Shown: positions 1-64,000 of the stretch, piece after piece
Layout: each line of letters opens with the position of its first letter
How positions within the stretch are numbered: position 1 is the first letter of the stretch
Virus record (IMG/VR): IMGVR_UViG_3300020196_000003
DNA length: 64,000 nt
DNA from: a virus
Reading direction: 5' to 3' (one strand)
Made by a program: the position numbers and the translations under genes
The notes under the pieces: model-generated
What the model saw: only the letters and a program-made list of their open reading frames with translations
Told to the model about the DNA's origin: nothing
The model's database searches: none

Positions 1-3000
1 TAAAATCCCGTTGTCATGTCGGTAAATGGCTTATTCCCCGTGGTTTGTTGTAACACTAAATTTTTTTGATTACCATCAATATTTAGATTAAAAGTTTTTG
101 TGGATGATGAAAACCCTGGATCCCAATTTTCTAAATAATTAAAGTCTTTCCAAACATCGTCTATAAAATCTTTTCCTGTATTATCATAAATTTTATATCT
201 ATGCCAAATAGAACCGTACTTTAAAATCCAAGCATAGGGTAACTTATGAACCGCACCGAATTTTTTTATTGTTGCTAAAATATAACTCAAATCTGTAATT
301 GCTTGACCATCAAATGTTTTGTATTTTTCTCTTAAAGTTCCTAAAGGTAAACTATTAAGGAATAAGTAAGCCGCAGTTTTGTATGGATAAGGATCATTTT
401 GTTTATATCTAAAATTAAATACCCCTTGTTGTATAGCATTAATAAAATATGGGGTGTTTAACATAGAAGTTGTTTGGGTTTGAGTTATATTTTCATTATA
501 GTTTTCATATAAAATATTTCCTTCTGTAATTAATTGATCTTTAAGTTGTCTATCTTTATAAAAACTTTTCAAGTTTGAAATACTAGAATTTACATTTAGA
601 TCTAAAAAATTAAAGTGGGTAAAAGGTCTTACTTTGTTATCATCGTTATCTTCCGTGAAATTTGTAATTGTTAACTGAACGGTATTGTAATTTAAAACTT
701 TTTGAGTGTCGAAAACTTCATTTGCGTTATTCAAAGATTTACCATCCGCCAAGTTTTTTTTATCCCATTTCAAATCAGTTATAGGATATGTGTCTCCAAA
801 TTCAAAAGTATTCGATACAGATGAATTTTCAAAATATTTAGTTAGGTTGGTTATGTTTTTCGGATTACTTACCGAAACATTCGGTTGGGATTTTGTTGAG
901 ATTATAATGTCCTCGTTAAATAAAACATTAGGATTTTCAACGTCATTTTTGATATAATTAGTTACAAATTGTCCTCTTATAAAAGATTGCCAACTTTCAC
1001 CTTGTCCTTGATTGGAAATGTGTCTTAAAAATGGGACATAGTTGTTGCTATCCAAAAGATATTCTTTTATTGTTTTAGCCAAAAAAGGATTATCTTGCCC
1101 CAAACTTTTTAGAATATTCACGGCTTCATCATCACCTTCTGCTTCGTATATAGATAAATCATAACCTGATTTTCTGTTTAGTCTACTAAAATATGAATTT
1201 AGAATAATCCTTTCATATATTTCATAAAAATATTTAGATTCTTCTTTATTTTGAAATACTTCATTGGAAATTGGAAAATCAATACCATTAAGTGAAATTC
1301 TTGATGGTTGGGAATCAAGTTCATTAAATTCAGCCGCAGATTTGTCAGCGTCATTTTGTCTTTGTGTATAACCTTTTATAAACTGTTCAACAAATTCTAC
1401 TTCAGGCCAAATTTCGGGATTATAAGCTCGATATGAATTTGCGACATTTTGTGCGCCCGGATAAATAATTTGAAATTTTTCTTGATTATCGTCGCCAACA
1501 GTTTCTTGAATTACTTGGGGCCAAGGATAAATTGGTTCATTGTTTTGTGTTGATCCTTTGATGTCAACGCTTGGTGCAGTAGTTTGGTTTCCAAATATTG
1601 CGGCTTTTCTGTAAGGATTTTCTCTTTGTTCCCAAGCCTTTTTGTGAACTTCATCCATAAGTCTTAAAAAAGCCTCACCTTGACAATAAAAAACCGCTAA
1701 AATATTTCTAATTGAAGGTGTGAATCCCAAACTTCCTTTACCTTGAGAATTGAATTTAGAAGCCAAATTTTCAGTAATTTGTTGTTCGATTTGGGTTCTA
1801 AACTTTTGTGCGGATTTTCCAATATTGTCTGTAATTGACATGAAAGATTTTGGGCCTTCGAAAAAATAAAAAACTCCATCAACCAATTTAAATAAATCTT
1901 CGAGTGTTCCTTTATAAATTTGGTATGCAATATCAGTGGACGTGACGCTTGATATTGGTGTGTTAGCCGGTGAAAGCTGTCCTTTTGGTGAGTTTGGTAC
2001 ATTTCTGAAACTTTTTTCTATGTCTACATTGGTGATAAGTTCTTTTTTTGTAAAAGTTTTAATGTCAATCGGTACAGAAATTTTACTTTGAACTACTTTT
2101 GTTCCAACTGTATACGAACCTTTTTCTCCAAAAACACTGTTTTCATTGAGTCTTTTGTTGTTCTCTAAAATAATTCCATTAAGTTCAGTTATTGCAGTCT
2201 CCCTTTTTTGAGCATCATATTCTGTTTTAAAAAAATATAAATTTTGTCCGCTGTTTAAGACTATCGGAACTTTAGTGTCCATGTAAGTATTGAACCAAGA
2301 TGATCCATATAAAAAAACTTTTTGTTGGTATAGTGTAAGTGCATTTGTATAATTTGTCATTTCGGTAAGAACACCTAAATTTTCTTTAGCAAAATCATTC
2401 AAAACATTGTCAATGAATTTTTGTAATCTAAAATTCAATTGATTGAGAGTTAACTCGGGAAAATTATCCGGTATTAATCCTTTTGATTTATAATCCGAAT
2501 AAATTTCTTTCATTTTTTGATATCCCCTACTTACAATTTTCGGTTTCTGAATTGATTCTTCTTTTGTTTGTGATCCTTGAGTTTTACTAGCAGAGGCCAA
2601 ATTTACTACATTATTATACATATGTGGAACTGCCATAAGAGATCCAAAATTTACATATGAAAGTAAAGTATATTTATATCCATAAAATTTTAGAGTTATA
2701 TCAAAATTATGTGTTGTTGAATTAAATTTAGAAGAAAAACTTTGCAACATTATAGGAAACTTTACGGCTTTTCCATAGTAACCTTTCATTGTTAGTGTAA
2801 ATTGTGGATAAGGTAGTTGAAAAAACGCCGAATAAGGGGAGTTGTTTCCTCCTTCGAAAAGAGCTCTTCCTTTTACATCTTCTAACTCAATGTCTATAAC
2901 TGGTAAAAAGTCTGTACCAAGTGAAAATCTAATATTTGTAATACCCAAAAAACCGTTGTCTACTGCGCCTGGTCGTCCGTTTGACCAAAGATTTTGAGTT

Positions 3001-3374
3001 ATGTAATAATCATCACTTTTATTTGGATTTTTAACGGAGGTTAATTTAGGTTGATTAACTCCTTGACCTTGTAATGTATTTTTTCCTGTCAATTCATCAG
3101 ACCATGCGGTATCTAAAAATTTTTTATGACCAGGATTTAAAAAGTTAATTTTACCAACAGAAATTGTTCTCTGTTGGTCATTCATTGCAGAGCCAACCGC
3201 TAATTTTGTTCTTGGCAAAACGTTGCACTCCAAGTTGGCGTAAAAAATTAAATCTTCTTGTTTTACAAGTCGGTCTTTTACGTTACCCTCTTGATCAATA
3301 AGTTTGTTGGGATCAATTAAAGCTATGTTATCGTAGTCAAATTCAACAAGTATATTTTCCCCGTTATCTGCCAT
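1..3374 (-). CDS. Large baseplate hub-like structural protein, >1120 aa, runs off the left edge (partial)
   Basis: Not in the ORF track because it has no stop in the window. ATG at 3374 reads MADNGENILVEFDYDNIALIDPNK; the same frame is still open at the window edge (..QQTTGNKPFTDMTTGF). The start overlaps the end of the LysM-like gene. Function is inferred from position in the baseplate module. Confidence 0.7.
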   Translation of the reverse strand, partial: MADNGENILVEFDYDNIALIDPNKLIDQEGNVKDRLVKQEDLIFYANLECNVLPRTKLAVGSAMNDQQRTISVGKINFLNPGHKKFLDTAWSDELTGKNTLQGQGVNQPKLTSVKNPNKSDDYYITQNLWSNGRPGAVDNGFLGITNIRFSLGTDFLPVIDIELEDVKGRALFEGGNNSPYSAFFQLPYPQFTLTMKGYYGKAVKFPIMLQSFSSKFNSTTHNFDITLKFYGYKYTLLSYVNFGSLMAVPHMYNNVVNLASASKTQGSQTKEESIQKPKIVSRGYQKMKEIYSDYKSKGLIPDNFPELTLNQLNFRLQKFIDNVLNDFAKENLGVLTEMTNYTNALTLYQQKVFLYGSSWFNTYMDTKVPIVLNSGQNLYFFKTEYDAQKRETAITELNGIILENNKRLNENSVFGEKGSYTVGTKVVQSKISVPIDIKTFTKKELITNVDIEKSFRNVPNSPKGQLSPANTPISSVTSTDIAYQIYKGTLEDLFKLVDGVFYFFEGPKSFMSITDNIGKSAQKFRTQIEQQITENLASKFNSQGKGSLGFTPSIRNILAVFYCQGEAFLRLMDEVHKKAWEQRENPYRKAAIFGNQTTAPSVDIKGSTQNNEPIYPWPQVIQETVGDDNQEKFQIIYPGAQNVANSYRAYNPEIWPEVEFVEQFIKGYTQRQNDADKSAAEFNELDSQPSRISLNGIDFPISNEVFQNKEESKYFYEIYERIILNSYFSRLNRKSGYDLSIYEAEGDDEAVNILKSLGQDNPFLAKTIKEYLLDSNNYVPFLRHISNQGQGESWQSFIRGQFVTNYIKNDVENPNVLFNEDIIISTKSQPNVSVSNPKNITNLTKYFENSSVSNTFEFGDTYPITDLKWDKKNLADGKSLNNANEVFDTQKVLNYNTVQLTITNFTEDNDDNKVRPFTHFNFLDLNVNSSISNLKSFYKDRQLKDQLITEGNILYENYNENITQTQTTSMLNTPYFINAIQQGVFNFRYKQNDPYPYKTAAYLFLNSLPLGTLREKYKTFDGQAITDLSYILATIKKFGAVHKLPYAWILKYGSIWHRYKIYDNTGKDFIDDVWKDFNYLENWDPGFSSSTKTFNLNIDGNQKNLVLQQTTGNKPFTDMTTGF

Positions 3375-3687
3375 AATAAAAAAAGTAGTTATCTAGTGCG
3401 TTTTTATAATCTTGTAATGAAGCCACTAATGGATAAGGAACTGTTAATACTGCGCCATCGGGTATTGAGTATTCACTTCCCGAGTATTGTGGATTTGCAA
3501 CCTGTATCAACCATCCAAAGTATGGTGTCCCATAAAATTGTTGAGAAATTTTATCCAATCGAGATTGACCAATTATAAAAATATAATTTTTATCGGATGT
3601 TTTTGACGGAATCAATACAAATGGTACAACATTTTGTTCTCCGTTTATCAAAAAATCAGTATATCTGTTCCAATATTGAAGTGCCAT
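3364..3687 (-). CDS. LysM-like baseplate wedge / tail-X type protein
   Basis: RLDKISQQFYG..FGWLIQVANP..IPDGAVLTVP pattern, typical of phage LysM/gp53/tail-X proteins; located between large baseplate genes. Confidence 0.7.
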   Translation of the reverse strand: MALQYWNRYTDFLINGEQNVVPFVLIPSKTSDKNYIFIIGQSRLDKISQQFYGTPYFGWLIQVANPQYSGSEYSIPDGAVLTVPYPLVASLQDYKNALDNYFFYYGR

Positions 3688-3688
3688 T

Positions 3689-6600
3689 TTAGTTAAAAGT
3701 TACTTTACCATTGAAGGTTTTTTTATTGTCATTAAGATTTACACTGCTATATAAATCTTTCAATTTTTTGTTCTTATCGTTTAGATTGGTTGTCGATGGT
3801 GATACAAAATTGCATTTTTTTATTTGTGTGTCAGGAAGTTTAAATTTGGACAAAGTATCATACTCTTGTGATTTTTCAATGTTTTCAAAAATGTTGCTCC
3901 ATCCTTTTTGAAATTCCGTATAATTATTTTTTAAACTTAAACATCTTTCTTTCAATTTTTCAATTACCGTTGCATTTCCTTTAATTTCATTACCGCTTGT
4001 TAAATCTTCTATAAATTTCGTATATAAATCTTCTTTTGTAAATAATGGGGACATCGCGATATAAAACCTATTATAGGCACAACTATCTCCGAAAGGGTAT
4101 TGGTTACCAACGCCAGTTTTATTTTGAAATTTGCAGTCTTGTCCATTTTCTATGGTAGATTTTTTTTTATTATAAAATCCATCTTTGGATGTAACATTAT
4201 TACTAACCAATAAAGATTCAAATTTAGAAAGAGCCTCAGGGACTTTATTGGTATACAAGTTTGCCAAAGTTCCTTCTGTTGTTGCCGGTCCAAAAAAAGT
4301 ATCACCACTCAAATCATATGTAACGGGTTCATTATTAGATCCGAGCTCACCATCTAATTTTGAATTTACAACGTCCAATTGTCTAAATATGAAATTTAAA
4401 TTAGTCTGATTTTTTATTAGATTAGAAGTGTTATTTGTAACGATATCAGACATCGGGCCTTTTCTTTCGTTAGCATAATTTTGTAATTTATCTTCAAGTT
4501 CTCTTTTTATTTTGTTTGTCATTTGACTTACTCCTTTCAAAAATTCTAATATTGGGTCATCATTTTTTTCAATGTCTTTTTTAACATCTCCTACTAACTC
4601 ATCTATATAACCCAAATCTACATTACTTTTACCAAAAAGAATTGTTTTAGTTTTATCATTGGTGTATTCAGAAAGTTCTCCTTCAGTATATGACCTATCT
4701 TGAAGTGCAATTTGAACTAAACCATAGTTATAATCATTATTAATTTTAGAAATACATTCATAATATGATTTAAAATAAAGTTGTAGTCCGTCTTGTAAAG
4801 ATAGTAATGTAGAGTCATAGTCCATTTCAGTAGCGCTTGCTACTACTCCTACAGTTGTTCCCCCTTTTTTTGGTTGGATATTATTTGCAATATTATCCGC
4901 CTGTTGTGAACTAAGATTTGGAAGACCCGATGTTAATTGTTGGACCACATATTGGTCCAATTTACTAGTGTCTTCTGTTGGAGTGGCTCTTTCGTCATAG
5001 ATTTCAGTATTAGCATAATAGTTAAATGATAATGCATTTTGAAGTTCTTGTACGGGTTCTCTAAGACCCATACCACCTATAATATTAAACGTCAGGGTTA
5101 TGTTTGCCAACATAGGTTGAACTCCGATACCTTCAGGGTTGATGTCCAAAATAAGAGGATCGTAACTAATAGATAATTGTGTTGGTACAATCTTAGTGTG
5201 ATAAAAGTCACCAACTCTTAAGATTAGTATAGGAGGAGCACCAAAAGTAGTGTTTAGTGCGTCATTATATTTTGGTCGACCATCCGTTCCTATTACAGGA
5301 ATTGTTTGTCCTGGTCTTGTACATTGCTGTAAAAATGTTAATCTAGCATTCAAACCTTCAGGTGTCATTGAATGGAAAGTTGGGCTAAAAAATTTAATTT
5401 TTTCTTTTATTGTATCATATATCATTGGGTCACTTTCTTTTATAACCTGGAAATAGTCACATTCAGTAAAAAGATTTCTTAGTATTTTTTTCGATATTCC
5501 TTCTTTGATTTTTTGTTCAACTGTAAGTTTTGGCTCGGGTTTAATACTTTGGGTTTGGCCTGTTAATATATTCGGGACTGGTGTTGGTTTTGGGGTTGGT
5601 GGTGCTTGACTTGGTTGTGGTTGTTCAGTAATTGGTACTTCTATTGTTACACTTTTAATCGAAACTCTCCTACAAGCCATTGCCGGTATACTATACCACT
5701 GAGCTTTGCTAGAAGATTCAACATCTCCCGATGTTGGGTTATTTGTTGAGACTGTTGTTATATTTTTTGTACAGTCAACTGAGGCGTTCAATACAGGACC
5801 ACCTTGTGATGTTGTAACACTTATATCAACATTATCATCGGGGGATTTAGGTTTTTCTTGTGTTTTTGGTATAACCAATTGTTCGCCCGCAGAATCAAAG
5901 TTCATGGTAAAAAAACCATCGGATTGATATTTTTCTAGTGTATTACCGTCTTTTAATTTTTGAGCTAAAAACCATTTTTTCACCGAATCGTTTCTTCTTT
6001 CAGATAATTTTTTATTATATGATAATTTTTGGGGAGCTGAAGCAGACCCAACTAACTGCATTGTAACTTTACCTTTTTTGTCAACTAATACTTCATTTAA
6101 TTTATTCAAAAAGTCAGTTTGTATAAATTCAAAATTACCTTGTATTACCGAAGAAAAAAAGTTAGGTATTCCATCTTTCGAAAATGGATCAGTTCCAACA
6201 TAAACTGTTTGGGGGGCTTGTTGTAGATAAGTTGGTTGTAGTCCTATATATTGATTATAATAAATATCGTATGGTGAGGCGGCAACAGTTTCTGGATTGC
6301 CTTTTGGAATATCATTTTCAAAATAAAATGCGTATCCAACAAAAGTATCTACATTAGTTTTATCGTACTGAATGTTTGTTTGGGTTTGAGTTCCTGTACT
6401 AGTAGAATTTTGAGTATTGTCTGATCCTGACGAATCCCCTTCGACGGTTGTTTCTTGGTTGATGGGTAAACTTTCATAAACTTGTATTTGTTCTTCACTT
6501 GTCAATCTCGGGTTATTAAGTATTTGTTGATACGTATAAAGATCTTTTGTTGGTATAGTGTTGAATTTAATTCCTAACTCATATAAATCATATTTAGTAC

Positions 6601-8767
6601 AACCAGCAAAAAATGAGTCAACAACACTTTGTATTCTTTCCTTTGACGCACCTTTCATTTGTTTTTCAATAATTGTGTTCATCATGGATGGTGAGTCAAC
6701 AACTATTGTCCAAGAAAGTGAACCTGTTCTTGATGTATTTTTGTAGGTATAAATTGGTTCAGGTCTTCCAATAAAAGATGTTGAATTAAAATCCGGTTTT
6801 GTGTCATCAGAAAACTTTAAGTTATACGGTGGAAACCACATTATTCTACCACCATTAGGTCCTTTTTCACAAACAGGTAAATCATCGTAAGTAAAACCAG
6901 GTCTGTCCGATGTTCTCCAAGCCAAATTTTCTAAAGAAAACATATATTTTTTTACTTTACCATCAACAATATTGGTGGATCCAGGATTTTTTAGTGGTGC
7001 AATATTTAAATTATACGTGTTATCAAATATAGAATAATCAAACTTTCTACCTGATGTTGTTATACCATCAACTTTTTGTAAATCAGCATAAGTATAATAT
7101 GGTGTATCTTTTTGGAATATTCTACAATACTCTAATCCAGCCTGAGTACCATCCGATTGATTAACATATGAAAGTACTTTAGATCCTTTAGTCAATTCTT
7201 TGTAACCGTCATTGAACACTTTTGATACTTGATTTATTGCCGTACCTACATGTTTTAATCTTGCCTGTCCTTGAACTTGATCGGCCGATTCTACTAATTT
7301 TTGAGTTTGGTATAAGATAGACCCTGGTTTGAACGCTATGTCCGTTGATTGATATCTTAAGTAATCTGCAGAAATTTCATTAAATTCACCATCGGAAGAT
7401 CCAACACCACCACCAATTGTTGCATGAAAACCTGCATTTTCTTTATATTTGGGTGATGTCCAAACTAATTGTCCTGAGGTTCCTCCGCCATCACTGTATG
7501 ATTTTCCTTTAAGCCCGAAATTTAATTGATCTTCATTTCCTTCGTATAAGATTGCAAGCTCTTGAGGCCCATAAACAATTGTGGCTTGTTGTTGTCCGAA
7601 TTGGTTTACTGGAACTTGGTTTGGTGGTGAATCGATTAAACTCGGTTCAACGTTCGAGTTTCCTACATAATAGGTTCCTGTTGCAGGTGTATCTTGTCCA
7701 ACTAAAGTTCCCGCTAAAGCCGAAATTCCTTGTATAAAACCTATGTTATACGAGGGTCTATAAATATTATAGTTGAGGGTTGCAAATAATACTGATCTTG
7801 TCCCGTTACCAGTATTTGCAACAAAAATTTCTGAAGGATTTCTTGTTTTATTTAAAATAGGAGCCAATAAACCACCTGTTAGATTATTTACAATATTTAA
7901 TCCAGAGTTGGTTTGTTGTGGATTAGTATAAGGATTTGTTTCTTCGAAATAGTCTCCTGGTATAAATGAAACAGGAAAATATGTACCTGTCAATCTATTA
8001 GCTAAAGAAATTGTTGCCAATACAGGCCCTTCGGGAACTGTTATTCTCCAGTCTCTAATAAATAATGGTTGTTGCCCTGTTGCTAACAGACTAGCTGAAA
8101 ATGGATCTGTGATTGTATCTAAATTAATTGACCCAATCGTTGCTTGTTCTATTTCTTGCGCAATTCTTTCATTGAACGCAAATTTCAATTGTGCGGCTCC
8201 TATTTTTGCTAAGTAACTGTCTGCGGATAAGGGTCCATTTGATCCTATTGGATCATCTTGAAAAACAATATTAAATGGTGAATATGAAGAAAAATTGAAA
8301 TAGTTAGGATACCAATATGGTTGATAAATATTATTTCCAATTTGAACGTCTGTAATAATTATCAAATCTTTGTAACCTCCACTAGGCCCAAATTTATTTG
8401 TAACATAAGCAGATTCAATATAAAATTCGTTTAATAAAACCAATCCTTGTGTTTGTTCTCCGTTCAATGGATAATACGGTCCTTGGTTTGGTTCTGATAT
8501 AGGTGTAACATTAACACCAATAGGTTCCCCAAACCCGCCGTCGGGCCCATATTCATTCAGTGGATATAATTCCGATGCGAATAAATTGCTTGATACATAG
8601 TTATTCGGGGAGTCAATAACATTACTTACTGTTAAATTTGTTTCGAAATTTATTGGGTTTCCTGGTGAAGTATAAGCACCAAGAACATTGTAAGGTTGTA
8701 AATTTCTTACCAACAATTGTTTTCGAAACAATTCAGAATTACCAAAAGACAAAAAACTATCTGCCAT
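3689..8767 (-). CDS. 1692 aa baseplate/tail-tube-initiator-like protein with an internal OmpA-like peptidoglycan-binding domain
   Basis: Tube-initiator-like segment FPPYNLKFSDD..FIGRPEPIYTYKNTSRTGSLSW and a later PPILILRVGDFY segment; OmpA_C-like motif GSASAPQ..YNKKLSERRNDSVKKWF; immediately downstream of the tape measure gene. Confidence 0.6.
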   Translation of the reverse strand: MADSFLSFGNSELFRKQLLVRNLQPYNVLGAYTSPGNPINFETNLTVSNVIDSPNNYVSSNLFASELYPLNEYGPDGGFGEPIGVNVTPISEPNQGPYYPLNGEQTQGLVLLNEFYIESAYVTNKFGPSGGYKDLIIITDVQIGNNIYQPYWYPNYFNFSSYSPFNIVFQDDPIGSNGPLSADSYLAKIGAAQLKFAFNERIAQEIEQATIGSINLDTITDPFSASLLATGQQPLFIRDWRITVPEGPVLATISLANRLTGTYFPVSFIPGDYFEETNPYTNPQQTNSGLNIVNNLTGGLLAPILNKTRNPSEIFVANTGNGTRSVLFATLNYNIYRPSYNIGFIQGISALAGTLVGQDTPATGTYYVGNSNVEPSLIDSPPNQVPVNQFGQQQATIVYGPQELAILYEGNEDQLNFGLKGKSYSDGGGTSGQLVWTSPKYKENAGFHATIGGGVGSSDGEFNEISADYLRYQSTDIAFKPGSILYQTQKLVESADQVQGQARLKHVGTAINQVSKVFNDGYKELTKGSKVLSYVNQSDGTQAGLEYCRIFQKDTPYYTYADLQKVDGITTSGRKFDYSIFDNTYNLNIAPLKNPGSTNIVDGKVKKYMFSLENLAWRTSDRPGFTYDDLPVCEKGPNGGRIMWFPPYNLKFSDDTKPDFNSTSFIGRPEPIYTYKNTSRTGSLSWTIVVDSPSMMNTIIEKQMKGASKERIQSVVDSFFAGCTKYDLYELGIKFNTIPTKDLYTYQQILNNPRLTSEEQIQVYESLPINQETTVEGDSSGSDNTQNSTSTGTQTQTNIQYDKTNVDTFVGYAFYFENDIPKGNPETVAASPYDIYYNQYIGLQPTYLQQAPQTVYVGTDPFSKDGIPNFFSSVIQGNFEFIQTDFLNKLNEVLVDKKGKVTMQLVGSASAPQKLSYNKKLSERRNDSVKKWFLAQKLKDGNTLEKYQSDGFFTMNFDSAGEQLVIPKTQEKPKSPDDNVDISVTTSQGGPVLNASVDCTKNITTVSTNNPTSGDVESSSKAQWYSIPAMACRRVSIKSVTIEVPITEQPQPSQAPPTPKPTPVPNILTGQTQSIKPEPKLTVEQKIKEGISKKILRNLFTECDYFQVIKESDPMIYDTIKEKIKFFSPTFHSMTPEGLNARLTFLQQCTRPGQTIPVIGTDGRPKYNDALNTTFGAPPILILRVGDFYHTKIVPTQLSISYDPLILDINPEGIGVQPMLANITLTFNIIGGMGLREPVQELQNALSFNYYANTEIYDERATPTEDTSKLDQYVVQQLTSGLPNLSSQQADNIANNIQPKKGGTTVGVVASATEMDYDSTLLSLQDGLQLYFKSYYECISKINNDYNYGLVQIALQDRSYTEGELSEYTNDKTKTILFGKSNVDLGYIDELVGDVKKDIEKNDDPILEFLKGVSQMTNKIKRELEDKLQNYANERKGPMSDIVTNNTSNLIKNQTNLNFIFRQLDVVNSKLDGELGSNNEPVTYDLSGDTFFGPATTEGTLANLYTNKVPEALSKFESLLVSNNVTSKDGFYNKKKSTIENGQDCKFQNKTGVGNQYPFGDSCAYNRFYIAMSPLFTKEDLYTKFIEDLTSGNEIKGNATVIEKLKERCLSLKNNYTEFQKGWSNIFENIEKSQEYDTLSKFKLPDTQIKKCNFVSPSTTNLNDKNKKLKDLYSSVNLNDNKKTFNGKVTFN

Positions 8768-8817
8768 TATTTTATTTTATAAATAGATAATAGAGGTTTT
8801 TTTTACAACTAAATCAC

Positions 8818-10671
8818 TTACTGCGGTTTGTTTTTAGTACCAGTCTCTGCTGATGGAGATTTACCAATCATAAGACTATAAATACTTTTAGCAAAATCTT
8901 GGTCATTGAATGCCGCTTCTGCCACATTTTGAAAGTCTGATTTACTTAAATTTGCAGTATTGGGTCCTCCGTTAACAGTAACTTCATGTTTTACCGTCAC
9001 TTGACCTGAAGCCTCGACTTTTTTTGGATCTCCGTAAGCCTTTTCAAATGTATTTTTCATTTCTTGGAATGTTTTAGTAGCAGCATCATCAATAGCTGTT
9101 TTTCCTTTTGTTTCCATGTCTGAAAGATTTTTAACTAAATCGCTCAAGTTTTTTTGGTATCCTTGTTCGTCTCCTTTAAGCAAAGATTTAATTGACTCTT
9201 CTACAGGCGTTAATACTTGACTGATTGGTTTTCTAGTTCCCTCTGTTGTTATTGGTTGATTTATACCCCTCGCGTAATCTGTATTTAGTTTCATCATAGT
9301 AGTAAATAATTTTTCAACAGGTTCTGCGGTTGCCCTTCCAAAACCAACGGCCGCCTTTGTGCCACCTATCGCAAGATTAATTTGTTGTAGTTGAGTTAAT
9401 TGATCGTATGCTAATTGTTCAACAGTTTTTGCTTGTTCCGTTTGAGATTCTTTTAATTTTGTAATATCTTCGGGAGTCAATTGATCGACTTGTTTTAACA
9501 CAACTTCTCCAGTTTTCTCATCTTTAACGTTTATAGTTGCAACTCCATCCTTCATTTGTGCCATGCTAGCAATCAACTCTTTTGTTTCTTTATTACCTTC
9601 GGCAAAACTTGGAAGTTTTATTTGGGACATTTTTTTGTCAAAGTCGGCGGCTTTAATAGACATCCCGGCAAGTTCATCAGCTGTCATTCCAAGAGCTCCT
9701 GCAACTTCGCGTAATCTTCTTTGAGCTCCTGGCATTATTTCAAACTTATTTGTTTGTTCATTAAATTTTGTAAATTCTTTAGATATGTTTAATATTTCAT
9801 TTTGTAGTGCTGCCGGATCATTTTGAGCCATGTCCATTGCTCTCAACGGATCTAATAATGCACCACTTGTAACTCCCAATCTTTGAAGTTCGGCCGACAT
9901 TTCTATCGCTTTTTCAGGAGAAAATAAATCGTCGGCAATTTTGAATACTTTACTCATGTCTACCCCAAGTCTAGCTGCTTGAACGGACATTTTAGTTAAC
10001 CCCTCAATTCCATTGTTAAAATTATACAAATTTAATTTTCCGATATTTGATACAACTAAATTAGACACCCCTGCTACTGAAACTCCAGCACTTCTTGCTG
10101 CGTTGGCAACTTTTAACATTTCATCTCCAACATCATATATTGATATTCCAACCTCTCTGAAGTTTTTAGTTAAAGTCCCTATTTCTTGTCCAGTACCTTG
10201 TGCGGCAGCACTCATTTCGACAATAGCCTCTTTACCTATACTTGCGGCCCCACCTAAACCTTCTGCCATTTTTTCTATATTTTTTACTGCGTTTTCTTGT
10301 TCAATTCCCATTCTAATTAAGTCTGGAGAAACGTCAGCTATAGATTGTCTGAATTCTTCCATTCTTCCTTTACCAACACCCATAGTAGCCGACAAGGATG
10401 TTGCTTGTTCATCTAAAAGTTTAAGGAATGGATCTTTGTTCAATCCTTCACCAGCCAACGCATTACTTACTGATTGCATAGTGGATTGTGTTGTATCTAG
10501 AATACCTTTTAATCCGACAGTCCAAGAATTAATTAATTTTGGATTAAAGTTAAGTAAGTCTGATTTTTCCTCTAATGATCCTACACCCCCTTGGATCCAT
10601 TGTTTTTTAGCCTTTGCAATCTCGTCAGCAACTAATTTTTCAACCTCTGCTTTAGTAAATGTATCCCCCAT
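8818..10671 (-). CDS. Tape measure protein (617 aa)
   Basis: Ala/Gln/Met-rich helical composition; canonical position after tube and chaperone genes and before baseplate genes. Confidence 0.75.
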   Translation of the reverse strand: MGDTFTKAEVEKLVADEIAKAKKQWIQGGVGSLEEKSDLLNFNPKLINSWTVGLKGILDTTQSTMQSVSNALAGEGLNKDPFLKLLDEQATSLSATMGVGKGRMEEFRQSIADVSPDLIRMGIEQENAVKNIEKMAEGLGGAASIGKEAIVEMSAAAQGTGQEIGTLTKNFREVGISIYDVGDEMLKVANAARSAGVSVAGVSNLVVSNIGKLNLYNFNNGIEGLTKMSVQAARLGVDMSKVFKIADDLFSPEKAIEMSAELQRLGVTSGALLDPLRAMDMAQNDPAALQNEILNISKEFTKFNEQTNKFEIMPGAQRRLREVAGALGMTADELAGMSIKAADFDKKMSQIKLPSFAEGNKETKELIASMAQMKDGVATINVKDEKTGEVVLKQVDQLTPEDITKLKESQTEQAKTVEQLAYDQLTQLQQINLAIGGTKAAVGFGRATAEPVEKLFTTMMKLNTDYARGINQPITTEGTRKPISQVLTPVEESIKSLLKGDEQGYQKNLSDLVKNLSDMETKGKTAIDDAATKTFQEMKNTFEKAYGDPKKVEASGQVTVKHEVTVNGGPNTANLSKSDFQNVAEAAFNDQDFAKSIYSLMIGKSPSAETGTKNKPQ

Positions 10672-10696
10672 TATTTAGTTTTTTAAATAAATATTT

Positions 10697-10856
10697 TTAA
10701 TCTTTGTTTTGTTCTTCAACAAATTTTTGTATTAAATACTTTCTTACATAAGTTGGCATTGACATAAACTCTGAATATTGAGTTCGGAATATTTTGGAAA
10801 AATAATAAAGTTCATCCAAAATTGTTTTTTTATAAGGCAAAGAAAGGCCGAAAAAA
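10697..10856 (-). CDS. C-terminal extension of the tail assembly chaperone, probably reached by frameshift
   Basis: ORF in the +1 frame overlapping the chaperone 3' end; no ATG until its last 20 codons; sits between chaperone and tape measure genes like lambda G/GT. Confidence 0.55.
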
Positions 10857-11600
10857 CTCCACCCCAAAAGTAATGTCAACCATTACTCTTTCTCCTGACG
10901 GGGCGATTACTTCTTTTGATAAATCCAATCTTGGTTCGTTACTATATAAAAATTTTCTGATGTATTTAGAATCTAATATTGGCATTGACTCCACAAACGA
11001 TGATATTTTAATTCTATCTGTATCACCATCTAAAGAAACAATATGTTTATTCAATTTTGTAGTAATAGTTGGTGCCACTCTAAAAGAGGGATAGCTGGCT
11101 AGTGTTTTACTAAGGTCTATTGTTTCACTTAGAGATAGTAGTTTTAATGTTACATTTTTTTTCGAAACAGGTAATGTAACTTCAAAAAGTCCATGTTCGT
11201 TTGGACTTGTTTCTACTTTTTTATAATTCAATTCGTCTAAATAAACAGAGGTCGAAAAATTTTCGTTGGTTTTTGGGTCAACAACGGTAACTTTATACTC
11301 TGGCCCAAATGCGGTGTTTCTTAGAAATAAAAGTATAGCTTCTACATCTCCGTCTAATAATTCTTCTGGTCTTAAATCGTGTTCGAAAAGTTTATTTCTT
11401 AATAGGGGTAGTATTATAGTTTCATTAACACTTCGTGTTCCATTAAAGTCCGACAGTATGTTTTCATCAACTGCCGTTAGGTATCCTACTTTTACCGATT
11501 TTTTTTTAGATTTATAATAAACTCCTTGAGTTGGTAGGTTAATAACGTCATGTGGTAGAGTTAAATTCCCATGACCTACAGTGTATTCATTTTGTTCCAT
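10830..11600 (-). CDS. Tail assembly chaperone / T4 gp26-like baseplate hub assembly protein
   Basis: LPTQGVYY..KVGYLTAVDENIL..GDVEAILLFLRNTAFGPEY and a C-terminal EFFRP; lies between tube and tape measure genes. Confidence 0.7.
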   Translation of the reverse strand: MEQNEYTVGHGNLTLPHDVINLPTQGVYYKSKKKSVKVGYLTAVDENILSDFNGTRSVNETIILPLLRNKLFEHDLRPEELLDGDVEAILLFLRNTAFGPEYKVTVVDPKTNENFSTSVYLDELNYKKVETSPNEHGLFEVTLPVSKKNVTLKLLSLSETIDLSKTLASYPSFRVAPTITTKLNKHIVSLDGDTDRIKISSFVESMPILDSKYIRKFLYSNEPRLDLSKEVIAPSGERVMVDITFGVEFFRPFFAL

Positions 11601-11617
11601 TTTTTTTAAAAAAAAGA

Positions 11618-11650
11618 TAAAAAAAAACCGTAACTAGTAAAGTATACGGT
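11618..11650 (-). terminator. Rho-independent terminator after the tail tube gene
   Basis: ACCGTA...TACGGT stem followed by a long U tract on the minus strand. Confidence 0.6.
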
Positions 11651-11674
11651 CTTTTATAATATGTATGTTTTTTA

Positions 11675-12163
11675 TTAGTAAACTAATATACATCTATCCA
11701 TTTGCATTGAACAAGTAATTCCCGCAATACCATCTTGCGAATATGAAAGACTTCCTCCGTCGTAACCTAAAAGAAATGCCCCTTCTAATATCCATTTTTC
11801 AACTACAACACCTGTTGGGTCTAACATTTCAAGATCTACATTTTTTTTGTAACCTGCAGCATATCCCATACGACCTGTAACAGACTCCGCACAGGTACGA
11901 ATCCATTCCATAATTGCTTGAGACGCAGATGGTCCAATAGGGTCTCGAAATTTAACTTGAAGTGCTTCCCATTTAAATCTACCCGCAACATATGTTTCAG
12001 TGTTTAGAAACTCTATAGCTTTTGACGTAATCGTAAGTTTTGGGCGTGAGGTACTTTCAACATACCACTCATTTATTCCAAGTGACGATGGAAATCTGAG
12101 GATCCATCGGTTTTCCCTTTTTGGTTCGTAGGGAATCGGCATTTTCATTAACAAATCAGCCAT
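11675..12163 (-). CDS. Tail tube protein (T4 gp19-like)
   Basis: YEPKRENRW..RPKLT..YVAGRFKWE..DPIGPS..YKKNVDLEMLDPTGVVVEKW; 162 aa; downstream of sheath. Confidence 0.9.
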   Translation of the reverse strand: MADLLMKMPIPYEPKRENRWILRFPSSLGINEWYVESTSRPKLTITSKAIEFLNTETYVAGRFKWEALQVKFRDPIGPSASQAIMEWIRTCAESVTGRMGYAAGYKKNVDLEMLDPTGVVVEKWILEGAFLLGYDGGSLSYSQDGIAGITCSMQMDRCILVY

Positions 12164-12274
12164 GTTTTAATTTTTTTTTAATTTTGTTTTATTTTTTATT
12201 ATAAATATGAAGTTTTGAAAAATTTTCTATTTACTTCGAATTTTTTTTAAATTAATTATTATTTAGTGGTTTAA

Positions 12275-13105
12275 TTATTTAAATTTAGTTTTTTTTCCAC
12301 CTCCTGTATGATAAATATCTAATCCTGATTCATCATCAAAATTTCTTTTCATCGCTCGAACGTTTTTTAAATCATCATCTGAAAATCCAATATATGGAGT
12401 AAAGTGATTACTTATTTTGTTCTTCAGATAAGCCTTTTCTTGTAGTCTTTGAGATAGTGTCCTAATATACTCCATAAACTGTTTCATCGCACTTACTTTA
12501 AGTTCTTCAGGATTCGCAGCAGAACCCTCACCGAAAGTGACAGGATGATACTTACACATTTCTAAATAAGATTGGATCAATTCTTCATCGGACAAATCTT
12601 CCTCATCATTTATTTCACGATATTTTCGAAGATTTTTTACTAACTTATCTTTATCTAATCCATGTTTATTTTTTTTTATAAGTTGATATATTGTAGTTTT
12701 AAATATACTTGGTGTGTGTCCTCTTGCGGTAATTATTGAAAAAATTGATCCGTTATTTACTGCCTCCACAAAATCGGGCCAAGCAGGACCTACAGGTGAA
12801 TTCATAGAATCAATCAAAAATTGATCATCATATGTTACACCAAACTCTATGTAATCATCTTTTGCCGTACCGATTATAGTATGTCCTTTATAATTAAAAG
12901 GTTTTTTTCCTACAATTTCTCTATATTTAGCAAAATCTTTTGTGGTCATACCAACAACATTTCCTTCATCATCCTTTAGACGGATAAAAGTTGGCATATA
13001 CATTAAATTATCATCCCAGTCAAACGCATAATATTTCATTGTTGGTGTCAGTTGGTCTTGTATTATTTCTGATATAATACCTCTTACTAATTTTTTATAG
13101 TCCAT
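12275..13105 (-). CDS. HAD-superfamily phosphatase-like protein
   Basis: Motif I FDWDDN, motif II ITARG, motif IV FSDDD. Confidence 0.65.
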   Translation of the reverse strand: MDYKKLVRGIISEIIQDQLTPTMKYYAFDWDDNLMYMPTFIRLKDDEGNVVGMTTKDFAKYREIVGKKPFNYKGHTIIGTAKDDYIEFGVTYDDQFLIDSMNSPVGPAWPDFVEAVNNGSIFSIITARGHTPSIFKTTIYQLIKKNKHGLDKDKLVKNLRKYREINDEEDLSDEELIQSYLEMCKYHPVTFGEGSAANPEELKVSAMKQFMEYIRTLSQRLQEKAYLKNKISNHFTPYIGFSDDDLKNVRAMKRNFDDESGLDIYHTGGGKKTKFK

Positions 13106-13123
13106 AATAATAAATATTCTATA

Positions 13124-13155
13124 AATAAAAAAAAGGGGAACTAATGTCCCCCTTT
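13124..13155 (-). terminator. Rho-independent terminator after the tail sheath gene
   Basis: Minus strand AAAGGGG-GACATTAGTT-CCCCTTT followed by a U tract. Confidence 0.75.
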
Positions 13156-13172
13156 CATTTTAATTAACCACA

Positions 13173-16100
13173 CTAAATGTTTTCGAAAGATGCTCCTGTT
13201 GGAGTAATATAGAATGTAATGTCAATGAATTCGAGAGACCTTGTTGGTTTGATGTAAATTTTTCCTGTTAATTGGTTTCTATCAATATCTTCAGGATCGC
13301 TTGAAACTGTAACTCTGAAGTCAAATAAACCTCGATCTCTTCTAATTGAGTCTAAAATTGGATTAACTGCGTTTAGGAAGTCTTGTCTAACTTGTGCGTC
13401 GTTCTGTTCGAACAATAATCGTACTGAAACCGCTGAAATTAACTTACGTGCTTGTAACAATAATCTTCTAACATTGATTCTATCAAGAGCGGATTCTCGT
13501 AATTGTAGTGTTTTGTTACCCCATATTACAGTTCCTACGTCAGAATAAGTTGCAATTGGATTAATTCTACCAACATATAAAATGTCTCTATCCTCTTGAG
13601 TCAATTTTTTACGAGCTTTGATACAATTAACTATACCTCTAGTATATCCTGCTGCCGCAAACCATGGAAAGGCAATATTATCTGTTAAGGCTAAGTTTCT
13701 TGTTACTTCAGCTGTTGGTGGGATATAAATTTGAGTGTTATTTACACTATCTCTTGTCAATACCCACGGATAATAAGTTGCCGTATAGTTTGAATCAATT
13801 CCTGTATTTTCTAAATTATCAACCGCTTCTGTTGGGTAAATGAAACCGTCGATACCAGTTACAGTTGGTAAATATAAATCATAATCGGGCGTTGTACATA
13901 CATACAAAGAATCCGCTCTGTTAAATTCTATCATTTGAACTGCATCCTCAACTAAGTTACTATTATTTAAATAATCAATACCGGGTGTCACAAAAAGATT
14001 TATATTTACTGCTTCAGGATTCGAAAAAGTTTGTTGTCCTAATAAGTATGCGTAGTAGTCGGTGTTTGCAAAATTCTGAGTTCCATCTCCCAAAGAAATT
14101 TCTTTAAAAGCTCCCCAACCCGTCGCGTTAGGGTATCTACTCGATGGACAAGCTCCTCGTAGATAACCGGCTCTACCAATTTGAAATCTATCTTCGTTTG
14201 TTCTGTATTCTCTATATATATCCCACCCATCAAATCCACCTTGTACTAAGAATGTGAATTTACGTGCGAATAATCTATAATATGTATTTGTTGGTAATTC
14301 AGGTTCAGTTATGAAAGCAGAGTTACCACAGACAAATCTTGGAGACCCACTTGTTGAAAATTCAGGACCAAGTGTTAAACCACTTGCATTTATGTCCATG
14401 TGGAAACCTGCAGATCTGTAATTGAACGGAAGACCATCAATATCACAAGAATTTAAAGGATTTCGCTTACCAACATGTTCGAAAAATGCAGGATCCCAAC
14501 CTAGATTATTAGAAATACCTAAGTAAGTTCTTCTCACGTTGTCTCCTGGACTTACCAACGAATCGTCATTACCTGAAGATAAACCAAATGGTGGATTGTA
14601 AATTACCTCACCAGGGAAGTCATATTTACCTTTGATAATTGGGAAAGGTGATTTTGCGCCTGCATAATTTCTAAAGTTAAACCCGTTAAATCCGCAAGGA
14701 AGTGCGTCAATTGGAGCGTCTTCATTCATTTCAACCATTACATATTTTGAATTCAAAATGTATTCCCCATCAAGAGTACCAATTTTATTTGCAATAAAGT
14801 TGTTCTGTCCAGGATCCATTGTACAATTTGTAAATTTTTCTAAAACTACAGGGTTTGCATCGGTATCAAAATAGTCACGAATTAACACATCAAATGTTAA
14901 ATTATTATAGGTTTGATTGATCAACGATATTTTAATCAAAGTGTTTGCCGCATCACCATCAGAAATTGTATAAAATCTAAATAAATCGTAAACTTTGTTA
15001 CCACGTAATTCAGAAACAACATATGGAGAAACTGGTGTTTGCCATCTATCTAAATACCAACCAATCGAATTAGGGTCTCCACTTTGAGCAGAGTCTAACT
15101 CTATAAAATTGGGGTTAAGGCCTCGTATATAACCCTTTCTCCAAGAATAATTTAACCACGATTGGAAAACTTCTTCATTGAACAAAGGAACTTCGATTCT
15201 TGGTTTTTGAAAATTAGAAATCCCAAATACTTTACTAATATATTCAGGATCGTTTTGTGATAAAGATGTTTCGAATGAAAAATTTGTTCCGAATTTGTCT
15301 GTACAATTGACTGCGAATGTTAAATAGGGATTTTTAAGAACCCCTATATATTTACCTGTCATATCCAAACTAGCGTCCGTAATTCCTGTTACTGAATAAA
15401 GTGGATTTGTATCTGTGGTGTAAGTTGAAATACCTCTTGACCTTAATGTCGCAACAACAACATTGTCGTAATCAACGTAAGACGTTCCTGTAAAGTAGTA
15501 TATTTTACCAACAATAGTTCCCGCATAACATTGTATATTCACAGGAGTTGGGGTTGGTGTTGGTGATACAAAAGGAGAGGGAGTTATACATGGATTTACC
15601 GCAGATGGTGTTGGTGTTGGTGATGCACTCGCCTGTGGTGTTGGTGTTGGGAAAGGAAAATATGCTGTTAAACCAGAAATTAAAGTAGAGAACGAAAAAC
15701 CAGTATAGTTGGTATTGCCCATGTTATTAAACAAAGAGTAATACCATGAATCGTTAAACGATGACTCCAAATTAGTATCATCCAATGACACTGAAGGAAC
15801 TTCGAAAACATTTGTTTCTGCCGTCCAACCAGCCCCATTTAAAATATTATAATCACCAGTATCAATTGATCCAAAATAAGCAATTTGTTCATCCTCAGCC
15901 AAATATGGGTTATTACTTGTAATTACATTGAAAATTAAATTATTGATTTGAGTTTCCAATGTTGAAGTATCCCCATTGAATTCTTCATACTGTTCTGTGA
16001 GAATCGATTGAATTTCGTAAGGAAAATTTGCTTGAAAGCCAATAGTCGAAGTTGAGTTAGTGCAAGCCGTAAAAGGTACTGAAAACACTAACTCTTTAGG

Positions 16101-16523
16101 TATAACACAAACATTTTCACAGGTATTGAAGTTAGTGATAGAACTCAAGCACCAAATACCTATTGTGGATGGATCAACATTAGCCGAAGTTGTGATCGAC
16201 CAAGATGGTCCAGCATCGTAACCTGATAACCCTAAAATTCGTGTTACAAATAATTGGTTTGATTGTTGTAGATATGCTTTTGCAATATATGATGCCTCAA
16301 ATTTTGGAATTTGTGTATTTACAAATTTTTCAGGTGAAGTCCCTCCGAATACTGTTTGGAATTCATTGAAATTTGTTATGAAAATAGGTTCGAATGCTGG
16401 ACCTATTAAAGTTTCACCTACTATACCTAATGTAGTTACTCCCACACTTTGAGATACGAAACTCAAATCAACTTCAGAAGTATATACTCCAGGTGAAACG
16501 AAAACTTTACTGTTTGTTGGCAT
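13173..16523 (-). CDS. Tail sheath protein (T4 gp18-like) with a large insertion containing a Pro/Thr/Cys segment
   Basis: N-terminal SPGVYTSEVDLS; C-terminal WFAAAGYTRG, INPI..WGNKTLQ..ALDRINVRRLL, IKPTRSLEFIDITF. Confidence 0.95.
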   Translation of the reverse strand: MPTNSKVFVSPGVYTSEVDLSFVSQSVGVTTLGIVGETLIGPAFEPIFITNFNEFQTVFGGTSPEKFVNTQIPKFEASYIAKAYLQQSNQLFVTRILGLSGYDAGPSWSITTSANVDPSTIGIWCLSSITNFNTCENVCVIPKELVFSVPFTACTNSTSTIGFQANFPYEIQSILTEQYEEFNGDTSTLETQINNLIFNVITSNNPYLAEDEQIAYFGSIDTGDYNILNGAGWTAETNVFEVPSVSLDDTNLESSFNDSWYYSLFNNMGNTNYTGFSFSTLISGLTAYFPFPTPTPQASASPTPTPSAVNPCITPSPFVSPTPTPTPVNIQCYAGTIVGKIYYFTGTSYVDYDNVVVATLRSRGISTYTTDTNPLYSVTGITDASLDMTGKYIGVLKNPYLTFAVNCTDKFGTNFSFETSLSQNDPEYISKVFGISNFQKPRIEVPLFNEEVFQSWLNYSWRKGYIRGLNPNFIELDSAQSGDPNSIGWYLDRWQTPVSPYVVSELRGNKVYDLFRFYTISDGDAANTLIKISLINQTYNNLTFDVLIRDYFDTDANPVVLEKFTNCTMDPGQNNFIANKIGTLDGEYILNSKYVMVEMNEDAPIDALPCGFNGFNFRNYAGAKSPFPIIKGKYDFPGEVIYNPPFGLSSGNDDSLVSPGDNVRRTYLGISNNLGWDPAFFEHVGKRNPLNSCDIDGLPFNYRSAGFHMDINASGLTLGPEFSTSGSPRFVCGNSAFITEPELPTNTYYRLFARKFTFLVQGGFDGWDIYREYRTNEDRFQIGRAGYLRGACPSSRYPNATGWGAFKEISLGDGTQNFANTDYYAYLLGQQTFSNPEAVNINLFVTPGIDYLNNSNLVEDAVQMIEFNRADSLYVCTTPDYDLYLPTVTGIDGFIYPTEAVDNLENTGIDSNYTATYYPWVLTRDSVNNTQIYIPPTAEVTRNLALTDNIAFPWFAAAGYTRGIVNCIKARKKLTQEDRDILYVGRINPIATYSDVGTVIWGNKTLQLRESALDRINVRRLLLQARKLISAVSVRLLFEQNDAQVRQDFLNAVNPILDSIRRDRGLFDFRVTVSSDPEDIDRNQLTGKIYIKPTRSLEFIDITFYITPTGASFENI

Positions 16524-16646
16524 TTTTGAAAAGTCTTTATTTATTTATTTTTACTATAAATATTGCAATTTTTTGTAAAAACTTTACATTGATCAAAATA
16601 TTTATACTTTGGTAGGATTTTATTCTGCCTTTATTCTACCTATGTT

Positions 16647-16808
16647 ATGAAAGATCCGAAGAAAATAAAAAATCTTAAAATAGATGCAGAAGTTCACAAT
16701 GTGTTAAAAAAATATTGTGATAAACGAGGTGTTAAAATGTATAAATTTTTGGAAAATTTAATTTTAGAAAAATGTAAAGAAAAAAAAGATATTTACGGAG
16801 AATTTTAA
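16647..16808 (+). CDS. 53 aa ribbon-helix-helix-like DNA-binding protein
   Basis: Below the ORF-track size cutoff; MKDPKKIKNLKIDAEVHNVLKKYCDKRGVKMYKFLENLILEKC shows the beta-strand/helix/G-turn/helix pattern of RHH proteins. Confidence 0.6.
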   Translation: MKDPKKIKNLKIDAEVHNVLKKYCDKRGVKMYKFLENLILEKCKEKKDIYGEF

Positions 16809-17848
16809 ATTAAAATTTGTACAAAAGATATTTCAGATTCCAATCCAAGATTTAATTTAGTAACATCAATTTTTAAAGTGTCATCCGTATTAATCTGAAT
16901 TAATGTAACGTCGTCACCATAGTACTGATCATTAATATATACTGAATAACTTATAATGTTAACTGTGTTTTGAAAATTCAAATTACATGTATATTCAAAA
17001 AAATATTCTCGTGATAAGTTTCCTATAGGATAGTTAAGTGTTATTATTTGTGGTTGAACAGGATCTTGTTTTTTTTGGGGTCTTTTTATTGGTCTTTGAT
17101 CTACTTCATACATTTGGATAGTTCTTGATATCGCAGGACTGACCTCAAATTTATTTTCATCGATTAAAAACCCCATCATTGTAAAATCATACTTTTGAAT
17201 ATAGTATTTTCTTTTTTCTAAATCCATTACAGACTCGTCCGTGAATGAATCATTAATAATTGGAATATAATGTCCGTTTATTGTTTGATACGCTTGTCTT
17301 GAAGCAAAAGTTTCCATTACTCTTTGATTTAATGTATTAACCTCTCTCATTCTATTACAAACTATTGCAACTGAGTATTTTAAATCGATAGGAAGTGGTT
17401 GTGGTATTTTATAAATGTCAGATCCTACAACATTTCCATTCCATGTTGGTACTTGCATATAATAATACATTCTTCTATTAGGAATACCATACATCACCGC
17501 AGGGTTGTTTCCGTATTTAACTTCAGGGTTTCTAATAACCGTAATAAAGGGTGGTTCTAAGTTCTTATCGATATTTTGTAAGTCCCATGTTTCAACAAAC
17601 TGAGACCAATTTTGAGTTGTTACTAATATATCAACAACAGGTATATTAATTCCTTCAGAAACAATTTTGAATTTTTCTTTTACAAAATCCAAAAATCCAC
17701 GATCCAAATCTGTATGAAGAAGCGATTTAGGAAGATAAGTTCCATCTTTGGTAATCATATCTTTGATTTGTTCCCTTCTTGGTAAAAGAGTTTTTGGGTA
17801 AGTCAAAGGTAATGTAGGTTTAACAGGTCCTTTCTTTGGTATTGCCAT
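16805..17848 (-). CDS. Tail terminator / sheath stabiliser-like protein (T4 gp15-like)
   Basis: Position between neck protein and sheath; PPFITVIR and PLPIDLKYSV motifs. Confidence 0.55.
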   Translation of the reverse strand: MAIPKKGPVKPTLPLTYPKTLLPRREQIKDMITKDGTYLPKSLLHTDLDRGFLDFVKEKFKIVSEGINIPVVDILVTTQNWSQFVETWDLQNIDKNLEPPFITVIRNPEVKYGNNPAVMYGIPNRRMYYYMQVPTWNGNVVGSDIYKIPQPLPIDLKYSVAIVCNRMREVNTLNQRVMETFASRQAYQTINGHYIPIINDSFTDESVMDLEKRKYYIQKYDFTMMGFLIDENKFEVSPAISRTIQMYEVDQRPIKRPQKKQDPVQPQIITLNYPIGNLSREYFFEYTCNLNFQNTVNIISYSVYINDQYYGDDVTLIQINTDDTLKIDVTKLNLGLESEISFVQILI

Positions 17849-18363
17849 TATAATCCTCTAAATTCATTTGGTCCAACAGGAGCCGCGATTATGGTCTTGA
17901 AAAAAGGTTTGAACCCTTTATACGTATGTTTTGTATCAGATACAACTCGACCATCATTAACAACCGTATAATAACGAACAAAATTTTCACTATCGTAATA
18001 ACCAACGTAGTCTCCAAAATCAATATCTATTTGTAAATCTTGTAAAGTTTTCAAATAAACCGATATTGTAATGTTTCCTGGCTCAACCTGATCCATTTTT
18101 GTTGATGTCCCAATAAATTTGTTTTCGGGGGCTGCGATAGTTACTTGAGCATTAAACTCAACGGGGGGTAAAAATTTTATTCCGTCACTAACAACTTCAC
18201 CATAAACATCATCGGTTTTAATTTTGTTTGTATCAATTTTATATAAAACACAAGTGTAATTCATGTCACCAATTAACCACTCTTGACCCATACCAATCTC
18301 AAGTTCAAAGTCTTTATCTCCAAAAAATTTACCAAGTCTTGTTATTGGAACATTACTCTTCAT
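17848..18363 (-). CDS. Neck / head-closure protein (T4 gp14-like)
   Basis: DDVYGE..F.PPVE..GDYVGY pattern and gene position. Confidence 0.55.
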   Translation of the reverse strand: MKSNVPITRLGKFFGDKDFELEIGMGQEWLIGDMNYTCVLYKIDTNKIKTDDVYGEVVSDGIKFLPPVEFNAQVTIAAPENKFIGTSTKMDQVEPGNITISVYLKTLQDLQIDIDFGDYVGYYDSENFVRYYTVVNDGRVVSDTKHTYKGFKPFFKTIIAAPVGPNEFRGL

Positions 18364-18378
18364 TATATTGTTTTATTG

Positions 18379-18390
18379 ATAAATATTTAT
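18379..18390. promoter_or_regulatory. Palindromic ATAAATATTTAT, a back-to-back copy of the recurring TATTTAT upstream motif
   Basis: Lies between the divergent neck and helicase genes; TATTTAT precedes about 15 gene starts in the window. Confidence 0.55.
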
Positions 18391-18420
18391 TTTATTGTTA
18401 TTTTTAGTAAAAGACTTGGA

Positions 18421-21318
18421 TTGGATAATATATCGTCTTTAGTTGAACACAAAGCTCTTGAACTACTTAACTCTTATAGTGGTGCAAATAACTATATACT
18501 TTTTTTAAAACAAAAAAAAGAAAACTCAAAAAAGTTTTATCCCACAAGGGCTCAGGCTGATTACATTGTCTCTTATTTTGAAACAACACCAAAGGTTGCA
18601 AGAAAATGGGTTGACTTAGACACTTATTTCTCTAAAAAGTTTGCTGAAGAAAAATATTTGCTAGAAATCCCAAATCAAATCTATGTTGAAAAAGTATTAG
18701 TTGAAAAAGAAAAGTCTTATCATATTTGGGGTAAGTTTTTTGAAAAGGATCAATTATCTGAATTTTGGGTTCCTAAATCTGCACTTATCAAAACACATAA
18801 CGTTCAGAGTGTTGAAATTGATTATTCTAAGTATTCTCATCGTCCTCCTCTAAATCACCAAAAAATTGCGATTGAAAAATTGGCAGGTTCAAAAAGATTT
18901 ATTTTGGCAGACGATATGGGACTTGGCAAAGCGGAATTCGTTGAAAACAGAGTATTTACCCCTAATGGTAGAAAAAAAATAGGGGATTTGATTGTTGGTG
19001 ATGAAGTAATTGGTAGTGATGGTAAAAAATGTTTAGTTAGAGGTGTTTATCCTCAAGGAATTAAAGATTTATATAGAGTCACGTTTAATGACGATTCTTC
19101 TGTTTTAGTTTCTAAAGAGCATTTATTTTCTGTTAAATCAAGAAGTTTTGGTGATAATACTAAAAATAAAAGAAATAAAGAATCTATTGTATTATCGGTT
19201 GAACAAATGTTAGACGAAAACTTAACTCTTGGGATTAATGGTTCACAGAATAATAAAAATAGGACATATAACTATAAAACATTTTTTAAAGAAAAAAATG
19301 GTAACAATAAATGGCAAATTCCTATTGTAAAACCAATAGAATTTAATCATAATAGTTTACCACTTAACCCATATTTATTAGGTCTTATTTTAGGTGATGG
19401 TGGTATAACACAAAAAGGTATTAGTTTTACAACAAAAGATGATGAAATTGTTGAGTATATTATAAATATTCTACCAAAAAATACACAAATTATCAAAAAT
19501 AATAATTCAAAGTATGGTTATAGAATAACAAAAATAAATGGACACAGAAATGAAGTTATACAAATTTTAAAAGAATTAAATTTAATGGGTTGTGGATCAG
19601 AAAATAAATTTATTCCAAACATATACAAATATTCATCAATTGAATCAAGATTAGAAATTATAAAAGGTTTGATGGATACTGATGGAACTTGTTCAGTTAG
19701 TAAAAAAGGGTGCTTTGAAGGGACTGAATTTTCAACAACATCTGAAAAATTATGTAATGATGTTATTGAAATTGTTAATAGTTTAGGTGGTATTGCAAGA
19801 AAAAAATCACGAAAACCTTGGTATAGACATAAAGGTATCAAAAAAGAAGGTAAAAAATCTTATAGGGTAAATATTAAATTACCAAAACATATGAATCCGT
19901 TCAAACTTAGAAGAAAATTTAATTTGTATAATAACCCAAAAAAATATAAAGTTGGTAGATATATCAAAGATATTAAATATGAAGGTGTTGGTGAAGCAGT
20001 TTGTATTTCTGTTAATTCACCAGATAAATTGTATGTTACTGAAAACGCTATTGTTACACATAATACAACATCAACAATAATCGCAGCACTTGAAACTCAG
20101 GCAAAAAAAATATTAATTGTTTGTCCGGCATCATTAAAAATAAATTGGCAAAGAGAAATTGAGAACTATTCAGATCGTTCCGTTTTTATTTGTGAAGGAA
20201 AAAAGTTTTCAACCGAACATGATTTTGTAATTATCAATTACGATATATTAAAAAACTTCCACGATCCAAAAAGTAAGGAATTAACTTTATTAGAACAATG
20301 TAATTTTGATTTGGTTATTTTGGATGAGGCACATATGATCTCGAACGCTCAAGCACAAAGAACAAAAATCATTAATAGTTTTGTTAAAAAAATTAATAGA
20401 GTATGGTTGTTAACTGGAACGCCGATGACTTCACGACCTATGAATTATTACAATCTTTTGAGTATCATCGAAAGCCCTGTTGCACAGAATTGGATGGCAT
20501 ACGCCATTCGATACTGCCAAGGGTATCAGTTTAAAGCGGGAAATAGAAAAGTATGGAATGTTACAGGAGCCTCTAACTTAGAAGAGTTAAGAGATCGAAC
20601 TTCTAAACAAATCCTTAGACGATTAAAAGAAGAAGTTTTAGACCTACCTGATAAAATTATTACACCTGTATACTTGAGATTACAATCAAAAGAATATGAA
20701 AATCTAATGGGCGAATACTATGATTGGTATGATAAAAATCCTGACGAATCATCATCACTTACCGTTCAGTTTTCAAAGTTAATGAAAGTTAGAAAAGTAA
20801 TTGCCAACGAAAAAACAAGACAAACTATTGAATTTGCCGAAAACATTTTAGAACAAGGGAAAAAAGTTATTATTTTTACAAACTTTACAGACTCACTCCA
20901 AACAATCTATCAACACTTTAGAAAACAAGCGGTTTATTTAGATGGTAGTTGTTCTAACTCAGTTCGTCAACAAGCTGTTGACCAATTTCAAACAGATGAA
21001 AAGATCAAAGTGTTTGTAGGAAATCTCAAAGCCGCAGGAGTTGGTTTGACATTAACGTCCGCTGAGGTTGTTATTATGAACGACCTTTCATTCGTACCGG
21101 CAGAACACTCACAAGCTGAAGACAGGGCTTACCGATACGGTCAGAAATCAAATGTATTAGTTTACTATCCTATTTTTGATAACACAATCGAAGCGGCGAT
21201 TTATGATATTTTAATTAAAAAGAAAGAAATCATAAGAACTGTAATGGGTGATCAAATACCTGAAAATGTAGGTGATGTTGCTGAAGAAATTCTTAACATG
21301 ATTCTTAAGTATAAATAA
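18421..21318 (+). CDS. SNF2-family (SMARCAL1/HARP-like) helicase containing an intein
   Basis: LADDMGLGK[intein]T, DEAH, LLTGTP, GVGLTLT, QAEDRAYRYGQ. TTG at 18421 is preferred over 18283, which would overlap the neck gene. Confidence 0.9.
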   Translation: MDNISSLVEHKALELLNSYSGANNYILFLKQKKENSKKFYPTRAQADYIVSYFETTPKVARKWVDLDTYFSKKFAEEKYLLEIPNQIYVEKVLVEKEKSYHIWGKFFEKDQLSEFWVPKSALIKTHNVQSVEIDYSKYSHRPPLNHQKIAIEKLAGSKRFILADDMGLGKAEFVENRVFTPNGRKKIGDLIVGDEVIGSDGKKCLVRGVYPQGIKDLYRVTFNDDSSVLVSKEHLFSVKSRSFGDNTKNKRNKESIVLSVEQMLDENLTLGINGSQNNKNRTYNYKTFFKEKNGNNKWQIPIVKPIEFNHNSLPLNPYLLGLILGDGGITQKGISFTTKDDEIVEYIINILPKNTQIIKNNNSKYGYRITKINGHRNEVIQILKELNLMGCGSENKFIPNIYKYSSIESRLEIIKGLMDTDGTCSVSKKGCFEGTEFSTTSEKLCNDVIEIVNSLGGIARKKSRKPWYRHKGIKKEGKKSYRVNIKLPKHMNPFKLRRKFNLYNNPKKYKVGRYIKDIKYEGVGEAVCISVNSPDKLYVTENAIVTHNTTSTIIAALETQAKKILIVCPASLKINWQREIENYSDRSVFICEGKKFSTEHDFVIINYDILKNFHDPKSKELTLLEQCNFDLVILDEAHMISNAQAQRTKIINSFVKKINRVWLLTGTPMTSRPMNYYNLLSIIESPVAQNWMAYAIRYCQGYQFKAGNRKVWNVTGASNLEELRDRTSKQILRRLKEEVLDLPDKIITPVYLRLQSKEYENLMGEYYDWYDKNPDESSSLTVQFSKLMKVRKVIANEKTRQTIEFAENILEQGKKVIIFTNFTDSLQTIYQHFRKQAVYLDGSCSNSVRQQAVDQFQTDEKIKVFVGNLKAAGVGLTLTSAEVVIMNDLSFVPAEHSQAEDRAYRYGQKSNVLVYYPIFDNTIEAAIYDILIKKKEIIRTVMGDQIPENVGDVAEEILNMILKYK
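18931..20064 (+). mobile_element. 378 aa intein with LAGLIDADG homing endonuclease, Ala1 / class 3-like
   Basis: Interrupts Walker A GLGK|T; starts AEFVENRVFTPNG and ends IVTHN|T; two LAGLIDADG motifs, YLLGLILGDGGI and IIKGLMDTDGT; block F Cys (AVCISV). Confidence 0.9.
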
Positions 21319-21364
21319 TTAATCAAATCTGTTTTAGTTTTTTTTTACTGAATATTTATCGTAA

Positions 21365-23506
21365 ATGAAAGTCTACATTAAATACGAAACTCCGGAATTA
21401 AAAAAAAACAAAGATTTTGTAGAAAAATTTATCAATTTTCTACAAAAAGAGTATCCTTTGAAAACAAATTTAAAATTAATGTTTTTAAATGATAGATATG
21501 GAAAAATGTCTACAGGAAGTAGAAGGGGGGACAATTTGATTAAAGTGCTAGCCAAAGGTAGACTAAACAGAGATATCATGAGAACTTTAGCACATGAATG
21601 GGTTCATGAATACCAAATGACAATTTTGAAAAGAAAACAAGGCCCAAATATTGGTGGAGTTAATGAAGATGAGGCAAACGCATTTGCTGGTCAAATTGTT
21701 AAAAAATTTGAAGAATCTTATCCTGAACTAGAATCAATAATGTATGAATCGAAATCAATTACAGGAAAATTAAATCTACTTACGGAACAAATGTTATTAA
21801 CTGAAAAAAATTTAATTAAGGATAAATTTATTTTGGAAATGAAAAAAATTGGGATTGATAAACTACCATATTCTTATTCATCTCTAAAAAAATTTATTGA
21901 TACAAAAACTATGGATATTCACTACAACAAACATTACAAAGGTTATGTTAATAAGTTGAATAAGTCTTTGAAAAACAAAGACGGTGACATGGAATTAGAA
22001 GAAATTATTAAATCTATAAGTAGATTCGACACTAAGGTTAGGAACAATGCTGGCGGTGCGTTTAATCATGCTTTGTTTTGGAAAATGTTATCGCCGAAAA
22101 AACAAATACCAAGAGGAGAGATATATAAACAAATAAAAAAAGATTTCGGAAATATTAAAAAAATGAAAGACGAATTCAATCAAGCAGCAAAAGATCGTTT
22201 TGGTTCTGGATGGGCTTGGTTATATCTTTCTAAAGATGGTAAATTAAAAATAATGTCTACCCCTAATCAAGATAACCCACTTATGAATGTTGTAAAAAAA
22301 GGAGGGTTTCCACTTTTAGGCTTGGATGTTTGGGAACACGCATATTATTTAAAATACCAAAACAAAAGAGATGAATATATTAATAATTTTTGGAATGTTG
22401 TAAATTGGGATTTTATTGAGGAGTTATATTTATCAAAAACAAAAAAAACAATCAAAGAAGATATTTTTAATAAAGGAGTCATTAACGAGATTAGTAAAAC
22501 TTTTGCATTCCCATATACCACAAAAGGCTTAAGAGAACTTATACATTCTCAATATGTTGGTTGTTACAATAAACAATATAAAAATGGTTGTCTAGGTAAA
22601 ATAGAAACAAAAAAATGTACAACTGAATTAGGGGTTTTAGGTGGTGATTATTCTGAAAAAAAATTCGGAGGTACTAGTCAGTGGTCGATAATTAATAGAT
22701 TCGATACTAATAGTCGTGTTAAAAAAGAAATCTATAATATATGGTTAGAAGAAACTCAAGGAGTAATCGACTTCAAAACATGGATCAAGGATCACGCATA
22801 TGATTTATTTGCGAACGATGGAATGTATTTAGATAGATTGGCAGAACCAAATATAGGAACTATTGAGATTGGTAAAGATAATGAAAGTTATGCAAAACAA
22901 ATAATTAGACAAATATACAATCTTAGTCCTGATCAAGAGGGTGTATCTTATGAATTATATGAACATTGTTCTGGCGATGTTAATGATAGAAAGAAAGGAC
23001 AAGATATTGTTTTAATTATAAAAGGGGGAGATACCATATATTTCCAAGTCAAACCTTTTTTAAATAAAAACAATGAAATTGAATATTTCGATGGTGGAGA
23101 TAGAGGGTATTATTTTAAAGTTTCATCATGGCATAGACAAACAAAATATAAAGGGGAAAATGTCGATGTAATTTTATATGTAGACAGAACCGAAAATAAA
23201 TATGTAATGTTTAGAAATGACCACAATAGAATGTTAACGATAAGTAACCCGAAAACACAACCGCCTTACTTTATTTATTATTATGAAATGCCGCTACAAA
23301 GTAATTTTGAAATTCCTATACAAAAAGAAATTTCTAAAATACCTGTCAAAAATTCAATATCTAGAGACGTTAAAAAAGAAATTGACTTTTATAAAGAAAG
23401 AATTAAATATTTTACCAACAAAATAAAAGAACTTGGGGGTGAAAATCAAGAAATAAGAAAACTAGTAGAATTATATAAAAAAAATTTAAACAAGATAATA
23501 ATATAG
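21365..23506 (+). CDS. sodA: Three-domain protein: HExxH metallopeptidase-like domain, Mn-type superoxide dismutase, PD-(D/E)XK-like C-terminal domain
   Basis: LAHEWVHEYQ; SOD ligands HYNKHYKGY, GGAFNHALFW, NQDNP, DVWEHAYY; C-terminal GQDIV..FQVKP. The symbol refers to the SOD domain only. Confidence 0.8.
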   Translation: MKVYIKYETPELKKNKDFVEKFINFLQKEYPLKTNLKLMFLNDRYGKMSTGSRRGDNLIKVLAKGRLNRDIMRTLAHEWVHEYQMTILKRKQGPNIGGVNEDEANAFAGQIVKKFEESYPELESIMYESKSITGKLNLLTEQMLLTEKNLIKDKFILEMKKIGIDKLPYSYSSLKKFIDTKTMDIHYNKHYKGYVNKLNKSLKNKDGDMELEEIIKSISRFDTKVRNNAGGAFNHALFWKMLSPKKQIPRGEIYKQIKKDFGNIKKMKDEFNQAAKDRFGSGWAWLYLSKDGKLKIMSTPNQDNPLMNVVKKGGFPLLGLDVWEHAYYLKYQNKRDEYINNFWNVVNWDFIEELYLSKTKKTIKEDIFNKGVINEISKTFAFPYTTKGLRELIHSQYVGCYNKQYKNGCLGKIETKKCTTELGVLGGDYSEKKFGGTSQWSIINRFDTNSRVKKEIYNIWLEETQGVIDFKTWIKDHAYDLFANDGMYLDRLAEPNIGTIEIGKDNESYAKQIIRQIYNLSPDQEGVSYELYEHCSGDVNDRKKGQDIVLIIKGGDTIYFQVKPFLNKNNEIEYFDGGDRGYYFKVSSWHRQTKYKGENVDVILYVDRTENKYVMFRNDHNRMLTISNPKTQPPYFIYYYEMPLQSNFEIPIQKEISKIPVKNSISRDVKKEIDFYKERIKYFTNKIKELGGENQEIRKLVELYKKNLNKIII

Positions 23507-23535
23507 TTCAAAGATATTTATATAAAAAATATTTT

Positions 23536-24663
23536 ATGGCAATAATCAATGAACCCGAAAGAAGTGAGTTTTATCAAAAGGTAAGACATCTTTTAGGTGC
23601 CCCATTAAGATCCGTGGAATTGGAGGACGAAATGATGGATACTTTATTAGAATATTCAATAGACGACTATTCTCAATACGTACAAGATTGGTTAATTGAA
23701 TCTCAATGGACATCATTGTATAATTTGAATCTTGACACTCAATCTTTATCAAGAGCTTTCATTACTAAAAGTTTAGATTTTGAAACAAGATACACTTTTG
23801 CCTATTCAAAAATTGTTGGGTTACAAGCTGGAGGTGATTGGGAAATTAAAAAAGATTACGTTCAGTTAGTTCCAAATCAACAAATATATGAAATACCGGC
23901 CGGCAGAGAAATTAATGAGGTTCTTTGGTTTACACCATCTACATTGAACAATCTAATGTTTGGTTTAGGAGGATTTGCAGGAATTGGTACTGGAACAGGT
24001 TTAGGAGGAGGGGGTGGTCTTGCCCAAATCGGTAACATGGCAGGAAGTTATTATTTAACACCCGCATTTGATACTTTGTTAAGGATGCAAGAAGTTAATA
24101 TCCAAAGAAGAATTTATGCGGGTGATTTAACTTATTATATAACGGCTTTACCAGATGGTAAAAAAGCTTTACATCTTTTGAACACACCAGGTGGTAAATT
24201 TGACTTTGGAAACGCTGAATTGGCGAAAGGGCAAGTATGGTATTGGTATTATGACACATCACAAGGGGATAGAGACAAATGTTTGGCAGACAATCCCGAT
24301 ATTGTTTTGTTGCCATCAGATGTTCCTTTTAATAAAATATCTTGGTACAAGTTAAATAATCCCGCACAAGTTTGGGTTAGAAAATGGTTTGTGGCATATT
24401 GTAAAGAAACATTAGCAAGAGTTCGTGGAAAGTTTAGTGGTAGTTTAAAAACCCCTGACGGAGATCTTACTATGGATTACACCACTTTAGCGACTGAAGG
24501 TAAAGATGAAAAGTTAAAACTAATCGAAGAACTGACAGGCGCAGATGGAAGACTTACAAGACTTCGTCCTGAAAAAGTTATGGAAAAAGAGGCATTATTA
24601 GCGGAAAATCTAAACAAAACTCTTAAATTTAGAGCTATGCCTCGTCAGATATATGTAATATAA
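23536..24663 (+). CDS. Neck / head-tail adaptor protein (T4 gp13-like)
   Basis: LGAPLRSVEL.DE..; WVRKWFVAYCKETLARVRGKFSG..PDGDLTMDY. Confidence 0.8.
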   Translation: MAIINEPERSEFYQKVRHLLGAPLRSVELEDEMMDTLLEYSIDDYSQYVQDWLIESQWTSLYNLNLDTQSLSRAFITKSLDFETRYTFAYSKIVGLQAGGDWEIKKDYVQLVPNQQIYEIPAGREINEVLWFTPSTLNNLMFGLGGFAGIGTGTGLGGGGGLAQIGNMAGSYYLTPAFDTLLRMQEVNIQRRIYAGDLTYYITALPDGKKALHLLNTPGGKFDFGNAELAKGQVWYWYYDTSQGDRDKCLADNPDIVLLPSDVPFNKISWYKLNNPAQVWVRKWFVAYCKETLARVRGKFSGSLKTPDGDLTMDYTTLATEGKDEKLKLIEELTGADGRLTRLRPEKVMEKEALLAENLNKTLKFRAMPRQIYVI

Positions 24664-24667
24664 TTTT

Positions 24668-25015
24668 ATGGCAATCGTAAGAAAAAAACCAATCAGAAAA
24701 ACAGTTTTTAGAGGTGATAGATCATTGAATTTGGACACGTTTGACACAATAATTACGAGTGAAAATTTTTACAAAACTAATGGTGAAAACTTAATAATAG
24801 TTAAAGATGTAAATATTTGTAAAATTAAATTAGACTCTACTACAACAGATACTATAAAAATAAAAACCTTGACTAACTGTACCATAATTCCTGACATAAA
24901 TAGAATAGATGAGGAATGGGATGAAATATCAGTCGGTAAAGGAGCTTGTGTTGAGTTACAAAATGTTAACGGTGTTTGGTACATCCTATCTTCTGACGGA
25001 GTAAAACTTGAGTAG
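24668..25015 (+). CDS. Small beta-rich putative virion protein
   Basis: 115 aa, directly after the neck gene; ID....ISV..GACVEL..NGVWYIL resembles small phage fibre/baseplate beta domains. Confidence 0.4.
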   Translation: MAIVRKKPIRKTVFRGDRSLNLDTFDTIITSENFYKTNGENLIIVKDVNICKIKLDSTTTDTIKIKTLTNCTIIPDINRIDEEWDEISVGKGACVELQNVNGVWYILSSDGVKLE

Positions 25016-27805
25016 GTCATTTTCAGGAACATAACTCAACATTGTTTTATCGGCATTTTTGTACATGTGATATGGAGTTTCATTAACTCTATTCCAAAAT
25101 GACATTTCTTCATCTGATATTTCCATTACATCTTCCAACTTGTCTTGATCACCCTCATCGAAAGGTTGCCCATTTATTAGTTCACATTGGTCTTTAGTGA
25201 AGAAAGGTCTATCTTCAGGATTCTTTACTAATAATCCGTTTCTTACTTCTTGTTTAAATACAACAAGTAATGGTTCAACTCTTTTATTAAATGTTAAAAT
25301 TGCTCTTTGGATATTGTATTGACCTTTCATTGCTGGGTTGTTTTCTAAATCCGAAGGGTCAATACGATAACAATTTAACTGAATTATAGAATCTAAGTTA
25401 TCAGGAATACTTCCACCGTAAGTATCGATATGTTCTTGTGACCAACCTTTTTTTGGTCTGTTAACTTTCTGAACATCTCCGTGCGATGCTTTTGTTGCGT
25501 TGTTTACATAAAAGATTACATCACCAAGATTAATATTAAGACCTTCTTTTATTGCAAGTTCCATATGTGCTTGACGAGACATTAAACTTCCTGCCTTTGT
25601 AGTTTGTTTACTACGAATGATATACTCGTCAATACTTTGTTTTACTTTAGCTTTGTTTGCAATATCCATAAGAGGTATTTGTAAATCAAATATTTGTTGT
25701 ACATATTCATAGTACCATTCCACAAACTCTTGTCCTTTACCATCAAGAAGTAATTTGATTCCTTTATCCAAGAATTTCTCAATATAGATTGGCATTTTTT
25801 TAGATTTGATTGAGTTACCTGTAAGTTTGATTTTACCTTTTGCGGTCATAAGAGCGTAGTTCTTACGAGCTAAGTTTATACATGCAGGCCATTGACCATC
25901 AGTATCAAGAGCCATCTCACCTCTCATTGCAAGATCGTTAAACTCCATTACATCAGCTTCCTCACCGAAATATTCTCCACCTTCTTTGACTTTCCAGTTC
26001 AGACCTTTACCAACATATTTTCTTTCTTCAACACCTTCAGGAACCGAAAAGTTAATACCGTCCGTGTCCATTACAAGAGGTGTATAACCACGATCCATAA
26101 AGAAATGAATCATCATACGAAGATACTGACGACCTGTGCAAGTAATCATCTCACCTTTGTCCATATCACCCCAATGAAAAACTTGTGGAGCCGACAAGGC
26201 ACCAAACATAGAGTTAATAAAAATCTTGATCGGTAATTGTTTTCGGTCATACGAAGTTGATTTCTTTTTATCGATCGTTGCATATTCCTCGGCCATTTGT
26301 TTGTATTTAATACGAGTATTACGGAAGTATGATAATAAACCTTTCATTGCGCCTGTTACATCACACTCGGGGAATACATCGTGTACCAACTGAATAGAAG
26401 GGTATAGAGATGAGTAGTCGAGTTTTAATACATTCTTCGAATAACCTGTTCGGATCAAACGAGAAAGTCCGCCTACGAAGTTCCCTTTGTCGTTTTTTGC
26501 AGGAATCGCAAGTGCATGTTTATAAGACCAAGCTAACATCAACATTTTCCATAATGTTGCAGTTCCCATAGTTGAAACCCTTTCATATGTTGTTGGAAGA
26601 AGTGATGCCAACAAAAAAGATCCTTGATTGAATTCTTCGTCAACCAATAGAGTTTCTTCTAAGTCATCGTCAAGATAACGCTCAATAATGTCGGCACCTG
26701 TTGTTTTAATATAAACATTCGGGTGTCTACCGCAAACTTCATCAATCTTTGAATCTATACCAACTTTTTTGTATTTACCATTTTCAATATTTAACCAATA
26801 CTCCTCCTTCTTCCGATACATAGATCCAATTTTATTATGTTCAACATAAATACGATCAGGGGATTCAGCCTCAATATATTTGGTAATATACTTCAAACCT
26901 GCTTCTTTGATGTTTGAATTAATTGCTTGAGCTCTTCTAACTGAATGCAGAATATCAATAATGTTATAACCCCACATTTGAGTTTGAGTAAACTTCTCTA
27001 CTTCGTTTGCAAGTTTCAACATTGACTCTTTTTGTGAAATAGATTTCTCAGGGTTAAACGATTTGGCAACTCGTTTAATATCAAGATTTAAAATTTTACA
27101 TCTTTCATAAATCCAATACCAGTCAAAGTTAAATGAGTTGTATCCTGAAAGAATGGAAGGTTTTTGTTCCTCAATAATATTAAAGAACTCCGTAATACCT
27201 CTACGTTCTTCGTCTTCATTAGCACATTCAATAACTTTTTTAAATCCTTTATTTGTTTTAATTCCGATCATGAAGATACGACCATCCTTGGGCTCAAGTG
27301 AGGTAGTTTCAAGGTCAAATACCATTCTCGTAATGTCGTTGTATTCTTCGAAACCTTTAAATAATCTTTTTTCTTTTGATATGAGGTATTGTTCAACGGG
27401 AGGTAATACCATTATGAGGTCTCTTACATTTTCACCCCAAGGGTCTACTCCACCTTCTCTAAAGAACTGAATGAGGTTTCTATAACCTTTCATAGATTTT
27501 ACAAGAAATGTTAAACCACGTTCTAAACGATCATTACCGTCAGTTCGTAGTTTTTCAATTATTATACCATGTTTGGTCATGGCTTCTTTTTGTAATGTCT
27601 TAGATTTCGAATAGAAGTTGAGATTTCGTAGATCACCCACCCAAGCAAAAGATACTAAAGTATCTAGTTGGATCTGTTTTCCTTTATTAGGAACTTCTTT
27701 TATTTTGAAAATCTTGTCTGTTAGATAATCGTATTCTACTGATACGATGAATTCTTCAGGATCATTACCCTGAAGAAATTGTTCTATTTCTTCTTGTGAT
27801 ATCAT
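24986..27805 (-). CDS. polB: Family B DNA polymerase
   Basis: Exonuclease motifs DLETT and GYNSFNFDW; polymerase motifs DYSSLYPS, KIFINSMFG, MDTDG. Confidence 0.95.
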   Translation of the reverse strand: MISQEEIEQFLQGNDPEEFIVSVEYDYLTDKIFKIKEVPNKGKQIQLDTLVSFAWVGDLRNLNFYSKSKTLQKEAMTKHGIIIEKLRTDGNDRLERGLTFLVKSMKGYRNLIQFFREGGVDPWGENVRDLIMVLPPVEQYLISKEKRLFKGFEEYNDITRMVFDLETTSLEPKDGRIFMIGIKTNKGFKKVIECANEDEERRGITEFFNIIEEQKPSILSGYNSFNFDWYWIYERCKILNLDIKRVAKSFNPEKSISQKESMLKLANEVEKFTQTQMWGYNIIDILHSVRRAQAINSNIKEAGLKYITKYIEAESPDRIYVEHNKIGSMYRKKEEYWLNIENGKYKKVGIDSKIDEVCGRHPNVYIKTTGADIIERYLDDDLEETLLVDEEFNQGSFLLASLLPTTYERVSTMGTATLWKMLMLAWSYKHALAIPAKNDKGNFVGGLSRLIRTGYSKNVLKLDYSSLYPSIQLVHDVFPECDVTGAMKGLLSYFRNTRIKYKQMAEEYATIDKKKSTSYDRKQLPIKIFINSMFGALSAPQVFHWGDMDKGEMITCTGRQYLRMMIHFFMDRGYTPLVMDTDGINFSVPEGVEERKYVGKGLNWKVKEGGEYFGEEADVMEFNDLAMRGEMALDTDGQWPACINLARKNYALMTAKGKIKLTGNSIKSKKMPIYIEKFLDKGIKLLLDGKGQEFVEWYYEYVQQIFDLQIPLMDIANKAKVKQSIDEYIIRSKQTTKAGSLMSRQAHMELAIKEGLNINLGDVIFYVNNATKASHGDVQKVNRPKKGWSQEHIDTYGGSIPDNLDSIIQLNCYRIDPSDLENNPAMKGQYNIQRAILTFNKRVEPLLVVFKQEVRNGLLVKNPEDRPFFTKDQCELINGQPFDEGDQDKLEDVMEISDEEMSFWNRVNETPYHMYKNADKTMLSYVPENDLLKFYSVRR

Positions 27806-27830
27806 ACTTATTTACTTTTGGTGTATTAGC

Positions 27831-27856
27831 TGTCGAATAAGGTCGACATTTACCTT
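27831..27856 (-). promoter_or_regulatory. Structured 5' leader (hairpin or pseudoknot) upstream of polB
   Basis: Minus strand AAGGT-AAA-TGTCG-ACCTT-ATT-CGACA: two overlapping complementary pairs 26-51 nt upstream of the ATG. Confidence 0.4.
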
Positions 27857-27889
27857 CGTAAATAAATATAGGAGTAATAATTACTCTTA

Positions 27890-28732
27890 TCAACAGATAT
27901 AAGTAGAATCTTGCATTACACCATTAAGAATTAAAAATACGTTATAACTTCCACCCTGCCACATAACAAAATAACCCGTATCTTCCGTAGAAAAACAAGT
28001 TTTGTCATTTGAATACAGAAGGTCTCCAACGATCAATTGCTGACTATTAGTATATCTGTCATAGTATCCATTTACACTATCAGTCCCTGCTTCCAAACCA
28101 TTGAGGGCTAAACAGGCTAATATGGTGTTATTTCGGAAGTCACCAAAATTTGTTGTACTATAAACAAGTTGATTATAAAACTGATGTACACAAACAGGTT
28201 GATTCGGTGTCTGTGTGGGAGTTGGGGTTAAAGTTGGTGTCGGAGTAACAGTCATGGTTGGTGTAACACTTATTTCTGGTTCATTAGTTGGTGTGGGTGT
28301 TGGTGTTGGAAATGGGGTTGTACAACAACTATACTCTAAAGTATAACAAGGATTATAAAGGATATCAATCGAGTTAAAACTTTCAACAACATTTATATAT
28401 AGATTTTCTCTAACAGGTAGCACTAAAGTTCCCGTTTCATTAATAAAAACAAATTGACCCTCATACCTACCTATTTTCGAAGTGTCTTGAGGCGTAAATT
28501 TGTAATATATATAAAACTCGGCCGAAGCATTAGGATCCATTTCTAACTTTTCTACAAAACCAGCACTTTTAGTTAAAATTTTTGGAATTCCATTTTCGGT
28601 ACTCACCATTGAAAAAAAAACAGATGAGGTTTCAATAAATTTCATCATAGAATCAAAATCTTGCGTCCCGTTTTTGACAACTTGCATTTTGAGTAAAGGT
28701 AAACTTGTATTTTGTCCTATTGTGAATTCCAT
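27890..28732 (-). CDS. BppU-like N-terminal domain, Pro/Thr linker and variable C-terminal domain (paralog 2)
   Basis: Start reassigned to MEFTIGQNTSLPLLKMQVV (28732), preceded by the TATTTAT motif; paralogous to 28770-29813; PTPTPT tract. Confidence 0.65.
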   Translation of the reverse strand: MEFTIGQNTSLPLLKMQVVKNGTQDFDSMMKFIETSSVFFSMVSTENGIPKILTKSAGFVEKLEMDPNASAEFYIYYKFTPQDTSKIGRYEGQFVFINETGTLVLPVRENLYINVVESFNSIDILYNPCYTLEYSCCTTPFPTPTPTPTNEPEISVTPTMTVTPTPTLTPTPTQTPNQPVCVHQFYNQLVYSTTNFGDFRNNTILACLALNGLEAGTDSVNGYYDRYTNSQQLIVGDLLYSNDKTCFSTEDTGYFVMWQGGSYNVFLILNGVMQDSTYIC

Positions 28733-28769
28733 CCGAACTTTTTTAATAAATACCTTGTTTTTAATTTCA

Positions 28770-29813
28770 CTAAGGACAAATACCCCCCACACAATTGTTA
28801 ATTCCACCACTTACTGAGATGAAATCGTAATGTTGAGTAAATGCACCACAAAACGTTTGAGAACCGTTGAAAGGTAACGTTATAGCAACAGTATTTCCAC
28901 TACAATTTACGTAGATAGAATTAAGTACATTGTTTTGTGTTTTTGTGTATGTGAAGCATTTACAACCAAATGGAGATCCACATTGGTGAGAATTTATTAC
29001 TTGACTATAATTACCAAACATACCACTGTACTGACCGACGTATACGATGGTGTTTGGTAAAAACGGAACCCCATTTCTTTTCAATACTCTAAACCAAGCA
29101 CCATTCGTAGCAAATGAGTATGTGTCAAAATTGGGTGTTGCCCAAAGGGTTTGACTAATTGTTAATGCAGACATTACGGGTGTATATGCCGTTACATATT
29201 CATCACTTTCTGAGCAAGCAAGGTTTGAGTTGCCAGACCCAAAAGCTATAACCCACTCTGTGTATCCAGTTGGTTGTGGGCCATTAGTTGTTGTGGTTGT
29301 TGTCACAGGCATTAATGTAGTTGTTGTGGTAATTGGTGATACTGTGGTCGTAGTTGTTGTTACTGGAGGTATTGGTGGTTGTGGTGTTAATCCACCAAAA
29401 CAACACGGATAATCTACAACATAACAAGACTGAAATTCAAAATCGTTGATTACAAAACTTTCAGTAACATTAATATATATTTCTTGATTGATAGGTAGTG
29501 TTAAAATACCTGTTTCATTCCGAAACAAAAACTGACCTTTGTATCTTCCAACTTTTTTTGTGTCGAACGGTGTAAATTGATAATAAACATAATATTGATC
29601 TTCAGTTATTAAATCCACAGGTTCTTTTTTCATAAATCCTGCTGGCCTCGAGACTATTCTTGGAACATCAGTTGTGATATCAACCATAGAAAAAAATACG
29701 TCAGTGCCCTCCAAAAACCTCATCGATCTGTTGTAGTCATTTCTTCCATCCTTGATAACATTAATCTTCAACACAGGAAGTGTTGCGTTTTTTCTGATAA
29801 AAAATTCCATCAA
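28770..29813 (-). CDS. BppU-like N-terminal domain, Thr-rich linker and Cys-containing C-terminal domain (paralog 1)
   Basis: MEFFIRKNATLPVLK..YYQFTPFDTKKVGRYKGQF..LTLPI; VTTTTTT tracts. Confidence 0.65.
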   Translation of the reverse strand: MMEFFIRKNATLPVLKINVIKDGRNDYNRSMRFLEGTDVFFSMVDITTDVPRIVSRPAGFMKKEPVDLITEDQYYVYYQFTPFDTKKVGRYKGQFLFRNETGILTLPINQEIYINVTESFVINDFEFQSCYVVDYPCCFGGLTPQPPIPPVTTTTTTVSPITTTTTLMPVTTTTTTNGPQPTGYTEWVIAFGSGNSNLACSESDEYVTAYTPVMSALTISQTLWATPNFDTYSFATNGAWFRVLKRNGVPFLPNTIVYVGQYSGMFGNYSQVINSHQCGSPFGCKCFTYTKTQNNVLNSIYVNCSGNTVAITLPFNGSQTFCGAFTQHYDFISVSGGINNCVGGICP

Positions 29814-29837
29814 ATCTTTTAACTATAAATACTCCAA

Positions 29838-31505
29838 TTAAAATTCTTTTCTTAAATTAGATTCATAGAAATCAAACCTGTTGTGTTCGGTTGGAGTTAA
29901 AAGTAAGAGGCCTGGATATATTTTATTTTTAATTGTTTGTTTAAAACAATGAGACATTAAAGTTTGTTCATATGGAAAATCAAATTTGGTTTCAATATAA
30001 CATTTATAATTTCCCTCTTTGGACAAAATAATGGGCCAATTTGATAAATAAATTTCTCCAGTAGCATATGCTAACCCATCATAAGATTTTATATTTTTAT
30101 ATTCTAAATATGGTGAGTTTGCCGACTGACCGTGTTTAGGTAGTTGTTGATTGTTAGGCCAATGTTTTGATCTGAAATCTTGATCAACATTATACCATGA
30201 CCATTGTCTTTCATGACTTCCATAAAACTCTGTAAAGTTTAATTTTAAAAAATCAAAATTTTCTTTTTTTATAATTTGTAAAAGTTTTTTATACAGATGT
30301 CTAACATTTCTATTAAAACCATTTTTACAAACCGATTCACCACCAGTGTAAAAAAACATGTCATCTTCAAAAAACAAATAATATTCCATATCTGAGTTTT
30401 CGAAATGTTCGGCCACCCAAACTCTACCCCCCGTTATACCTATATTATCTGTTTTTATGTGTTCGAATCCATATCTATCACAAAGATCAATATACTTAGA
30501 GGTTGTTGAGTAATCTGTTGAGTTATTTAGAAGAAATTTATTAGTCTTTTCGATAAAATCTGAATCATATAATAACATTGAGTTTATTAACGCTTCGAAT
30601 TGTTTGGGGCTGTTGAAACTTATAATATATAAACCAACTTGACCATTAGTAATAGTCTTTATTATTCGTTCTTTCTTAAGTGATTTAATTGTTATATTAT
30701 TGTTTTTTAAATCTTCAAAAAATTTATATAAAAGACCATTGGGTTCAATTTCAACATAATCAATTATTGTTGGGTTGTTGTATAATAATATTGAGAACAA
30801 ACTTTCTTCAGTCCCCATCAATCCTCTTTCAATCGTGGATTTCATAAGATTATAATAAAGAGTATTCATTTGTCTAATCAGACTGACGGGACCACCAAAA
30901 AAACCACCACGACAGACTTTATTGACTCTTGTACCTGTGATCTGATCCATTTTTTCAATATCAAACCCATGAATTTCTTTATCTGCCTGATAAGGAAAGC
31001 AAACAAACGTAAAGTTATCAAAAAGACTTTCTATTTTTGGTAATACCTTGTCATGCGTTAAATAACCCATTTGAACGGTATTTGCCAATCCAGCATCTAT
31101 CCAATACAATTTTTCTGAATTAAATTTATCAAGCAAAACGGCGTCATGTAAAATAAACATTTTAGACATTACAATAGGGTTATACATTTCAAGTTTCGCT
31201 TGAGTTGAATCCTTTAACCAACCTGCTAAATTATACCACGTAGGATTCGTTCTTATTTTTTGAATTGAATTAAAAAATTCATTATTTTTGAACCAATTTA
31301 GATCACGCAAAATAAATTGCGTGTTTGAATCATTTCTTTTTTCCATAACAAATTTCTGAAGTTCTACATCTCCAAAAATTATCATATTATTATCAACCTT
31401 TAGAAGTTGTTCGAATTTACTTAAATAGTGGTCAAAAGATCTTGACCAATTTTCAGATAAGTTTCCTCTACCTATATCCCATAAACCTGTTACTAATGTT
31501 ATCAT
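29838..31505 (-). CDS. HtrL/YibB-like glycosyltransferase fused to a GT-A domain
   Basis: ITLVTGLWDIGR, YWIDAG, GGFFGG, GTEESLF; second domain with FFEDDM. Confidence 0.7.
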   Translation of the reverse strand: MITLVTGLWDIGRGNLSENWSRSFDHYLSKFEQLLKVDNNMIIFGDVELQKFVMEKRNDSNTQFILRDLNWFKNNEFFNSIQKIRTNPTWYNLAGWLKDSTQAKLEMYNPIVMSKMFILHDAVLLDKFNSEKLYWIDAGLANTVQMGYLTHDKVLPKIESLFDNFTFVCFPYQADKEIHGFDIEKMDQITGTRVNKVCRGGFFGGPVSLIRQMNTLYYNLMKSTIERGLMGTEESLFSILLYNNPTIIDYVEIEPNGLLYKFFEDLKNNNITIKSLKKERIIKTITNGQVGLYIISFNSPKQFEALINSMLLYDSDFIEKTNKFLLNNSTDYSTTSKYIDLCDRYGFEHIKTDNIGITGGRVWVAEHFENSDMEYYLFFEDDMFFYTGGESVCKNGFNRNVRHLYKKLLQIIKKENFDFLKLNFTEFYGSHERQWSWYNVDQDFRSKHWPNNQQLPKHGQSANSPYLEYKNIKSYDGLAYATGEIYLSNWPIILSKEGNYKCYIETKFDFPYEQTLMSHCFKQTIKNKIYPGLLLLTPTEHNRFDFYESNLRKEF

Positions 31506-32260
31506 TATCTTTCTAAATAACCAGTTTTATACCAAGTTTTTGAGTTGTCGTCAACACCTTCGTTTCTAAACCAAAAACAACCACCTCTATCATTTGGTAA
31601 ATGACCTACAATAGGGAAGGATTCAACCCTAGCTCTAAAATCATTATCTTTATTATAATTCATCACAATTTTTTGTATGTTATGTTTTCCAAGATAAGCA
31701 GATAAAACTATATCATCACTCCAAGATTTACCAACAAATTCATCAAAAAAATCTTGTTTAAAAAAACCATTTTTATATGACACTGTTTTATATCCTTCTA
31801 AAATTTTAACTCTTGTATCTTTTTGAACTGTTGTACAAAAATGACAACTACCATCAAAAGAAGATATACCAGCAAACCCTAACGCAGAATCTGGATATTC
31901 TTTTCTTTTTTCAATATGGTATTCTATAAAACCATCGATATATTCTAGATCATCATCAACTGTTATTAAAATTGTATCATCATTCCTATCTAATCTCATT
32001 ATGGTTGGTAATATTTTTGTTAAAGACCCATAATCTTCAGTTCTAAAAATCTTTAATTTTTCATCTTTAATTGATTCTAACCATTTAGGTATTACATATT
32101 TTTCATTTGATTTTTTACAAATATCTGGAATATTCAAATGGATTTCATAGTTGTTATATGATAAACCCAACAATCTTTCAATAACTGGTTTTAACCCACC
32201 GACAGATCTATTTATTCTGTTTGGTATTGTTGTTAGTGTTAGTATTACTTTTTGATTCAT
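31505..32260 (-). CDS. GT-A fold glycosyltransferase
   Basis: Likely start MNQKVILTLTTIPNR (32260); DYGSLTKILP, ITVDDD, SDDIVLS. Confidence 0.7.
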   Translation of the reverse strand: MNQKVILTLTTIPNRINRSVGGLKPVIERLLGLSYNNYEIHLNIPDICKKSNEKYVIPKWLESIKDEKLKIFRTEDYGSLTKILPTIMRLDRNDDTILITVDDDLEYIDGFIEYHIEKRKEYPDSALGFAGISSFDGSCHFCTTVQKDTRVKILEGYKTVSYKNGFFKQDFFDEFVGKSWSDDIVLSAYLGKHNIQKIVMNYNKDNDFRARVESFPIVGHLPNDRGGCFWFRNEGVDDNSKTWYKTGYLER

Positions 32261-32264
32261 TAAA

Positions 32265-33509
32265 TTATAAATTTCCAACAATCCTTTCACACCAATCTTT
32301 TGAAATTGAGTGAGGCCAAACAACCCAATAGGAAGGTATTTTTGTCGTTGGGAATTCTCTCCATATTTTACCATAACCATCAGGATCATTTTTAATTCTT
32401 ACAATTTCATTTGCGTCGGCATCTTGTCTAAAAATTGTTTCATGTTCTTTATCGTGAAATGCCACGACCCAAAAGTCATAATCGGTTTCGGTAACTTTAT
32501 TTAAATCCAAATCAATACAATGTTTAAAAATTGTTGAAAATGTTTTTTTCCATGATTCCTCGTTTTCAAAATTGTACGTGTTTGGTGGATATTTTTTATC
32601 CAAAGTTTCTTGTTGAACCGCTCTTGTTCTGAATAATATTCCTGCGTATTTTTCATAGTCTTGTACAGTCCTTTCAGACCCAAACCATAATGAATAATTA
32701 CCATCAAAAGTTTCACCATCTATACCTAATAACTGTCTGTTTTTAATGTGACAAGCAGTGTTTCTCAAATGCCAATCTTTATCATCATCCCATTGTTTTG
32801 TTCTACCTTTTCTTGTGTATTCATGCCAAATCAAAACTTTATGTGGATGAAATAAGTCATAACCATGTGTATATGATCTTACCGTAATTGAAATTTCCTC
32901 ACCATGAAAATAAAATTCAGGATCGTGTTGGACTTCAATTGAAAATTGTCCTATCGTGAAACAATAGTGTGCGGAATAAAATCTAGCAGGAATAGGTTCT
33001 TTCATTTCCCTCCATCCTGGTATAATTTCGGGTAAAAAGAATACAACTCCTTCAGGTGTAAATCTATCGAATACCATTCTCCACGGTTCCATAATGCGAG
33101 CGGCGGGATCATTATCAGGATCAAATGATGATACATATCCTGTAAGTAATGGTTTTTTATGCCCTTTCTTTTGAAGTTGTTTAATCATTTTAATCATTTC
33201 TTCGTCCCAATTTTTTTCGAATCTCATATGAGAATCAATTTGTAAAGTATATTCTTCTCCACCATACATTTGTTGGACTTGGTGTCTAGCCCAACAAACA
33301 CCTTTCGATTCCGTATATGGAATGTTTAATATTTTGAATCTTTTGTCTTTGGAATATTTTGATAAATCATCAAAACCATCTTCAGGATGAAATTGTCTTG
33401 CAATACCGAATCTAAGATTTCTTGGTTTTTTTGCATTTTCCAACATGTTTTCAATTGTTTGGATCAATTGTGGGTCTCTGTACGACGCGATTTGTACAAA
33501 TATTTTCAT
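32265..33509 (-). CDS. GT60-family (Skp1/polypeptide alpha-GlcNAc transferase-like) glycosyltransferase
   Basis: IFVQIASYRDPQL, GVCWAR, LQIDSHMRF, FHGEEI..R.YTHGYD..P, WHEY signatures. Confidence 0.85.
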   Translation of the reverse strand: MKIFVQIASYRDPQLIQTIENMLENAKKPRNLRFGIARQFHPEDGFDDLSKYSKDKRFKILNIPYTESKGVCWARHQVQQMYGGEEYTLQIDSHMRFEKNWDEEMIKMIKQLQKKGHKKPLLTGYVSSFDPDNDPAARIMEPWRMVFDRFTPEGVVFFLPEIIPGWREMKEPIPARFYSAHYCFTIGQFSIEVQHDPEFYFHGEEISITVRSYTHGYDLFHPHKVLIWHEYTRKGRTKQWDDDKDWHLRNTACHIKNRQLLGIDGETFDGNYSLWFGSERTVQDYEKYAGILFRTRAVQQETLDKKYPPNTYNFENEESWKKTFSTIFKHCIDLDLNKVTETDYDFWVVAFHDKEHETIFRQDADANEIVRIKNDPDGYGKIWREFPTTKIPSYWVVWPHSISKDWCERIVGNL

Positions 33510-33546
33510 AAAATTAAAATATCAAACAAATATCAGTTGTAAATTA

Positions 33547-33843
33547 TTAAGGACCTTCAAAGATATAAATTGACGCATCTTGGAATAAAAAGATAGGAAA
33601 GTCTTGAAACATTTTCCCATAAATTTTTTGGCAGTTAAGAGTATATATTTTTTCACAACCAGCACCATCAACAATTTTTAATATGATTGGTGTTGTGTTG
33701 TCTAATGGAAATGGTATGTCAAATGTAAAAGGACCACCAACGATTGTTGCAACAAAAAAACAATAAGTTATGGTTGCATCACATACATAGATATCAAATG
33801 GTGATGTTCCCGAAATTGAATTTATTTGTAATTGATTTGGCAT
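33547..33843 (-). CDS. Small putative virion protein (98 aa)
   Basis: Beta-rich and Cys-containing; preceded by the TATTTAT motif. Confidence 0.5.
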   Translation of the reverse strand: MPNQLQINSISGTSPFDIYVCDATITYCFFVATIVGGPFTFDIPFPLDNTTPIILKIVDGAGCEKIYTLNCQKIYGKMFQDFPIFLFQDASIYIFEGP

Positions 33844-33874
33844 TAAAGTCGGTATTGTTTTTAGATAAATATTA

Positions 33875-34003
33875 CTACCCGACTATTTCAATAACTTTTT
33901 GATATACCTGAAGAACTGACGGGTGACATTCAAATTTTTCTTTTCTTTCTAAACAACCAACCAAAGAAGGAATACCTTGTATTGATCCCCACTCTCTAAC
34001 ACC
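33875..34003 (-). pseudogene. Orphan C-terminal 42 codons of a GT9-like gene
   Basis: GVREWGSIQGIPSLVGCLERKEKFECHPSVLQVYQKVIEIVG* is 29/42 identical to the end of 43768-44757 (encoded at 44572-44697 on the opposite strand); no start codon. Confidence 0.9.
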
Positions 34004-34184
34004 AACAGTAACTCAAACGGCTAGTTTGACACCGAGTCATACACCAACGCCAACAGTTACACCATCATACCATCCATGTGGATATCAACCAATTATTGTA
34101 ATACCAAGCCCAAGTAATTATAGGACACCAACACCAACACTAACACCGAACATCAACCCGTGTTTGTTGAGAAGTCTTCAATGA
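33996..34184 (+). pseudogene. Orphan C-terminal fragment of a Pro/Thr-rich protein
   Basis: LTPTVTQTASLTPSHTPTPTVTPSYHPCG..TPTPTLTPNINPCLLRSLQ*; in-frame stop at 33924 and no ATG; same architecture as the C-terminus of 45422-45844. Confidence 0.75.
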
Positions 34185-34258
34185 CAAAAATAATAAATTA
34201 CAATAATTATAATGATATATAGATTTAGTTTCCAAGTCATAAATATTTATAGTTTAAG

Positions 34259-37200
34259 ATGCCACAATATAATAGATTAACTGATAGGTCGAGAGTTTCT
34301 GCGGTCACACTGAATGACATTATACATGTTGTTGTTACTGGTGATACATCACAGAGTCCTCAGGGATCATCATATTTTGCACCTTTAAGTGATTTACAAT
34401 CAATATTAAGCGGATCAAGTGGTACCAATGGTACTTCAGGAACAAATGGAACTAGCGGTACTAATGGTACCTCAGGAATTAATGGGACTAGTGGTTCTTC
34501 AGGAACTTCTGGCTCATCAGGAATAAGTGGAACATCGGGTTCTTCAGGAACAAGTGGTGTTTCAGGTACCAATGGATCAAGTGGTTCAAGCGGTACAAGT
34601 GGAATTAATGGTACATCAGGATCTTCAGGTATTGATGGTAGTAGTGGAACTTCAGGTTCAAGTGGAACCAATGGTACTAGTGGTACAAATGGTTTTGACG
34701 GAACATCAGGATCATCAGGAACTAGTGGTTCTTCAGGATTAAGTGGAACAGATGGTACGTCGGGAAGTTCTGGAACAAGCGGAACAGATGGTACTAGCGG
34801 TACGAATGGAACAAGCGGAACAGATGGTAGTTCAGGAACTAGCGGAACTTCAGGTTCAAGCGGTATTGCTGGGACTAGCGGAACTTCAGGTTCTTCAGGG
34901 ATAGACGGAACAAGTGGTACTTCAGGTTCTTCAGGTATTGACGGCACTTCAGGAACATCGGGATCAAGCGGAACAAGTGGTACTAATGGAACTGATGGGT
35001 CTAGCGGTACGGATGGAACTAATGGGTCAAGTGGAACTTCAGGAACCAACGGTACAGATGGAAGTAGTGGAACATCAGGTTCTAGTGGAACAAATGGTAC
35101 TAGCGGGTCATCCGGATCTAGCGGTACATCAGGGTCAAGTGGAACTAATGGTACTAGCGGGTCTTCAGGTACATCAGGAACTAACGGTACTAATGGAACA
35201 AGTGGAAGTAGCGGTACGGACGGAACATCAGGGTCTTCAGGAACTAATGGGACATCAGGTACAAATGGTACATCAGGAACCAATGGAACTTCAGGAACGA
35301 ACGGTACAAATGGTACATCAGGAACCAATGGAACTTCAGGGACAAGTGGAAGTAGCGGTACCGACGGAACATCAGGGTCTAGCGGTACTAGCGGAAGTTC
35401 GGGAACAAATGGAACATCAGGGTCTAGCGGATCAAGTGGTAGTTCAGGTTCTAGCGGTACAGACGGTACTTCAGGTACTTCAGGTTCAAGTGGTATAGAC
35501 GGTACATCAGGTACATCAGGGAGCTCAGGCTCAAGCGGAACAAGTGGTTCTTCAGGCTCTAGTGGAACAAATGGTTCTTCAGGAACCTCAGGAACTAGCG
35601 GCTCTTCAGGTACAGATGGTACAAGTGGAACAAGTGGTTCATCAGGGACTAGCGGTTCTTCAGGAACAAGTGGTTCATCAGGAACTAGCGGTTCTTCAGG
35701 AACAAGTGGTTCATCAGGTACCTCAGGTTCTAGTGGAAGTTCAGGTACAGATGGTACATCAGGAACAAGTGGTTCTTCAGGTTCTAGTGGAAGTTCAGGT
35801 ACAGATGGTACATCAGGAACAAGTGGTTCATCAGGAACAAGTGGAAGTTCAGGTACAGATGGTTCATCAGGAACAAGCGGTTCATCAGGTACTTCAGGAA
35901 GTTCAGGTTCATCAGGTACTTCAGGAAGTTCAGGTTCATCAGGTACTTCAGGAAGTTCAGGTTCATCAGGTACTTCAGGAAGTTCAGGTTCATCAGGAAC
36001 AGATGGTACAAGTGGTACAAGCGGCTCATCAGGAACAAGCGGTTCATCAGGTACATCAGGGAGCTCAGGTTCAAGCGGAACAAGCGGTTCATCAGGTACT
36101 TCAGGAAGTTCAGGTTCATCAGGTACTTCAGGAAGTTCAGGTTCATCAGGAACAGATGGTACTTCAGGTACATCAGGTTCTAGTGGCTCATCGGGTTCCT
36201 CTGGAACAAGTGGTTCTTCAGGAACCTCAGGTTCTAGCGGCTCATCGGGTACTGATGGCACGTCTGGTACAAGTGGATCATCAGGAACAGATGGTACAAG
36301 TGGATCATCAGGAACAGATGGTACAAGTGGTACATCAGGAAGTTCAGGTACAAGTGGTTCTTCAGGTTCATCAGGAACTTCAGGAAGTTCAGGCTCCTCA
36401 GGTACAAATGGTACTTCAGGGACTGATGGGACTAGCGGAACATCAGGTTCTTCAGGAACTAGCGGAAGCTCAGGTTCTTCAGGAACTAGCGGAAGCTCAG
36501 GTTCTTCAGGAACTAGCGGAAGCTCAGGTTCATCAGGCACTTCAGGTAGCTCAGGTTCTTCAGGAACTAGCGGAAGCTCAGGTTCTTCAGGAACTTCAGG
36601 AAGTTCAGGTTCTTCAGGTACAAATGGTACTTCAGGGACTGATGGGACTAGCGGAACATCAGGTTCTTCAGGAACTAGCGGAAGCTCAGGTTCATCAGGC
36701 ACTTCAGGTAGCTCAGGTTCTTCAGGAACTAGCGGAAGCTCAGGTTCTTCAGGAACTTCAGGAAGTTCAGGTTCTTCAGGAACTTCAGGAACTTCAGGTA
36801 CAAGTGGAACAAATGGAACCAGCGGAACTAATGGTACTTCAGGGACAAATGGTACTAGCGGTAGTTCAGGGACAAATGGTACATCAGGTACTAATGGAAC
36901 TAGCGGGACAAATGGGACAAGCGGAACTAGTGGGACCAACGGCACATCAGGGTCTAGTGGAACAAATGGAACTTCAGGCTCAAGCGGTACCAATGGAACA
37001 TCAGGAAGTTCGGGCACGAATGGTACAAGTGGGTCTTCAGGCACTAACGGTACGTCAGGAACTAATGGAACCTCAGGAACGAACGGTACGAATGGTACTT
37101 CAGGAACAAATGGAACATCAGGTACTAATGGAACAAATGGTACTAGCGGTACAAATGGAACATCAGGTACAAACGGAACATCAGGTACCAACGGTACTAG

Positions 37201-38953
37201 TGGAACGTCGGGAACAAATGGAACCAACGGTACAAGCGGTACCAATGGTACAAGTGGAACTAACGGAACTAGTGGTACAAACGGAACAAATGGTACTTCA
37301 GGCACAAACGGAACCTCAGGAACAAATGGAACCAACGGTACAAGCGGTACAAATGGAACATCAGGTACCAACGGTACTAGTGGAACGTCGGGAACAAATG
37401 GAACCAACGGTACAAGCGGTACCAATGGTACAAGTGGAACATCGGGCACAAACGGAACCTCAGGAACAAATGGAACCAACGGTACAAGCGGTACAAGTGG
37501 AACCAACGGAACTTCAGGTACAAACGGGACAAATGGTACTAGCGGAACTAACGGTACTTCAGGTGTTAACGGAACAAGTGGTACAAATGGTACTTCAGGC
37601 ACTAACGGTACGTCAGGAACAAATGGAACTAGTGGTACATCACCGTCGGTACCGGGAGGGGGGGGCAAAGTTTTAACATCAGATGGGTTGGGTGGGATTA
37701 CGGCAGAATCAAATTTAACTTTTGATGGTACAGAATTAATCGTGACAGGTTATCAAAGAGTTGTTGATACAGTGGGAGGGGCACTTGGAAGTTTAAGAGT
37801 GGATAGTGCTGTCACTAACTTTTTACACAACGCAATATCTGTAACCAATACAGGAGATTTTACTAACACAAATTCATTAGTGGGTGTTAATGTGGATGTT
37901 ACGGATGGTATTTTTTCTAACACATGTTTTGCAGGTTCAACATTTTCCGCATACGGTAGTAATTATGGTATCGATTTGAGAAACAGTTCCACCGAAACCG
38001 GTTCTTCACAATACGGAGCGTCAGTTAGTGTAAACGGTTCAGGACCAACAGAAAAGTATGGGTATTATGGTTCTGTTAGTAATACTTCAGATTATAATTA
38101 TGGTGTTTATGTCAATGTTGAGGACGCGACTGTGGAGAACTACGGACTTTATTCAAGAATTGCTAGTAGTGTTGGAGACACATACGGGTTTTATATATCA
38201 AATACAGGTACGGATTCAGGTGGTTCTGATTTACATTATGGTGGAAAAATTCTTGTTAGTGGTATAGGTCAACCAACAAGTACAGTAAAATACGGGTTGG
38301 AAATTGATTTGACTGGTGATGCAAAAATTAATTATGGAGTTCACATTGATGTTGCAGGCGCAACAGACAATTTTAGTATTGTTACTCAAAATGGTTTTGC
38401 AATTTTTAATAACCTTGGCACATCAACCGCAGATTTTCAAGTCAAAGGAGACACGGATGATAATCTTATTTATGTTGATGCCTCCACAGATAATTTAGGG
38501 ATTGGGACAAACTTACCATCAAGAAAATTACATGTAAATGGTGATTATACTTTTGTTCACAACCCAACTTCAGAATTAACTTCATCTGTTAGTGGTTATG
38601 GTGATATAGTAACATTTGGTTCGGGAAGTTTAACAGCAGGTGATTTATACTATTTGACAAGTTTGGGGTCTTGGTCGGCAACTGATGCAGATGCAGCGTC
38701 AACAGCAACAGGAATGTTAGCGTTTGCGTTGGGGTCCTCCGCATCGGACGGTATGTTAGTTAGAGGTTATATTAGAAATTCAGGATTTACAACAAATACA
38801 GGTAACATAGTCTATGTCTCAACAACCACAGGTGCTGTAACTACAACCGCACCATCAGGTAGCGGAGACATTATTAGAATTATTGGTTATAGTATAGACG
38901 GAACAAATGAAATAATTTATTTTAACCCTGATAATAGTTGGGTAGAGGTTTAA
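34259..38953 (+). CDS. 1564 aa Gly-X-Y repeat fibre protein with beta-repeat and C-terminal globular domains
   Basis: Residues 52-1128 are Gly-X-Y repeats (GTS/GSS/GTN/GTD); then repeated xYG beta-strands, an LGIGTNLPSRKLHVNG motif and a C-terminal domain resembling capsid-cement-like folds. Confidence 0.85.
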   Translation: MPQYNRLTDRSRVSAVTLNDIIHVVVTGDTSQSPQGSSYFAPLSDLQSILSGSSGTNGTSGTNGTSGTNGTSGINGTSGSSGTSGSSGISGTSGSSGTSGVSGTNGSSGSSGTSGINGTSGSSGIDGSSGTSGSSGTNGTSGTNGFDGTSGSSGTSGSSGLSGTDGTSGSSGTSGTDGTSGTNGTSGTDGSSGTSGTSGSSGIAGTSGTSGSSGIDGTSGTSGSSGIDGTSGTSGSSGTSGTNGTDGSSGTDGTNGSSGTSGTNGTDGSSGTSGSSGTNGTSGSSGSSGTSGSSGTNGTSGSSGTSGTNGTNGTSGSSGTDGTSGSSGTNGTSGTNGTSGTNGTSGTNGTNGTSGTNGTSGTSGSSGTDGTSGSSGTSGSSGTNGTSGSSGSSGSSGSSGTDGTSGTSGSSGIDGTSGTSGSSGSSGTSGSSGSSGTNGSSGTSGTSGSSGTDGTSGTSGSSGTSGSSGTSGSSGTSGSSGTSGSSGTSGSSGSSGTDGTSGTSGSSGSSGSSGTDGTSGTSGSSGTSGSSGTDGSSGTSGSSGTSGSSGSSGTSGSSGSSGTSGSSGSSGTSGSSGSSGTDGTSGTSGSSGTSGSSGTSGSSGSSGTSGSSGTSGSSGSSGTSGSSGSSGTDGTSGTSGSSGSSGSSGTSGSSGTSGSSGSSGTDGTSGTSGSSGTDGTSGSSGTDGTSGTSGSSGTSGSSGSSGTSGSSGSSGTNGTSGTDGTSGTSGSSGTSGSSGSSGTSGSSGSSGTSGSSGSSGTSGSSGSSGTSGSSGSSGTSGSSGSSGTNGTSGTDGTSGTSGSSGTSGSSGSSGTSGSSGSSGTSGSSGSSGTSGSSGSSGTSGTSGTSGTNGTSGTNGTSGTNGTSGSSGTNGTSGTNGTSGTNGTSGTSGTNGTSGSSGTNGTSGSSGTNGTSGSSGTNGTSGSSGTNGTSGTNGTSGTNGTNGTSGTNGTSGTNGTNGTSGTNGTSGTNGTSGTNGTSGTSGTNGTNGTSGTNGTSGTNGTSGTNGTNGTSGTNGTSGTNGTNGTSGTNGTSGTNGTSGTSGTNGTNGTSGTNGTSGTSGTNGTSGTNGTNGTSGTSGTNGTSGTNGTNGTSGTNGTSGVNGTSGTNGTSGTNGTSGTNGTSGTSPSVPGGGGKVLTSDGLGGITAESNLTFDGTELIVTGYQRVVDTVGGALGSLRVDSAVTNFLHNAISVTNTGDFTNTNSLVGVNVDVTDGIFSNTCFAGSTFSAYGSNYGIDLRNSSTETGSSQYGASVSVNGSGPTEKYGYYGSVSNTSDYNYGVYVNVEDATVENYGLYSRIASSVGDTYGFYISNTGTDSGGSDLHYGGKILVSGIGQPTSTVKYGLEIDLTGDAKINYGVHIDVAGATDNFSIVTQNGFAIFNNLGTSTADFQVKGDTDDNLIYVDASTDNLGIGTNLPSRKLHVNGDYTFVHNPTSELTSSVSGYGDIVTFGSGSLTAGDLYYLTSLGSWSATDADAASTATGMLAFALGSSASDGMLVRGYIRNSGFTTNTGNIVYVSTTTGAVTTTAPSGSGDIIRIIGYSIDGTNEIIYFNPDNSWVEV
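34412..37642 (+). repeat. 9-bp period coding repeat, 359 Gly-X-Y triplets
   Basis: 3231 nt = 359 x 9; contains 27-bp tandem copies (about 35881-35990) and 216-bp and 180-bp block duplications. Confidence 0.95.
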
Positions 38954-38957
38954 TAAT

Positions 38958-39473
38958 ATGACAAAATTTAACGGTTTTGATTTTTATGATAAAAAACAAG
39001 TTGTTCTAACAAGTGGGATTCCAAGTGCATATGTTAATGCGGCATCCAATACAAAAATCACTTCGGTATTTGTTCCAGCAAATACCTTTGCGGCTGGTGA
39101 TATTTTGAGTATAGAGTGGGTTATTCGGTTAACAGGTGCAACTTCAGGAAACACTACTCTTTTTTTGTATTGGAATGAGACAGATGATTTAACAACACCG
39201 ACTCAGTTACAAACTCGTAATACCTCCAATGCGACTGTTAGTAAGAGGAATTCTCTTAATAGGAGACTTTCAATTGCCGTTGCTAATGGAACAGGTAATG
39301 GGTCAATTATGTATGGTGTTGCCGGAGCACAAGATACAGATTTTCCTGCAGTAACTTTTGCAATATCAAGTGGATTAGTATTAAATTGGACCATAGACTC
39401 TTACATAGTGTTATCCGGTTTTTCTACTATAAATACAGGAATTAGAACAGAGTTTTTCAAAGTTAGTAATTAA
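38958..39473 (+). CDS. Fibre-associated beta protein, paralog A
   Basis: Shares S.xxPANTF..GD, RRL..GxGxG and NWT.D.Y motifs with 39736-40263 and 40256-40771. Confidence 0.7.
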   Translation: MTKFNGFDFYDKKQVVLTSGIPSAYVNAASNTKITSVFVPANTFAAGDILSIEWVIRLTGATSGNTTLFLYWNETDDLTTPTQLQTRNTSNATVSKRNSLNRRLSIAVANGTGNGSIMYGVAGAQDTDFPAVTFAISSGLVLNWTIDSYIVLSGFSTINTGIRTEFFKVSN

Positions 39474-39478
39474 AAATT

Positions 39479-39739
39479 ATGGTATATTTAGAAAAAAAAT
39501 TAAATACATTAGTTAAGTCTGTAGGTTCAGATGGGGCGTCATTTTTAGATGTCCCAAGAACTCTAACATTCACAATTGTCGATGAAGAGGGTCATAGTGG
39601 ATATTTTTCAAATAATCCAGAGGATGTTTCAATAGAATTAGAGGAAAATATTATTTTTTTCAAAGTTAAAGACACTATAATTGATAATATTGAATTTCTC
39701 GATGCTCAAACAATGATAAATTATATTTACGACTTATGA
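39479..39739 (+). CDS. Hypothetical acidic protein (86 aa), possible fibre chaperone
   Basis: Tightly packed in the fibre operon; function is a guess. Confidence 0.55.
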   Translation: MVYLEKKLNTLVKSVGSDGASFLDVPRTLTFTIVDEEGHSGYFSNNPEDVSIELEENIIFFKVKDTIIDNIEFLDAQTMINYIYDL

Positions 39740-40263
39740 CAAAGATAATAGGTTTTAATATGTATAGTCCTTTTAAGACTATTAGTTTGACAACTCCTCA
39801 ATCAACTACTTCTTCATTAACAGAAGTTAAGTTGGGATCAGTACTTGTTCCCGCCAACACATTTGGGGCTGGCGATTCTTTGAAAATCGAGTGTTTTGCG
39901 AGAAAACAAAATACAAATGCAGTATCAAACATAAGGTTGTATTGGAATACCTCTGATAGTATATCATCACCAACACCAATTAGAATTGGTGAAAATTTAG
40001 GTATTATTGCAACGGCAACAGCAATTCCAATAGTTAGAAGATTAGGTGTTGTAACATCGGATGGTTCAGGAAGCGGGTCAAGTGCCTTATTAAATACAGT
40101 TGATTTTTTTTCAGATTACATAACATCAGCGGCCGGATTGTCTTCTGACCCAAGTAATTTGGCATTAAATTGGACTGTAGATAGTTATATTATATTGGCG
40201 GGTGATGTTGATAACGCATCAGATATATTAAATTGTCAATGGATAAGAATTACAAATGGCTAA
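39736..40263 (+). CDS. Fibre-associated beta protein, paralog B
   Basis: SVLVPANTFGAGD, RRLGVVTSDGSGSG, LNWTVDSYI. Confidence 0.7.
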   Translation: MTKIIGFNMYSPFKTISLTTPQSTTSSLTEVKLGSVLVPANTFGAGDSLKIECFARKQNTNAVSNIRLYWNTSDSISSPTPIRIGENLGIIATATAIPIVRRLGVVTSDGSGSGSSALLNTVDFFSDYITSAAGLSSDPSNLALNWTVDSYIILAGDVDNASDILNCQWIRITNG

Positions 40264-40771
40264 AATAATCGGGTATAATGTTGGTGTTAAATATAAAGTT
40301 GTAACCACTACAACACCTGCGGGTAGTGTAAACTCAATTTCTAATACTTTAATTAATTCATTGTTAATTCCTGCAAATACATTTTCTTCAGGAGACATTG
40401 TTACGATAGAAACTTGTTTAACAAAAAGTGCAACTAATAATACTTTTAGTTTTTATTTTTATGTTAATACATCCGCAACACTTGTTGGTGCGACTTTAGT
40501 TGCAACAAACACATCAGTTGCAAGTAATGTAAGAGCGGCTCAACTTTATCGTAGACTTGCAGTCGATGTTGCTTCGGGTAGTGGTAATGGCACAATAATA
40601 ATAAACACATCAATAGCTGCGAGAGATGATATAGGTGTCACAAATTATACTACAGGGTTTTCTACTTTAACAACTAATTGGACTACTGACCAATATTTAA
40701 TTGTTTCAGGTTCTGTTGTTAGTACATCAGACACACTTAGTTGTCAGTGGATAAAGGCTTCGAACGGTTAA
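40256..40771 (+). CDS. Fibre-associated beta protein, paralog C
   Basis: SLLIPANTFSSGD, RRLAVDVASGSGNG, TNWTTDQYL. Confidence 0.7.
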   Translation: MAKIIGYNVGVKYKVVTTTTPAGSVNSISNTLINSLLIPANTFSSGDIVTIETCLTKSATNNTFSFYFYVNTSATLVGATLVATNTSVASNVRAAQLYRRLAVDVASGSGNGTIIINTSIAARDDIGVTNYTTGFSTLTTNWTTDQYLIVSGSVVSTSDTLSCQWIKASNG

Positions 40772-43717
40772 CTATCTATTATCTATGTAAATTATTACTT
40801 CATTATAATATTCAATGAAGTGTTCGTTCCATAAATCCCATTTTATGTCAATACCATCAACAGAGAAAACTTGGTAATTTGGAAAATTTTTAAGGTAAGT
40901 GTTTCTAAATTTTCTAAAGTTTTCTTTACTTCCTTCATAATAATTTTCATTTAAGTGCCACTCTCCTACAATTTTTTTTACATTATTTTTAATAAACTCA
41001 TAATTATCATCCGTAAAAATATCGTATTCACCACCCTCACAATCGGTTTTTAAAAAATCAATTTTATCTATATTGTATAAGTTCAAAAATTTTGCAAAAG
41101 TAATACTTTCCATTTCATTTTGTGTACCCTTTACTGAGTTGAAAAGTCTGTCGTTTTTGGTAAGACAATCACTGTTCGATATTCCTTTCATGATATGTGT
41201 CACAGGGTTTCCTATTGTATTTTTTACAAGTGTTGGAAAAAGTTCTTTACAAGGTTCGAAACAAAAAATGTGTTTTGGTTTTTTATGTAATATTGAATAA
41301 GTAAATGGCCCTAAACTTGCACCAATATCCAAAACAATGTCACCCTCCTCAACCTCGAAAAATTTTTCATATATTTTATGTTCAAAAATTTCCTTTTTTA
41401 TCGTCTCACTACACCACTCGTTATTAGTTCCCCAATCAAATAAGACCTCATGTACATGATGTGTATTTTCTTCTTTATTTATAATCTTATCTATTTCTTT
41501 TATCACCATTTCAGATGTTATTTGTTTTGAACATTCAAACATTTTTTCACTTCCTTTATGTAAAGGACACCAATTCCAATCACCGGCATCTAACCTGTCC
41601 CAATTAAAACATCCATGACATACATCTTCATTTATGACTCTATATGTATCCAAAGTTGTTTCTGTCCATTTTTTACTAAATCCCGAAATAAGAACTATTG
41701 GTAACTTACAAGCCCAAGCCAACCATGAAAGGCCTGAACCGAGACCTACAAAAAATTCACATGTTGAAAGTTCATTTATTACTTCTTGTAAATCACCCCC
41801 ATTGTATATTTTAACACCTTTTGGATAATAGTTACCCATATAACCATTTCCTTCTTTTGAATAAATTACACATTCATATCCAAGTGAATTCAAATAATCA
41901 ACAACTTCTTGCCAACCATTTTTGTTATTCCAATATTTTGCTTGAGCTGTTGAGTGAAAACCAATACCTGCTTTTTTCTTTTTTGAAACCTCAGGAAGAT
42001 TAAGTTTTGGTCTTATTTCATTATAGTCTAATCCAAGAATATCAGTTGCAGTTTTTTGTAGTGGTTGAAGTTTAAAATCATTTGGATGTCTATTTTGATT
42101 AAACTTACCACTTTCATTATAGTACCATCCAAGTTGATATTGTGCAAAGATATTATAAACAATAACCCCTGGCTCAACAAACTCTATTTCAGGGTATTGG
42201 TCAACAAACAAACTATTTAAAAAAGTTGATACAATGAGTTTGCAATTATGTTTTTTTCTAAATTCTTCGCAGTAAGGCATCCAAGCCAAAGTGTCCCCTA
42301 ATGACTTTGAGCCAAACGATATATATACTCTTTTATTTTCTAAATTTAATATATCTGAAAAAACAACATTTCCATTTTCTTTAATTTCAGTTTTCCATGC
42401 TGTAAAATATTCTCTATTAAGTTTGACCCAAGAATTCATATCAATATTGTTGTTATAAATTATATTATTTTTTTCATCATAAAATGCAACTTCAAATTTT
42501 GAATTGCCGTCACCTACTATTTCAAGATAAGGGTTTACAACAAAATGTTGGTTTATTTTATAATCCTTATCAATCTTTTTGTTTTCAACAAAATCACAAT
42601 TTTGTACTTTGTTATAAAACTTAAATAACTGATTTCCAAAACTTTCTTCTTCTTTGATAATGTAAGTTTTTTTGTCCTCGATTAATTGAATTAATTTTTT
42701 TGAAATATCTTCGAAGTTATTTGAATCAATTGGAGTAATGTAGTCATCAAACATTCCCATGTATTGAGGTAAATTTCTTGTTAAAATTTTAAGACCATAA
42801 CTTATGGACTCACGAACCACAAGAGGATTACACTCAACTAATGAATTAAACATTAAAACATCTGATGCAATCATAAAGGATTCAACATCATTTCTTTCAC
42901 CCCAAATGGTTACGTTAGATGGTAAGTTTTCCATGAGTGGACCCCAATAGTATTCAAAATTTTCGGCCTGATTTCCAACAAAATGGAATTGAATGTTTGG
43001 ATGAGTTTTTTCTAAAATACGAGCAATTTCAATACCTTCTTTTTGATTTTTTCCTTCTGTCCATAACCCAACATTAAGAACATGGGTTTTTGTTAAATCT
43101 AAACCTAATTGTTCTCTTCGATTAATTTTTTCAATCAACGGAACTTTATGTTCTGTTTTTGAAATTGTGTTTTTGTGGTATAAATAACTCACCTTATCCT
43201 CCAATGGATATGTAATGACTTCTTTAGGTGATTGTTTTTTATTATAAAGATTTTCTAAATGATATGGCGTTACAAAACAATAATAATCTGGTTCAAAATT
43301 TTTATTGTTATTTGCATTGTACCAAATATTATGACAAGACTCAACAATTTTATAAGACCTATTGTTATTATAAATCTCGTTTAAAATATTAAGAGGTATT
43401 TTGTTAAAACTTTCAAAACCTTCAGGTACTTCTTCGAAATGAACAATATCTATATTGTTATTTTTTATTATATCAAATAACTCTATTTTTTTTTCTTTTT
43501 CTGTAAAAGAACCAAGAGAAATGAAATGATTATTTCCTAACAAATCTATAATTTTATTTCTTTGTACCAAATAAATTGTGCTAAACTGCGAATATTCAAC
43601 CAAATATACTTCAATTTCATTTTTGAATTTTTGCAAAGATTCAATTCTTTTTAATACAAATTGTGGCATCCCTCCTGTTGAAAGGTGAGGAACCACATAC
43701 ATCAACTTTAATTTCAT
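40772..43717 (-). CDS. Fusion of GT4-like glycosyltransferase, AAH/TibC-like autotransporter O-heptosyltransferase and FkbM methyltransferase
   Basis: PHLSTGGMPQ..ECNPLVVRESISYG (GT-B); SLGDTLAWMPY, GLGSGLSWLAWA..VLISGFS, CHGC..WCP..FECSKQI (BAHT iron-finger cysteines); LDIGASLG..LKTDCEGGE (FkbM). Confidence 0.85.
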   Translation of the reverse strand: MKLKLMYVVPHLSTGGMPQFVLKRIESLQKFKNEIEVYLVEYSQFSTIYLVQRNKIIDLLGNNHFISLGSFTEKEKKIELFDIIKNNNIDIVHFEEVPEGFESFNKIPLNILNEIYNNNRSYKIVESCHNIWYNANNNKNFEPDYYCFVTPYHLENLYNKKQSPKEVITYPLEDKVSYLYHKNTISKTEHKVPLIEKINRREQLGLDLTKTHVLNVGLWTEGKNQKEGIEIARILEKTHPNIQFHFVGNQAENFEYYWGPLMENLPSNVTIWGERNDVESFMIASDVLMFNSLVECNPLVVRESISYGLKILTRNLPQYMGMFDDYITPIDSNNFEDISKKLIQLIEDKKTYIIKEEESFGNQLFKFYNKVQNCDFVENKKIDKDYKINQHFVVNPYLEIVGDGNSKFEVAFYDEKNNIIYNNNIDMNSWVKLNREYFTAWKTEIKENGNVVFSDILNLENKRVYISFGSKSLGDTLAWMPYCEEFRKKHNCKLIVSTFLNSLFVDQYPEIEFVEPGVIVYNIFAQYQLGWYYNESGKFNQNRHPNDFKLQPLQKTATDILGLDYNEIRPKLNLPEVSKKKKAGIGFHSTAQAKYWNNKNGWQEVVDYLNSLGYECVIYSKEGNGYMGNYYPKGVKIYNGGDLQEVINELSTCEFFVGLGSGLSWLAWACKLPIVLISGFSKKWTETTLDTYRVINEDVCHGCFNWDRLDAGDWNWCPLHKGSEKMFECSKQITSEMVIKEIDKIINKEENTHHVHEVLFDWGTNNEWCSETIKKEIFEHKIYEKFFEVEEGDIVLDIGASLGPFTYSILHKKPKHIFCFEPCKELFPTLVKNTIGNPVTHIMKGISNSDCLTKNDRLFNSVKGTQNEMESITFAKFLNLYNIDKIDFLKTDCEGGEYDIFTDDNYEFIKNNVKKIVGEWHLNENYYEGSKENFRKFRNTYLKNFPNYQVFSVDGIDIKWDLWNEHFIEYYNEVIIYIDNR

Positions 43718-43767
43718 AATTTGAAAATAATTTATTCATATTATTTGTGAAGTTTCTTACATTTTAA

Positions 43768-44757
43768 GTGATGAAAAAAGTTTGTTTGGATTTATCTCAA
43801 TCAAGAGCTCTTGGTGATACATTATGTTCAACACCAACGATTAGAAAATTATATAATTCTTATAATCAAAAAATTTCCATTATAACTCACCACAAAGAAA
43901 TTTTTAAAAACAATCCATATGTTGATGTTATTTTCGATGTTGATGTGGAAAATCTAACAGATGAGTATGAAATTTTTAATTCCTTTGATGTTTTTTATAA
44001 ACCAAATGGTGTTTGTAATAAACATAATGTTATGGATATACGACAATTTCATGCAATTAATCTTGGGTTCATGTTAACAAAAAATGAAATGACCTTAGAT
44101 TATATTCCATCACAAACTTCAATTATGAAAGAAATTCCAAGAAAATATGTTTTAATTCATCCCGTACAGAATTGGAATTCAAGAACTTGGTCAATTGATA
44201 ATTGGAGGGTACTAACAAAATTATTAAACGAGCAAAATATAAATGTGGTTTCAATTGGAAAAAATTCATCTGAGTTTGGAGGTTCAAATGTGGAAAAACA
44301 TGTTTTTGATTTTGATATTGATTTGGGGGTTAATTTAATGAACAAAACAACTTTAGATGAAACATGGAACTTGATTGAATATTCATTGTGTTTTGTTACA
44401 ATGGACTCAGGACTTTTACATTTGGCAGGAACAACCGATGCTCAAATAATTCAACTTGGAAGTTCAATAAACTATGAATTTAGAGCTCCTTATAGAAATG
44501 GTTCACAAGATTACAAATATTCTTACGTTGGTGGTGGTTGTAATTTGGCATGTGCTTCTGATATGAAACATGGGGTAAAAGAATGGGGGTCAATTCAAGG
44601 GATACCCCCACTTGTTAATTGTTTAGAAAATAAAAAATCATTTGAATGTCATCCTACGGTATTACAGGTATATAGAAAAATAATGGAATTACTGCAGTCT
44701 GTATTTATAATATATGGCAACATTCAAGACATGAATTTTTTTCAAGTCAAAGTTTAA
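43768..44757 (+). CDS. GT9-family glycosyltransferase with a Cys-rich C-terminus
   Basis: ALGDTLCSTP, FVTMDSGLLHLAGT, C.LAC..C..FECHP; the last ~14 codons run across the cassette junction. Confidence 0.8.
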   Translation: MMKKVCLDLSQSRALGDTLCSTPTIRKLYNSYNQKISIITHHKEIFKNNPYVDVIFDVDVENLTDEYEIFNSFDVFYKPNGVCNKHNVMDIRQFHAINLGFMLTKNEMTLDYIPSQTSIMKEIPRKYVLIHPVQNWNSRTWSIDNWRVLTKLLNEQNINVVSIGKNSSEFGGSNVEKHVFDFDIDLGVNLMNKTTLDETWNLIEYSLCFVTMDSGLLHLAGTTDAQIIQLGSSINYEFRAPYRNGSQDYKYSYVGGGCNLACASDMKHGVKEWGSIQGIPPLVNCLENKKSFECHPTVLQVYRKIMELLQSVFIIYGNIQDMNFFQVKV

Positions 44758-45328
44758 TTTTTCTTTGGTTTGAATTTTTTTAAGTATTGATGGTTTTTTG
44801 TTTTCAATTGGGTATTGAAGAACTTTTTTATAAACTTTTTCTAATTCGAACGTTTTTAAATGATATGGAGTTACAAACAAATATGAGTCAGGACGAAATT
44901 TTCTGTTTTTTGGATCAAACCAAATGTTATGACATGTCTCAACAATCTTCCAAGTTCTTTTGTTATCATATAACTCGGTAAGAATACTAATTGGAATTTG
45001 ATTGAAACTTTCAAACCCTTCAGAAATTTCTTCAATGTGAACAATATCAATTTGATTTTTTTTTATGATATCAACTAACTTATTTTTTTTTTTCGATATG
45101 GTTTGGTGTTCCCAAAGAATAAAAATTATCTTCACCGATTAGGTCTATTATTTTATTTCTTTGGACAACATATTGATTACCAAAATAAGAATATTCAACA
45201 ACGTTTACTTTAAAATTATTATATAAAGATTGAATTCTTTTCAATGCAAATTGGGGCATCCCACCTGTTGATAAGTGAGGAACAACGTATAATATATTAA
45301 TTTTTATCGATAGAAAATTTTGTTTCAT
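44689..45328 (-). pseudogene. Truncated, frameshifted paralog of the GT4 N-terminus of 40772-43717
   Basis: YVVPHLSTGGMPQF and EGFESFN..VETCHNIW; frameshift in an A11 run (45083-45093); homology ends abruptly at HVLNV (about 44718). Confidence 0.85.
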
Positions 45329-45421
45329 TTAACTTAATAATAAAAAACATTTAAAAAAAATCATTTATTTATTATTAATTTCGAACTATTTGAAATTAAA
45401 ATCGATCTTTTACTTAAAAAA

Positions 45422-45844
45422 TTATTGTGTAATACACGGATTCCAACTTGGTGTTGGTGTTGGACTGTTGCTCACGGTAGGGGTTGGAGTTGGGGTTGAT
45501 GTTGTGGTTGGTGTTAATGTTGGAACTTTACAAGGATCGATAGATGGTGTTGGTGTTATCGTTGAAGTTGGAGTTGGTGTGGGGGTTTTTGTTGGAGTAA
45601 TAGTCGGAGTTGGTGTAGGAGTCGGTCTAACAACATCTAAAAAATAAGGACAATTAGAAAAAACAGGTTTGATAGTATATGATCCATATATTTCTCTTGG
45701 TGGATATAATAAATGAGGTTCAAATAAGAATGGTAATGTTATTTCGTGTAAATTAATGACAACATCATCATTGTCTGGTTTGAATAACACTTCTGCTAAT
45801 TCACCATCATAAAAAACACTTCGAATTATTATATTTTGACTCAT
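45422..45844 (-). CDS. Small protein with a mucin-like Pro/Thr C-terminus
   Basis: PTPTPTPTITPTK..TPSIDPC..TPSWNPCITQ. Confidence 0.75.
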   Translation of the reverse strand: MSQNIIIRSVFYDGELAEVLFKPDNDDVVINLHEITLPFLFEPHLLYPPREIYGSYTIKPVFSNCPYFLDVVRPTPTPTPTITPTKTPTPTPTSTITPTPSIDPCKVPTLTPTTTSTPTPTPTVSNSPTPTPSWNPCITQ

Positions 45845-48031
45845 CTATGTATTAATTATTGTGTATGTAAAATCATTAGGGAAACATGATGATGTGTCAC
45901 ATACAGGACAATCGGGGTCGAACATGCTAAACTTATCTTTTAATATTTTAAAATTGTGTTTCACCTCAGGACTAGAAATAGGTTGAGTATAAAATCTAAA
46001 TTGAGAAATTGCACCGTCTAAAGTTCCTGCAAAATTTTCTTCCAATAAAATGTGTGTTTTCAATTTATTTAAAGTTGTTGCACTCAATATGTTTTCAGGA
46101 AAACATTCGGGATCTTGAATATAATACCCTTCTGACGTATCGGTACAAGAAGATAAGGTAAGATTTTCATGAAGTCCTTGAGTTCCCCCACCCCAAGACA
46201 TATTGAACGGAACGGCCACTTGTCTTTCTTTGTCGGTGTCTAAAGCCCTCGGAATTACTTCTTCAAAATTTTCGATAGTATAAAATATTCTTCCATTGAT
46301 ATAGATTTTTAATCTACCCAACCTAAATTTAGTTTCATCTAACCAAATTCGATTTAGTTGGACTATCTTTACTTGTTGTGGGATTTCATATCCATTTGTG
46401 TAAGGAGGTTGGATTAAGGATACTGTGTTATTTGCCAAACTTTGTAAAAACTCTACTCTTGTTATTTGATCTAATCCACCAAACCATCTGAGGTCACAAA
46501 AATCTATAAAAGTATAACGTTCGAAAACAACATCCAATAAGAACCAATGCTCTAAGTTTAACCAAGCTGGATTTACTTCTAAACAATAAGGATAAATTGG
46601 TGGCGTACAAATATCTTGTATTGTATATCCAGTGACATAAGTTTGACCTGTTACACATGTTCCAGTAGTTTGACATTCTCCTGTAATTTTCAAAACTCGA
46701 ATTCCAATACCAGGATTTTTTGGGTCGCCACACAAACGGATAGAAAAATTATTTGACAAAGCGTCAAATTTTGGATCTTTTTCACAAGTATCCTCTATTG
46801 ATTTAAAGACATTGGAAGGTTCAGTTGGCGGACATCCACAAGTATCACAACCACAACTTGGACATGCCGTACAACAAGGTTTTGTTGGGCATGGTATCAC
46901 ATCAGAATATGTATCACATGATGGAGTTGGTGATGGAGTAGGTGTTGGTGTTGGTGTCGGGACAATTATTGTTTCACACTTATGTTCGAAACACATCCAT
47001 CCACAGGTTTTACAGGGGTCCAAATCACAACCGCATCCACATGTCAGTTTTGTTTCATAATTCCCATTACATAAGTTACATCCGTAATTCACATGAGGAT
47101 CGTATTCACCACCAATTGGTCTCGGCGGATATACGTAAATACATCTACTATTTTTGATATCATAATTACAACAAGCACAAGTTTCGAAACAATTAGTTAA
47201 ACCACTTGTAACTCTCGTATAATTTGAGTCGCATTTTGGTGAACCATCGGCATAATGATAAAATTTATTTTCTGCTCTTGTTCCCAAATAGAATAACGTA
47301 TTTTTGTTTTTTGGATAAATTTCATTCAAAGTTGTATATCCAACAGGTGGGTTGTATTCATTAAAAAATCTTGGTTTTAACAAAACTTCAACTGACCATC
47401 CTTTATTGAATCGTTCAGGTAATATTTCATAGTCATAACCAAATAATTTATAAAAACCTTGATAAAATCCACCATATAGTTCAATGTATCTCCCAACTTG
47501 GGGACTATACTTAGAAACCATTTCGTAAGAAGTGTAGTAAGTAACACCTGAAAATTTATTGTTCTTTGGTACATTTGTTGTTGTTTGAATAAGTTTCATT
47601 CTTCGGTCATAAAACATTCTATTAAATTTTACTTCATCACTAAAAAGTCCGTTTGTAAAATTTAATAATTCACCTTCAATTAAATTTACCAATCCGTTAT
47701 CAACTCCCGTTAATCCAATATCACAAGTTGTTCCAGCGGTGAAACATTCAATTCTTAAATCCTCGGGTTGATAAAAAGTTTCAGATATAACAACATTTTC
47801 AAAATTGTAGGACCCATAGTTTAATGTTAAATTTAAGGAAGATAGAGGGCTATTCAAATCAATATTAATGGGTAATTTTTTACCGTCATTAACACCTATT
47901 ATATATGGTGAAAAAATAACTTCTTGATTGAAGTCGACCTCATCGGAAGCTAAAGACATATCTTGTCCATCATAAAGGACTTGTAATTTTAACTTTGGGT
48001 AAATATATTGATTTATATTTTGATAAGACAT
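45845..48031 (-). CDS. 728 aa putative virion protein: LamG/ConA-like fold interrupted by a Cys-rich and Pro/Thr insertion
   Basis: GWSVEVLL, HWFLLDVVF, LKIYINGR, GAISQFRFYTQPISSPEV; central cluster of more than 20 Cys. Confidence 0.6.
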   Translation of the reverse strand: MSYQNINQYIYPKLKLQVLYDGQDMSLASDEVDFNQEVIFSPYIIGVNDGKKLPINIDLNSPLSSLNLTLNYGSYNFENVVISETFYQPEDLRIECFTAGTTCDIGLTGVDNGLVNLIEGELLNFTNGLFSDEVKFNRMFYDRRMKLIQTTTNVPKNNKFSGVTYYTSYEMVSKYSPQVGRYIELYGGFYQGFYKLFGYDYEILPERFNKGWSVEVLLKPRFFNEYNPPVGYTTLNEIYPKNKNTLFYLGTRAENKFYHYADGSPKCDSNYTRVTSGLTNCFETCACCNYDIKNSRCIYVYPPRPIGGEYDPHVNYGCNLCNGNYETKLTCGCGCDLDPCKTCGWMCFEHKCETIIVPTPTPTPTPSPTPSCDTYSDVIPCPTKPCCTACPSCGCDTCGCPPTEPSNVFKSIEDTCEKDPKFDALSNNFSIRLCGDPKNPGIGIRVLKITGECQTTGTCVTGQTYVTGYTIQDICTPPIYPYCLEVNPAWLNLEHWFLLDVVFERYTFIDFCDLRWFGGLDQITRVEFLQSLANNTVSLIQPPYTNGYEIPQQVKIVQLNRIWLDETKFRLGRLKIYINGRIFYTIENFEEVIPRALDTDKERQVAVPFNMSWGGGTQGLHENLTLSSCTDTSEGYYIQDPECFPENILSATTLNKLKTHILLEENFAGTLDGAISQFRFYTQPISSPEVKHNFKILKDKFSMFDPDCPVCDTSSCFPNDFTYTIINT

Positions 48032-48084
48032 GCGTTTTTCTTATAAATACAACAATTGAAAGTATTTATTGTAAAAAATATAAC

Positions 48085-48975
48085 ATGATTAAGTTGAACA
48101 AAGAGTATTTTCGAAAACCATATTATTTCTATTTGAAAGATAAAGGTGATAAAATCTTAGTATACTTTTCTGTGTCAGATACTTTGAGTGAATCTAGACA
48201 AAATGATCAGTTTATTGAAATAGATAAGTCAGTATTTGAGGAAATACAAAATATTATTACCAAAATATTGAAGTCAAACAAAAAATTAACCAAACAACAA
48301 GTTCATAAATTAATTGATTCTCAATCAAAAAAACAAACTACACCCAAAGAATTGGATGAGTTGGTCAATCCCGATGGATCAATGATTAGTTCAAACATTC
48401 CGATTTTAAATCAAAGAAATTTGGCCAAAAAAACGATGGACCAAACTGTGAGAATGACAAAATCTAATCAATTTCCTTTCATCAGAGTTTATTATGGTGA
48501 GAGTGAAGAAAACAAAGGTAATATTTTAGATGAAGTTGATCAATCAGAATCATTTGGGTTTGAAGAAACTGAGTTTGCAAAAAACTACAATCAAGCAAAT
48601 AAAATTATGATAAACACATTAAAAGTTAAAGACAACATCCAAAGAGACAAAAGATTAAAAAGATTAGGTTTCGATAAAAAATTGGATAAAGAACTTCAGC
48701 AAGACAAAAAACGAGGAAAGTGTAAAAATTGTTTTACAAAAAGAAGATTATCAGAATTAGAAAAAGAAAAAATGGAAATTTTAATTGACGAAATTCTTTT
48801 ATCAAAAAAAACAAAACATTCCGATGTTGTTAAAAATAAAACAAGTGAAATCGACACATCAAAACCTATTTCGAAAATATTGATGAGAAACATCGAAGCG
48901 ATTAAAAAAATTGCAGAAAAGGAAAATATAAGTGTTGACAGTTTAGTTAAACATTTAAAAAAAAGTGAACAGTAA
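48085..48975 (+). CDS. Hypothetical lysine-rich protein
   Basis: Start reassigned to MIKLNKEY after the TATTTAT motif; first gene of a plus-strand operon. Confidence 0.6.
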   Translation: MIKLNKEYFRKPYYFYLKDKGDKILVYFSVSDTLSESRQNDQFIEIDKSVFEEIQNIITKILKSNKKLTKQQVHKLIDSQSKKQTTPKELDELVNPDGSMISSNIPILNQRNLAKKTMDQTVRMTKSNQFPFIRVYYGESEENKGNILDEVDQSESFGFEETEFAKNYNQANKIMINTLKVKDNIQRDKRLKRLGFDKKLDKELQQDKKRGKCKNCFTKRRLSELEKEKMEILIDEILLSKKTKHSDVVKNKTSEIDTSKPISKILMRNIEAIKKIAEKENISVDSLVKHLKKSEQ

Positions 48976-49435
48976 TTTATACAATAAAACAATTCAACTA
49001 CCGGATAAGGTTGTAGAGTACTTACAAATTTGTTTTGATCATATACCAAATTCAGATCCTTCAATCGAAGGACACAAAAGGAATGAAGAATTAAGAAATA
49101 GTGGGTATGCAACTTATCAACAGCTTGGTAGAATAAAAAATTGGTTCGATAATTACAATGGTGATAAGACTGACGCCCCATTTATTTTGAATGGCGCGGA
49201 CTATATGAAAAATTGGGTAAATACCACTTTAGAAGATTTAAGAAATCATGAAGATGCTTCCGAATTTATTCAACAAGAATTTATGCCAAATTCGACAGAT
49301 GACTTAACATTAAAAAATTTGGGACCCCTTGGCGATATGATAAGTCCTTCAAAAGAACATTCAAGATTCGTTCAAGACATCTCAATAAAAGAAGACCTTG
49401 ATAGGATAAACAATTTAATAAAAAAAATAATTTAA
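48965..49435 (+). CDS. Hypothetical protein (156 aa)
   Basis: Overlapping operon arrangement. Confidence 0.6.
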   Translation: MNSNLYNKTIQLPDKVVEYLQICFDHIPNSDPSIEGHKRNEELRNSGYATYQQLGRIKNWFDNYNGDKTDAPFILNGADYMKNWVNTTLEDLRNHEDASEFIQQEFMPNSTDDLTLKNLGPLGDMISPSKEHSRFVQDISIKEDLDRINNLIKKII

Positions 49436-49436
49436 A

Positions 49437-49721
49437 ATGCAAACAGAAAGATTAGATTTTAGCCAACCACCAAATGACTTAACGGCAATTGCCGATCTTC
49501 AAAGAAAAAGTTTGATTGTAAAAAATGATTACAAAACAGATAACCCTTATTCTGCGGTAAATCCTGACGCCCTTTCCGATGGAGATGAATCAGGTAAAGG
49601 TACAGGAATTTTCTTAGATACGGTCAATGGAGGTTCTTCTATTGATATTATCGAAAGAAAAAATGAAATTAAAATAAACGAATATCAACCAGACAAACCC
49701 TACACTACTCCATCGGCTTAA
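49437..49721 (+). CDS. Hypothetical protein (94 aa)
   Basis: Operon packing; contains NPDALSDGDESGKG. Confidence 0.6.
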   Translation: MQTERLDFSQPPNDLTAIADLQRKSLIVKNDYKTDNPYSAVNPDALSDGDESGKGTGIFLDTVNGGSSIDIIERKNEIKINEYQPDKPYTTPSA

Positions 49722-50101
49722 TGAAACTTTACAAAACATTAAATAATCTTATTTTAGAAATAGCATCAAAAAATCAAATTGTTGACGCTATTAAAAATAA
49801 ACAAGTGTGCGTAATTTATTATAACGGTGATGAACCAGGTGGAAAAGGTCTAAGAGTTATTGAACCTGTTGCATTTGGATTGAGTAAAAAAGGAAACCCC
49901 GTGTTAAGAGCTTGGGATAGAGAAGGAGCTTCTCACAGAGGTTATTTGGGTAAAAAACCATTACCAAGTTGGAGGTTTTTCAGGGTTGATAAAATGGAAT
50001 TTATTAGACCAACTCAAGAAACTTTCGATACTCCAAGACCTAATTACAATTCATCAGGAGATAAAAGTATGTCGAGACTAATTATAAACGCGGTATTTTA
50101 A
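49721..50101 (+). CDS. Stand-alone WYL-domain protein
   Basis: AIKNKQVCVIYY..RVIEPVAFG..VLRAWD..WRFFRVDKM. Confidence 0.75.
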   Translation: MKLYKTLNNLILEIASKNQIVDAIKNKQVCVIYYNGDEPGGKGLRVIEPVAFGLSKKGNPVLRAWDREGASHRGYLGKKPLPSWRFFRVDKMEFIRPTQETFDTPRPNYNSSGDKSMSRLIINAVF

Positions 50102-50110
50102 TCGAAAAAT

Positions 50111-50731
50111 ATGAACTCAGAAGCAGAATTACTACAGAAATTAATGATCTCAAAAAAGATCATGGAAAAACATCAAAATATCGAAAGAAATCAGGCGAGA
50201 AATATATCATCAGGATCAGGTTTGTCGGCACCAATTGTTGAAGACTACAACGCTCCTTTGGCAAAATATAATATTCCATCCGACATATTGGAAGAGGCAA
50301 AACCTGTTGTACAACAGACACCCTCTAACATTTCGGTAGAACAACGAATTGCTAGCTCTAAACTCCCTGACGAAATCAAACGGTTGATGATGGAACACCC
50401 AATACAACAACCAACAATGGGAACTGCGACAGGAGCGGTATTGAGTGATGATTTAGTTGAAAGAGCTAGTAGATTGATGAATACTAACACAAAAAATAAT
50501 GTCTCTGAATCAGAAACTAAAAGACATGTTCAAACACAACAACATCCAATACAATCTACTTTGAGCGGAAAACAGATAAAAGATATTGTTAGAGGAACTG
50601 TTGAGGATGTTTTGAAGGAAAATGGACTGTTAATTGAATCTGAAATAAGATCAAACGAAATATTTAAGTTTAGAGTTGGCGAACATTTATTCGAAGGTAA
50701 AGTTACCAAAATTAAAAAAATTGCAAAATAA
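50111..50731 (+). CDS. Hypothetical protein (206 aa)
   Basis: Last gene of the operon before the terminator. Confidence 0.6.
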   Translation: MNSEAELLQKLMISKKIMEKHQNIERNQARNISSGSGLSAPIVEDYNAPLAKYNIPSDILEEAKPVVQQTPSNISVEQRIASSKLPDEIKRLMMEHPIQQPTMGTATGAVLSDDLVERASRLMNTNTKNNVSESETKRHVQTQQHPIQSTLSGKQIKDIVRGTVEDVLKENGLLIESEIRSNEIFKFRVGEHLFEGKVTKIKKIAK

Positions 50732-50754
50732 AAAAACTTTTCAGGCGTCCACTC

Positions 50755-50782
50755 AATCCACCCATTAAAGGTGGATTTTTTT
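50755..50782 (+). terminator. Rho-independent terminator
   Basis: AATCCACC-cattaaa-GGTGGATT followed by TTTTT. Confidence 0.8.
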
Positions 50783-50906
50783 ATTGAAAATTACGATGAA
50801 AAAAAATTTAGAATTGATAAAACAAAAAAATATGGTTATAATTCATAAGTAAGACGGGAAATGACTATTAAAAAATATTTTTCCTTTATTAGAATTGAAA
50901 CCAAAC

Positions 50907-52121
50907 ATGAAAGAAAAAATCAAAATTTTAGTACTACCTTCAGACGCATCAGGAGTAGGAAAATATCGGTCAGTCGACCCACACATTATGTTACAAAATT
51001 TATATCCTGACGATTTCCACGTCGATATAGATTTCACACCGAAAGTTAGTGATTTTAATTATTGGAAAAATTACCAAATTGTTCATTTTCATAGAAATTT
51101 TGGAACCTTAGAACAATGTCCAACAATTATCAAAGCCCTTAAAAGTATGGGGATTATTGTTATTGCCGACCTCGATGATTATTGGTTACCAACAAAAGAA
51201 CACCCTATTCACAATTTAATTTTGGCAGACAAAATGAATTCAAAAATTATCGAGAATCTTAAGGCTGCCGATTATGTAACAACCACAACTGAAATATTTG
51301 CAAATGAAATTAGAAAAATTAACAAAAATGTTATTGTTTTTCCAAACGCAATTGACCCGAAAGAAGGACAGTTTAATAAACCAACATTACCTTCAGACAA
51401 AATAAGAGTTGGTTGGTTAGGCGGTTCTTCTCATTTACATGATCTTAAATTATTAGATGGAATGGTTGGCAAACTATCAAGTCAACAGGATAAATTACAA
51501 TTTTATTTGTGTGGATTCGATATACGAGGTTCCGTAACCGAAATTAATAAAGACACTGGAGAAAAAAAACAAAGACCTATTAAACCTGAAGAAACTGTTT
51601 GGGCAAGGTATGAAGAGATTTTTACAAATAATTATAAAATTGTTTCTCCTGAATATAAATTATTTTTGAATCAATATAAGGAAGAAGATTTTCCTAACCT
51701 TTACAATGAAAATTATGTTCGTGTTTGGACTAGACCAACTGACTCATACGCAAAAAATTATTCAAAATTTGACATCTCATTAGCACCAATTAAAAACCAC
51801 ATATTTAATAGAATGAAATCCCAACTCAAAGTTATTGAAGCGGGATTTTACAAAAAAACCATAATTGCATCAAATCTTGGACCGTACACAATTGATTTGA
51901 AACACGCCCTAAAAAATGGTCAATTTACGGATGGAAATGCACTTTTAGTCGATGAAGTAAGAAATCATAGTGATTGGGTCAAAAATATTAAAAAATTAGT
52001 TGATAATCCAAATATGATTGTAGATCTTGGCGAAAAATTATATGAAACCGTTAAAGACAAATATGACTTAAACTTTGTGACTCATCGAAGATCCGAATTT
52101 TACAAATCCTTAATTAAATAA
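50907..52121 (+). CDS. GT-B fold (GT4-like) glycosyltransferase
   Basis: GVGKYR, DLDDYW, VGWLGGSSHLHDL, DISLAPI..FNRMKSQLKVIEAG. Confidence 0.8.
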   Translation: MKEKIKILVLPSDASGVGKYRSVDPHIMLQNLYPDDFHVDIDFTPKVSDFNYWKNYQIVHFHRNFGTLEQCPTIIKALKSMGIIVIADLDDYWLPTKEHPIHNLILADKMNSKIIENLKAADYVTTTTEIFANEIRKINKNVIVFPNAIDPKEGQFNKPTLPSDKIRVGWLGGSSHLHDLKLLDGMVGKLSSQQDKLQFYLCGFDIRGSVTEINKDTGEKKQRPIKPEETVWARYEEIFTNNYKIVSPEYKLFLNQYKEEDFPNLYNENYVRVWTRPTDSYAKNYSKFDISLAPIKNHIFNRMKSQLKVIEAGFYKKTIIASNLGPYTIDLKHALKNGQFTDGNALLVDEVRNHSDWVKNIKKLVDNPNMIVDLGEKLYETVKDKYDLNFVTHRRSEFYKSLIK

Positions 52122-52123
52122 AA

Positions 52124-52849
52124 ATGATTAATATTCCAATAACAAAAATTTTATTTTTAGATATCGAAACCGTTGGTGGATGTGCTGATTACCAAACGTG
52201 TATCAATTTTAATCCCAAAGTTGCCGAACAATTTGATAAATACTTTGATTGGTTTTTGAAAAGATTTCCTGAAGATAAAGAATCGGGTAAAGAAAAAACA
52301 ACTGAAGAACACATGGATATTGTTTTCAAAAAACGAGCGGCACTTGTTCCTGAGTTTGCAAAGATTGTTTGTGTATCCATGGCATTTGTTTTAGATAATG
52401 GAGAAACAAAAAGACAAACATTTTTAGGTGATGATGAACATAAACTACTTACTGAAGTAAGAGACCTTTTGAACCGTTGTCATAAATTAGATTTTTATTT
52501 ATGTGGACATAATTTAAAAAACTTTGATATTCCAATGTTAGCAAAACGAATGATTGTAAATGGAATTATGCCATCTAAAATTCTACCGTCATACGATACT
52601 AAACCATGGGAGGTAAAAGCTATCGATACAAAAGAAATTTGGCAATACGGTGCATATACATCAATTGGATCTTTAGATTTAATGTGTGCTTGTTTAGACA
52701 TCCCAACACCAAAAGATGGTGAGGTCAATGGTGGTATGGTACATGAGGCGTATTGGAGTCATAATAGATTAAAAGAAATCGCCGAATACTGTGAAAAAGA
52801 TGTTAAAGTTTTGGTTGATACAATAATAAAATTAAAATCATTGAGATAA
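52124..52849 (+). CDS. PolB-like 3'-5' exonuclease (DnaQ superfamily)
   Basis: FLDIETV, GHNLKNFDIP, IDT, YCEKDV. Confidence 0.85.
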   Translation: MINIPITKILFLDIETVGGCADYQTCINFNPKVAEQFDKYFDWFLKRFPEDKESGKEKTTEEHMDIVFKKRAALVPEFAKIVCVSMAFVLDNGETKRQTFLGDDEHKLLTEVRDLLNRCHKLDFYLCGHNLKNFDIPMLAKRMIVNGIMPSKILPSYDTKPWEVKAIDTKEIWQYGAYTSIGSLDLMCACLDIPTPKDGEVNGGMVHEAYWSHNRLKEIAEYCEKDVKVLVDTIIKLKSLR

Positions 52850-53463
52850 TGAGTAAAGAACTAAATAATAACGAAGAACAAGAAATAAACGCTCTTATAA
52901 AAATGTTAGAAGATCTAAATTCGAATGATAACGGAACTAGTGAGATTAATTATAATTCCTTATTTGACACAATTGGTTTAGACTTTCAAGAATTAGAAGA
53001 TGAAATTAAATCATATGTCCCGAAACTTGACGTAAGTTATAAAAAATCAAATGAAAATACGATTGATCCAAAATATGTTTATGAGTCAGATTCTGGTTTT
53101 GATTTATATAGTGTTGAAGATAAGTGGATTCATCCTTTTGATAGGATCCTTATTCCTACGGGTCTTCATATTGATATACCTGATGGATACGAGATTCAAG
53201 TAAGATCTAAAAGTGGTTTAGCACTTAAACAGGGTTTAATGGTTTTGAATTCACCAGGAACTGTAGATCAAGGATATTTAGGAGAAATACAAGTTATACT
53301 TTTCAATACCACAAATCAAAAAGTTAAAATCGAAAAAGGTCAAAAAATTGCTCAAGCGGTTTTATGTCCTGTGGTGTCGGGCAAATGGGTAAACCTAATT
53401 TCAAAAAATAAATTAGAAAATAAAGACCGAAATAATAATGGTTTTGGGTCAACTGGTTTATGA
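52849..53463 (+). CDS. dut: Trimeric dUTPase with an acidic N-terminal extension
   Basis: SGFDL, RSKSGLA, GTVDQGYLGE, IAQ, RNNNGFGSTG. Confidence 0.9.
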   Translation: MSKELNNNEEQEINALIKMLEDLNSNDNGTSEINYNSLFDTIGLDFQELEDEIKSYVPKLDVSYKKSNENTIDPKYVYESDSGFDLYSVEDKWIHPFDRILIPTGLHIDIPDGYEIQVRSKSGLALKQGLMVLNSPGTVDQGYLGEIQVILFNTTNQKVKIEKGQKIAQAVLCPVVSGKWVNLISKNKLENKDRNNNGFGSTGL

Positions 53464-54839
53464 TTACAATAGGATTTAGTACAAAAACACCGAAACCAAA
53501 TTTTATACAACAAATCAAAGAAACTTGTGGTATTGATGACGCCGAGATCATAGAAAAAATAAATAATGGTGAAAAATCATTATCGGTTGTTTATAATGAA
53601 ATATTAAATGAAAGTTCCAATAACATTGTTATATTATGCCATGACGACATTATTTTTGAAAAAAAATATTGGGCAAAACGTGTGATTGAGCATTTCCAAA
53701 AAAGACCAGAGTATGGTATTTTGGGTGTTGCAGGTACAAGGTATTACCCTGAATCAGGTATGTGGTGGGAAGTATCATCTGAAATGATAGGTCAAGTTTA
53801 TCACCAACACAACGGTAAAAAATGGTTATCAAAGTATAGCGAACCATTTGGTAATAAAGTTTTACAATCGGTTATTGTTGACGGTGTTTTCATGATGATA
53901 CAAAAAGATAAAATATCCAAACAGTTCAATGAAAATGTTCAGGGATTCCATTTTTACGATACTACGTTTACATTCGAAAATCATTTAGAGGGTGTTAAGG
54001 TTGGTGTAATATCTAATATTCCAATAACACACTTATCAATTGGTCAAACTAACCGACAGTGGGAAGAAAACAGAATTAAATTTATAGACACATTTAAATA
54101 TAAATTACCTCAAATAATTGGTACTGATTTACCTACGTTTACACATGACTCAAAACAACCTTTAGTTTCTGTAATTATGCCGATCCATAATTACGGTAAC
54201 ATGTTTCAAAAATCATTAGAGTCAGTATTCAATTCGACTTATAAAAATATTGAGTTAGTAATTGTGAATGATGGGTCTAACAACCAATATATTCTTAATA
54301 AACTTGAGAGTTTATCAAATCACCCAAACATTAAAATTATACATCAAAAAAATGCCGGTCCTTCTTCAGCAAGGAATACTGGTATTAAAAATTCTACTGG
54401 TGAGTATATTTTACCTTTAGATTCTGATGACATGATATCACCAGAATATATCCAAACTTGTGTTAATTTAATTGAAAAAAATAATAAATTGAGTCCGGTG
54501 TATTGTGATACAAACCATGTTGGTCAAATGAACGGGGTTGAGAAGAGACCTGAATGGTCTAAAGAACGTTTAATACAAGGGCCATTCATTGTTAATTGTT
54601 CTATGTTTACTAAAGAAGCCTTCAGCAAATGTGGTGGTTATGACGAAAATATGAAAGGTTGGGAAGATTATGACTTATGGGTACGAATGATGAAATCAGG
54701 ATATGTAGGTAAAAGAATACCAAAACCATTATTCACTTATTTTCATCACGAAAAGGATGGAACTGTATCTACCGAAGCTAATAAAAATAGTCAAGAACTT
54801 TATGACTATATTATGAAAAAAAATAATTTACAAAATTAA
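53460..54839 (+). CDS. Tandem GT2-type glycosyltransferase
   Basis: CHDDI..GILGVAG..FHFYD domain plus VSVIMP..VNDGS..ARNTG..LDSDD..EDYDLW domain. Confidence 0.85.
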   Translation: MITIGFSTKTPKPNFIQQIKETCGIDDAEIIEKINNGEKSLSVVYNEILNESSNNIVILCHDDIIFEKKYWAKRVIEHFQKRPEYGILGVAGTRYYPESGMWWEVSSEMIGQVYHQHNGKKWLSKYSEPFGNKVLQSVIVDGVFMMIQKDKISKQFNENVQGFHFYDTTFTFENHLEGVKVGVISNIPITHLSIGQTNRQWEENRIKFIDTFKYKLPQIIGTDLPTFTHDSKQPLVSVIMPIHNYGNMFQKSLESVFNSTYKNIELVIVNDGSNNQYILNKLESLSNHPNIKIIHQKNAGPSSARNTGIKNSTGEYILPLDSDDMISPEYIQTCVNLIEKNNKLSPVYCDTNHVGQMNGVEKRPEWSKERLIQGPFIVNCSMFTKEAFSKCGGYDENMKGWEDYDLWVRMMKSGYVGKRIPKPLFTYFHHEKDGTVSTEANKNSQELYDYIMKKNNLQN

Positions 54840-54845
54840 AATAAT

Positions 54846-55469
54846 ATGACACTTAACGATTTAACAGACTCAATTTACGTTATAAATCTGAAAGAAAGAA
54901 CTGACAGAAAAGAACACATTTTAAATCAATTAGAAAAAATAGGATGCAAAGATTATATTTTATTTGAGGGTGTTAACGGTAAAAAAATTGAGAATCCCAC
55001 AAAAATGCCTTCAGGTATGTTTGGTTTAATTAAGACTTATATAAACATGTATAATGATTGGAAAAAAACACCTAAAGATAGTATTCTAATTATTGAGGAT
55101 GATTGTATCTTCGTTGACGATTTTAATGAAAAATTAAAGGAGTATATGGATCATGTTCCTGAAAACTGGGACATGTTGTATTTTGGGGCAAATCACAATT
55201 ATCATGTCGGTGAAAAAACAGAAGTTGTTAATGAAAAATGTATCAAACTTAATAAGAGTTTTTCGGCACATTGTGTTATACTAAAATCTTATGTGTTTGA
55301 GGAATTGATGTTTGCACTACAAACATATTCAATTGAGAATGATGTAATGATGGCAAACCTCCAAAGAAAATATAAGGCGTATTCAAGTGTTCCAGGTTTA
55401 ACTTCACAAATTGTTAGTTTTTCTGATATACAAAATCAAGTAATGGATTATAATTGGTTGATAAAATGA
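54846..55469 (+). CDS. GT25-family glycosyltransferase
   Basis: YVINLKERTDR, LIIEDD, WDMLYFG. Confidence 0.85.
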   Translation: MTLNDLTDSIYVINLKERTDRKEHILNQLEKIGCKDYILFEGVNGKKIENPTKMPSGMFGLIKTYINMYNDWKKTPKDSILIIEDDCIFVDDFNEKLKEYMDHVPENWDMLYFGANHNYHVGEKTEVVNEKCIKLNKSFSAHCVILKSYVFEELMFALQTYSIENDVMMANLQRKYKAYSSVPGLTSQIVSFSDIQNQVMDYNWLIK

Positions 55470-56278
55470 TTGTAACTTCGTATTTGATGGGTGGGTTAGG
55501 AAATCAAATGTTCCAAATCGCCAAAGCAAAAACGGAAGGATTTAAAAATAACATTGATGTAGTTTTTAGACCTATTTCATTTATTCCTATGGAGGGAAAT
55601 CAACCAACAAAATATATGAATAACATTTTTAGGAATTTAAAATTTGATAACATTACAGAACCACTAATAAGAATATCAGAACCATCTTGGTCGTATAATA
55701 AAATTGAACCGTTGTATCATACGTCCACTGAGTTTTTTGGTTACTTTCAAAGTAGTAAAAATTTTGGGGATTTTAAAAATCAAATTAAAAGTTTATTCCA
55801 ACCAACTGAAGAGTTTATAAATAAAATAAAAAAATTATATCCTTTTGTTTTCAAAAATAACTCAATATCCATTCATGTTCGTAGGGGTGATTACTTAGGT
55901 GTTAGTGATATTTTACCTGTGGTTGATAAATCATATTTAAATGAGTGTCTTAGTCTAATTGATAAAAAAGGTTATATTTTTATATTCTCTAATGACAAAG
56001 ATTGGGTCGAGAAGAATCTAAATTACCCCAATTCAACCATTGTTAATAAATTAGATGATTATGAAGAATTATGGATGATGAGTTTATGTAATCATAATAT
56101 TATGTCTAATTCTTCATTTTCTTGGTGGGGATCTTATCTTAATTTAAATCACAATAAAAAAGTATTTGTACCATCAATTTGGTTTGGGCCTAGAGGGGAA
56201 AAACACTACCAAGATATATACGAAAATAAATGGATAAAAATAAATGTTAAATATGAAAACGGAAAACTCATTGTCTAA
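55466..56278 (+). CDS. GT11 alpha-1,2-fucosyltransferase-like protein
   Basis: GGLGNQMFQ, GYFQS, HVRRGDY, SNSSFSWWGSYL. Confidence 0.9.
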   Translation: MIVTSYLMGGLGNQMFQIAKAKTEGFKNNIDVVFRPISFIPMEGNQPTKYMNNIFRNLKFDNITEPLIRISEPSWSYNKIEPLYHTSTEFFGYFQSSKNFGDFKNQIKSLFQPTEEFINKIKKLYPFVFKNNSISIHVRRGDYLGVSDILPVVDKSYLNECLSLIDKKGYIFIFSNDKDWVEKNLNYPNSTIVNKLDDYEELWMMSLCNHNIMSNSSFSWWGSYLNLNHNKKVFVPSIWFGPRGEKHYQDIYENKWIKINVKYENGKLIV

Positions 56279-57029
56279 TACATCAATCTCTGACGAAAAC
56301 AACTTTAAAAACATATGTAAATTTGCATGTGAAGATAATTATATTTTTAATAATTTTAAATCTAACCCTTCATTTAATCAGATATTAGAACACACAACAT
56401 ATGAACAAGGAGTTGGGTATATAAACGAAATAGAAAAATTAACAAAGATAGATATGTCGTTAATTGAAAAATTTAAAACTAACGATATACAAGGTAACCC
56501 AAAACAGTTTTGGTATAAAGAACCTTATGGTAATGTATCCCCATCAACATTAAGGTATATTAAGGTTTTAAACGATTTAATCACATTATTCGGTAACCTT
56601 GACGATATGTCAATTGTGGAAATAGGTGTGGGTTACGGAGGACAATCAAAAATTATACAAGATCATTTTAATATAAAAGAATATAACTTTGTTGATTTAC
56701 CTGAAGTTTTGGGACTCACAAAAAAATATTTAGATATGTACGATTACAAAAATCTTAATTTTTTAAATTTTAATAATCTACCAAATAAAAAATACGATTT
56801 GATAATATCAAATTATGCTATTACTGAGTGTAGTAAAGAAATGCAAGACATTTACATCGAAAAGATAATTTATAATTCAAAGCATTGTTATATCACCGGA
56901 AACGATATTGGTGATCATTTTAATTTAAAAAATTACAATAAAGATGAGTGGGGTAAAAAAATACCTAACTCAATTTTTACAGAAGAAAAACCATTAACTC
57001 ACCATAAAAACTATATATTATATTTTTAA
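56253..57029 (+). CDS. Putative sugar O-methyltransferase
   Basis: SPSTLRYIKV, IVEIGVGYGGQ, VDLPEV, ISNYAITE. Confidence 0.75.
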   Translation: MKTENSLSNTSISDENNFKNICKFACEDNYIFNNFKSNPSFNQILEHTTYEQGVGYINEIEKLTKIDMSLIEKFKTNDIQGNPKQFWYKEPYGNVSPSTLRYIKVLNDLITLFGNLDDMSIVEIGVGYGGQSKIIQDHFNIKEYNFVDLPEVLGLTKKYLDMYDYKNLNFLNFNNLPNKKYDLIISNYAITECSKEMQDIYIEKIIYNSKHCYITGNDIGDHFNLKNYNKDEWGKKIPNSIFTEEKPLTHHKNYILYF

Positions 57030-57032
57030 ATT

Positions 57033-57827
57033 ATGGATATTTTTAATATGAAAAGTCAAATTTTTCTACACAATGGGTCATCAACTGTTAACCAAACACC
57101 GAAGTATTTTAAATGGGATTTTTTTAATGGTACAGGTGAGTATGATTTCTATATCGATGGTGGGATTATTAATGGTATTAATAATAGATTAGACGGTAAT
57201 AAAAAAGTTTTATGGACACTAGAATCACCGTACTTTAATAATGGGGTTTTTGATTATATAAAAAATAATTTAAAATTAGTTTTAGACGTTTTTGATTATA
57301 TTTTCACATATAATGAGGAGTTATTATCGCTTAGTCAAAAGTTTTATTTTGTACCCGCAATGGGGTCATGGATAAAAGAGCCTATGATGTGTGATAAAAA
57401 AAAATTAGTATCAATGGTAACGTCAAATAAAACTTTTACAGAGCAACAAAAACTTAGGTTTGATTTCGCCAACAACCATAAAGATAAGATTGATGTGTAT
57501 GGTAGAGGATTTAATGAAATACATAATAAAGAAGAAGGTTTATGTGATTATATGTTTTCCGTTTGTATTGAGAACGCAACAATGGACACATATTTTACTG
57601 AAAAAATATTAGACTGTTTTGCAACCGGAACAATACCAATTTATAAAGGGTCTAAAAAAATAATTGATTATTTTGATAAAGATGGTATTCTTTTTTTAGA
57701 TGAGATAAATATTAACGATTTAAGTGAAGATTTATATCTGTCAAAAATAGAGTCAGTTAAAAAAAATCTATATTTATGTAAAGAATTTATATTACCTGAA
57801 GATATTATATATAAAAAAATAAAATAA
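57033..57827 (+). CDS. GT10 alpha-1,3-fucosyltransferase-like protein
   Basis: YMFSVCIEN..YFTEKILDCFATGTIPIYKG. Confidence 0.85.
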   Translation: MDIFNMKSQIFLHNGSSTVNQTPKYFKWDFFNGTGEYDFYIDGGIINGINNRLDGNKKVLWTLESPYFNNGVFDYIKNNLKLVLDVFDYIFTYNEELLSLSQKFYFVPAMGSWIKEPMMCDKKKLVSMVTSNKTFTEQQKLRFDFANNHKDKIDVYGRGFNEIHNKEEGLCDYMFSVCIENATMDTYFTEKILDCFATGTIPIYKGSKKIIDYFDKDGILFLDEININDLSEDLYLSKIESVKKNLYLCKEFILPEDIIYKKIK

Positions 57828-57828
57828 A

Positions 57829-58518
57829 ATGAAAGTAGTTAGTTTTTCACTTTTTGGTTCGGATCCACTATACACCATAGGTGCTGTTAAGAACTCTGAA
57901 TTAATGTTTAAAATATTTCCGGAATGGAAAATGTGGGTTTACCATGACGACACAGTACCAAATGAAATATTAGATAAATTAAAAAACAATAATGTTAAAC
58001 TAATAAAATCCGAAAATAATGGGTTTTATAGGTCTATGTGGAGATTCTACCCCTGTGGAAATAAATCTGTAGAATACTTTATATCTAGAGATGCTGACTC
58101 AAGGATTTCTCTAAGAGATAGGGCATCGGTATATGAATGGATAGATTCTGGAAAAGATTTTCATATAATTAGAGACCACCCAGTTGGTCATTCGTGGGTT
58201 ATTAATGCGGGTATGTGGGGTTCTAAAGGTGGGTCGATAGATATAATACCCTTGATAGACCGATATAATAATAATCCCCACGAAAAGTTTATTGACCAAA
58301 TATTTTTAAGGGATATCATTTACCCGATGACTAAAACATCTAGATTAGTGCACGATGAGTACTTTAATTATGAAGGGGATTGTCGTAAAATAATGAGAGA
58401 TAGAAAAATAGATGACTTCGCATTTATTGGTGAATCTATAGACATTAACGATCAATCAAGGTATACTACAAATCCAGGGGATCAAAGAAAAACAATAATA
58501 GAAAGATACACAAATTAA
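57829..58518 (+). CDS. Putative glycosyltransferase (GT-A-like)
   Basis: SFSLFG, MWRF, SRDADSR, FHIIRDHP, AGMWG, DQIFL. Confidence 0.6.
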   Translation: MKVVSFSLFGSDPLYTIGAVKNSELMFKIFPEWKMWVYHDDTVPNEILDKLKNNNVKLIKSENNGFYRSMWRFYPCGNKSVEYFISRDADSRISLRDRASVYEWIDSGKDFHIIRDHPVGHSWVINAGMWGSKGGSIDIIPLIDRYNNNPHEKFIDQIFLRDIIYPMTKTSRLVHDEYFNYEGDCRKIMRDRKIDDFAFIGESIDINDQSRYTTNPGDQRKTIIERYTN

Positions 58519-58523
58519 AGAAA

Positions 58524-59218
58524 ATGGATTTTACTTTTGGTATAGTGACTAATAAACATATAAGTGATTTGTTTGATGTGATACACTCAATAGACCAACA
58601 AAAAATCCCTAATTATGAAATTATAATAGTAGGTGGGGATATGGGGTCATATAACCATCCAAAAATTAAACATATACCGTTTAATGAATCTTCAAAAACA
58701 GGATGGATAACAAAAAAAAAAACTTAATAACTCAAAATTCTATTTTTGAAAACATAGTTTTTCTACATGATTATATCACATTTTCAGATGGCTGGTACAG
58801 TGGTCAGATATTATCAGGTAATTATTTTGACATAAGAATGGATATTATATTAAATAAAGACGGTAGTAGATTCAGAGATTGGTGTCTATGGCCTCACAAT
58901 CAAATAAATCACGGACAATCAACTGAAGACATAATTAAAAGTTCTGCACTATTACCATATGAAATAAATAATTTAAATCAATTCCAATATATATCGGGAA
59001 GTTACTGGATTTCAAAAAAGAAAGTGATGGTAGAGTTTCCACTAAATGAGGATTTGACATGGGGAGAGGCGGAAGACGTGGAATGGTCTAAAAGAGTGAG
59101 GTTACATTATACATTTACCATGAATACTAAATCTATAGTACAATTTAAAAAACAAAAATCAGTGGTTTTTAACCTCACAACAAATGAAATAATAAAAAAA
59201 TTAGATGAATTAGTATGA
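58524..59218 (+). CDS. GT2-like glycosyltransferase split by a frameshift in an A11 tract
   Basis: 58524-58727 (YEIIIVG..GWITKKK) continues in another frame as NLITQ..FLHDY..EDVEWS; one extra A at 58712-58722 joins the two halves. Confidence 0.7.
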
Positions 59219-60570
59219 TAAAGTTAATAATATTTGATCTAGACGGTGTTTTAGTAGATGCTAAAATTATACATTTTAATTCTTTAAATGATGCGCTAGG
59301 ACCTAATTACTCTATAGATTGGTCGGAACATTTAAGTAAATACGACGGATTAAAAACTAACCAAAAATTAGAGATGTTAACAAAAGAAAAAGGATTACCA
59401 ATTGAGGATTATGACAAGGTTTGGAATGAAAAACAAAGATTAACATTATTAAAGTTAGGGTTGTTGTCTCCGTCAATTGAGTTACAAAATTGTATGAAAA
59501 AATTATCGAATGATGGTTATAAAATCGCATGTTGTAGTAATAGTATTCGTAAGACCGTATTGACGGTACTATCTAAATTGGGGATTATCGAATATTTTGA
59601 TTTAATTCTATCTAATGAAGATGTTAAAAATTCAAAACCTCATCCTGAAATTTATTGGAAAGCCGTTTCTATGATGGGATATCTACCTGAAGAAACTTTA
59701 ATTGTTGAGGATTCACCATATGGTTTATTGGCCGCTAGTAGATCTAAATCGAACATAATGAGGGTAAAGTCACCAAAGGAAGTTACCTACAATAATATAA
59801 ATAAACACCTTGGAGAGACAAAAATGAACACAACACTTAAATGGAAAAATGATAAATTAAATATTTTAATTCCAATGGCCGGCGCAGGTAGTAGATTTGA
59901 ACAAGCAGGATACACCTTCCCAAAACCACTAATTGAGGTTAAAAATAAACCTATGATCCAAGTAGTAGTTGAAAATTTAAATCTTGATGCGAATTATATA
60001 TATGTGGTACAAAAATCACATAGAAAAAAATACAATTTAGACATATTATTAAATTTGATAACACCCAATTGTACTATTGTTGAAACTAAAGGATTAACTG
60101 ATGGTGCAGCATGTACAGCACTATTAGCGAAAGAATTTATAAATAACGAGAATCCATTATTCTTTGCAAATTCAGATCAATTTGTTGAGTGGGATTCAAA
60201 TGAGTTTATGTATAAAATGCAAGAGACTGACGCCGATGGTGGTATTGTCACCTTCACCGCAACTCACCCAAAATGGTCTTTTGCTAAAGTTGATGAAAAT
60301 GGTTTGGTAACTGAAGTGGCAGAAAAAAAACCAATATCTAACACTGCGACTGTAGGATATTATTATTGGAAACATGGTTCGGATTTTGTTAAATATGCAG
60401 AACAAATGGTAAATAAAAATATAAGAGTAAATAAGGAATTTTATGTTTGTCCTGTTTTTAATGAAGCAATCAAAGACAATAAAAAAATTAGAACATTTAA
60501 TATAGAAAAAATGTGGGGATTAGGGACACCTGAAGATTTAAAAAATTACTTAGAAAATTTTAAAAAATAA
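59215..60570 (+). CDS. HAD phosphatase fused to a sugar-phosphate nucleotidyltransferase
   Basis: FDLDGVL, KPHPEIY, VEDS; IPMAGAGSRF..PKPLI, EKK, GLGTPEDL. Confidence 0.85.
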   Translation: MIKLIIFDLDGVLVDAKIIHFNSLNDALGPNYSIDWSEHLSKYDGLKTNQKLEMLTKEKGLPIEDYDKVWNEKQRLTLLKLGLLSPSIELQNCMKKLSNDGYKIACCSNSIRKTVLTVLSKLGIIEYFDLILSNEDVKNSKPHPEIYWKAVSMMGYLPEETLIVEDSPYGLLAASRSKSNIMRVKSPKEVTYNNINKHLGETKMNTTLKWKNDKLNILIPMAGAGSRFEQAGYTFPKPLIEVKNKPMIQVVVENLNLDANYIYVVQKSHRKKYNLDILLNLITPNCTIVETKGLTDGAACTALLAKEFINNENPLFFANSDQFVEWDSNEFMYKMQETDADGGIVTFTATHPKWSFAKVDENGLVTEVAEKKPISNTATVGYYYWKHGSDFVKYAEQMVNKNIRVNKEFYVCPVFNEAIKDNKKIRTFNIEKMWGLGTPEDLKNYLENFKK

Positions 60571-60572
60571 AA

Positions 60573-61112
60573 ATGAATATCGTCATCCCAACATATAATA
60601 AACATTATCAATACAACATTAATTTTTTAGATTCATTTGATTTATACTGTTTAGATAAAAAAAACGATTATGTAATGTTAATTGTAGGTGAGGTTGATTG
60701 CCGAGTTCACCTACCAAAACAAATTCAATTGCAAAGTAGACCAATTGATGAGGTAATTATAGAATGTGTTGATAGATTTTTTAGAACCTATTTAGACCTA
60801 AAAGAAAGGGGATATAATGTAATTGGTTGGGGTGGCCACCCATCAACCATATCAGGACCTAGCGAAAACCCCTCAGAACCTATTATTGGGGATTGTCGTT
60901 TTAGAAATACAATAAGTTTAAAATGGGACTCATATATAGAATCTTTGTTTATTGAAAACAACATACCGCACGTTTCAATAATTAAAGACCTTATAGGTAT
61001 TGACGGACTAACTAAAATGAATTACTTTATGGATTATTGTCATTTAAAACATGACTTAGTTAAAGAAATCATACAAACAAAATTTAAAGAAATTGGAATC
61101 TATGTCTACTAA
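60573..61112 (+). CDS. Probable deletion chimera: glycosyltransferase N-terminus joined to an SGNH-hydrolase C-terminus
   Basis: MNIVIPTY.. start joined at an A8 run to GEVDCRVH..DYCHL; the catalytic GDS block is missing. Confidence 0.5.
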   Translation: MNIVIPTYNKHYQYNINFLDSFDLYCLDKKNDYVMLIVGEVDCRVHLPKQIQLQSRPIDEVIIECVDRFFRTYLDLKERGYNVIGWGGHPSTISGPSENPSEPIIGDCRFRNTISLKWDSYIESLFIENNIPHVSIIKDLIGIDGLTKMNYFMDYCHLKHDLVKEIIQTKFKEIGIYVY

Positions 61113-61800
61113 AAAAATATTTGTTAAACAACATTTAGGATTGGGGGATAATATTGTCCATAATGGGATGGTAAGGAAGATTTCTGAGGATTACCCTGAA
61201 TATGATATTTACGTACCCGCAAAATCACACAATATAGATAATGTTAAATTTATGTATCGGGACATCAATAAGATTAAAGTTGTTGAGATAAATAACGATA
61301 ATGATATGGATAGGTACACATTAACGAATAGATTTCATAAAATAATTTCATCGTTTCTAATAGGTCAAAAAACATTTGATTATTCTAAGGACTTTGATGA
61401 CTCATTTTATATGATGGCCGGATATGACCCAAAAATCAAACACGAATATTTTCATATCGAGAGGGACATTAATGAGGAAAATAGGGTTTACCAAGAATTA
61501 ATATTAAATAATAATATTAGTAATTATGTTTTTATACACGAAAAAAAAGATGAAAACATACTAATAGATAGACGTAAAATTAATATTGATTTGCCAGTAA
61601 TTTATGCGGATAGAAAATACAAAACTTTTTCATTATTAAAGGTAATTGAAAACGCAAAAGAATGTCACATAATTAGTAGTTCTTTCCTTTCACTACTAAT
61701 GTGTTATAAACTTAATAATAACGTTTTTGCCCATATGTATTCCGATAGGGTTGAACTTAGCGAATATATTAGTAAAAATGGCATAAAAGTAATTAAATAA
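61102..61800 (+). CDS. GT9-like / GT-B glycosyltransferase
   Basis: HLGLGDNIVHNG, IENAKECHIISSSF. Confidence 0.6.
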   Translation: MSTKKIFVKQHLGLGDNIVHNGMVRKISEDYPEYDIYVPAKSHNIDNVKFMYRDINKIKVVEINNDNDMDRYTLTNRFHKIISSFLIGQKTFDYSKDFDDSFYMMAGYDPKIKHEYFHIERDINEENRVYQELILNNNISNYVFIHEKKDENILIDRRKINIDLPVIYADRKYKTFSLLKVIENAKECHIISSSFLSLLMCYKLNNNVFAHMYSDRVELSEYISKNGIKVIK

Positions 61801-61821
61801 ATAAACAATTAAATAAATAAA

Positions 61822-62130
61822 ATGGCTGATACTTTAGGTAATGTTATCGACAAATTAGTTACCGTTGATATGAAGATGTGGACTAATCAAGAGTTATTAT
61901 ATGAAATAAGAAGAATGACTTTTGATGAATATAAAGAAAAATATTTTAACGATGAAGAGGGAGCTCAAAAACTTTGGGAAACCTTAAAGAAAGCGACCGA
62001 TCTGAATGTTCAAAGAAACCAACTAATCAATGAAGTTGACGAAAAATTAATCGAACTAATTAACGCTAAGTTTTCAGGTGAGGATCTTGATAACGGTAAA
62101 TTTTTACAACGATCTCACAAGACATACTAA
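61822..62130 (+). CDS. DUF4254-like helical protein
   Basis: TLGNVIDKL..DMKMW..Q..LNVQRNQLINEVDE. Confidence 0.6.
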   Translation: MADTLGNVIDKLVTVDMKMWTNQELLYEIRRMTFDEYKEKYFNDEEGAQKLWETLKKATDLNVQRNQLINEVDEKLIELINAKFSGEDLDNGKFLQRSHKTY

Positions 62131-62376
62131 TATGAAACAATCCCATTTAGTCTTGCCGAGTATCAAGGATTACAAATTTTTAACGATCACATATCATATG
62201 GAAATATAGATTTTATGAAAAAATATTCTGATTTATGGAACTATATGCACAGAATATATATAGAACATAATTTTGACATATCACATGCTGAAAAAGTTTT
62301 GAAATTTTATTTAGAAAATTATGTCACAACAGAAATAAACACAACAAGCAATATAAATTATAATATATTAAAATAA
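62131..62376 (+). pseudogene. C-terminal remnant of a glycosyltransferase-like gene
   Basis: Open frame IPFSLAEYQGLQIFNDHISYGNIDFMKKYSDLW..HAEKVLKFYL; the ATG at 62132 is out of frame. Confidence 0.5.
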
Positions 62377-62380
62377 CATT

Positions 62381-63271
62381 ATGGAAAAGGATTTTTTATT
62401 TTTTAACTACTCTTGGGTGTGGGGATCAACAACTTACTTTAAATATTTTGAAAAGATGGGTCATTCTATTGATATTGTTGATGAGAATACCATTCATTAT
62501 TTTAACCCAACCGTTAGTTATAAAAATGTGGTTGTTTATTTGCACGAACCGAATCAATTGCGTAGAATAAATTCTTTATTAGATAATCAACTGAGAAATA
62601 GTTTCCTTATCCAACACGACGATACCGATGAAGAACAATTACAAAGATGGACAATCAGAGAACCTGATATATTCATGCAAAGAGAATTGACAGATAATAC
62701 ACATATAACAACAAAATCACCTGTTATACCATTTCATTTCCCAATGAATAGTATATATGATGAAAATATAACAGATAAACCATATGATATATCTTTTATT
62801 GGTAACATGACAAATCCAAGAAGAAGACCTTTTGTTGATTACATTATTAATTTATCACAAACGACTTTAAGTCATCTTAATTGGTATATAGATGTTAATG
62901 GAGCAAATTACAAACCAGGATTTGCAACTGAAAACTTTAGAAATATTACAAACCAATCTAAAATTGGTCTCCATTATTTTGGTAATTCCTACGACTCAAT
63001 TAGGATTTGGGAAATCCTATCTTGTAAAACCGCATTATTAATGCCAAAAATGAGAAGTCATTCCGTTGACTCAAACCACATGGAGTTGAGTAACTATGAA
63101 ATATTTAATGATGATTACTCCAACCTTGAGGAAAAAATAAATTATTTGTTAGAAGACAATAGATATCTTGATTTAGGGTTAAGAGGTCATGAGGAATTTA
63201 AATCAAACCATAATATTGATAAATGTTGTGAATACTATTATAATTCAGTAATGAAAGTTGCCAGAAAATAA
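62381..63271 (+). CDS. GT-B glycosyltransferase (CgeB-like C-terminus)
   Basis: YDISFIG..RR, SKIGLH..DSIRIWEILSC. Confidence 0.75.
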   Translation: MEKDFLFFNYSWVWGSTTYFKYFEKMGHSIDIVDENTIHYFNPTVSYKNVVVYLHEPNQLRRINSLLDNQLRNSFLIQHDDTDEEQLQRWTIREPDIFMQRELTDNTHITTKSPVIPFHFPMNSIYDENITDKPYDISFIGNMTNPRRRPFVDYIINLSQTTLSHLNWYIDVNGANYKPGFATENFRNITNQSKIGLHYFGNSYDSIRIWEILSCKTALLMPKMRSHSVDSNHMELSNYEIFNDDYSNLEEKINYLLEDNRYLDLGLRGHEEFKSNHNIDKCCEYYYNSVMKVARK

Positions 63272-63283
63272 CTTACTGAATTT

Positions 63284-64000
63284 ATGATAAAAATCTATGA
63301 ACCTTATCTAAATAAAAAAACATTATCTTACGCTCACGAAGCGTTAGATTCTACTTGGATCTCATCTCAAGGTTATTATTTAGATGCTGCAAAAGAAAAA
63401 TTGAAATCAATTTTAAATGTTAAATGGATTGTATTAACAAATAATGGTACCACGGCAACTCATTTATTGTCAAAATCATTAATCCATAAAAACCCTAACA
63501 TCAATAACATTATTTGCCCTAATAATGTTTATGTCGCCGCTTGGAATTCATTTTTATATGATAATCATTTTAATTTAAAACCGATTGATACCGACATAAA
63601 AACTTGGAATTTTAACGAAGATTTAATCAATCCTAAAAAAAACGACGCCATTTTAGTTGTTCACAATTTAGGTAACATAGTTAATGTACCTAAACTACAG
63701 AATAAATTTAAAAACACTTTAATTGTTGAAGATAATTGTGAGGGATTTTTGGGAAAATACGATGACCATTATTCGGGAACTAAATCACTTTGTTCTTCAG
63801 TTTCTTTTTTTGGTAATAAGACAATAACAAGTGGTGAAGGAGGTTGTTTTATAACAAACGACGATGAAACATTCGAGTATATAAATAACATCAGAAATCA
63901 GGGTCAATCAAGTGAAAAATTTATACATAACAATTTAGGTTATAACTATAGAATGACCAATATACAAGCAGCAATTCTATATGGTCAGTTAGAGATTATG
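63284..64000 (+). CDS. DegT/DnrJ/EryC1/StrS sugar aminotransferase (perosamine synthase-like), partial
   Basis: Runs off the right edge so it is absent from the ORF track; WISSQG, NNGTTATHL, VEDNCE, SFFGNKTITSGEGG (PLP lysine), GYNYRMTNIQAA. Confidence 0.9.
   Translation, partial: MIKIYEPYLNKKTLSYAHEALDSTWISSQGYYLDAAKEKLKSILNVKWIVLTNNGTTATHLLSKSLIHKNPNINNIICPNNVYVAAWNSFLYDNHFNLKPIDTDIKTWNFNEDLINPKKNDAILVVHNLGNIVNVPKLQNKFKNTLIVEDNCEGFLGKYDDHYSGTKSLCSSVSFFGNKTITSGEGGCFITNDDETFEYINNIRNQGQSSEKFIHNNLGYNYRMTNIQAAILYGQLEIM

Follow-up and report, generated by a model that had tools for sequence, protein, structure and literature searches.

This phage probably sugar-coats its own particle, since two enzymes of protein-glycosylating families are encoded right beside their likely targets. 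The analysed stretch of 64,000 nucleotides (the window) belongs to the genome of an uncultured giant phage from fresh water, a jumbo myophage with 31% GC whose relatives come from lake metagenomes and reach up to 304 kb, and we consider cytoplasmic O-glycosylation of virion fibres the best reading of its sequence, with a probability of about 0.6. New here are the observations that a TibC-like gene keeps its place next to a collagen-like GTS/GSS fibre in almost all relatives whose flanking sequence is long enough, that a GT60 gene and an HtrL-like gene travel with two Pro/Thr-tract paralogues and not with the fibre, and that a distal glycosyltransferase (GT) island (54.8–64 kb) is strain-specific. 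The features that an initial annotation had noted between 27890 and 64000 are all present at their positions, far above chance expectation, and its interpretation is, overall, partly supported. The fibre, the TibC-like enzyme and their neighbours are encoded as follows:

34259..38953 (+): collagen-like fibre, 1564 aa, Pfam Collagen E 4e-149
34412..37642 (+): Gly-X-Y (GXY) region of the fibre, aa 52–1128, 359 triplets without interruption
38570..38950 (+): fibre C-terminal domain, aa about 1438–1564, AF2 pLDDT 92.5
38958..40771 (+): three paralogous proteins of ~171 aa each, just 3′ of the fibre gene
40772..43717 (−): tri-domain enzyme, GT4 (aa about 190–351), TibC/AAH-type (407–745) and FkbM methyltransferase (797–932)
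41483..42499 (−): BAHT (TibC-like) domain, catalytic Asp and 4-Cys iron finger kept
43768..44757 (+): stand-alone GT9 (heptosyltransferase family), PF01075 E 6e-16, candidate extender
44689..45135 (−): fragment, paralogue of tri-domain enzyme aa 65–225, 47% identity

From an N-terminal adaptor of 51 aa, the fibre runs through the GXY triplets and a YG-repeat region to a jellyroll domain at its C-terminus. The initial annotation had described it as a Gly/Ser/Thr/Asn-rich fibre, which is real, although the name it lacked is that of a collagen-type repeat. X is Thr or Ser and Y is Ser, Asn or Asp (147 GTS, 112 GSS, 68 GTN and 20 GTD triplets), giving 609 Ser+Thr residues and 70 N-x-S/T sequons, and a composition count of aa 52–1128 returned zero Pro, Lys, Arg and Glu. 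The underlying DNA repeats are merely 65–85% alike, indicating that the repeat is maintained at the protein level; its length varies among homologues and here predicts a triple helix of about 300 nm (about 0.3 µm), which we propose as the main sugar acceptor. In structure comparisons of an AF2 model, the C-terminal domain folds like the trimeric cement/decoration proteins of capsids (best VIA matches HFTV1, Z 10.1; Pam3, Z 9.5; and the phi29 gp8.5 base, Z 5.5–5.9), and 4 of 58 homologues match Pfam Phage_cement_2 weakly. The domain was found in 9451 clusters and forms the C-terminal end of the protein among the full-domain matches listed, and the N-terminal adaptor also occurs on another fibre-like protein of the close, 97%-complete relative G007. 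Given the cement fold at one end and this common adaptor at the other, the fibre looks to be carried on the virion. The three ~171-aa paralogues match one another by tblastn, are kept in L003 and have no Pfam or PHROG matches; comparison ruled them out as relatives of the fibre C-terminal domain.

The AAH/TibC-like domain reported by the initial annotation was confirmed: residues 407–745 of the tri-domain enzyme match TibC (PDB 4RAP) with E 1e-63, and Asp110 and Cys339/342/358/370 are conserved in an alignment read against the residue numbers of PMC4358343. Characterised TibC/AAH-type enzymes hyper-glycosylate Ser of repeat proteins in the cytoplasm (PMC4358343). The GT9 gene adjoins the fusion gene in L003 too and lies about 2 kb away in G007, and the 44689..45135 fragment sits at the edge of an inverted cassette. 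Among loci with a TibC-like domain of at least 66% identity and sufficient flank, a GXY ORF adjoins the enzyme gene in 10 of 11, and in the exception (L174) the fibre C-terminus lies at the contig end. The two genes are also adjacent in G002, G003 and G007 (a 3314-aa fibre), in the distant G005 (49% identity, segmented 1934-aa fibre) and, among loci of 47% identity or less, in L180 (42%, 1527-aa GTS/GSS fibre). This adjacency persists despite inversion of the cassette, a swap of both fibre termini and a six-fold range in fibre length (535 to >3300 aa), and the S/T-rich GXY repeat is the sole element shared by all these fibres. The loci are not independent observations, as synteny inside one clade is partly inherited. 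Where the TibC-like gene is more distant, many loci show no repeat protein within 10 kb, and the homologue in G006, a distant relative that is complete, adjoins beta-solenoid fibres.

The second enzyme lies upstream, among the proteins with Pro/Thr tracts:

13173..16523 (−): tail sheath, 1116 aa, SPTPTPS and SPTPTPTP tracts at aa 286–330
27890..28810 (−): paralogue of 28770..29813 with the same N-domain, a (PT)n tract and a variable C-domain
28770..29813 (−): BppU-type Ig-like N-domain, poly-Thr tracts (TTTTTT x3), Cys-rich variable C-domain
29838..31505 (−): HtrL_YibB-like protein, 555 aa, PF09612 E 1.8e-19, always adjoins GT60
31505..32389 (−): 294-aa protein with a ‘TIPNR...DDD’ pattern, patchy (some relatives only)
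32265..33509 (−): GT60-family glycosyltransferase, PF11397 E 1.1e-67
45422..45844 (−): 140-aa protein, C-terminal half nearly pure (PT)n
45845..48031 (−): conserved 728-aa protein with a PTPTPTPTPSPTPS linker

The GT60 assignment made initially is secure (229 bits, where the cut-off is 21), and the enzyme has no hydrophobic segment and is hence called soluble. It is core to the whole clade, being present as a single copy in 5 of 5 relatives and in 0 of 14 control bacteria. Characterised GT60 enzymes start mucin-type O-GlcNAc on Thr/Ser-rich domains, and one is cytosolic (PMC8724618). A block of GT60, the HtrL-like gene and the two Ig/P/T/S-tract paralogues recurs over loci whose GT60 identity runs from 83% to 50%, with the HtrL-like gene at most GT60 loci and the two paralogues at roughly two thirds, mainly those of about 65% identity or higher. 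Most of the about 60 distinct paralogue homologues retain a tract of at least 75% P/T/S in 20 aa, and some have none. The HtrL_YibB-like protein is a putative second transferase, and the 294-aa protein, which has no Pfam match, appears by sequence to resemble GT-A enzymes. The N-domain of 28770..29813 has its top fold matches in baseplate proteins of TP901-1, 80alpha and NF5 (Z 8.0–8.5), suggestive of a structural role for both paralogues, and we propose the 28770..29813 product as a GT60 acceptor.

The initial annotation had tied GT60 to the fibre, but most GT60 loci have no collagen-like ORF within 10 kb. Co-occurrence in relatives instead pairs the TibC-like gene with the fibre and GT60/HtrL with the Pro/Thr-linker proteins. 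Its count of at least six structural proteins with Pro/Thr tracts holds for the tracts (13173-16523, 27890-28810, 28770-29813, 45422-45844, 45845-48031 and, weakly, 3689-8767), whereas a structural identity is established for the sheath only. The G007 homologue of 45422..45844 lies immediately 5′ of the fibre gene; a LamG-like assignment for 45845..48031 is a lead only.

More than ten further GTs had been claimed, and we counted ten domains, eight of them above Pfam cut-offs (GT4, GT9, two GT2, GT25, GT11, GT10 and GT1-like); the remaining two are the HtrL-like protein and one weak GT4-like match. The two methyltransferases (FkbM and NanM-like), the nucleotidyltransferase (fused to a HAD domain) and the sugar aminotransferase (DegT) were likewise recovered. 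Many of these enzymes lie distally:

50895..52121 (+): weak GT4-like protein, kept in G007 at 76% identity
53460..54839 (+): double GT2 protein, 31% identity to its G007 counterpart, opening the variable sugar island
54846..64000 (+): strain-specific sugar island, extending past the window end

The island encodes GT25, GT11, a NanM-like O-methyltransferase, GT10, a GT1-like protein, a beta-PGM-like HAD plus sugar-1-P nucleotidyltransferase and a DegT/LegC-like aminotransferase, together with five ORFs without a clear family match, one of which has a weak formyltransferase-C-like match. No homologues of its genes were found in G007, which has other sugar genes at this position, so that the fucosylated, methylated coat envisaged initially would at most be a local variant. 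A dUTPase gene and polymerase genes also lie near the window's transferases.

No product encoded between 27.9 and 64 kb has a transmembrane-like segment, and the TibC-like and GT60 enzymes should thus act in the cytoplasm, the site of virion assembly. As the initial annotation held, proteins are the direct substrates of the characterised enzymes in both families. What we infer are the acceptors, the sugars, the order of steps and the biological role, which may be to stabilise the fibre, to shield the particle or to promote adhesion. On this reading the phage has two separate soluble systems, which would start O-glycans on its particle proteins while these are still in the host cytoplasm, either ahead of assembly or in the course of it. 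In one, the TibC/AAH-type domain would add the first sugar, by homology heptose from host ADP-heptose, to Ser/Thr of the fibre's Gly-Thr/Ser-Ser/Asn repeats; the fused GT4 and neighbouring GT9 would lengthen the glycan and the fused FkbM methyltransferase would cap it. No close relative encodes GmhA, so ADP-heptose would have to be host-supplied, and the donor may be a sugar other than heptose. Because the repeat lacks both Pro and charge pairs, a dense glycan probably replaces hydroxyproline, and would stabilise and hydrate the triple helix in its stead. In the other system, GT60 would prime the Pro/Thr and poly-Thr linkers of its two neighbouring baseplate-type proteins (alpha-GlcNAc on Thr by homology) and perhaps other Pro/Thr tracts, and the HtrL-like protein may lengthen these glycans. 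The downstream variable island would provide strain-specific nucleotide sugars and outer-chain transferases.

Several findings count against glycosylation of the virion: known TibC acceptors are beta-helices and not collagen (the YG-repeat region of the fibre could be the true target), Pro/Thr tracts commonly serve as plain linkers, GT9, GT25, GT10, GT11 and HtrL are typical of LPS/O-antigen loci, and the distal island is not conserved. It is possible, if unlikely, that the transferases, in whole or for the most part, remodel the LPS core, O-antigen or capsule of the infected host, for instance to block superinfection or progeny adsorption, in which case their place beside fibre genes would be incidental. 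GT9, GT25, HtrL_YibB, GT10, GT11, a DegT aminotransferase and a nucleotidyltransferase are usual LPS/O-antigen cluster content, the island is exchanged between close relatives like O-antigen loci, and the phage does not encode the heptose pathway. However, the window encodes no membrane protein, Pfam, NCBIfam and PHROG scans matched none of its products to flippase, polymerase or ligase families, and the TibC-like domain has the features of a protein heptosyltransferase and not of WaaC/WaaF (best PDB match to LPS enzymes E 0.0017, against 1e-63 for TibC). Polypeptides are the substrates of characterised GT60 enzymes, and the adjacency of enzyme and fibre outlasts rearrangements.

We hold it quite improbable that the fibre and the TibC-like enzyme are the only true pair, the Pro/Thr tracts being plain linkers and GT60/HtrL and the island acting on, for example, a host protein, small molecule or host glycan. 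Pro/Thr linkers are frequent in the clade, sheath included, some paralogues have none, GT60 is among the core genes whereas the island varies, and the case for GT60 acceptors consists of adjacency and family analogy; yet roughly two thirds of GT60 loci have GT60 and the HtrL-like gene next to the two paralogues with P/T tracts, and Thr/Pro-rich mucin-like stretches are precisely the known GT60 acceptors. Hypermodification of phage DNA against restriction is a far-fetched use of these transferases. Phage glycosyltransferases often glycosylate DNA, according to work cited in PMC12619734. The nearby dUTPase and polymerase genes would fit such a use, but a base-hydroxymethylase family was absent from the window scans. 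Neither GT60 nor BAHT is known to act on DNA, and twelve GT domains, including fucosyltransferase and methyltransferase types, are far more than are known from any described DNA modification system.

Virion glycosylation, our preferred reading, can be set beside several known systems. The phi29 gp8.5 and SPP1 gp12 proteins are trimeric capsid-attached fibres; the base of gp8.5 shares the fold of the fibre C-terminal domain (Z 5.5–5.9) and gp12 is predicted to be collagen-like and to bind capsids, but gp8.5 is helical with an N-terminal base, gp12 has only about eight triplets, and we know of no glycosylation of either. Giant viruses such as Mimivirus likewise decorate long surface fibrils through virus-encoded sugar-nucleotide pathways and transferases, with collagen-like genes and glycan gene clusters that differ between clades, although these are eukaryotic viruses with other enzyme families. 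Mimivirus collagen is glycosylated on hydroxylysine; no hydroxylase was found in relatives of the window phage. Mimivirus collagen has been reported to be both hydroxylated and glycosylated (PMC8968730). The GT60 polypeptide alpha-GlcNAc transferases of Dictyostelium and Trypanosoma cruzi act on Thr/Pro-rich mucin-like acceptors, and the Skp1 enzyme is soluble and cytosolic, as the window enzyme, a strong Pfam member, appears to be; here, in contrast, the enzyme belongs to a bacterial virus, a prolyl hydroxylase partner was not found, and acceptor and sugar are putative. For mycobacteriophages, Freeman et al. (2023, cited in PMC12619734) reportedly described cytoplasmic glycosylation of virion proteins by phage-encoded transferases, at stretches rich in Ser/Thr; there, the acceptors are C-termini of capsid and tail-tube subunits, the hosts are actinobacterial, and neither a collagen fibre nor a BAHT or GT60 enzyme features.

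The pairs TibC–TibA and AAH–AIDA-I, whose enzymes are bacterial autotransporter heptosyltransferases (BAHT), share with the window the homologous catalytic domain (E 1e-63) with its catalytic Asp and 4-Cys iron finger, and a soluble cytoplasmic enzyme whose gene adjoins that of a long Ser/Thr-rich repeat protein; TibA and AIDA-I end up on the surface. The window enzyme differs in that a phage encodes it and that it carries fused GT4 and FkbM methyltransferase domains; its neighbour is a collagen-like GXY fibre instead of an autotransporter beta-helix, and its donor sugar is putative, in a phage without a heptose pathway. That a transferase gene can lie next to the gene of its collagen-like acceptor has experimental precedent in SgtA–BclA3 of Clostridioides difficile (PMC7157674), where the glycosyltransferase gene directly adjoins that of a collagen-like (G-x-T) filament. 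SgtA is of another enzyme family (GT-A, UDP-GlcNAc), and BclA repeats are Pro-rich (GPT) and form much shorter helices on a bacterial spore rather than a virus, but in BclA3, as in Bacillus exosporium BclA, the triplet Thr carries O-glycans and the filaments make up an outer layer of hairs.

We put at roughly 60%, on computational grounds alone, the probability that this phage glycosylates its own virion proteins. The features on which the argument draws are as follows:

10830-11600, baseplate hub (contractile tail)
11675-12163, tube protein (contractile tail)
13173-16523, tail sheath (contractile tail), 1116 aa, unusually long
24986-27805, family-B DNA polymerase
27890-28810 and 28770-29813, two paralogues with Pro/Thr-rich tracts
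29838-31505, HtrL-like gene
32265-33509, GT60 gene
34259-38953 (+), collagen-like fibre, 1564 aa
38958-40771, three small paralogues
40772-43717 (-), tri-domain enzyme: GT4, TibC/AAH-type (BAHT, here 'TibC-like') and FkbM methyltransferase
43768-44757 (+), GT9 gene
54846-64000, distal sugar island

The initial annotation had proposed a set of initiating, extending and capping enzymes, with transferases acting on proteins beside likely Ser/Thr acceptors, and its inventory of genes was borne out: the GT60 enzyme, the AAH/TibC-like domain and the Gly/Ser/Thr/Asn fibre, which is of collagen type, are all real, Pro/Thr tracts occur in six proteins, and the other sugar genes comprise ten further glycosyltransferase domains, two methyltransferases, a HAD-nucleotidyltransferase fusion and a DegT aminotransferase.

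The fibre matches the Pfam Collagen family (PF01391) with an E-value of 4e-149 and contains 359 consecutive unbroken Gly-X-Y triplets (34412-37642, 1077 residues), with Thr (235) or Ser (112) in the X position and Ser (262), Asn (71) or Asp (25) in the Y position. These 1077 residues include 25 Asp, no Lys, Arg or Glu, and no Pro. At 0.286 nm per residue, the textbook rise of the collagen helix, the predicted helix would be ~308 nm long. Collagens are usually stabilised by Pro/Hyp or by charge pairs, whereas this fibre has neither. The triplet region also holds 70 N-x-S/T sequons (GTN-GTS), and Pfam scans of the window found no HMW1C-type N-glycosyltransferase; in a complete but distant relative (G006), a beta-solenoid fibre (L215 3614-8158) repeats 'NTTG' dozens of times.

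The last ~125 residues of the fibre form a confidently modelled jellyroll (pLDDT 92.5). In an unbiased search against 48,161 solved chains, this C-domain gave only 44 matches at Z ≥ 2, and 12 of the top 13 were phage capsid or portal-vertex reconstructions, including HFTV1 (Z 10.1, rmsd 3.0, 113 aa), Pam3 (Z 9.5, rmsd 3.2, 123 aa), FCWL1, XM1 and TW1, the 13th being Adjutor, a chain of a whole mycobacteriophage entry. The base of the phi29 head fibre matched at Z 5.5-5.9. Phage_cement_2 (PF09956) weakly matched 4 of 58 C-domain homologues (best E 4.6e-4), and the window's own C-domain had no Pfam match. The domain is found in 9451 protein clusters and, among the whole-domain matches listed, lies at the C-terminal end of the protein. 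A candidate for the trimerisation domain that flanks the repeat in collagen-family proteins is this C-domain, whose modelled fold is shared with cement proteins that form trimers. Cement proteins of this kind bind at three-fold sites of the capsid. Together, the fold matches, the Phage_cement_2 matches and the C-terminal position favour a capsid-anchored 'head fibre', as judged from the predicted structure. Attachment to the tail is also plausible: gp12, a tail appendage of phi29, has this fold in its C-terminal autochaperone (Z 6.3), and the N-terminal 50 aa of the fibre recur, in the manner of tail-fibre adaptors, on an unrelated 492-aa fibre-like protein in a 97% complete relative (G007). 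Whichever end attaches, the protein is, going by its sequence and model, built like a virion fibre.

The tri-domain enzyme (981 aa) contains, by Pfam, a GT4 domain, a GT9-type domain and an FkbM methyltransferase. In a phmmer search of the PDB, the middle domain matched TibC (4RAP) with an E-value of 1e-63 and 219 bits over TibC residues 40-386; the best LPS enzyme was RfaG (E 0.0017), and that match falls on the separate GT4 domain. With residues numbered as in PMC4358343, where the TibC D110A mutant is inactive, catalytic Asp110 is conserved (TibC 'TLGDLLGW' aligned to 'SLGDTLAW') and all four cysteines of the iron finger, 339, 342, 358 and 370, are kept (CHGC...WCP...FEC aligned to CYGC...WCP...FEC). 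The alignment starts at TibC residue 40-49, the N-terminal beta-barrel of TibC comprising residues 1-97, and the tip of the beta-hairpin thumb is Tyr-Met in place of the hydrophobic Phe265/Val266, a conservative change. Known BAHT enzymes form a dodecameric ring and transfer from an ADP-heptose donor to Ser. Their neighbouring acceptor is an autotransporter passenger domain, whereas here the neighbour is the collagen-like fibre; no autotransporter domain was found within the window, which concerns the context of the enzyme and not its fold. GmhA (SIS_2) was found in none of five relatives, two of them at least 97% complete, so any ADP-heptose donor must be host-derived.

For comparison across relatives, we retrieved loci carrying homologues of three genes: 80 for GT60, 80 for the polymerase and 42 for the TibC-like gene. 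At identities of at least 66% and with enough flank, a Gly-X-Y ORF adjoins the TibC-like gene in 10 of 11 loci, and the eleventh (L174) is ruled out as an exception by the fibre C-terminus that it carries, cut by the contig end. The pairing is also present in two relatives' genomes (G002 and G003). The G007 fibre (L214 6565-16506) has 3314 aa, and its 874 uninterrupted triplets would span ~750 nm if helical. A more distant relative, G005, has an enzyme of 49% identity and a 1934-aa fibre with several GTS segments; at another locus (L180), a stand-alone enzyme of 42% identity adjoins a 1527-aa GTS/GSS fibre; and in G006, a stand-alone homologue of 35% identity lies beside Ser/Thr-rich beta-solenoid fibres. 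Outside the clade the pairing is not universal, as many TibC-like loci of at most 47% identity, many of them inside large multi-domain enzymes, lack any repeat protein up to 10 kb away. The pairing exceeds inherited synteny, because the cassette from fibre to GT9 (33875-45328, with the three small paralogues and the tri-domain enzyme) is inverted relative to a relative's locus (L003) and to G007, fibre length varies six-fold among relatives, and both fibre termini are exchanged, which leaves the Ser/Thr-rich Gly-X-Y repeat as the only constant partner of the enzyme. A remnant at one junction (44689-45135) encodes 148 aa and shares 47% identity with residues 65-225, in the N-terminal part of the tri-domain enzyme. 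The C-terminal domain of the G007 fibre is Cys-rich, repeated and unrelated to that in the window, and at two further loci (L175 and L176) the fibre exceeds 3085 aa and its C-terminus is of a different kind again.

The GT60 product matches PF11397 at 229.5 bits (cut-off 21; E 1.1e-67) and its counterparts in relatives at 198-207 bits; the gene is single-copy in all five relatives and was found in none of 14 control bacteria, and a PDB sequence search with the protein returned no match. Known GT60 enzymes transfer GlcNAc to Thr/Ser or Hyp of polypeptides. Across the 80 GT60 loci, in which GT60 identity ranges from 83% to 50%, we observed a recurring block consisting of the polymerase, the two paralogues, an HtrL_YibB-like gene and GT60. 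The initial annotation had proposed testing whether both initiating enzymes co-occur with repeat proteins. Co-occurrence held for the TibC-like enzyme and the Gly-X-Y fibre but not for GT60 and the fibre, a link we rejected, as a Gly-X-Y ORF lies within 10 kb in only ~12 of the 80 GT60 loci. The Pro/Thr-tract paralogues accompany GT60 in about two-thirds of the GT60 loci, mainly at GT60 identities of at least ~65%; the HtrL-like gene is present in most.

These paralogues share a 140-aa N-domain, followed by a Pro/Thr/Ser tract and a hypervariable C-terminal part. Their ~60 distinct homologues range from 166 to 1413 aa in whole-protein length, and most contain a tract of at least 75% Pro/Thr/Ser. 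The N-domain model is Ig-like (pLDDT 74.8), with baseplate proteins from TP901-1, 80alpha and NF5 as its top three fold matches (4v96, Z 8.5; 6v8i, Z 8.3; 9m8o, Z 8.0), a slight margin above generic Ig domains (Z 7.6), and the model is suggestive of attachment to the baseplate by a BppU-type anchor. The Skp1-type route has a prolyl 4-hydroxylase as partner of GT60; no match to this family (PF13640) was found in five relatives (two near-complete), nor was one found in the window, and since the relatives encode no prolyl hydroxylase, a hydroxyproline route is unlikely. For the Pro/Thr proteins, the trio of small paralogues and the C-domain of the fibre, PHROGs gave nothing useful. The small paralogues were rejected as cement-like proteins (hhalign probability < 1%), and 31505-32389, considered as a possible GT9 relative, showed no similarity to that gene. 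An atlas search with 45845-48031 gave only a LamG-like lead; its G005 homologue (L210 2645-5527) has a C-terminus that by eye appears to be of papain-like (C1) peptidase type, which the window copy lacks.

The polymerase of G007 is 94% identical to that of the window, and gene order is kept from the window start to 54839, whereas the genes at 54846-64000 have no homologue anywhere in the G007 genome. At the island position, G007 (L217 4726-13432, corresponding to 24.7-33.4 kb of G007) carries GT2 enzymes, a DegT fragment, a BKACE enzyme and a hexapeptide acetyltransferase, then PhoH. Given the lack of G007 homologues, GT10, GT11 (fucosyltransferase-type), GT25, a NanM-like methyltransferase and the aminotransferase constitute a strain-specific cassette. 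Such a cassette would fit variation in the outer chains of an exposed glycan, and the swapped island suggests selection on the glycan itself.

Phage particles assemble in the cytoplasm, so that only soluble, nucleotide-sugar-dependent protein glycosyltransferases would reach them; no product from 27.9 to 64 kb has a transmembrane-like segment. In annelid cuticle collagen, glycosylated Thr is stabilising. BAHT enzymes are soluble and nucleotide-sugar-dependent (PMC4358343), as is the cytosolic GT60 enzyme (PMC8724618), and SgtA-BclA3 is a proven case of a transferase and its collagen-like acceptor being encoded side by side (PMC7157674). We propose that the tri-domain enzyme would start, lengthen and methyl-cap glycans on fibre Ser/Thr, with the adjacent GT9 assisting, and that GT60 and the HtrL-like protein would then glycosylate Pro/Thr and poly-Thr linkers. 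Because the fibre lacks both proline and charge pairs, we infer, partly by analogy with the annelid protein, that glycan may stabilise its helix. More speculatively, and as a possibility that we hold only tentatively, a recruited autotransporter-type heptosyltransferase may hyper-glycosylate a proline-free collagen, such that glycan, in place of hydroxyproline or charge pairs, lets a triple helix of 0.3-0.9 µm fold and persist, giving a particle whose very long fibrils are coated in sugars, the outer ones being exchanged between strains like O-antigens.

The same transferases could serve to remodel host LPS or capsule, which would suit their LPS-type families and the swapped island but not the protein-specific features of both initiating enzymes, the persistent enzyme-fibre adjacency or the lack of a membrane component in 27.9-64 kb, and we regard this use as rather unlikely. 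We also think it improbable that only the pair of fibre and TibC-like enzyme is real and that the Pro/Thr tracts are plain linkers, and glycosylation of DNA is unlikely.

GC content is 28-35% across the window, the fibre gene excepted. No cultured phage is close, the best polymerase matches being to Salinibacter and Nostoc phages at 22-33% identity. This, together with at least 598 polymerase-related stretches in IMG/VR, contigs of up to 304 kb and more than 7000 metagenomic clusters of GT60 homologues (none with useful annotation), indicates an abundant, uncultured clade of jumbo myophages. The aquatic 'moraphages' described in 2025 are of similar size and have four core glycosyltransferase groups, and that account touches on virion glycosylation only in general terms (PMC12619734). 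We do not equate the two clades despite their similar size and habitat, as HSP70, a marker in that work, is absent from both of two near-complete relatives. Elsewhere in the window, the Pfam match of the sheath covers only its last ~280 residues, and Pro/Thr tracts (aa 286-330) lie in the unmatched N-terminal part. An SNF2-family helicase (18283-21318) has its SNF2 domain split over aa 206-806, with a LAGLIDADG homing-endonuclease or intein-like insert (Pfam LAGLIDADG_3, aa 456-515), and a 713-aa protein (21365-23506) contains a complete Fe/Mn superoxide dismutase (aa 164-353) between N- and C-terminal parts without assigned identity. A small protein at 49721-50101, with structural-type genes on one side and the sugar island on the other, scores 21.5 bits for WYL, just under the Pfam cut-off of 21.8 (E 2e-4).

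As the enzyme-substrate pairs are small and soluble, they could be tested without phage culture in E. coli, a species that makes ADP-heptose. They offer a testable answer to how a collagen helix without proline or charge pairs is stable and, if active, could be put to use in densely O-glycosylating designed materials of collagen or mucin-like type. To our knowledge, phage-encoded virion glycosylation has been shown only in mycobacteriophages; if the phage does glycosylate its own particle, this would extend to an abundant, uncultured clade of lake phages, a TibC/AAH-type enzyme would for the first time be seen in use beyond autotransporter adhesins, and GT60 would gain its first phage setting. 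Precedents exist for glycosylated phage virions, for glycosylated fibrils of giant viruses and for bacterial collagen-like filaments that bear glycans, and what is new here is the enzyme families, the fusion architecture, the extreme-length proline-free collagen and the two-module organisation. Should glycan indeed hold together fibrils of this length, bacterial viruses would have their own equivalent of giant-virus fibrils, and collagen a new mode of stabilisation.

Follow-up and report, generated by a model that had tools for sequence, protein, structure and literature searches.

A reversed fibre and glycosyltransferase block in an uncultured freshwater jumbo phage is probably the scar of an illegitimate module swap

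Introduction

Mosaic exchange of modules by illegitimate recombination is a recognized feature of tailed phages and is captured by the Hendrix/Juhala model. The reshuffling of phage genomes is attributed mainly to rare non-homologous joins, the majority of which do not persist; to our knowledge, joins have seldom been caught with the two scars intact and with known relatives of each parental type. Tail-fibre segments can also be invertible, as in Mu (G segment, Gin), P1 (C segment, Cin), and p15B (Min). Tail-fibre exchange of the T4 type is usually described as homologous, taking place at conserved motifs and in the same orientation. For cellular genomes, microhomology-mediated template switching (FoSTeS/MMBIR) has been described.

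Here we analyze a fibre and glycosyltransferase locus in a 64,000-nt stretch of viral DNA (IMG/VR record IMGVR_UViG_3300020196_000003; hereafter the window) from an uncultured freshwater jumbo myophage whose structural genes are T4-like (matches to a gp19-like tube, baseplate, and sheath in the window). We conclude, with a probability of roughly 80%, that a module was replaced by microhomology-mediated illegitimate recombination, leaving a recombination scar and not a device.

Results

Extent and gene content of the block

A block of 10.7 kb (34004-44717) lies inverted between the backbone genes that flank it on either side. It encodes a collagen-like fibre, four small fibre-associated proteins (F1-F4), a 981-aa GT4/GT9-like/FkbM fusion (E981), and a GT9 glycosyltransferase. 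The initial annotation had described an inverted fibre and glycosyltransferase cassette with gene fragments at both junctions, a description borne out in every observed part. Self-BLASTN revealed an inverted repeat (33884-34004 against 44691-44571, 72.7% of 121 nt) and a direct repeat (43252-43699 against 44853-45289, 72.6% of 452 nt). Megablast of the 22-kb region against INPHARED returned a single 56-nt match.

Table 1. Coordinates of the block, its two joins, and the flanking genes.
Feature	Position	Strand	Description or evidence
K414, GlcNAc-type glycosyltransferase, left flank, resident backbone	32265..33509	-	Pfam PF11397, E 1e-67
J98, 98-aa gene, resident	33547..33843	-	Follows GT9 in most relatives; tblastn synteny
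Resident GT9 3' remnant	33875..34003	-	42 codons plus its own stop, without start codon
Left junction	33996..34003		8 nt CTAACACC common to both remnants
Donor Pro/Thr-protein (PT140 family) 3' remnant	33996..34184	+	62 codons plus stop
Donor intergenic region	34185..34258	+	Promoter-like motif ATATTTATA 15 nt before fibre ATG; motif survey
Fibre, 1564 aa	34259..38953	+	Long Gly-X-Y run without proline; N-terminus conserved, C-terminal domain variable
F1-F4	38958..40771	+	Three paralogous 171-175-aa proteins and one of 86 aa; always downstream of fibre
E981, GT4 + GT9-like domain + FkbM methyltransferase fusion	40772..43717	-	Pfam PF00534, PF01075, PF05050
Donor GT9, intact but stop lost	43768..44757	+	Pfam PF01075
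Donor intergenic motif GTATTTATA and ATG of donor's next gene	44698..44717	+	19 nt identical to L079, L080, L128
Right junction	44718..44730		13 nt CAACATTCAAGAC aligning to both parental types, imperfect
Resident GT4 (E981' subfamily) 5' remnant	44718..45328	-	About 227 codons, frameshifted
PT140 and A728, right flank, resident backbone	45422..48031	-	Collinear with L074; synteny

Within the block, the N-terminal 50 aa of the fibre are 84-92% identical to relatives, in which they sit on the backbone strand, and the C-terminal domain is 82% identical to that of locus L080. E981 is 76% identical to its counterpart in L080 and 83% to that in L075. The block is itself a mosaic, with L080 as the nearest relative for the fibre C-terminus, E981, and GT9, and L037 for F1-F4. 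The suggestion that fibre, tip proteins, and glycosyltransferases moved as one unit can therefore be upheld for the last event only, and does not extend to the time before it. An AF2 model of F4 (pLDDT 69.6) gave weak TNF-like lectin matches. A PHROGs search returned no match for the fibre C-terminus, F1-F4, J98, A728, or GT9. A PDB sequence search with GT9 gave no match at E 0.01, so a TibC/Aah-type assignment of this enzyme lacks sequence support. Scans for sigma-70 promoters and terminators did not rise above shuffled background.

The left join places two gene remnants back to back

Both remnants at the left join contain positions 33996-34003, in agreement with the overlap of a few bases seen initially. 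Microhomology here does not exceed 7-8 nt, with at most 7 nt reading TGGTGTT/AACACCA. The orphan GT9 C-terminus had been likened to the intact GT9 end of the window, and BLASTP confirmed the resemblance (29/41 identical, 71% aa, E 7e-23). The remnant is 90% identical at the amino acid level and 89.6% at the nucleotide level to GT9 of L121 and L115. Indeed, in 68 of 72 relatives the GT9 3' end is closer to the remnant than the window's own GT9 is.

The second remnant had been compared with the 140-aa Pro/Thr protein at 45422-45844, a match that is weak by sequence alone (E 0.007, low complexity). Its assignment to the PT140 family was nonetheless sustained, because the remnant has the two-Cys C-terminal layout of short-form PT140 proteins, because tblastn matched it to PT140 homologues (54% over 54 aa), and because the sequence downstream of it, comprising the intergenic region and the beginning of the fibre gene, aligns with the junction between PT140 and fibre in L010 (78% over 114 nt). 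Outward from the join, the left flank (34003 to 32266) is collinear with L121, 77.7% identical over 1754 nt.

The right join truncates a GT4 gene and removes the GT9 stop codon

At the right join, the TATTTAT and ATGGCA letters had been read as the start of the donor's next gene. Loci L079, L080, and L128 confirm that they are the donor's intergenic motif followed by the beginning of that gene: after GT9 they continue TAG TCTGTATTTATAATATATG CCGACTTCAAGACC, of which the window has 19 nt exactly alike, and their next gene begins MPTSRPF. The orphan intergenic motif, promoter-like at 44701-44709, and the ATG now point into the antisense of resident genes. In the window, codon 310 of GT9 is CAG (44695-44697) in place of a stop. 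The frame reads through the donor motif and next-gene start into the antisense of the GT4 remnant, adding a 19-aa tail. Homologues among the 120 matches listed are mostly 308-312 aa long, covering 93-94% of the window's GT9, with one 253-aa partial. Matches reaching residues 320-322 in L079, L080, and L128 were considered as a sign of a common junction and rejected, as tblastn had read through the stop.

On the resident side, the right flank (45967 to 44718) is collinear with L074, 80.1% identical over 1288 nt. Homology to L074 stops at 44718 and homology to L080 at 44730, leaving a parental overlap of 13 nt. As initially proposed, the GT4 paralogue is cut at HVLNV: the match to GT4 homologues stops right after this motif, before most of the GT4 domain. 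A frameshift was also found, in an 11-T run (45083-45093). The remnant is 80-87% identical (aa) to the full-length gene of L074, versus 47-60% to the window's own E981. The remnants and the window's intact genes come from different lineages, and at the joins the nearest relative switches abruptly, with L121 taking over from 34003.

Relatives preserve both parental arrangements

L074 has the arrangement of the resident type, with A728 > PT140 > full-length GT4 fusion all on a single strand. GT9 > J98 > K414 is found in L121, whose GT9 C-terminus is the one close to the left remnant, and by tblastn synteny in more than 30 loci. The donor order is present in L080, L079, and L010. In an orientation census, GT9 lay on the K414 strand in 42 related loci and the fibre N-terminus on the A728 strand in 7 loci. 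The initial annotation had named the same arrangement in relatives as a point against its reading; the window's layout was absent from every diverged relative in the census. Its proposal that the resident Pro/Thr protein > GT4 ... GT9 > 98-aa gene order was replaced by the inverted block of a related phage agrees with these parental orders. The replaced segment was not simply syntenic, as had been assumed, because the overwritten GT4 belongs to the paralogous subfamily E981'. Judged from these comparisons, the block probably came in backwards from another lineage within this phage group. The nearest relative pieces are only 80-93% identical to the window, and none of the sequenced relatives is the actual donor or recipient.

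Reversed cassettes have arisen more than once. They also occur in L074 and in a seven-locus clade, and the window, L074, and this clade each have a different reversed layout. Some cassette reversal may thus predate the event in the window, and by analogy with L074 the replaced resident segment may itself have held a reversed fibre.

These layouts lend some weight to a stepwise history within one lineage. An ancestor with two paralogous sets of genes (PT140/GT4' and PT140/fibre/E981/GT9) and with an additional GT9 would have undergone an inversion followed by deletions, or an inversion between GT9 copies, with no inverted insertion from a co-infecting phage. Paralogues do coexist in single relatives: two E981 genes lie on the contig that carries L027 and L073, and in L067 GT9 is followed by a PT140-like gene. 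We nevertheless consider this history unlikely. It needs at least three events, compared to one or two, and no intermediate was found among 169 loci. Moreover, the remnants share 87-90% of amino acids with genes of other phages, compared to 47-71% with the intact copies in the window. A single in-cis inversion was rejected, as it would have carried the missing parts of the broken genes (3' for GT4, 5' for the resident GT9) to the opposite joins, where neither is present.

The joins recur in independent assemblies

Both joins were 100% identical on all 11 contigs retrieved, which came from different samples and otherwise differed by up to 2.7%. These contigs were drawn from 20 with an identical GT4-remnant ORF and at least 24 with an identical J98 protein, from many samples. 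The identical joins span assemblies from at least nine JGI samples as well as ENA and Logan. Copies of the junctions were found only via protein-cluster look-ups: exact junction patterns searched in IMG/VR gave none, and a JGI metagenome scan with GT9 gave no contig with a junction-spanning peptide. In these assemblies, the arrangement is fixed in, or now dominates, a natural lake population.

This recurrence bears on a concern raised at the outset, that two co-occurring strains had been fused during assembly. Such a chimera would fit the different nearest relatives of block and flanks and the metagenomic origin of the window. However, the longest exact runs at the joins are 12-14 nt, with no repeat of assembler k-mer length, and the contigs that share the joins differ elsewhere by SNPs. 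Because both joins are identical on all 11 contigs, from independent assemblies, a chimera can be set aside with near certainty.

The orientation of the block does not appear to switch

Flipping between the inverted GT9 repeats, as a programmed or recurrent invertible segment comparable to Mu G or P1 C, was weighed as another origin of the layout; it would re-orient the fibre module and offer GT9 an alternative C-terminus. The reading frame is kept between the inverted 3' ends of GT9, flipping between them would bring back the canonical GT9 > J98 order, and cassette orientation varies among relatives. Homeologous recombination is discussed in PMC2327257, and phage recombinases can act on sequences diverged by 22% (PMC2327257).

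The arms in the window, however, share only 73% identity, and exact matches between them reach no more than 12 nt. The borders have a single repeat, the one of 121 nt at 73%, and no short inverted crossover sites of near identity were found there. Pfam scans of the block, the flanks, and the other large ORFs of the window found no serine or tyrosine recombinase and no resolvase or integrase family (one 35-ORF scan covered the best 25 of 33 families; 19 of the 35 ORFs were rescanned singly, and the other 16 were mostly long ORFs). The orientation and the joins are the same on every retrieved contig, in assemblies that report the majority form only. No flipped copy was found among them, and no different neighbourhood was flagged among the 20 and 24 contigs. 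In addition, a flip would leave junk between PT140 and the fibre. A programmed switch is accordingly very improbable, and the earlier idea that the inverted homologies might allow re-inversion found no support in the divergence of the arms, the recombinase scans, or the single orientation.

A broader version, in which the fibre/glycosyltransferase cassette of this phage group is a recurrent flip-prone unit and rare recombinase-driven flips occur between the diverged GT9 repeats of the window's phage, strikes us as equally far-fetched. If true, flipping would return the cassette to its canonical order and exchange the C-terminus of GT9 for another one, which contains two of the enzyme's four conserved cysteines. 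The cassette would then work like a slow Mu G switch that is driven by homology and targets an enzyme of virion glycosylation.

Discussion

Our data favor microhomology-mediated illegitimate recombination because each join falls within a few bases that are compatible with either parent (13 nt at the right join and no more than 7-8 nt at the left). What illegitimate recombination is expected to leave was found here: an abrupt switch of relatives, gene remnants, few common bases, and parental orders elsewhere. The starting resident order would have been A728 > PT140 > GT4-fusion paralogue ... GT9 > J98 > K414. From it, the stretch between codon ~228 of the GT4 paralogue and about 42 codons before the GT9 end would have been lost. 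The reversed donor block would span the last 62 codons of a PT140-like gene, the fibre, F1-F4, E981, GT9, and the first ~17 nt of the next gene. The simplest route would be that replication in a mixed infection switched template twice, first to the opposite strand of the donor and later back again. The product would have been viable because the fibre carries its own promoter-like motif. In practical terms, the phage would have gained a new receptor-binding fibre together with the associated glycosyltransferases. The data show the anatomy of the locus, the parental types, the microhomology, and the fixation; from them we infer a single event rather than several, the template-switch route, and this functional effect.

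Read in this way, the locus is a fully resolved natural example of a reversed 10.7-kb receptor-binding and glycosylation module, with microhomology at both ends, stop-codon loss, and fixation in a lake population. It could be used in teaching or to benchmark methods that locate recombination breakpoints, and it identifies the fibre and glycosyltransferase region as the hypervariable host-interaction locus of this phage group.

The kind of event is already known, an ordinary phage module swap with no new mechanism. The window resembles the mosaics of the Hendrix/Juhala model in its abrupt switches of relatives at gene-internal or gene-boundary points, leftover fragments, few common bases at the joins, and tail-fibre cargo. 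It departs from the usual examples in that the block is reversed, in the uncommon preservation of both scars together with relatives of each parental type, and in coming from an uncultured freshwater jumbo myophage. The Mu G, P1 C, and p15B Min segments share with it a reversed fibre segment, inverted repeats in a gene 3' end, and a flip that would alter a C-terminus. The likeness is one of layout only, as no invertase or conserved crossover sites were found, the repeats are 73% identical remnants of different lineages, and one orientation was seen. T4-type fibre shuffling has in common with the window a T4-like structural background and a hypervariable fibre locus, whereas the joins here are non-homologous and the block is reversed. 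Finally, FoSTeS/MMBIR is matched by the inverted insertion, the microhomology at both breakpoints, and the loss of the resident DNA between them, with the difference that the template would be a co-infecting phage genome and that the route is read from its end product.

Layout of the locus in the window and in related phages

The window is AT-rich (GC ~30%). Its gene products include a tail sheath, a gp19-like tube, a T4-like baseplate protein and numerous glycosyltransferases, together with a terminase and a family-B DNA polymerase. The contigs related to it, up to 296 kb long, belong to uncultured freshwater phages, and no close match to it was found in INPHARED. One large ORF gave a LAGLIDADG_3 match (E 5.8e-11) and may, judged from this match, encode a homing endonuclease, or else an intein within a replication gene.

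Gene order among relatives was established by tblastn of window proteins against 158 related loci. The canonical order is A728 > PT140 > (0-7 kb variable) > fibre > F1-F4 > E981 (opposite strand) > GT9 > (one gene) > J98 > K414 > M555 > N347, where A728 and PT140 (a Pro/Thr protein) form the right flank of the window, J98 and K414 the left, F1-F4 are small fibre-associated genes and E981 is a GT4/GT9-like/FkbM fusion. GT9 and K414 lay on one strand in 42 loci, and the conserved fibre N-terminus lay on the A728 strand in all seven loci holding both. The window's own block, Pro/Thr remnant through GT9, runs reversed relative to both flanks, as the initial annotation had proposed; this layout was absent from all diverged relatives among the 158 loci.

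Other rearrangements occur in the group. L074 (9241-16928) carries A728, PT140 and E981' (a paralogous GT4-fusion subfamily) on the backbone strand, in this order; past them, both the fibre and a J98-PT fusion are reversed, and GT9 is missing as a separate gene. In a clade of seven loci (L059/L060, L123-L127), GT9 and E981 point the same way, against K414. In L075, which has the closest GT9 (93% aa), the next gene past GT9 is Pyr_excise (T4 endonuclease V-like; 2543-3031, opposite strand), and none of the window's left-flank genes come after GT9. The GT9 3' end is a repeated breakpoint within this phage group. PT140 comes in two forms, one short (140-144 aa), the other the N-terminal part of larger proteins (at least 500 aa) whose Pro/Thr linkers are very long; the long form explains why a variable 7 kb separates PT140 from the fibre in some relatives.

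Gene remnants and sequence of the joins

Besides the collagen-like run, self-BLASTN of 33-46.5 kb recovered two significant repeats, one inverted and one direct, each with one copy in a gene remnant. Three truncated genes read from the sequence initially were all confirmed: an orphan GT9 C-terminus at the left junction, an orphan Pro/Thr C-terminus overlapping it (by 8 nt), and a GT4 paralogue cut at HVLNV. The GT9 remnant matches residues 269-309 of the intact protein at 29 of 41 positions. The Pro/Thr remnant matches PT140 only weakly (E 0.007); its C-terminus has the same two-Cys layout as the short forms of PT140, and the spacer of 74 nt that follows, with the beginning of the fibre, corresponds to the PT140-fibre junction in L010 (78% over 114 nt). 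The GT4 remnant carries a frameshift within an 11-T run (45083-45093) and departs from all homologues directly past HVLNV.

Coordinates of features at the locus and in relatives
Feature	Coordinates	Strand	Remarks
GT9 3' remnant	own stop 33875-33877		42 codons; one copy of inverted repeat
Pro/Thr-rich 3' remnant	from 33996	plus	62 codons
GT4 5' remnant	45328 down to 44718	minus	second copy of direct repeat
Intact GT9	43768-44757
Inverted repeat	33884-34004 vs 44691-44571		72.7% of 121 nt
Direct repeat	43252-43699 vs 44853-45289		72.6% of 452 nt
ATATTTAT(A) copies, examples	34236-34244, 33869-33876, 48046-48053, 44701-44709
Long PT140-type proteins	L008, L011, L014 from ~12200-12400 onward		compared with window 45422-45844 (140-aa protein)
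Gly-X-Y fibre length variation	window 34412-37642; L162 4630-9585; L163 4225-9585

At the left join, resident homology begins at GGTGTTAGAG of GT9; the AACACCA there comes from the donor Pro/Thr repeat on the other strand, with at most 7-8 bases in common. At the right join, L079, L080 and L128 have the GT9 stop TAG, then TCTGTATTTATAATATATG, then a gene starting MPTSRPF. The window has CAG at the stop position (44695-44697), then the identical 19 nt, which hold the donor's intergenic motif and the start of its next gene, as had been suspected here, and continues as the GT4 remnant read in antisense. Both parents can be aligned over 44718-44730 (CAACATTCAAGAC). Because the stop is replaced and the frame reads through the join, GT9 acquires a 19-aa tail. 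Database homologues among the matches listed are mostly 308-312 aa, covering only 93-94% of the window's 329 aa. The lost stop sits in CTGCAG (44692-44697), GTTTAG in relatives; these 3 substitutions in 6 nt create a palindrome, probably by chance.

Parental types of flanks and block

With the window's own E981 the GT4 remnant shares only 47-60% identity, compared with 80-87% for the full-length gene after PT140 in L074. In nucleotide alignment, window 45967-44718 runs collinear with L074 (80.1% over 1288 nt) and the homology stops at 44718. The GT9 remnant shares 89.6% (nt) and 90% (aa) identity with L121, which has GT9, then J98 and K414; window 34003-32266 is collinear with it (77.7% over 1754 nt). 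The GT9 3' end was nearer to the remnant than the window's own GT9 in 68 of 72 relatives.

Within the block, the intact GT9 shares 91-93% identity with its counterparts in L075, L079 and L080. L080, of canonical order, matches the fibre C-terminus at 82% and E981 at 76%, and window 41260-44730 is collinear with it (84.5% over 3482 nt). The block is itself mosaic, since F1-F4, unlike these genes, are nearest to L037 (75-90%).

A single in-cis inversion would put the missing GT4 3' part and the missing resident GT9 5' part each at the opposite join. Both are absent there, so the event is a replacement, or an inversion plus deletions.

The arrangement in natural populations

The alternative considered was an assembly chimera of two strains. 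The junction windows (601-nt left, 901-nt right) showed 100% identity in all 11 contigs retrieved, as far as each one reaches (L160 and L161 stop within the right one), and these contigs differ elsewhere by SNPs (97.3-100% identical overall). The longest exact runs common to the repeats, 12-14 nt, are too short to have misled the assembler. Together these results refute a chimera, and the arrangement appears to be fixed in a natural population. The GT4-remnant ORF (148 aa including the junction-derived tail) is present on 20 contigs, and an identical J98 on at least 24, which derive from one ENA assembly, Logan runs and a large number of JGI samples.

Re-inversion between the diverged inverted homologies, also envisaged initially, found no support. 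Pfam scans of the block, flanks and other large ORFs gave no resolvase or integrase family among the matches listed, no short near-perfect inverted sites flank the block, and all retrieved contigs show a single orientation, although assemblies report the majority form only. Phage recombinases can recombine sequences 22% diverged (PMC2327257), so rare flipping between the 27%-diverged arms is conceivable, if very unlikely; nothing supports it.

Fibre proteins, proposed mechanism and outcome

Among strains that are nearly identical, the length of the Gly-X-Y fibre varies (1564 aa for the window, 1651 aa for L162, 1786 aa for L163), either because the repeat number is polymorphic or because assemblers collapsed the repeat. 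F1, F3 and F4 (within 38958-40771) are paralogous, with invariant PANTF, RR and NWT motifs. F4 was modelled by AF2 with moderate confidence (pLDDT 69.6) as an all-beta jelly roll. Two TNF-like lectins, BC2L-C and PLTL, match this model weakly (E about 1e-3, TM 0.47-0.58). The three paralogues may be sugar-binding fibre-tip proteins.

Many structural genes in the window, including fibre, J98 and A728, are preceded on the coding strand by the motif ATATTTAT(A), at a distance of 11-28 nt. It is a candidate late-promoter element of the group. An orphan copy at the right join is now directed into the GT4 remnant, PT140 and A728 in antisense orientation.

We propose that two microhomology-guided template switches, or break-joins, took place between the resident and a co-infecting donor genome, the donor block being copied from the donor's opposite strand. 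The recombinant would have been viable because the fibre brings its own promoter-like motif. The outcome is a new fibre with new fibre-associated proteins and new associated glycosyltransferases, a set that would probably alter host recognition. The locus is a well-resolved yet ordinary case of phage mosaicism.
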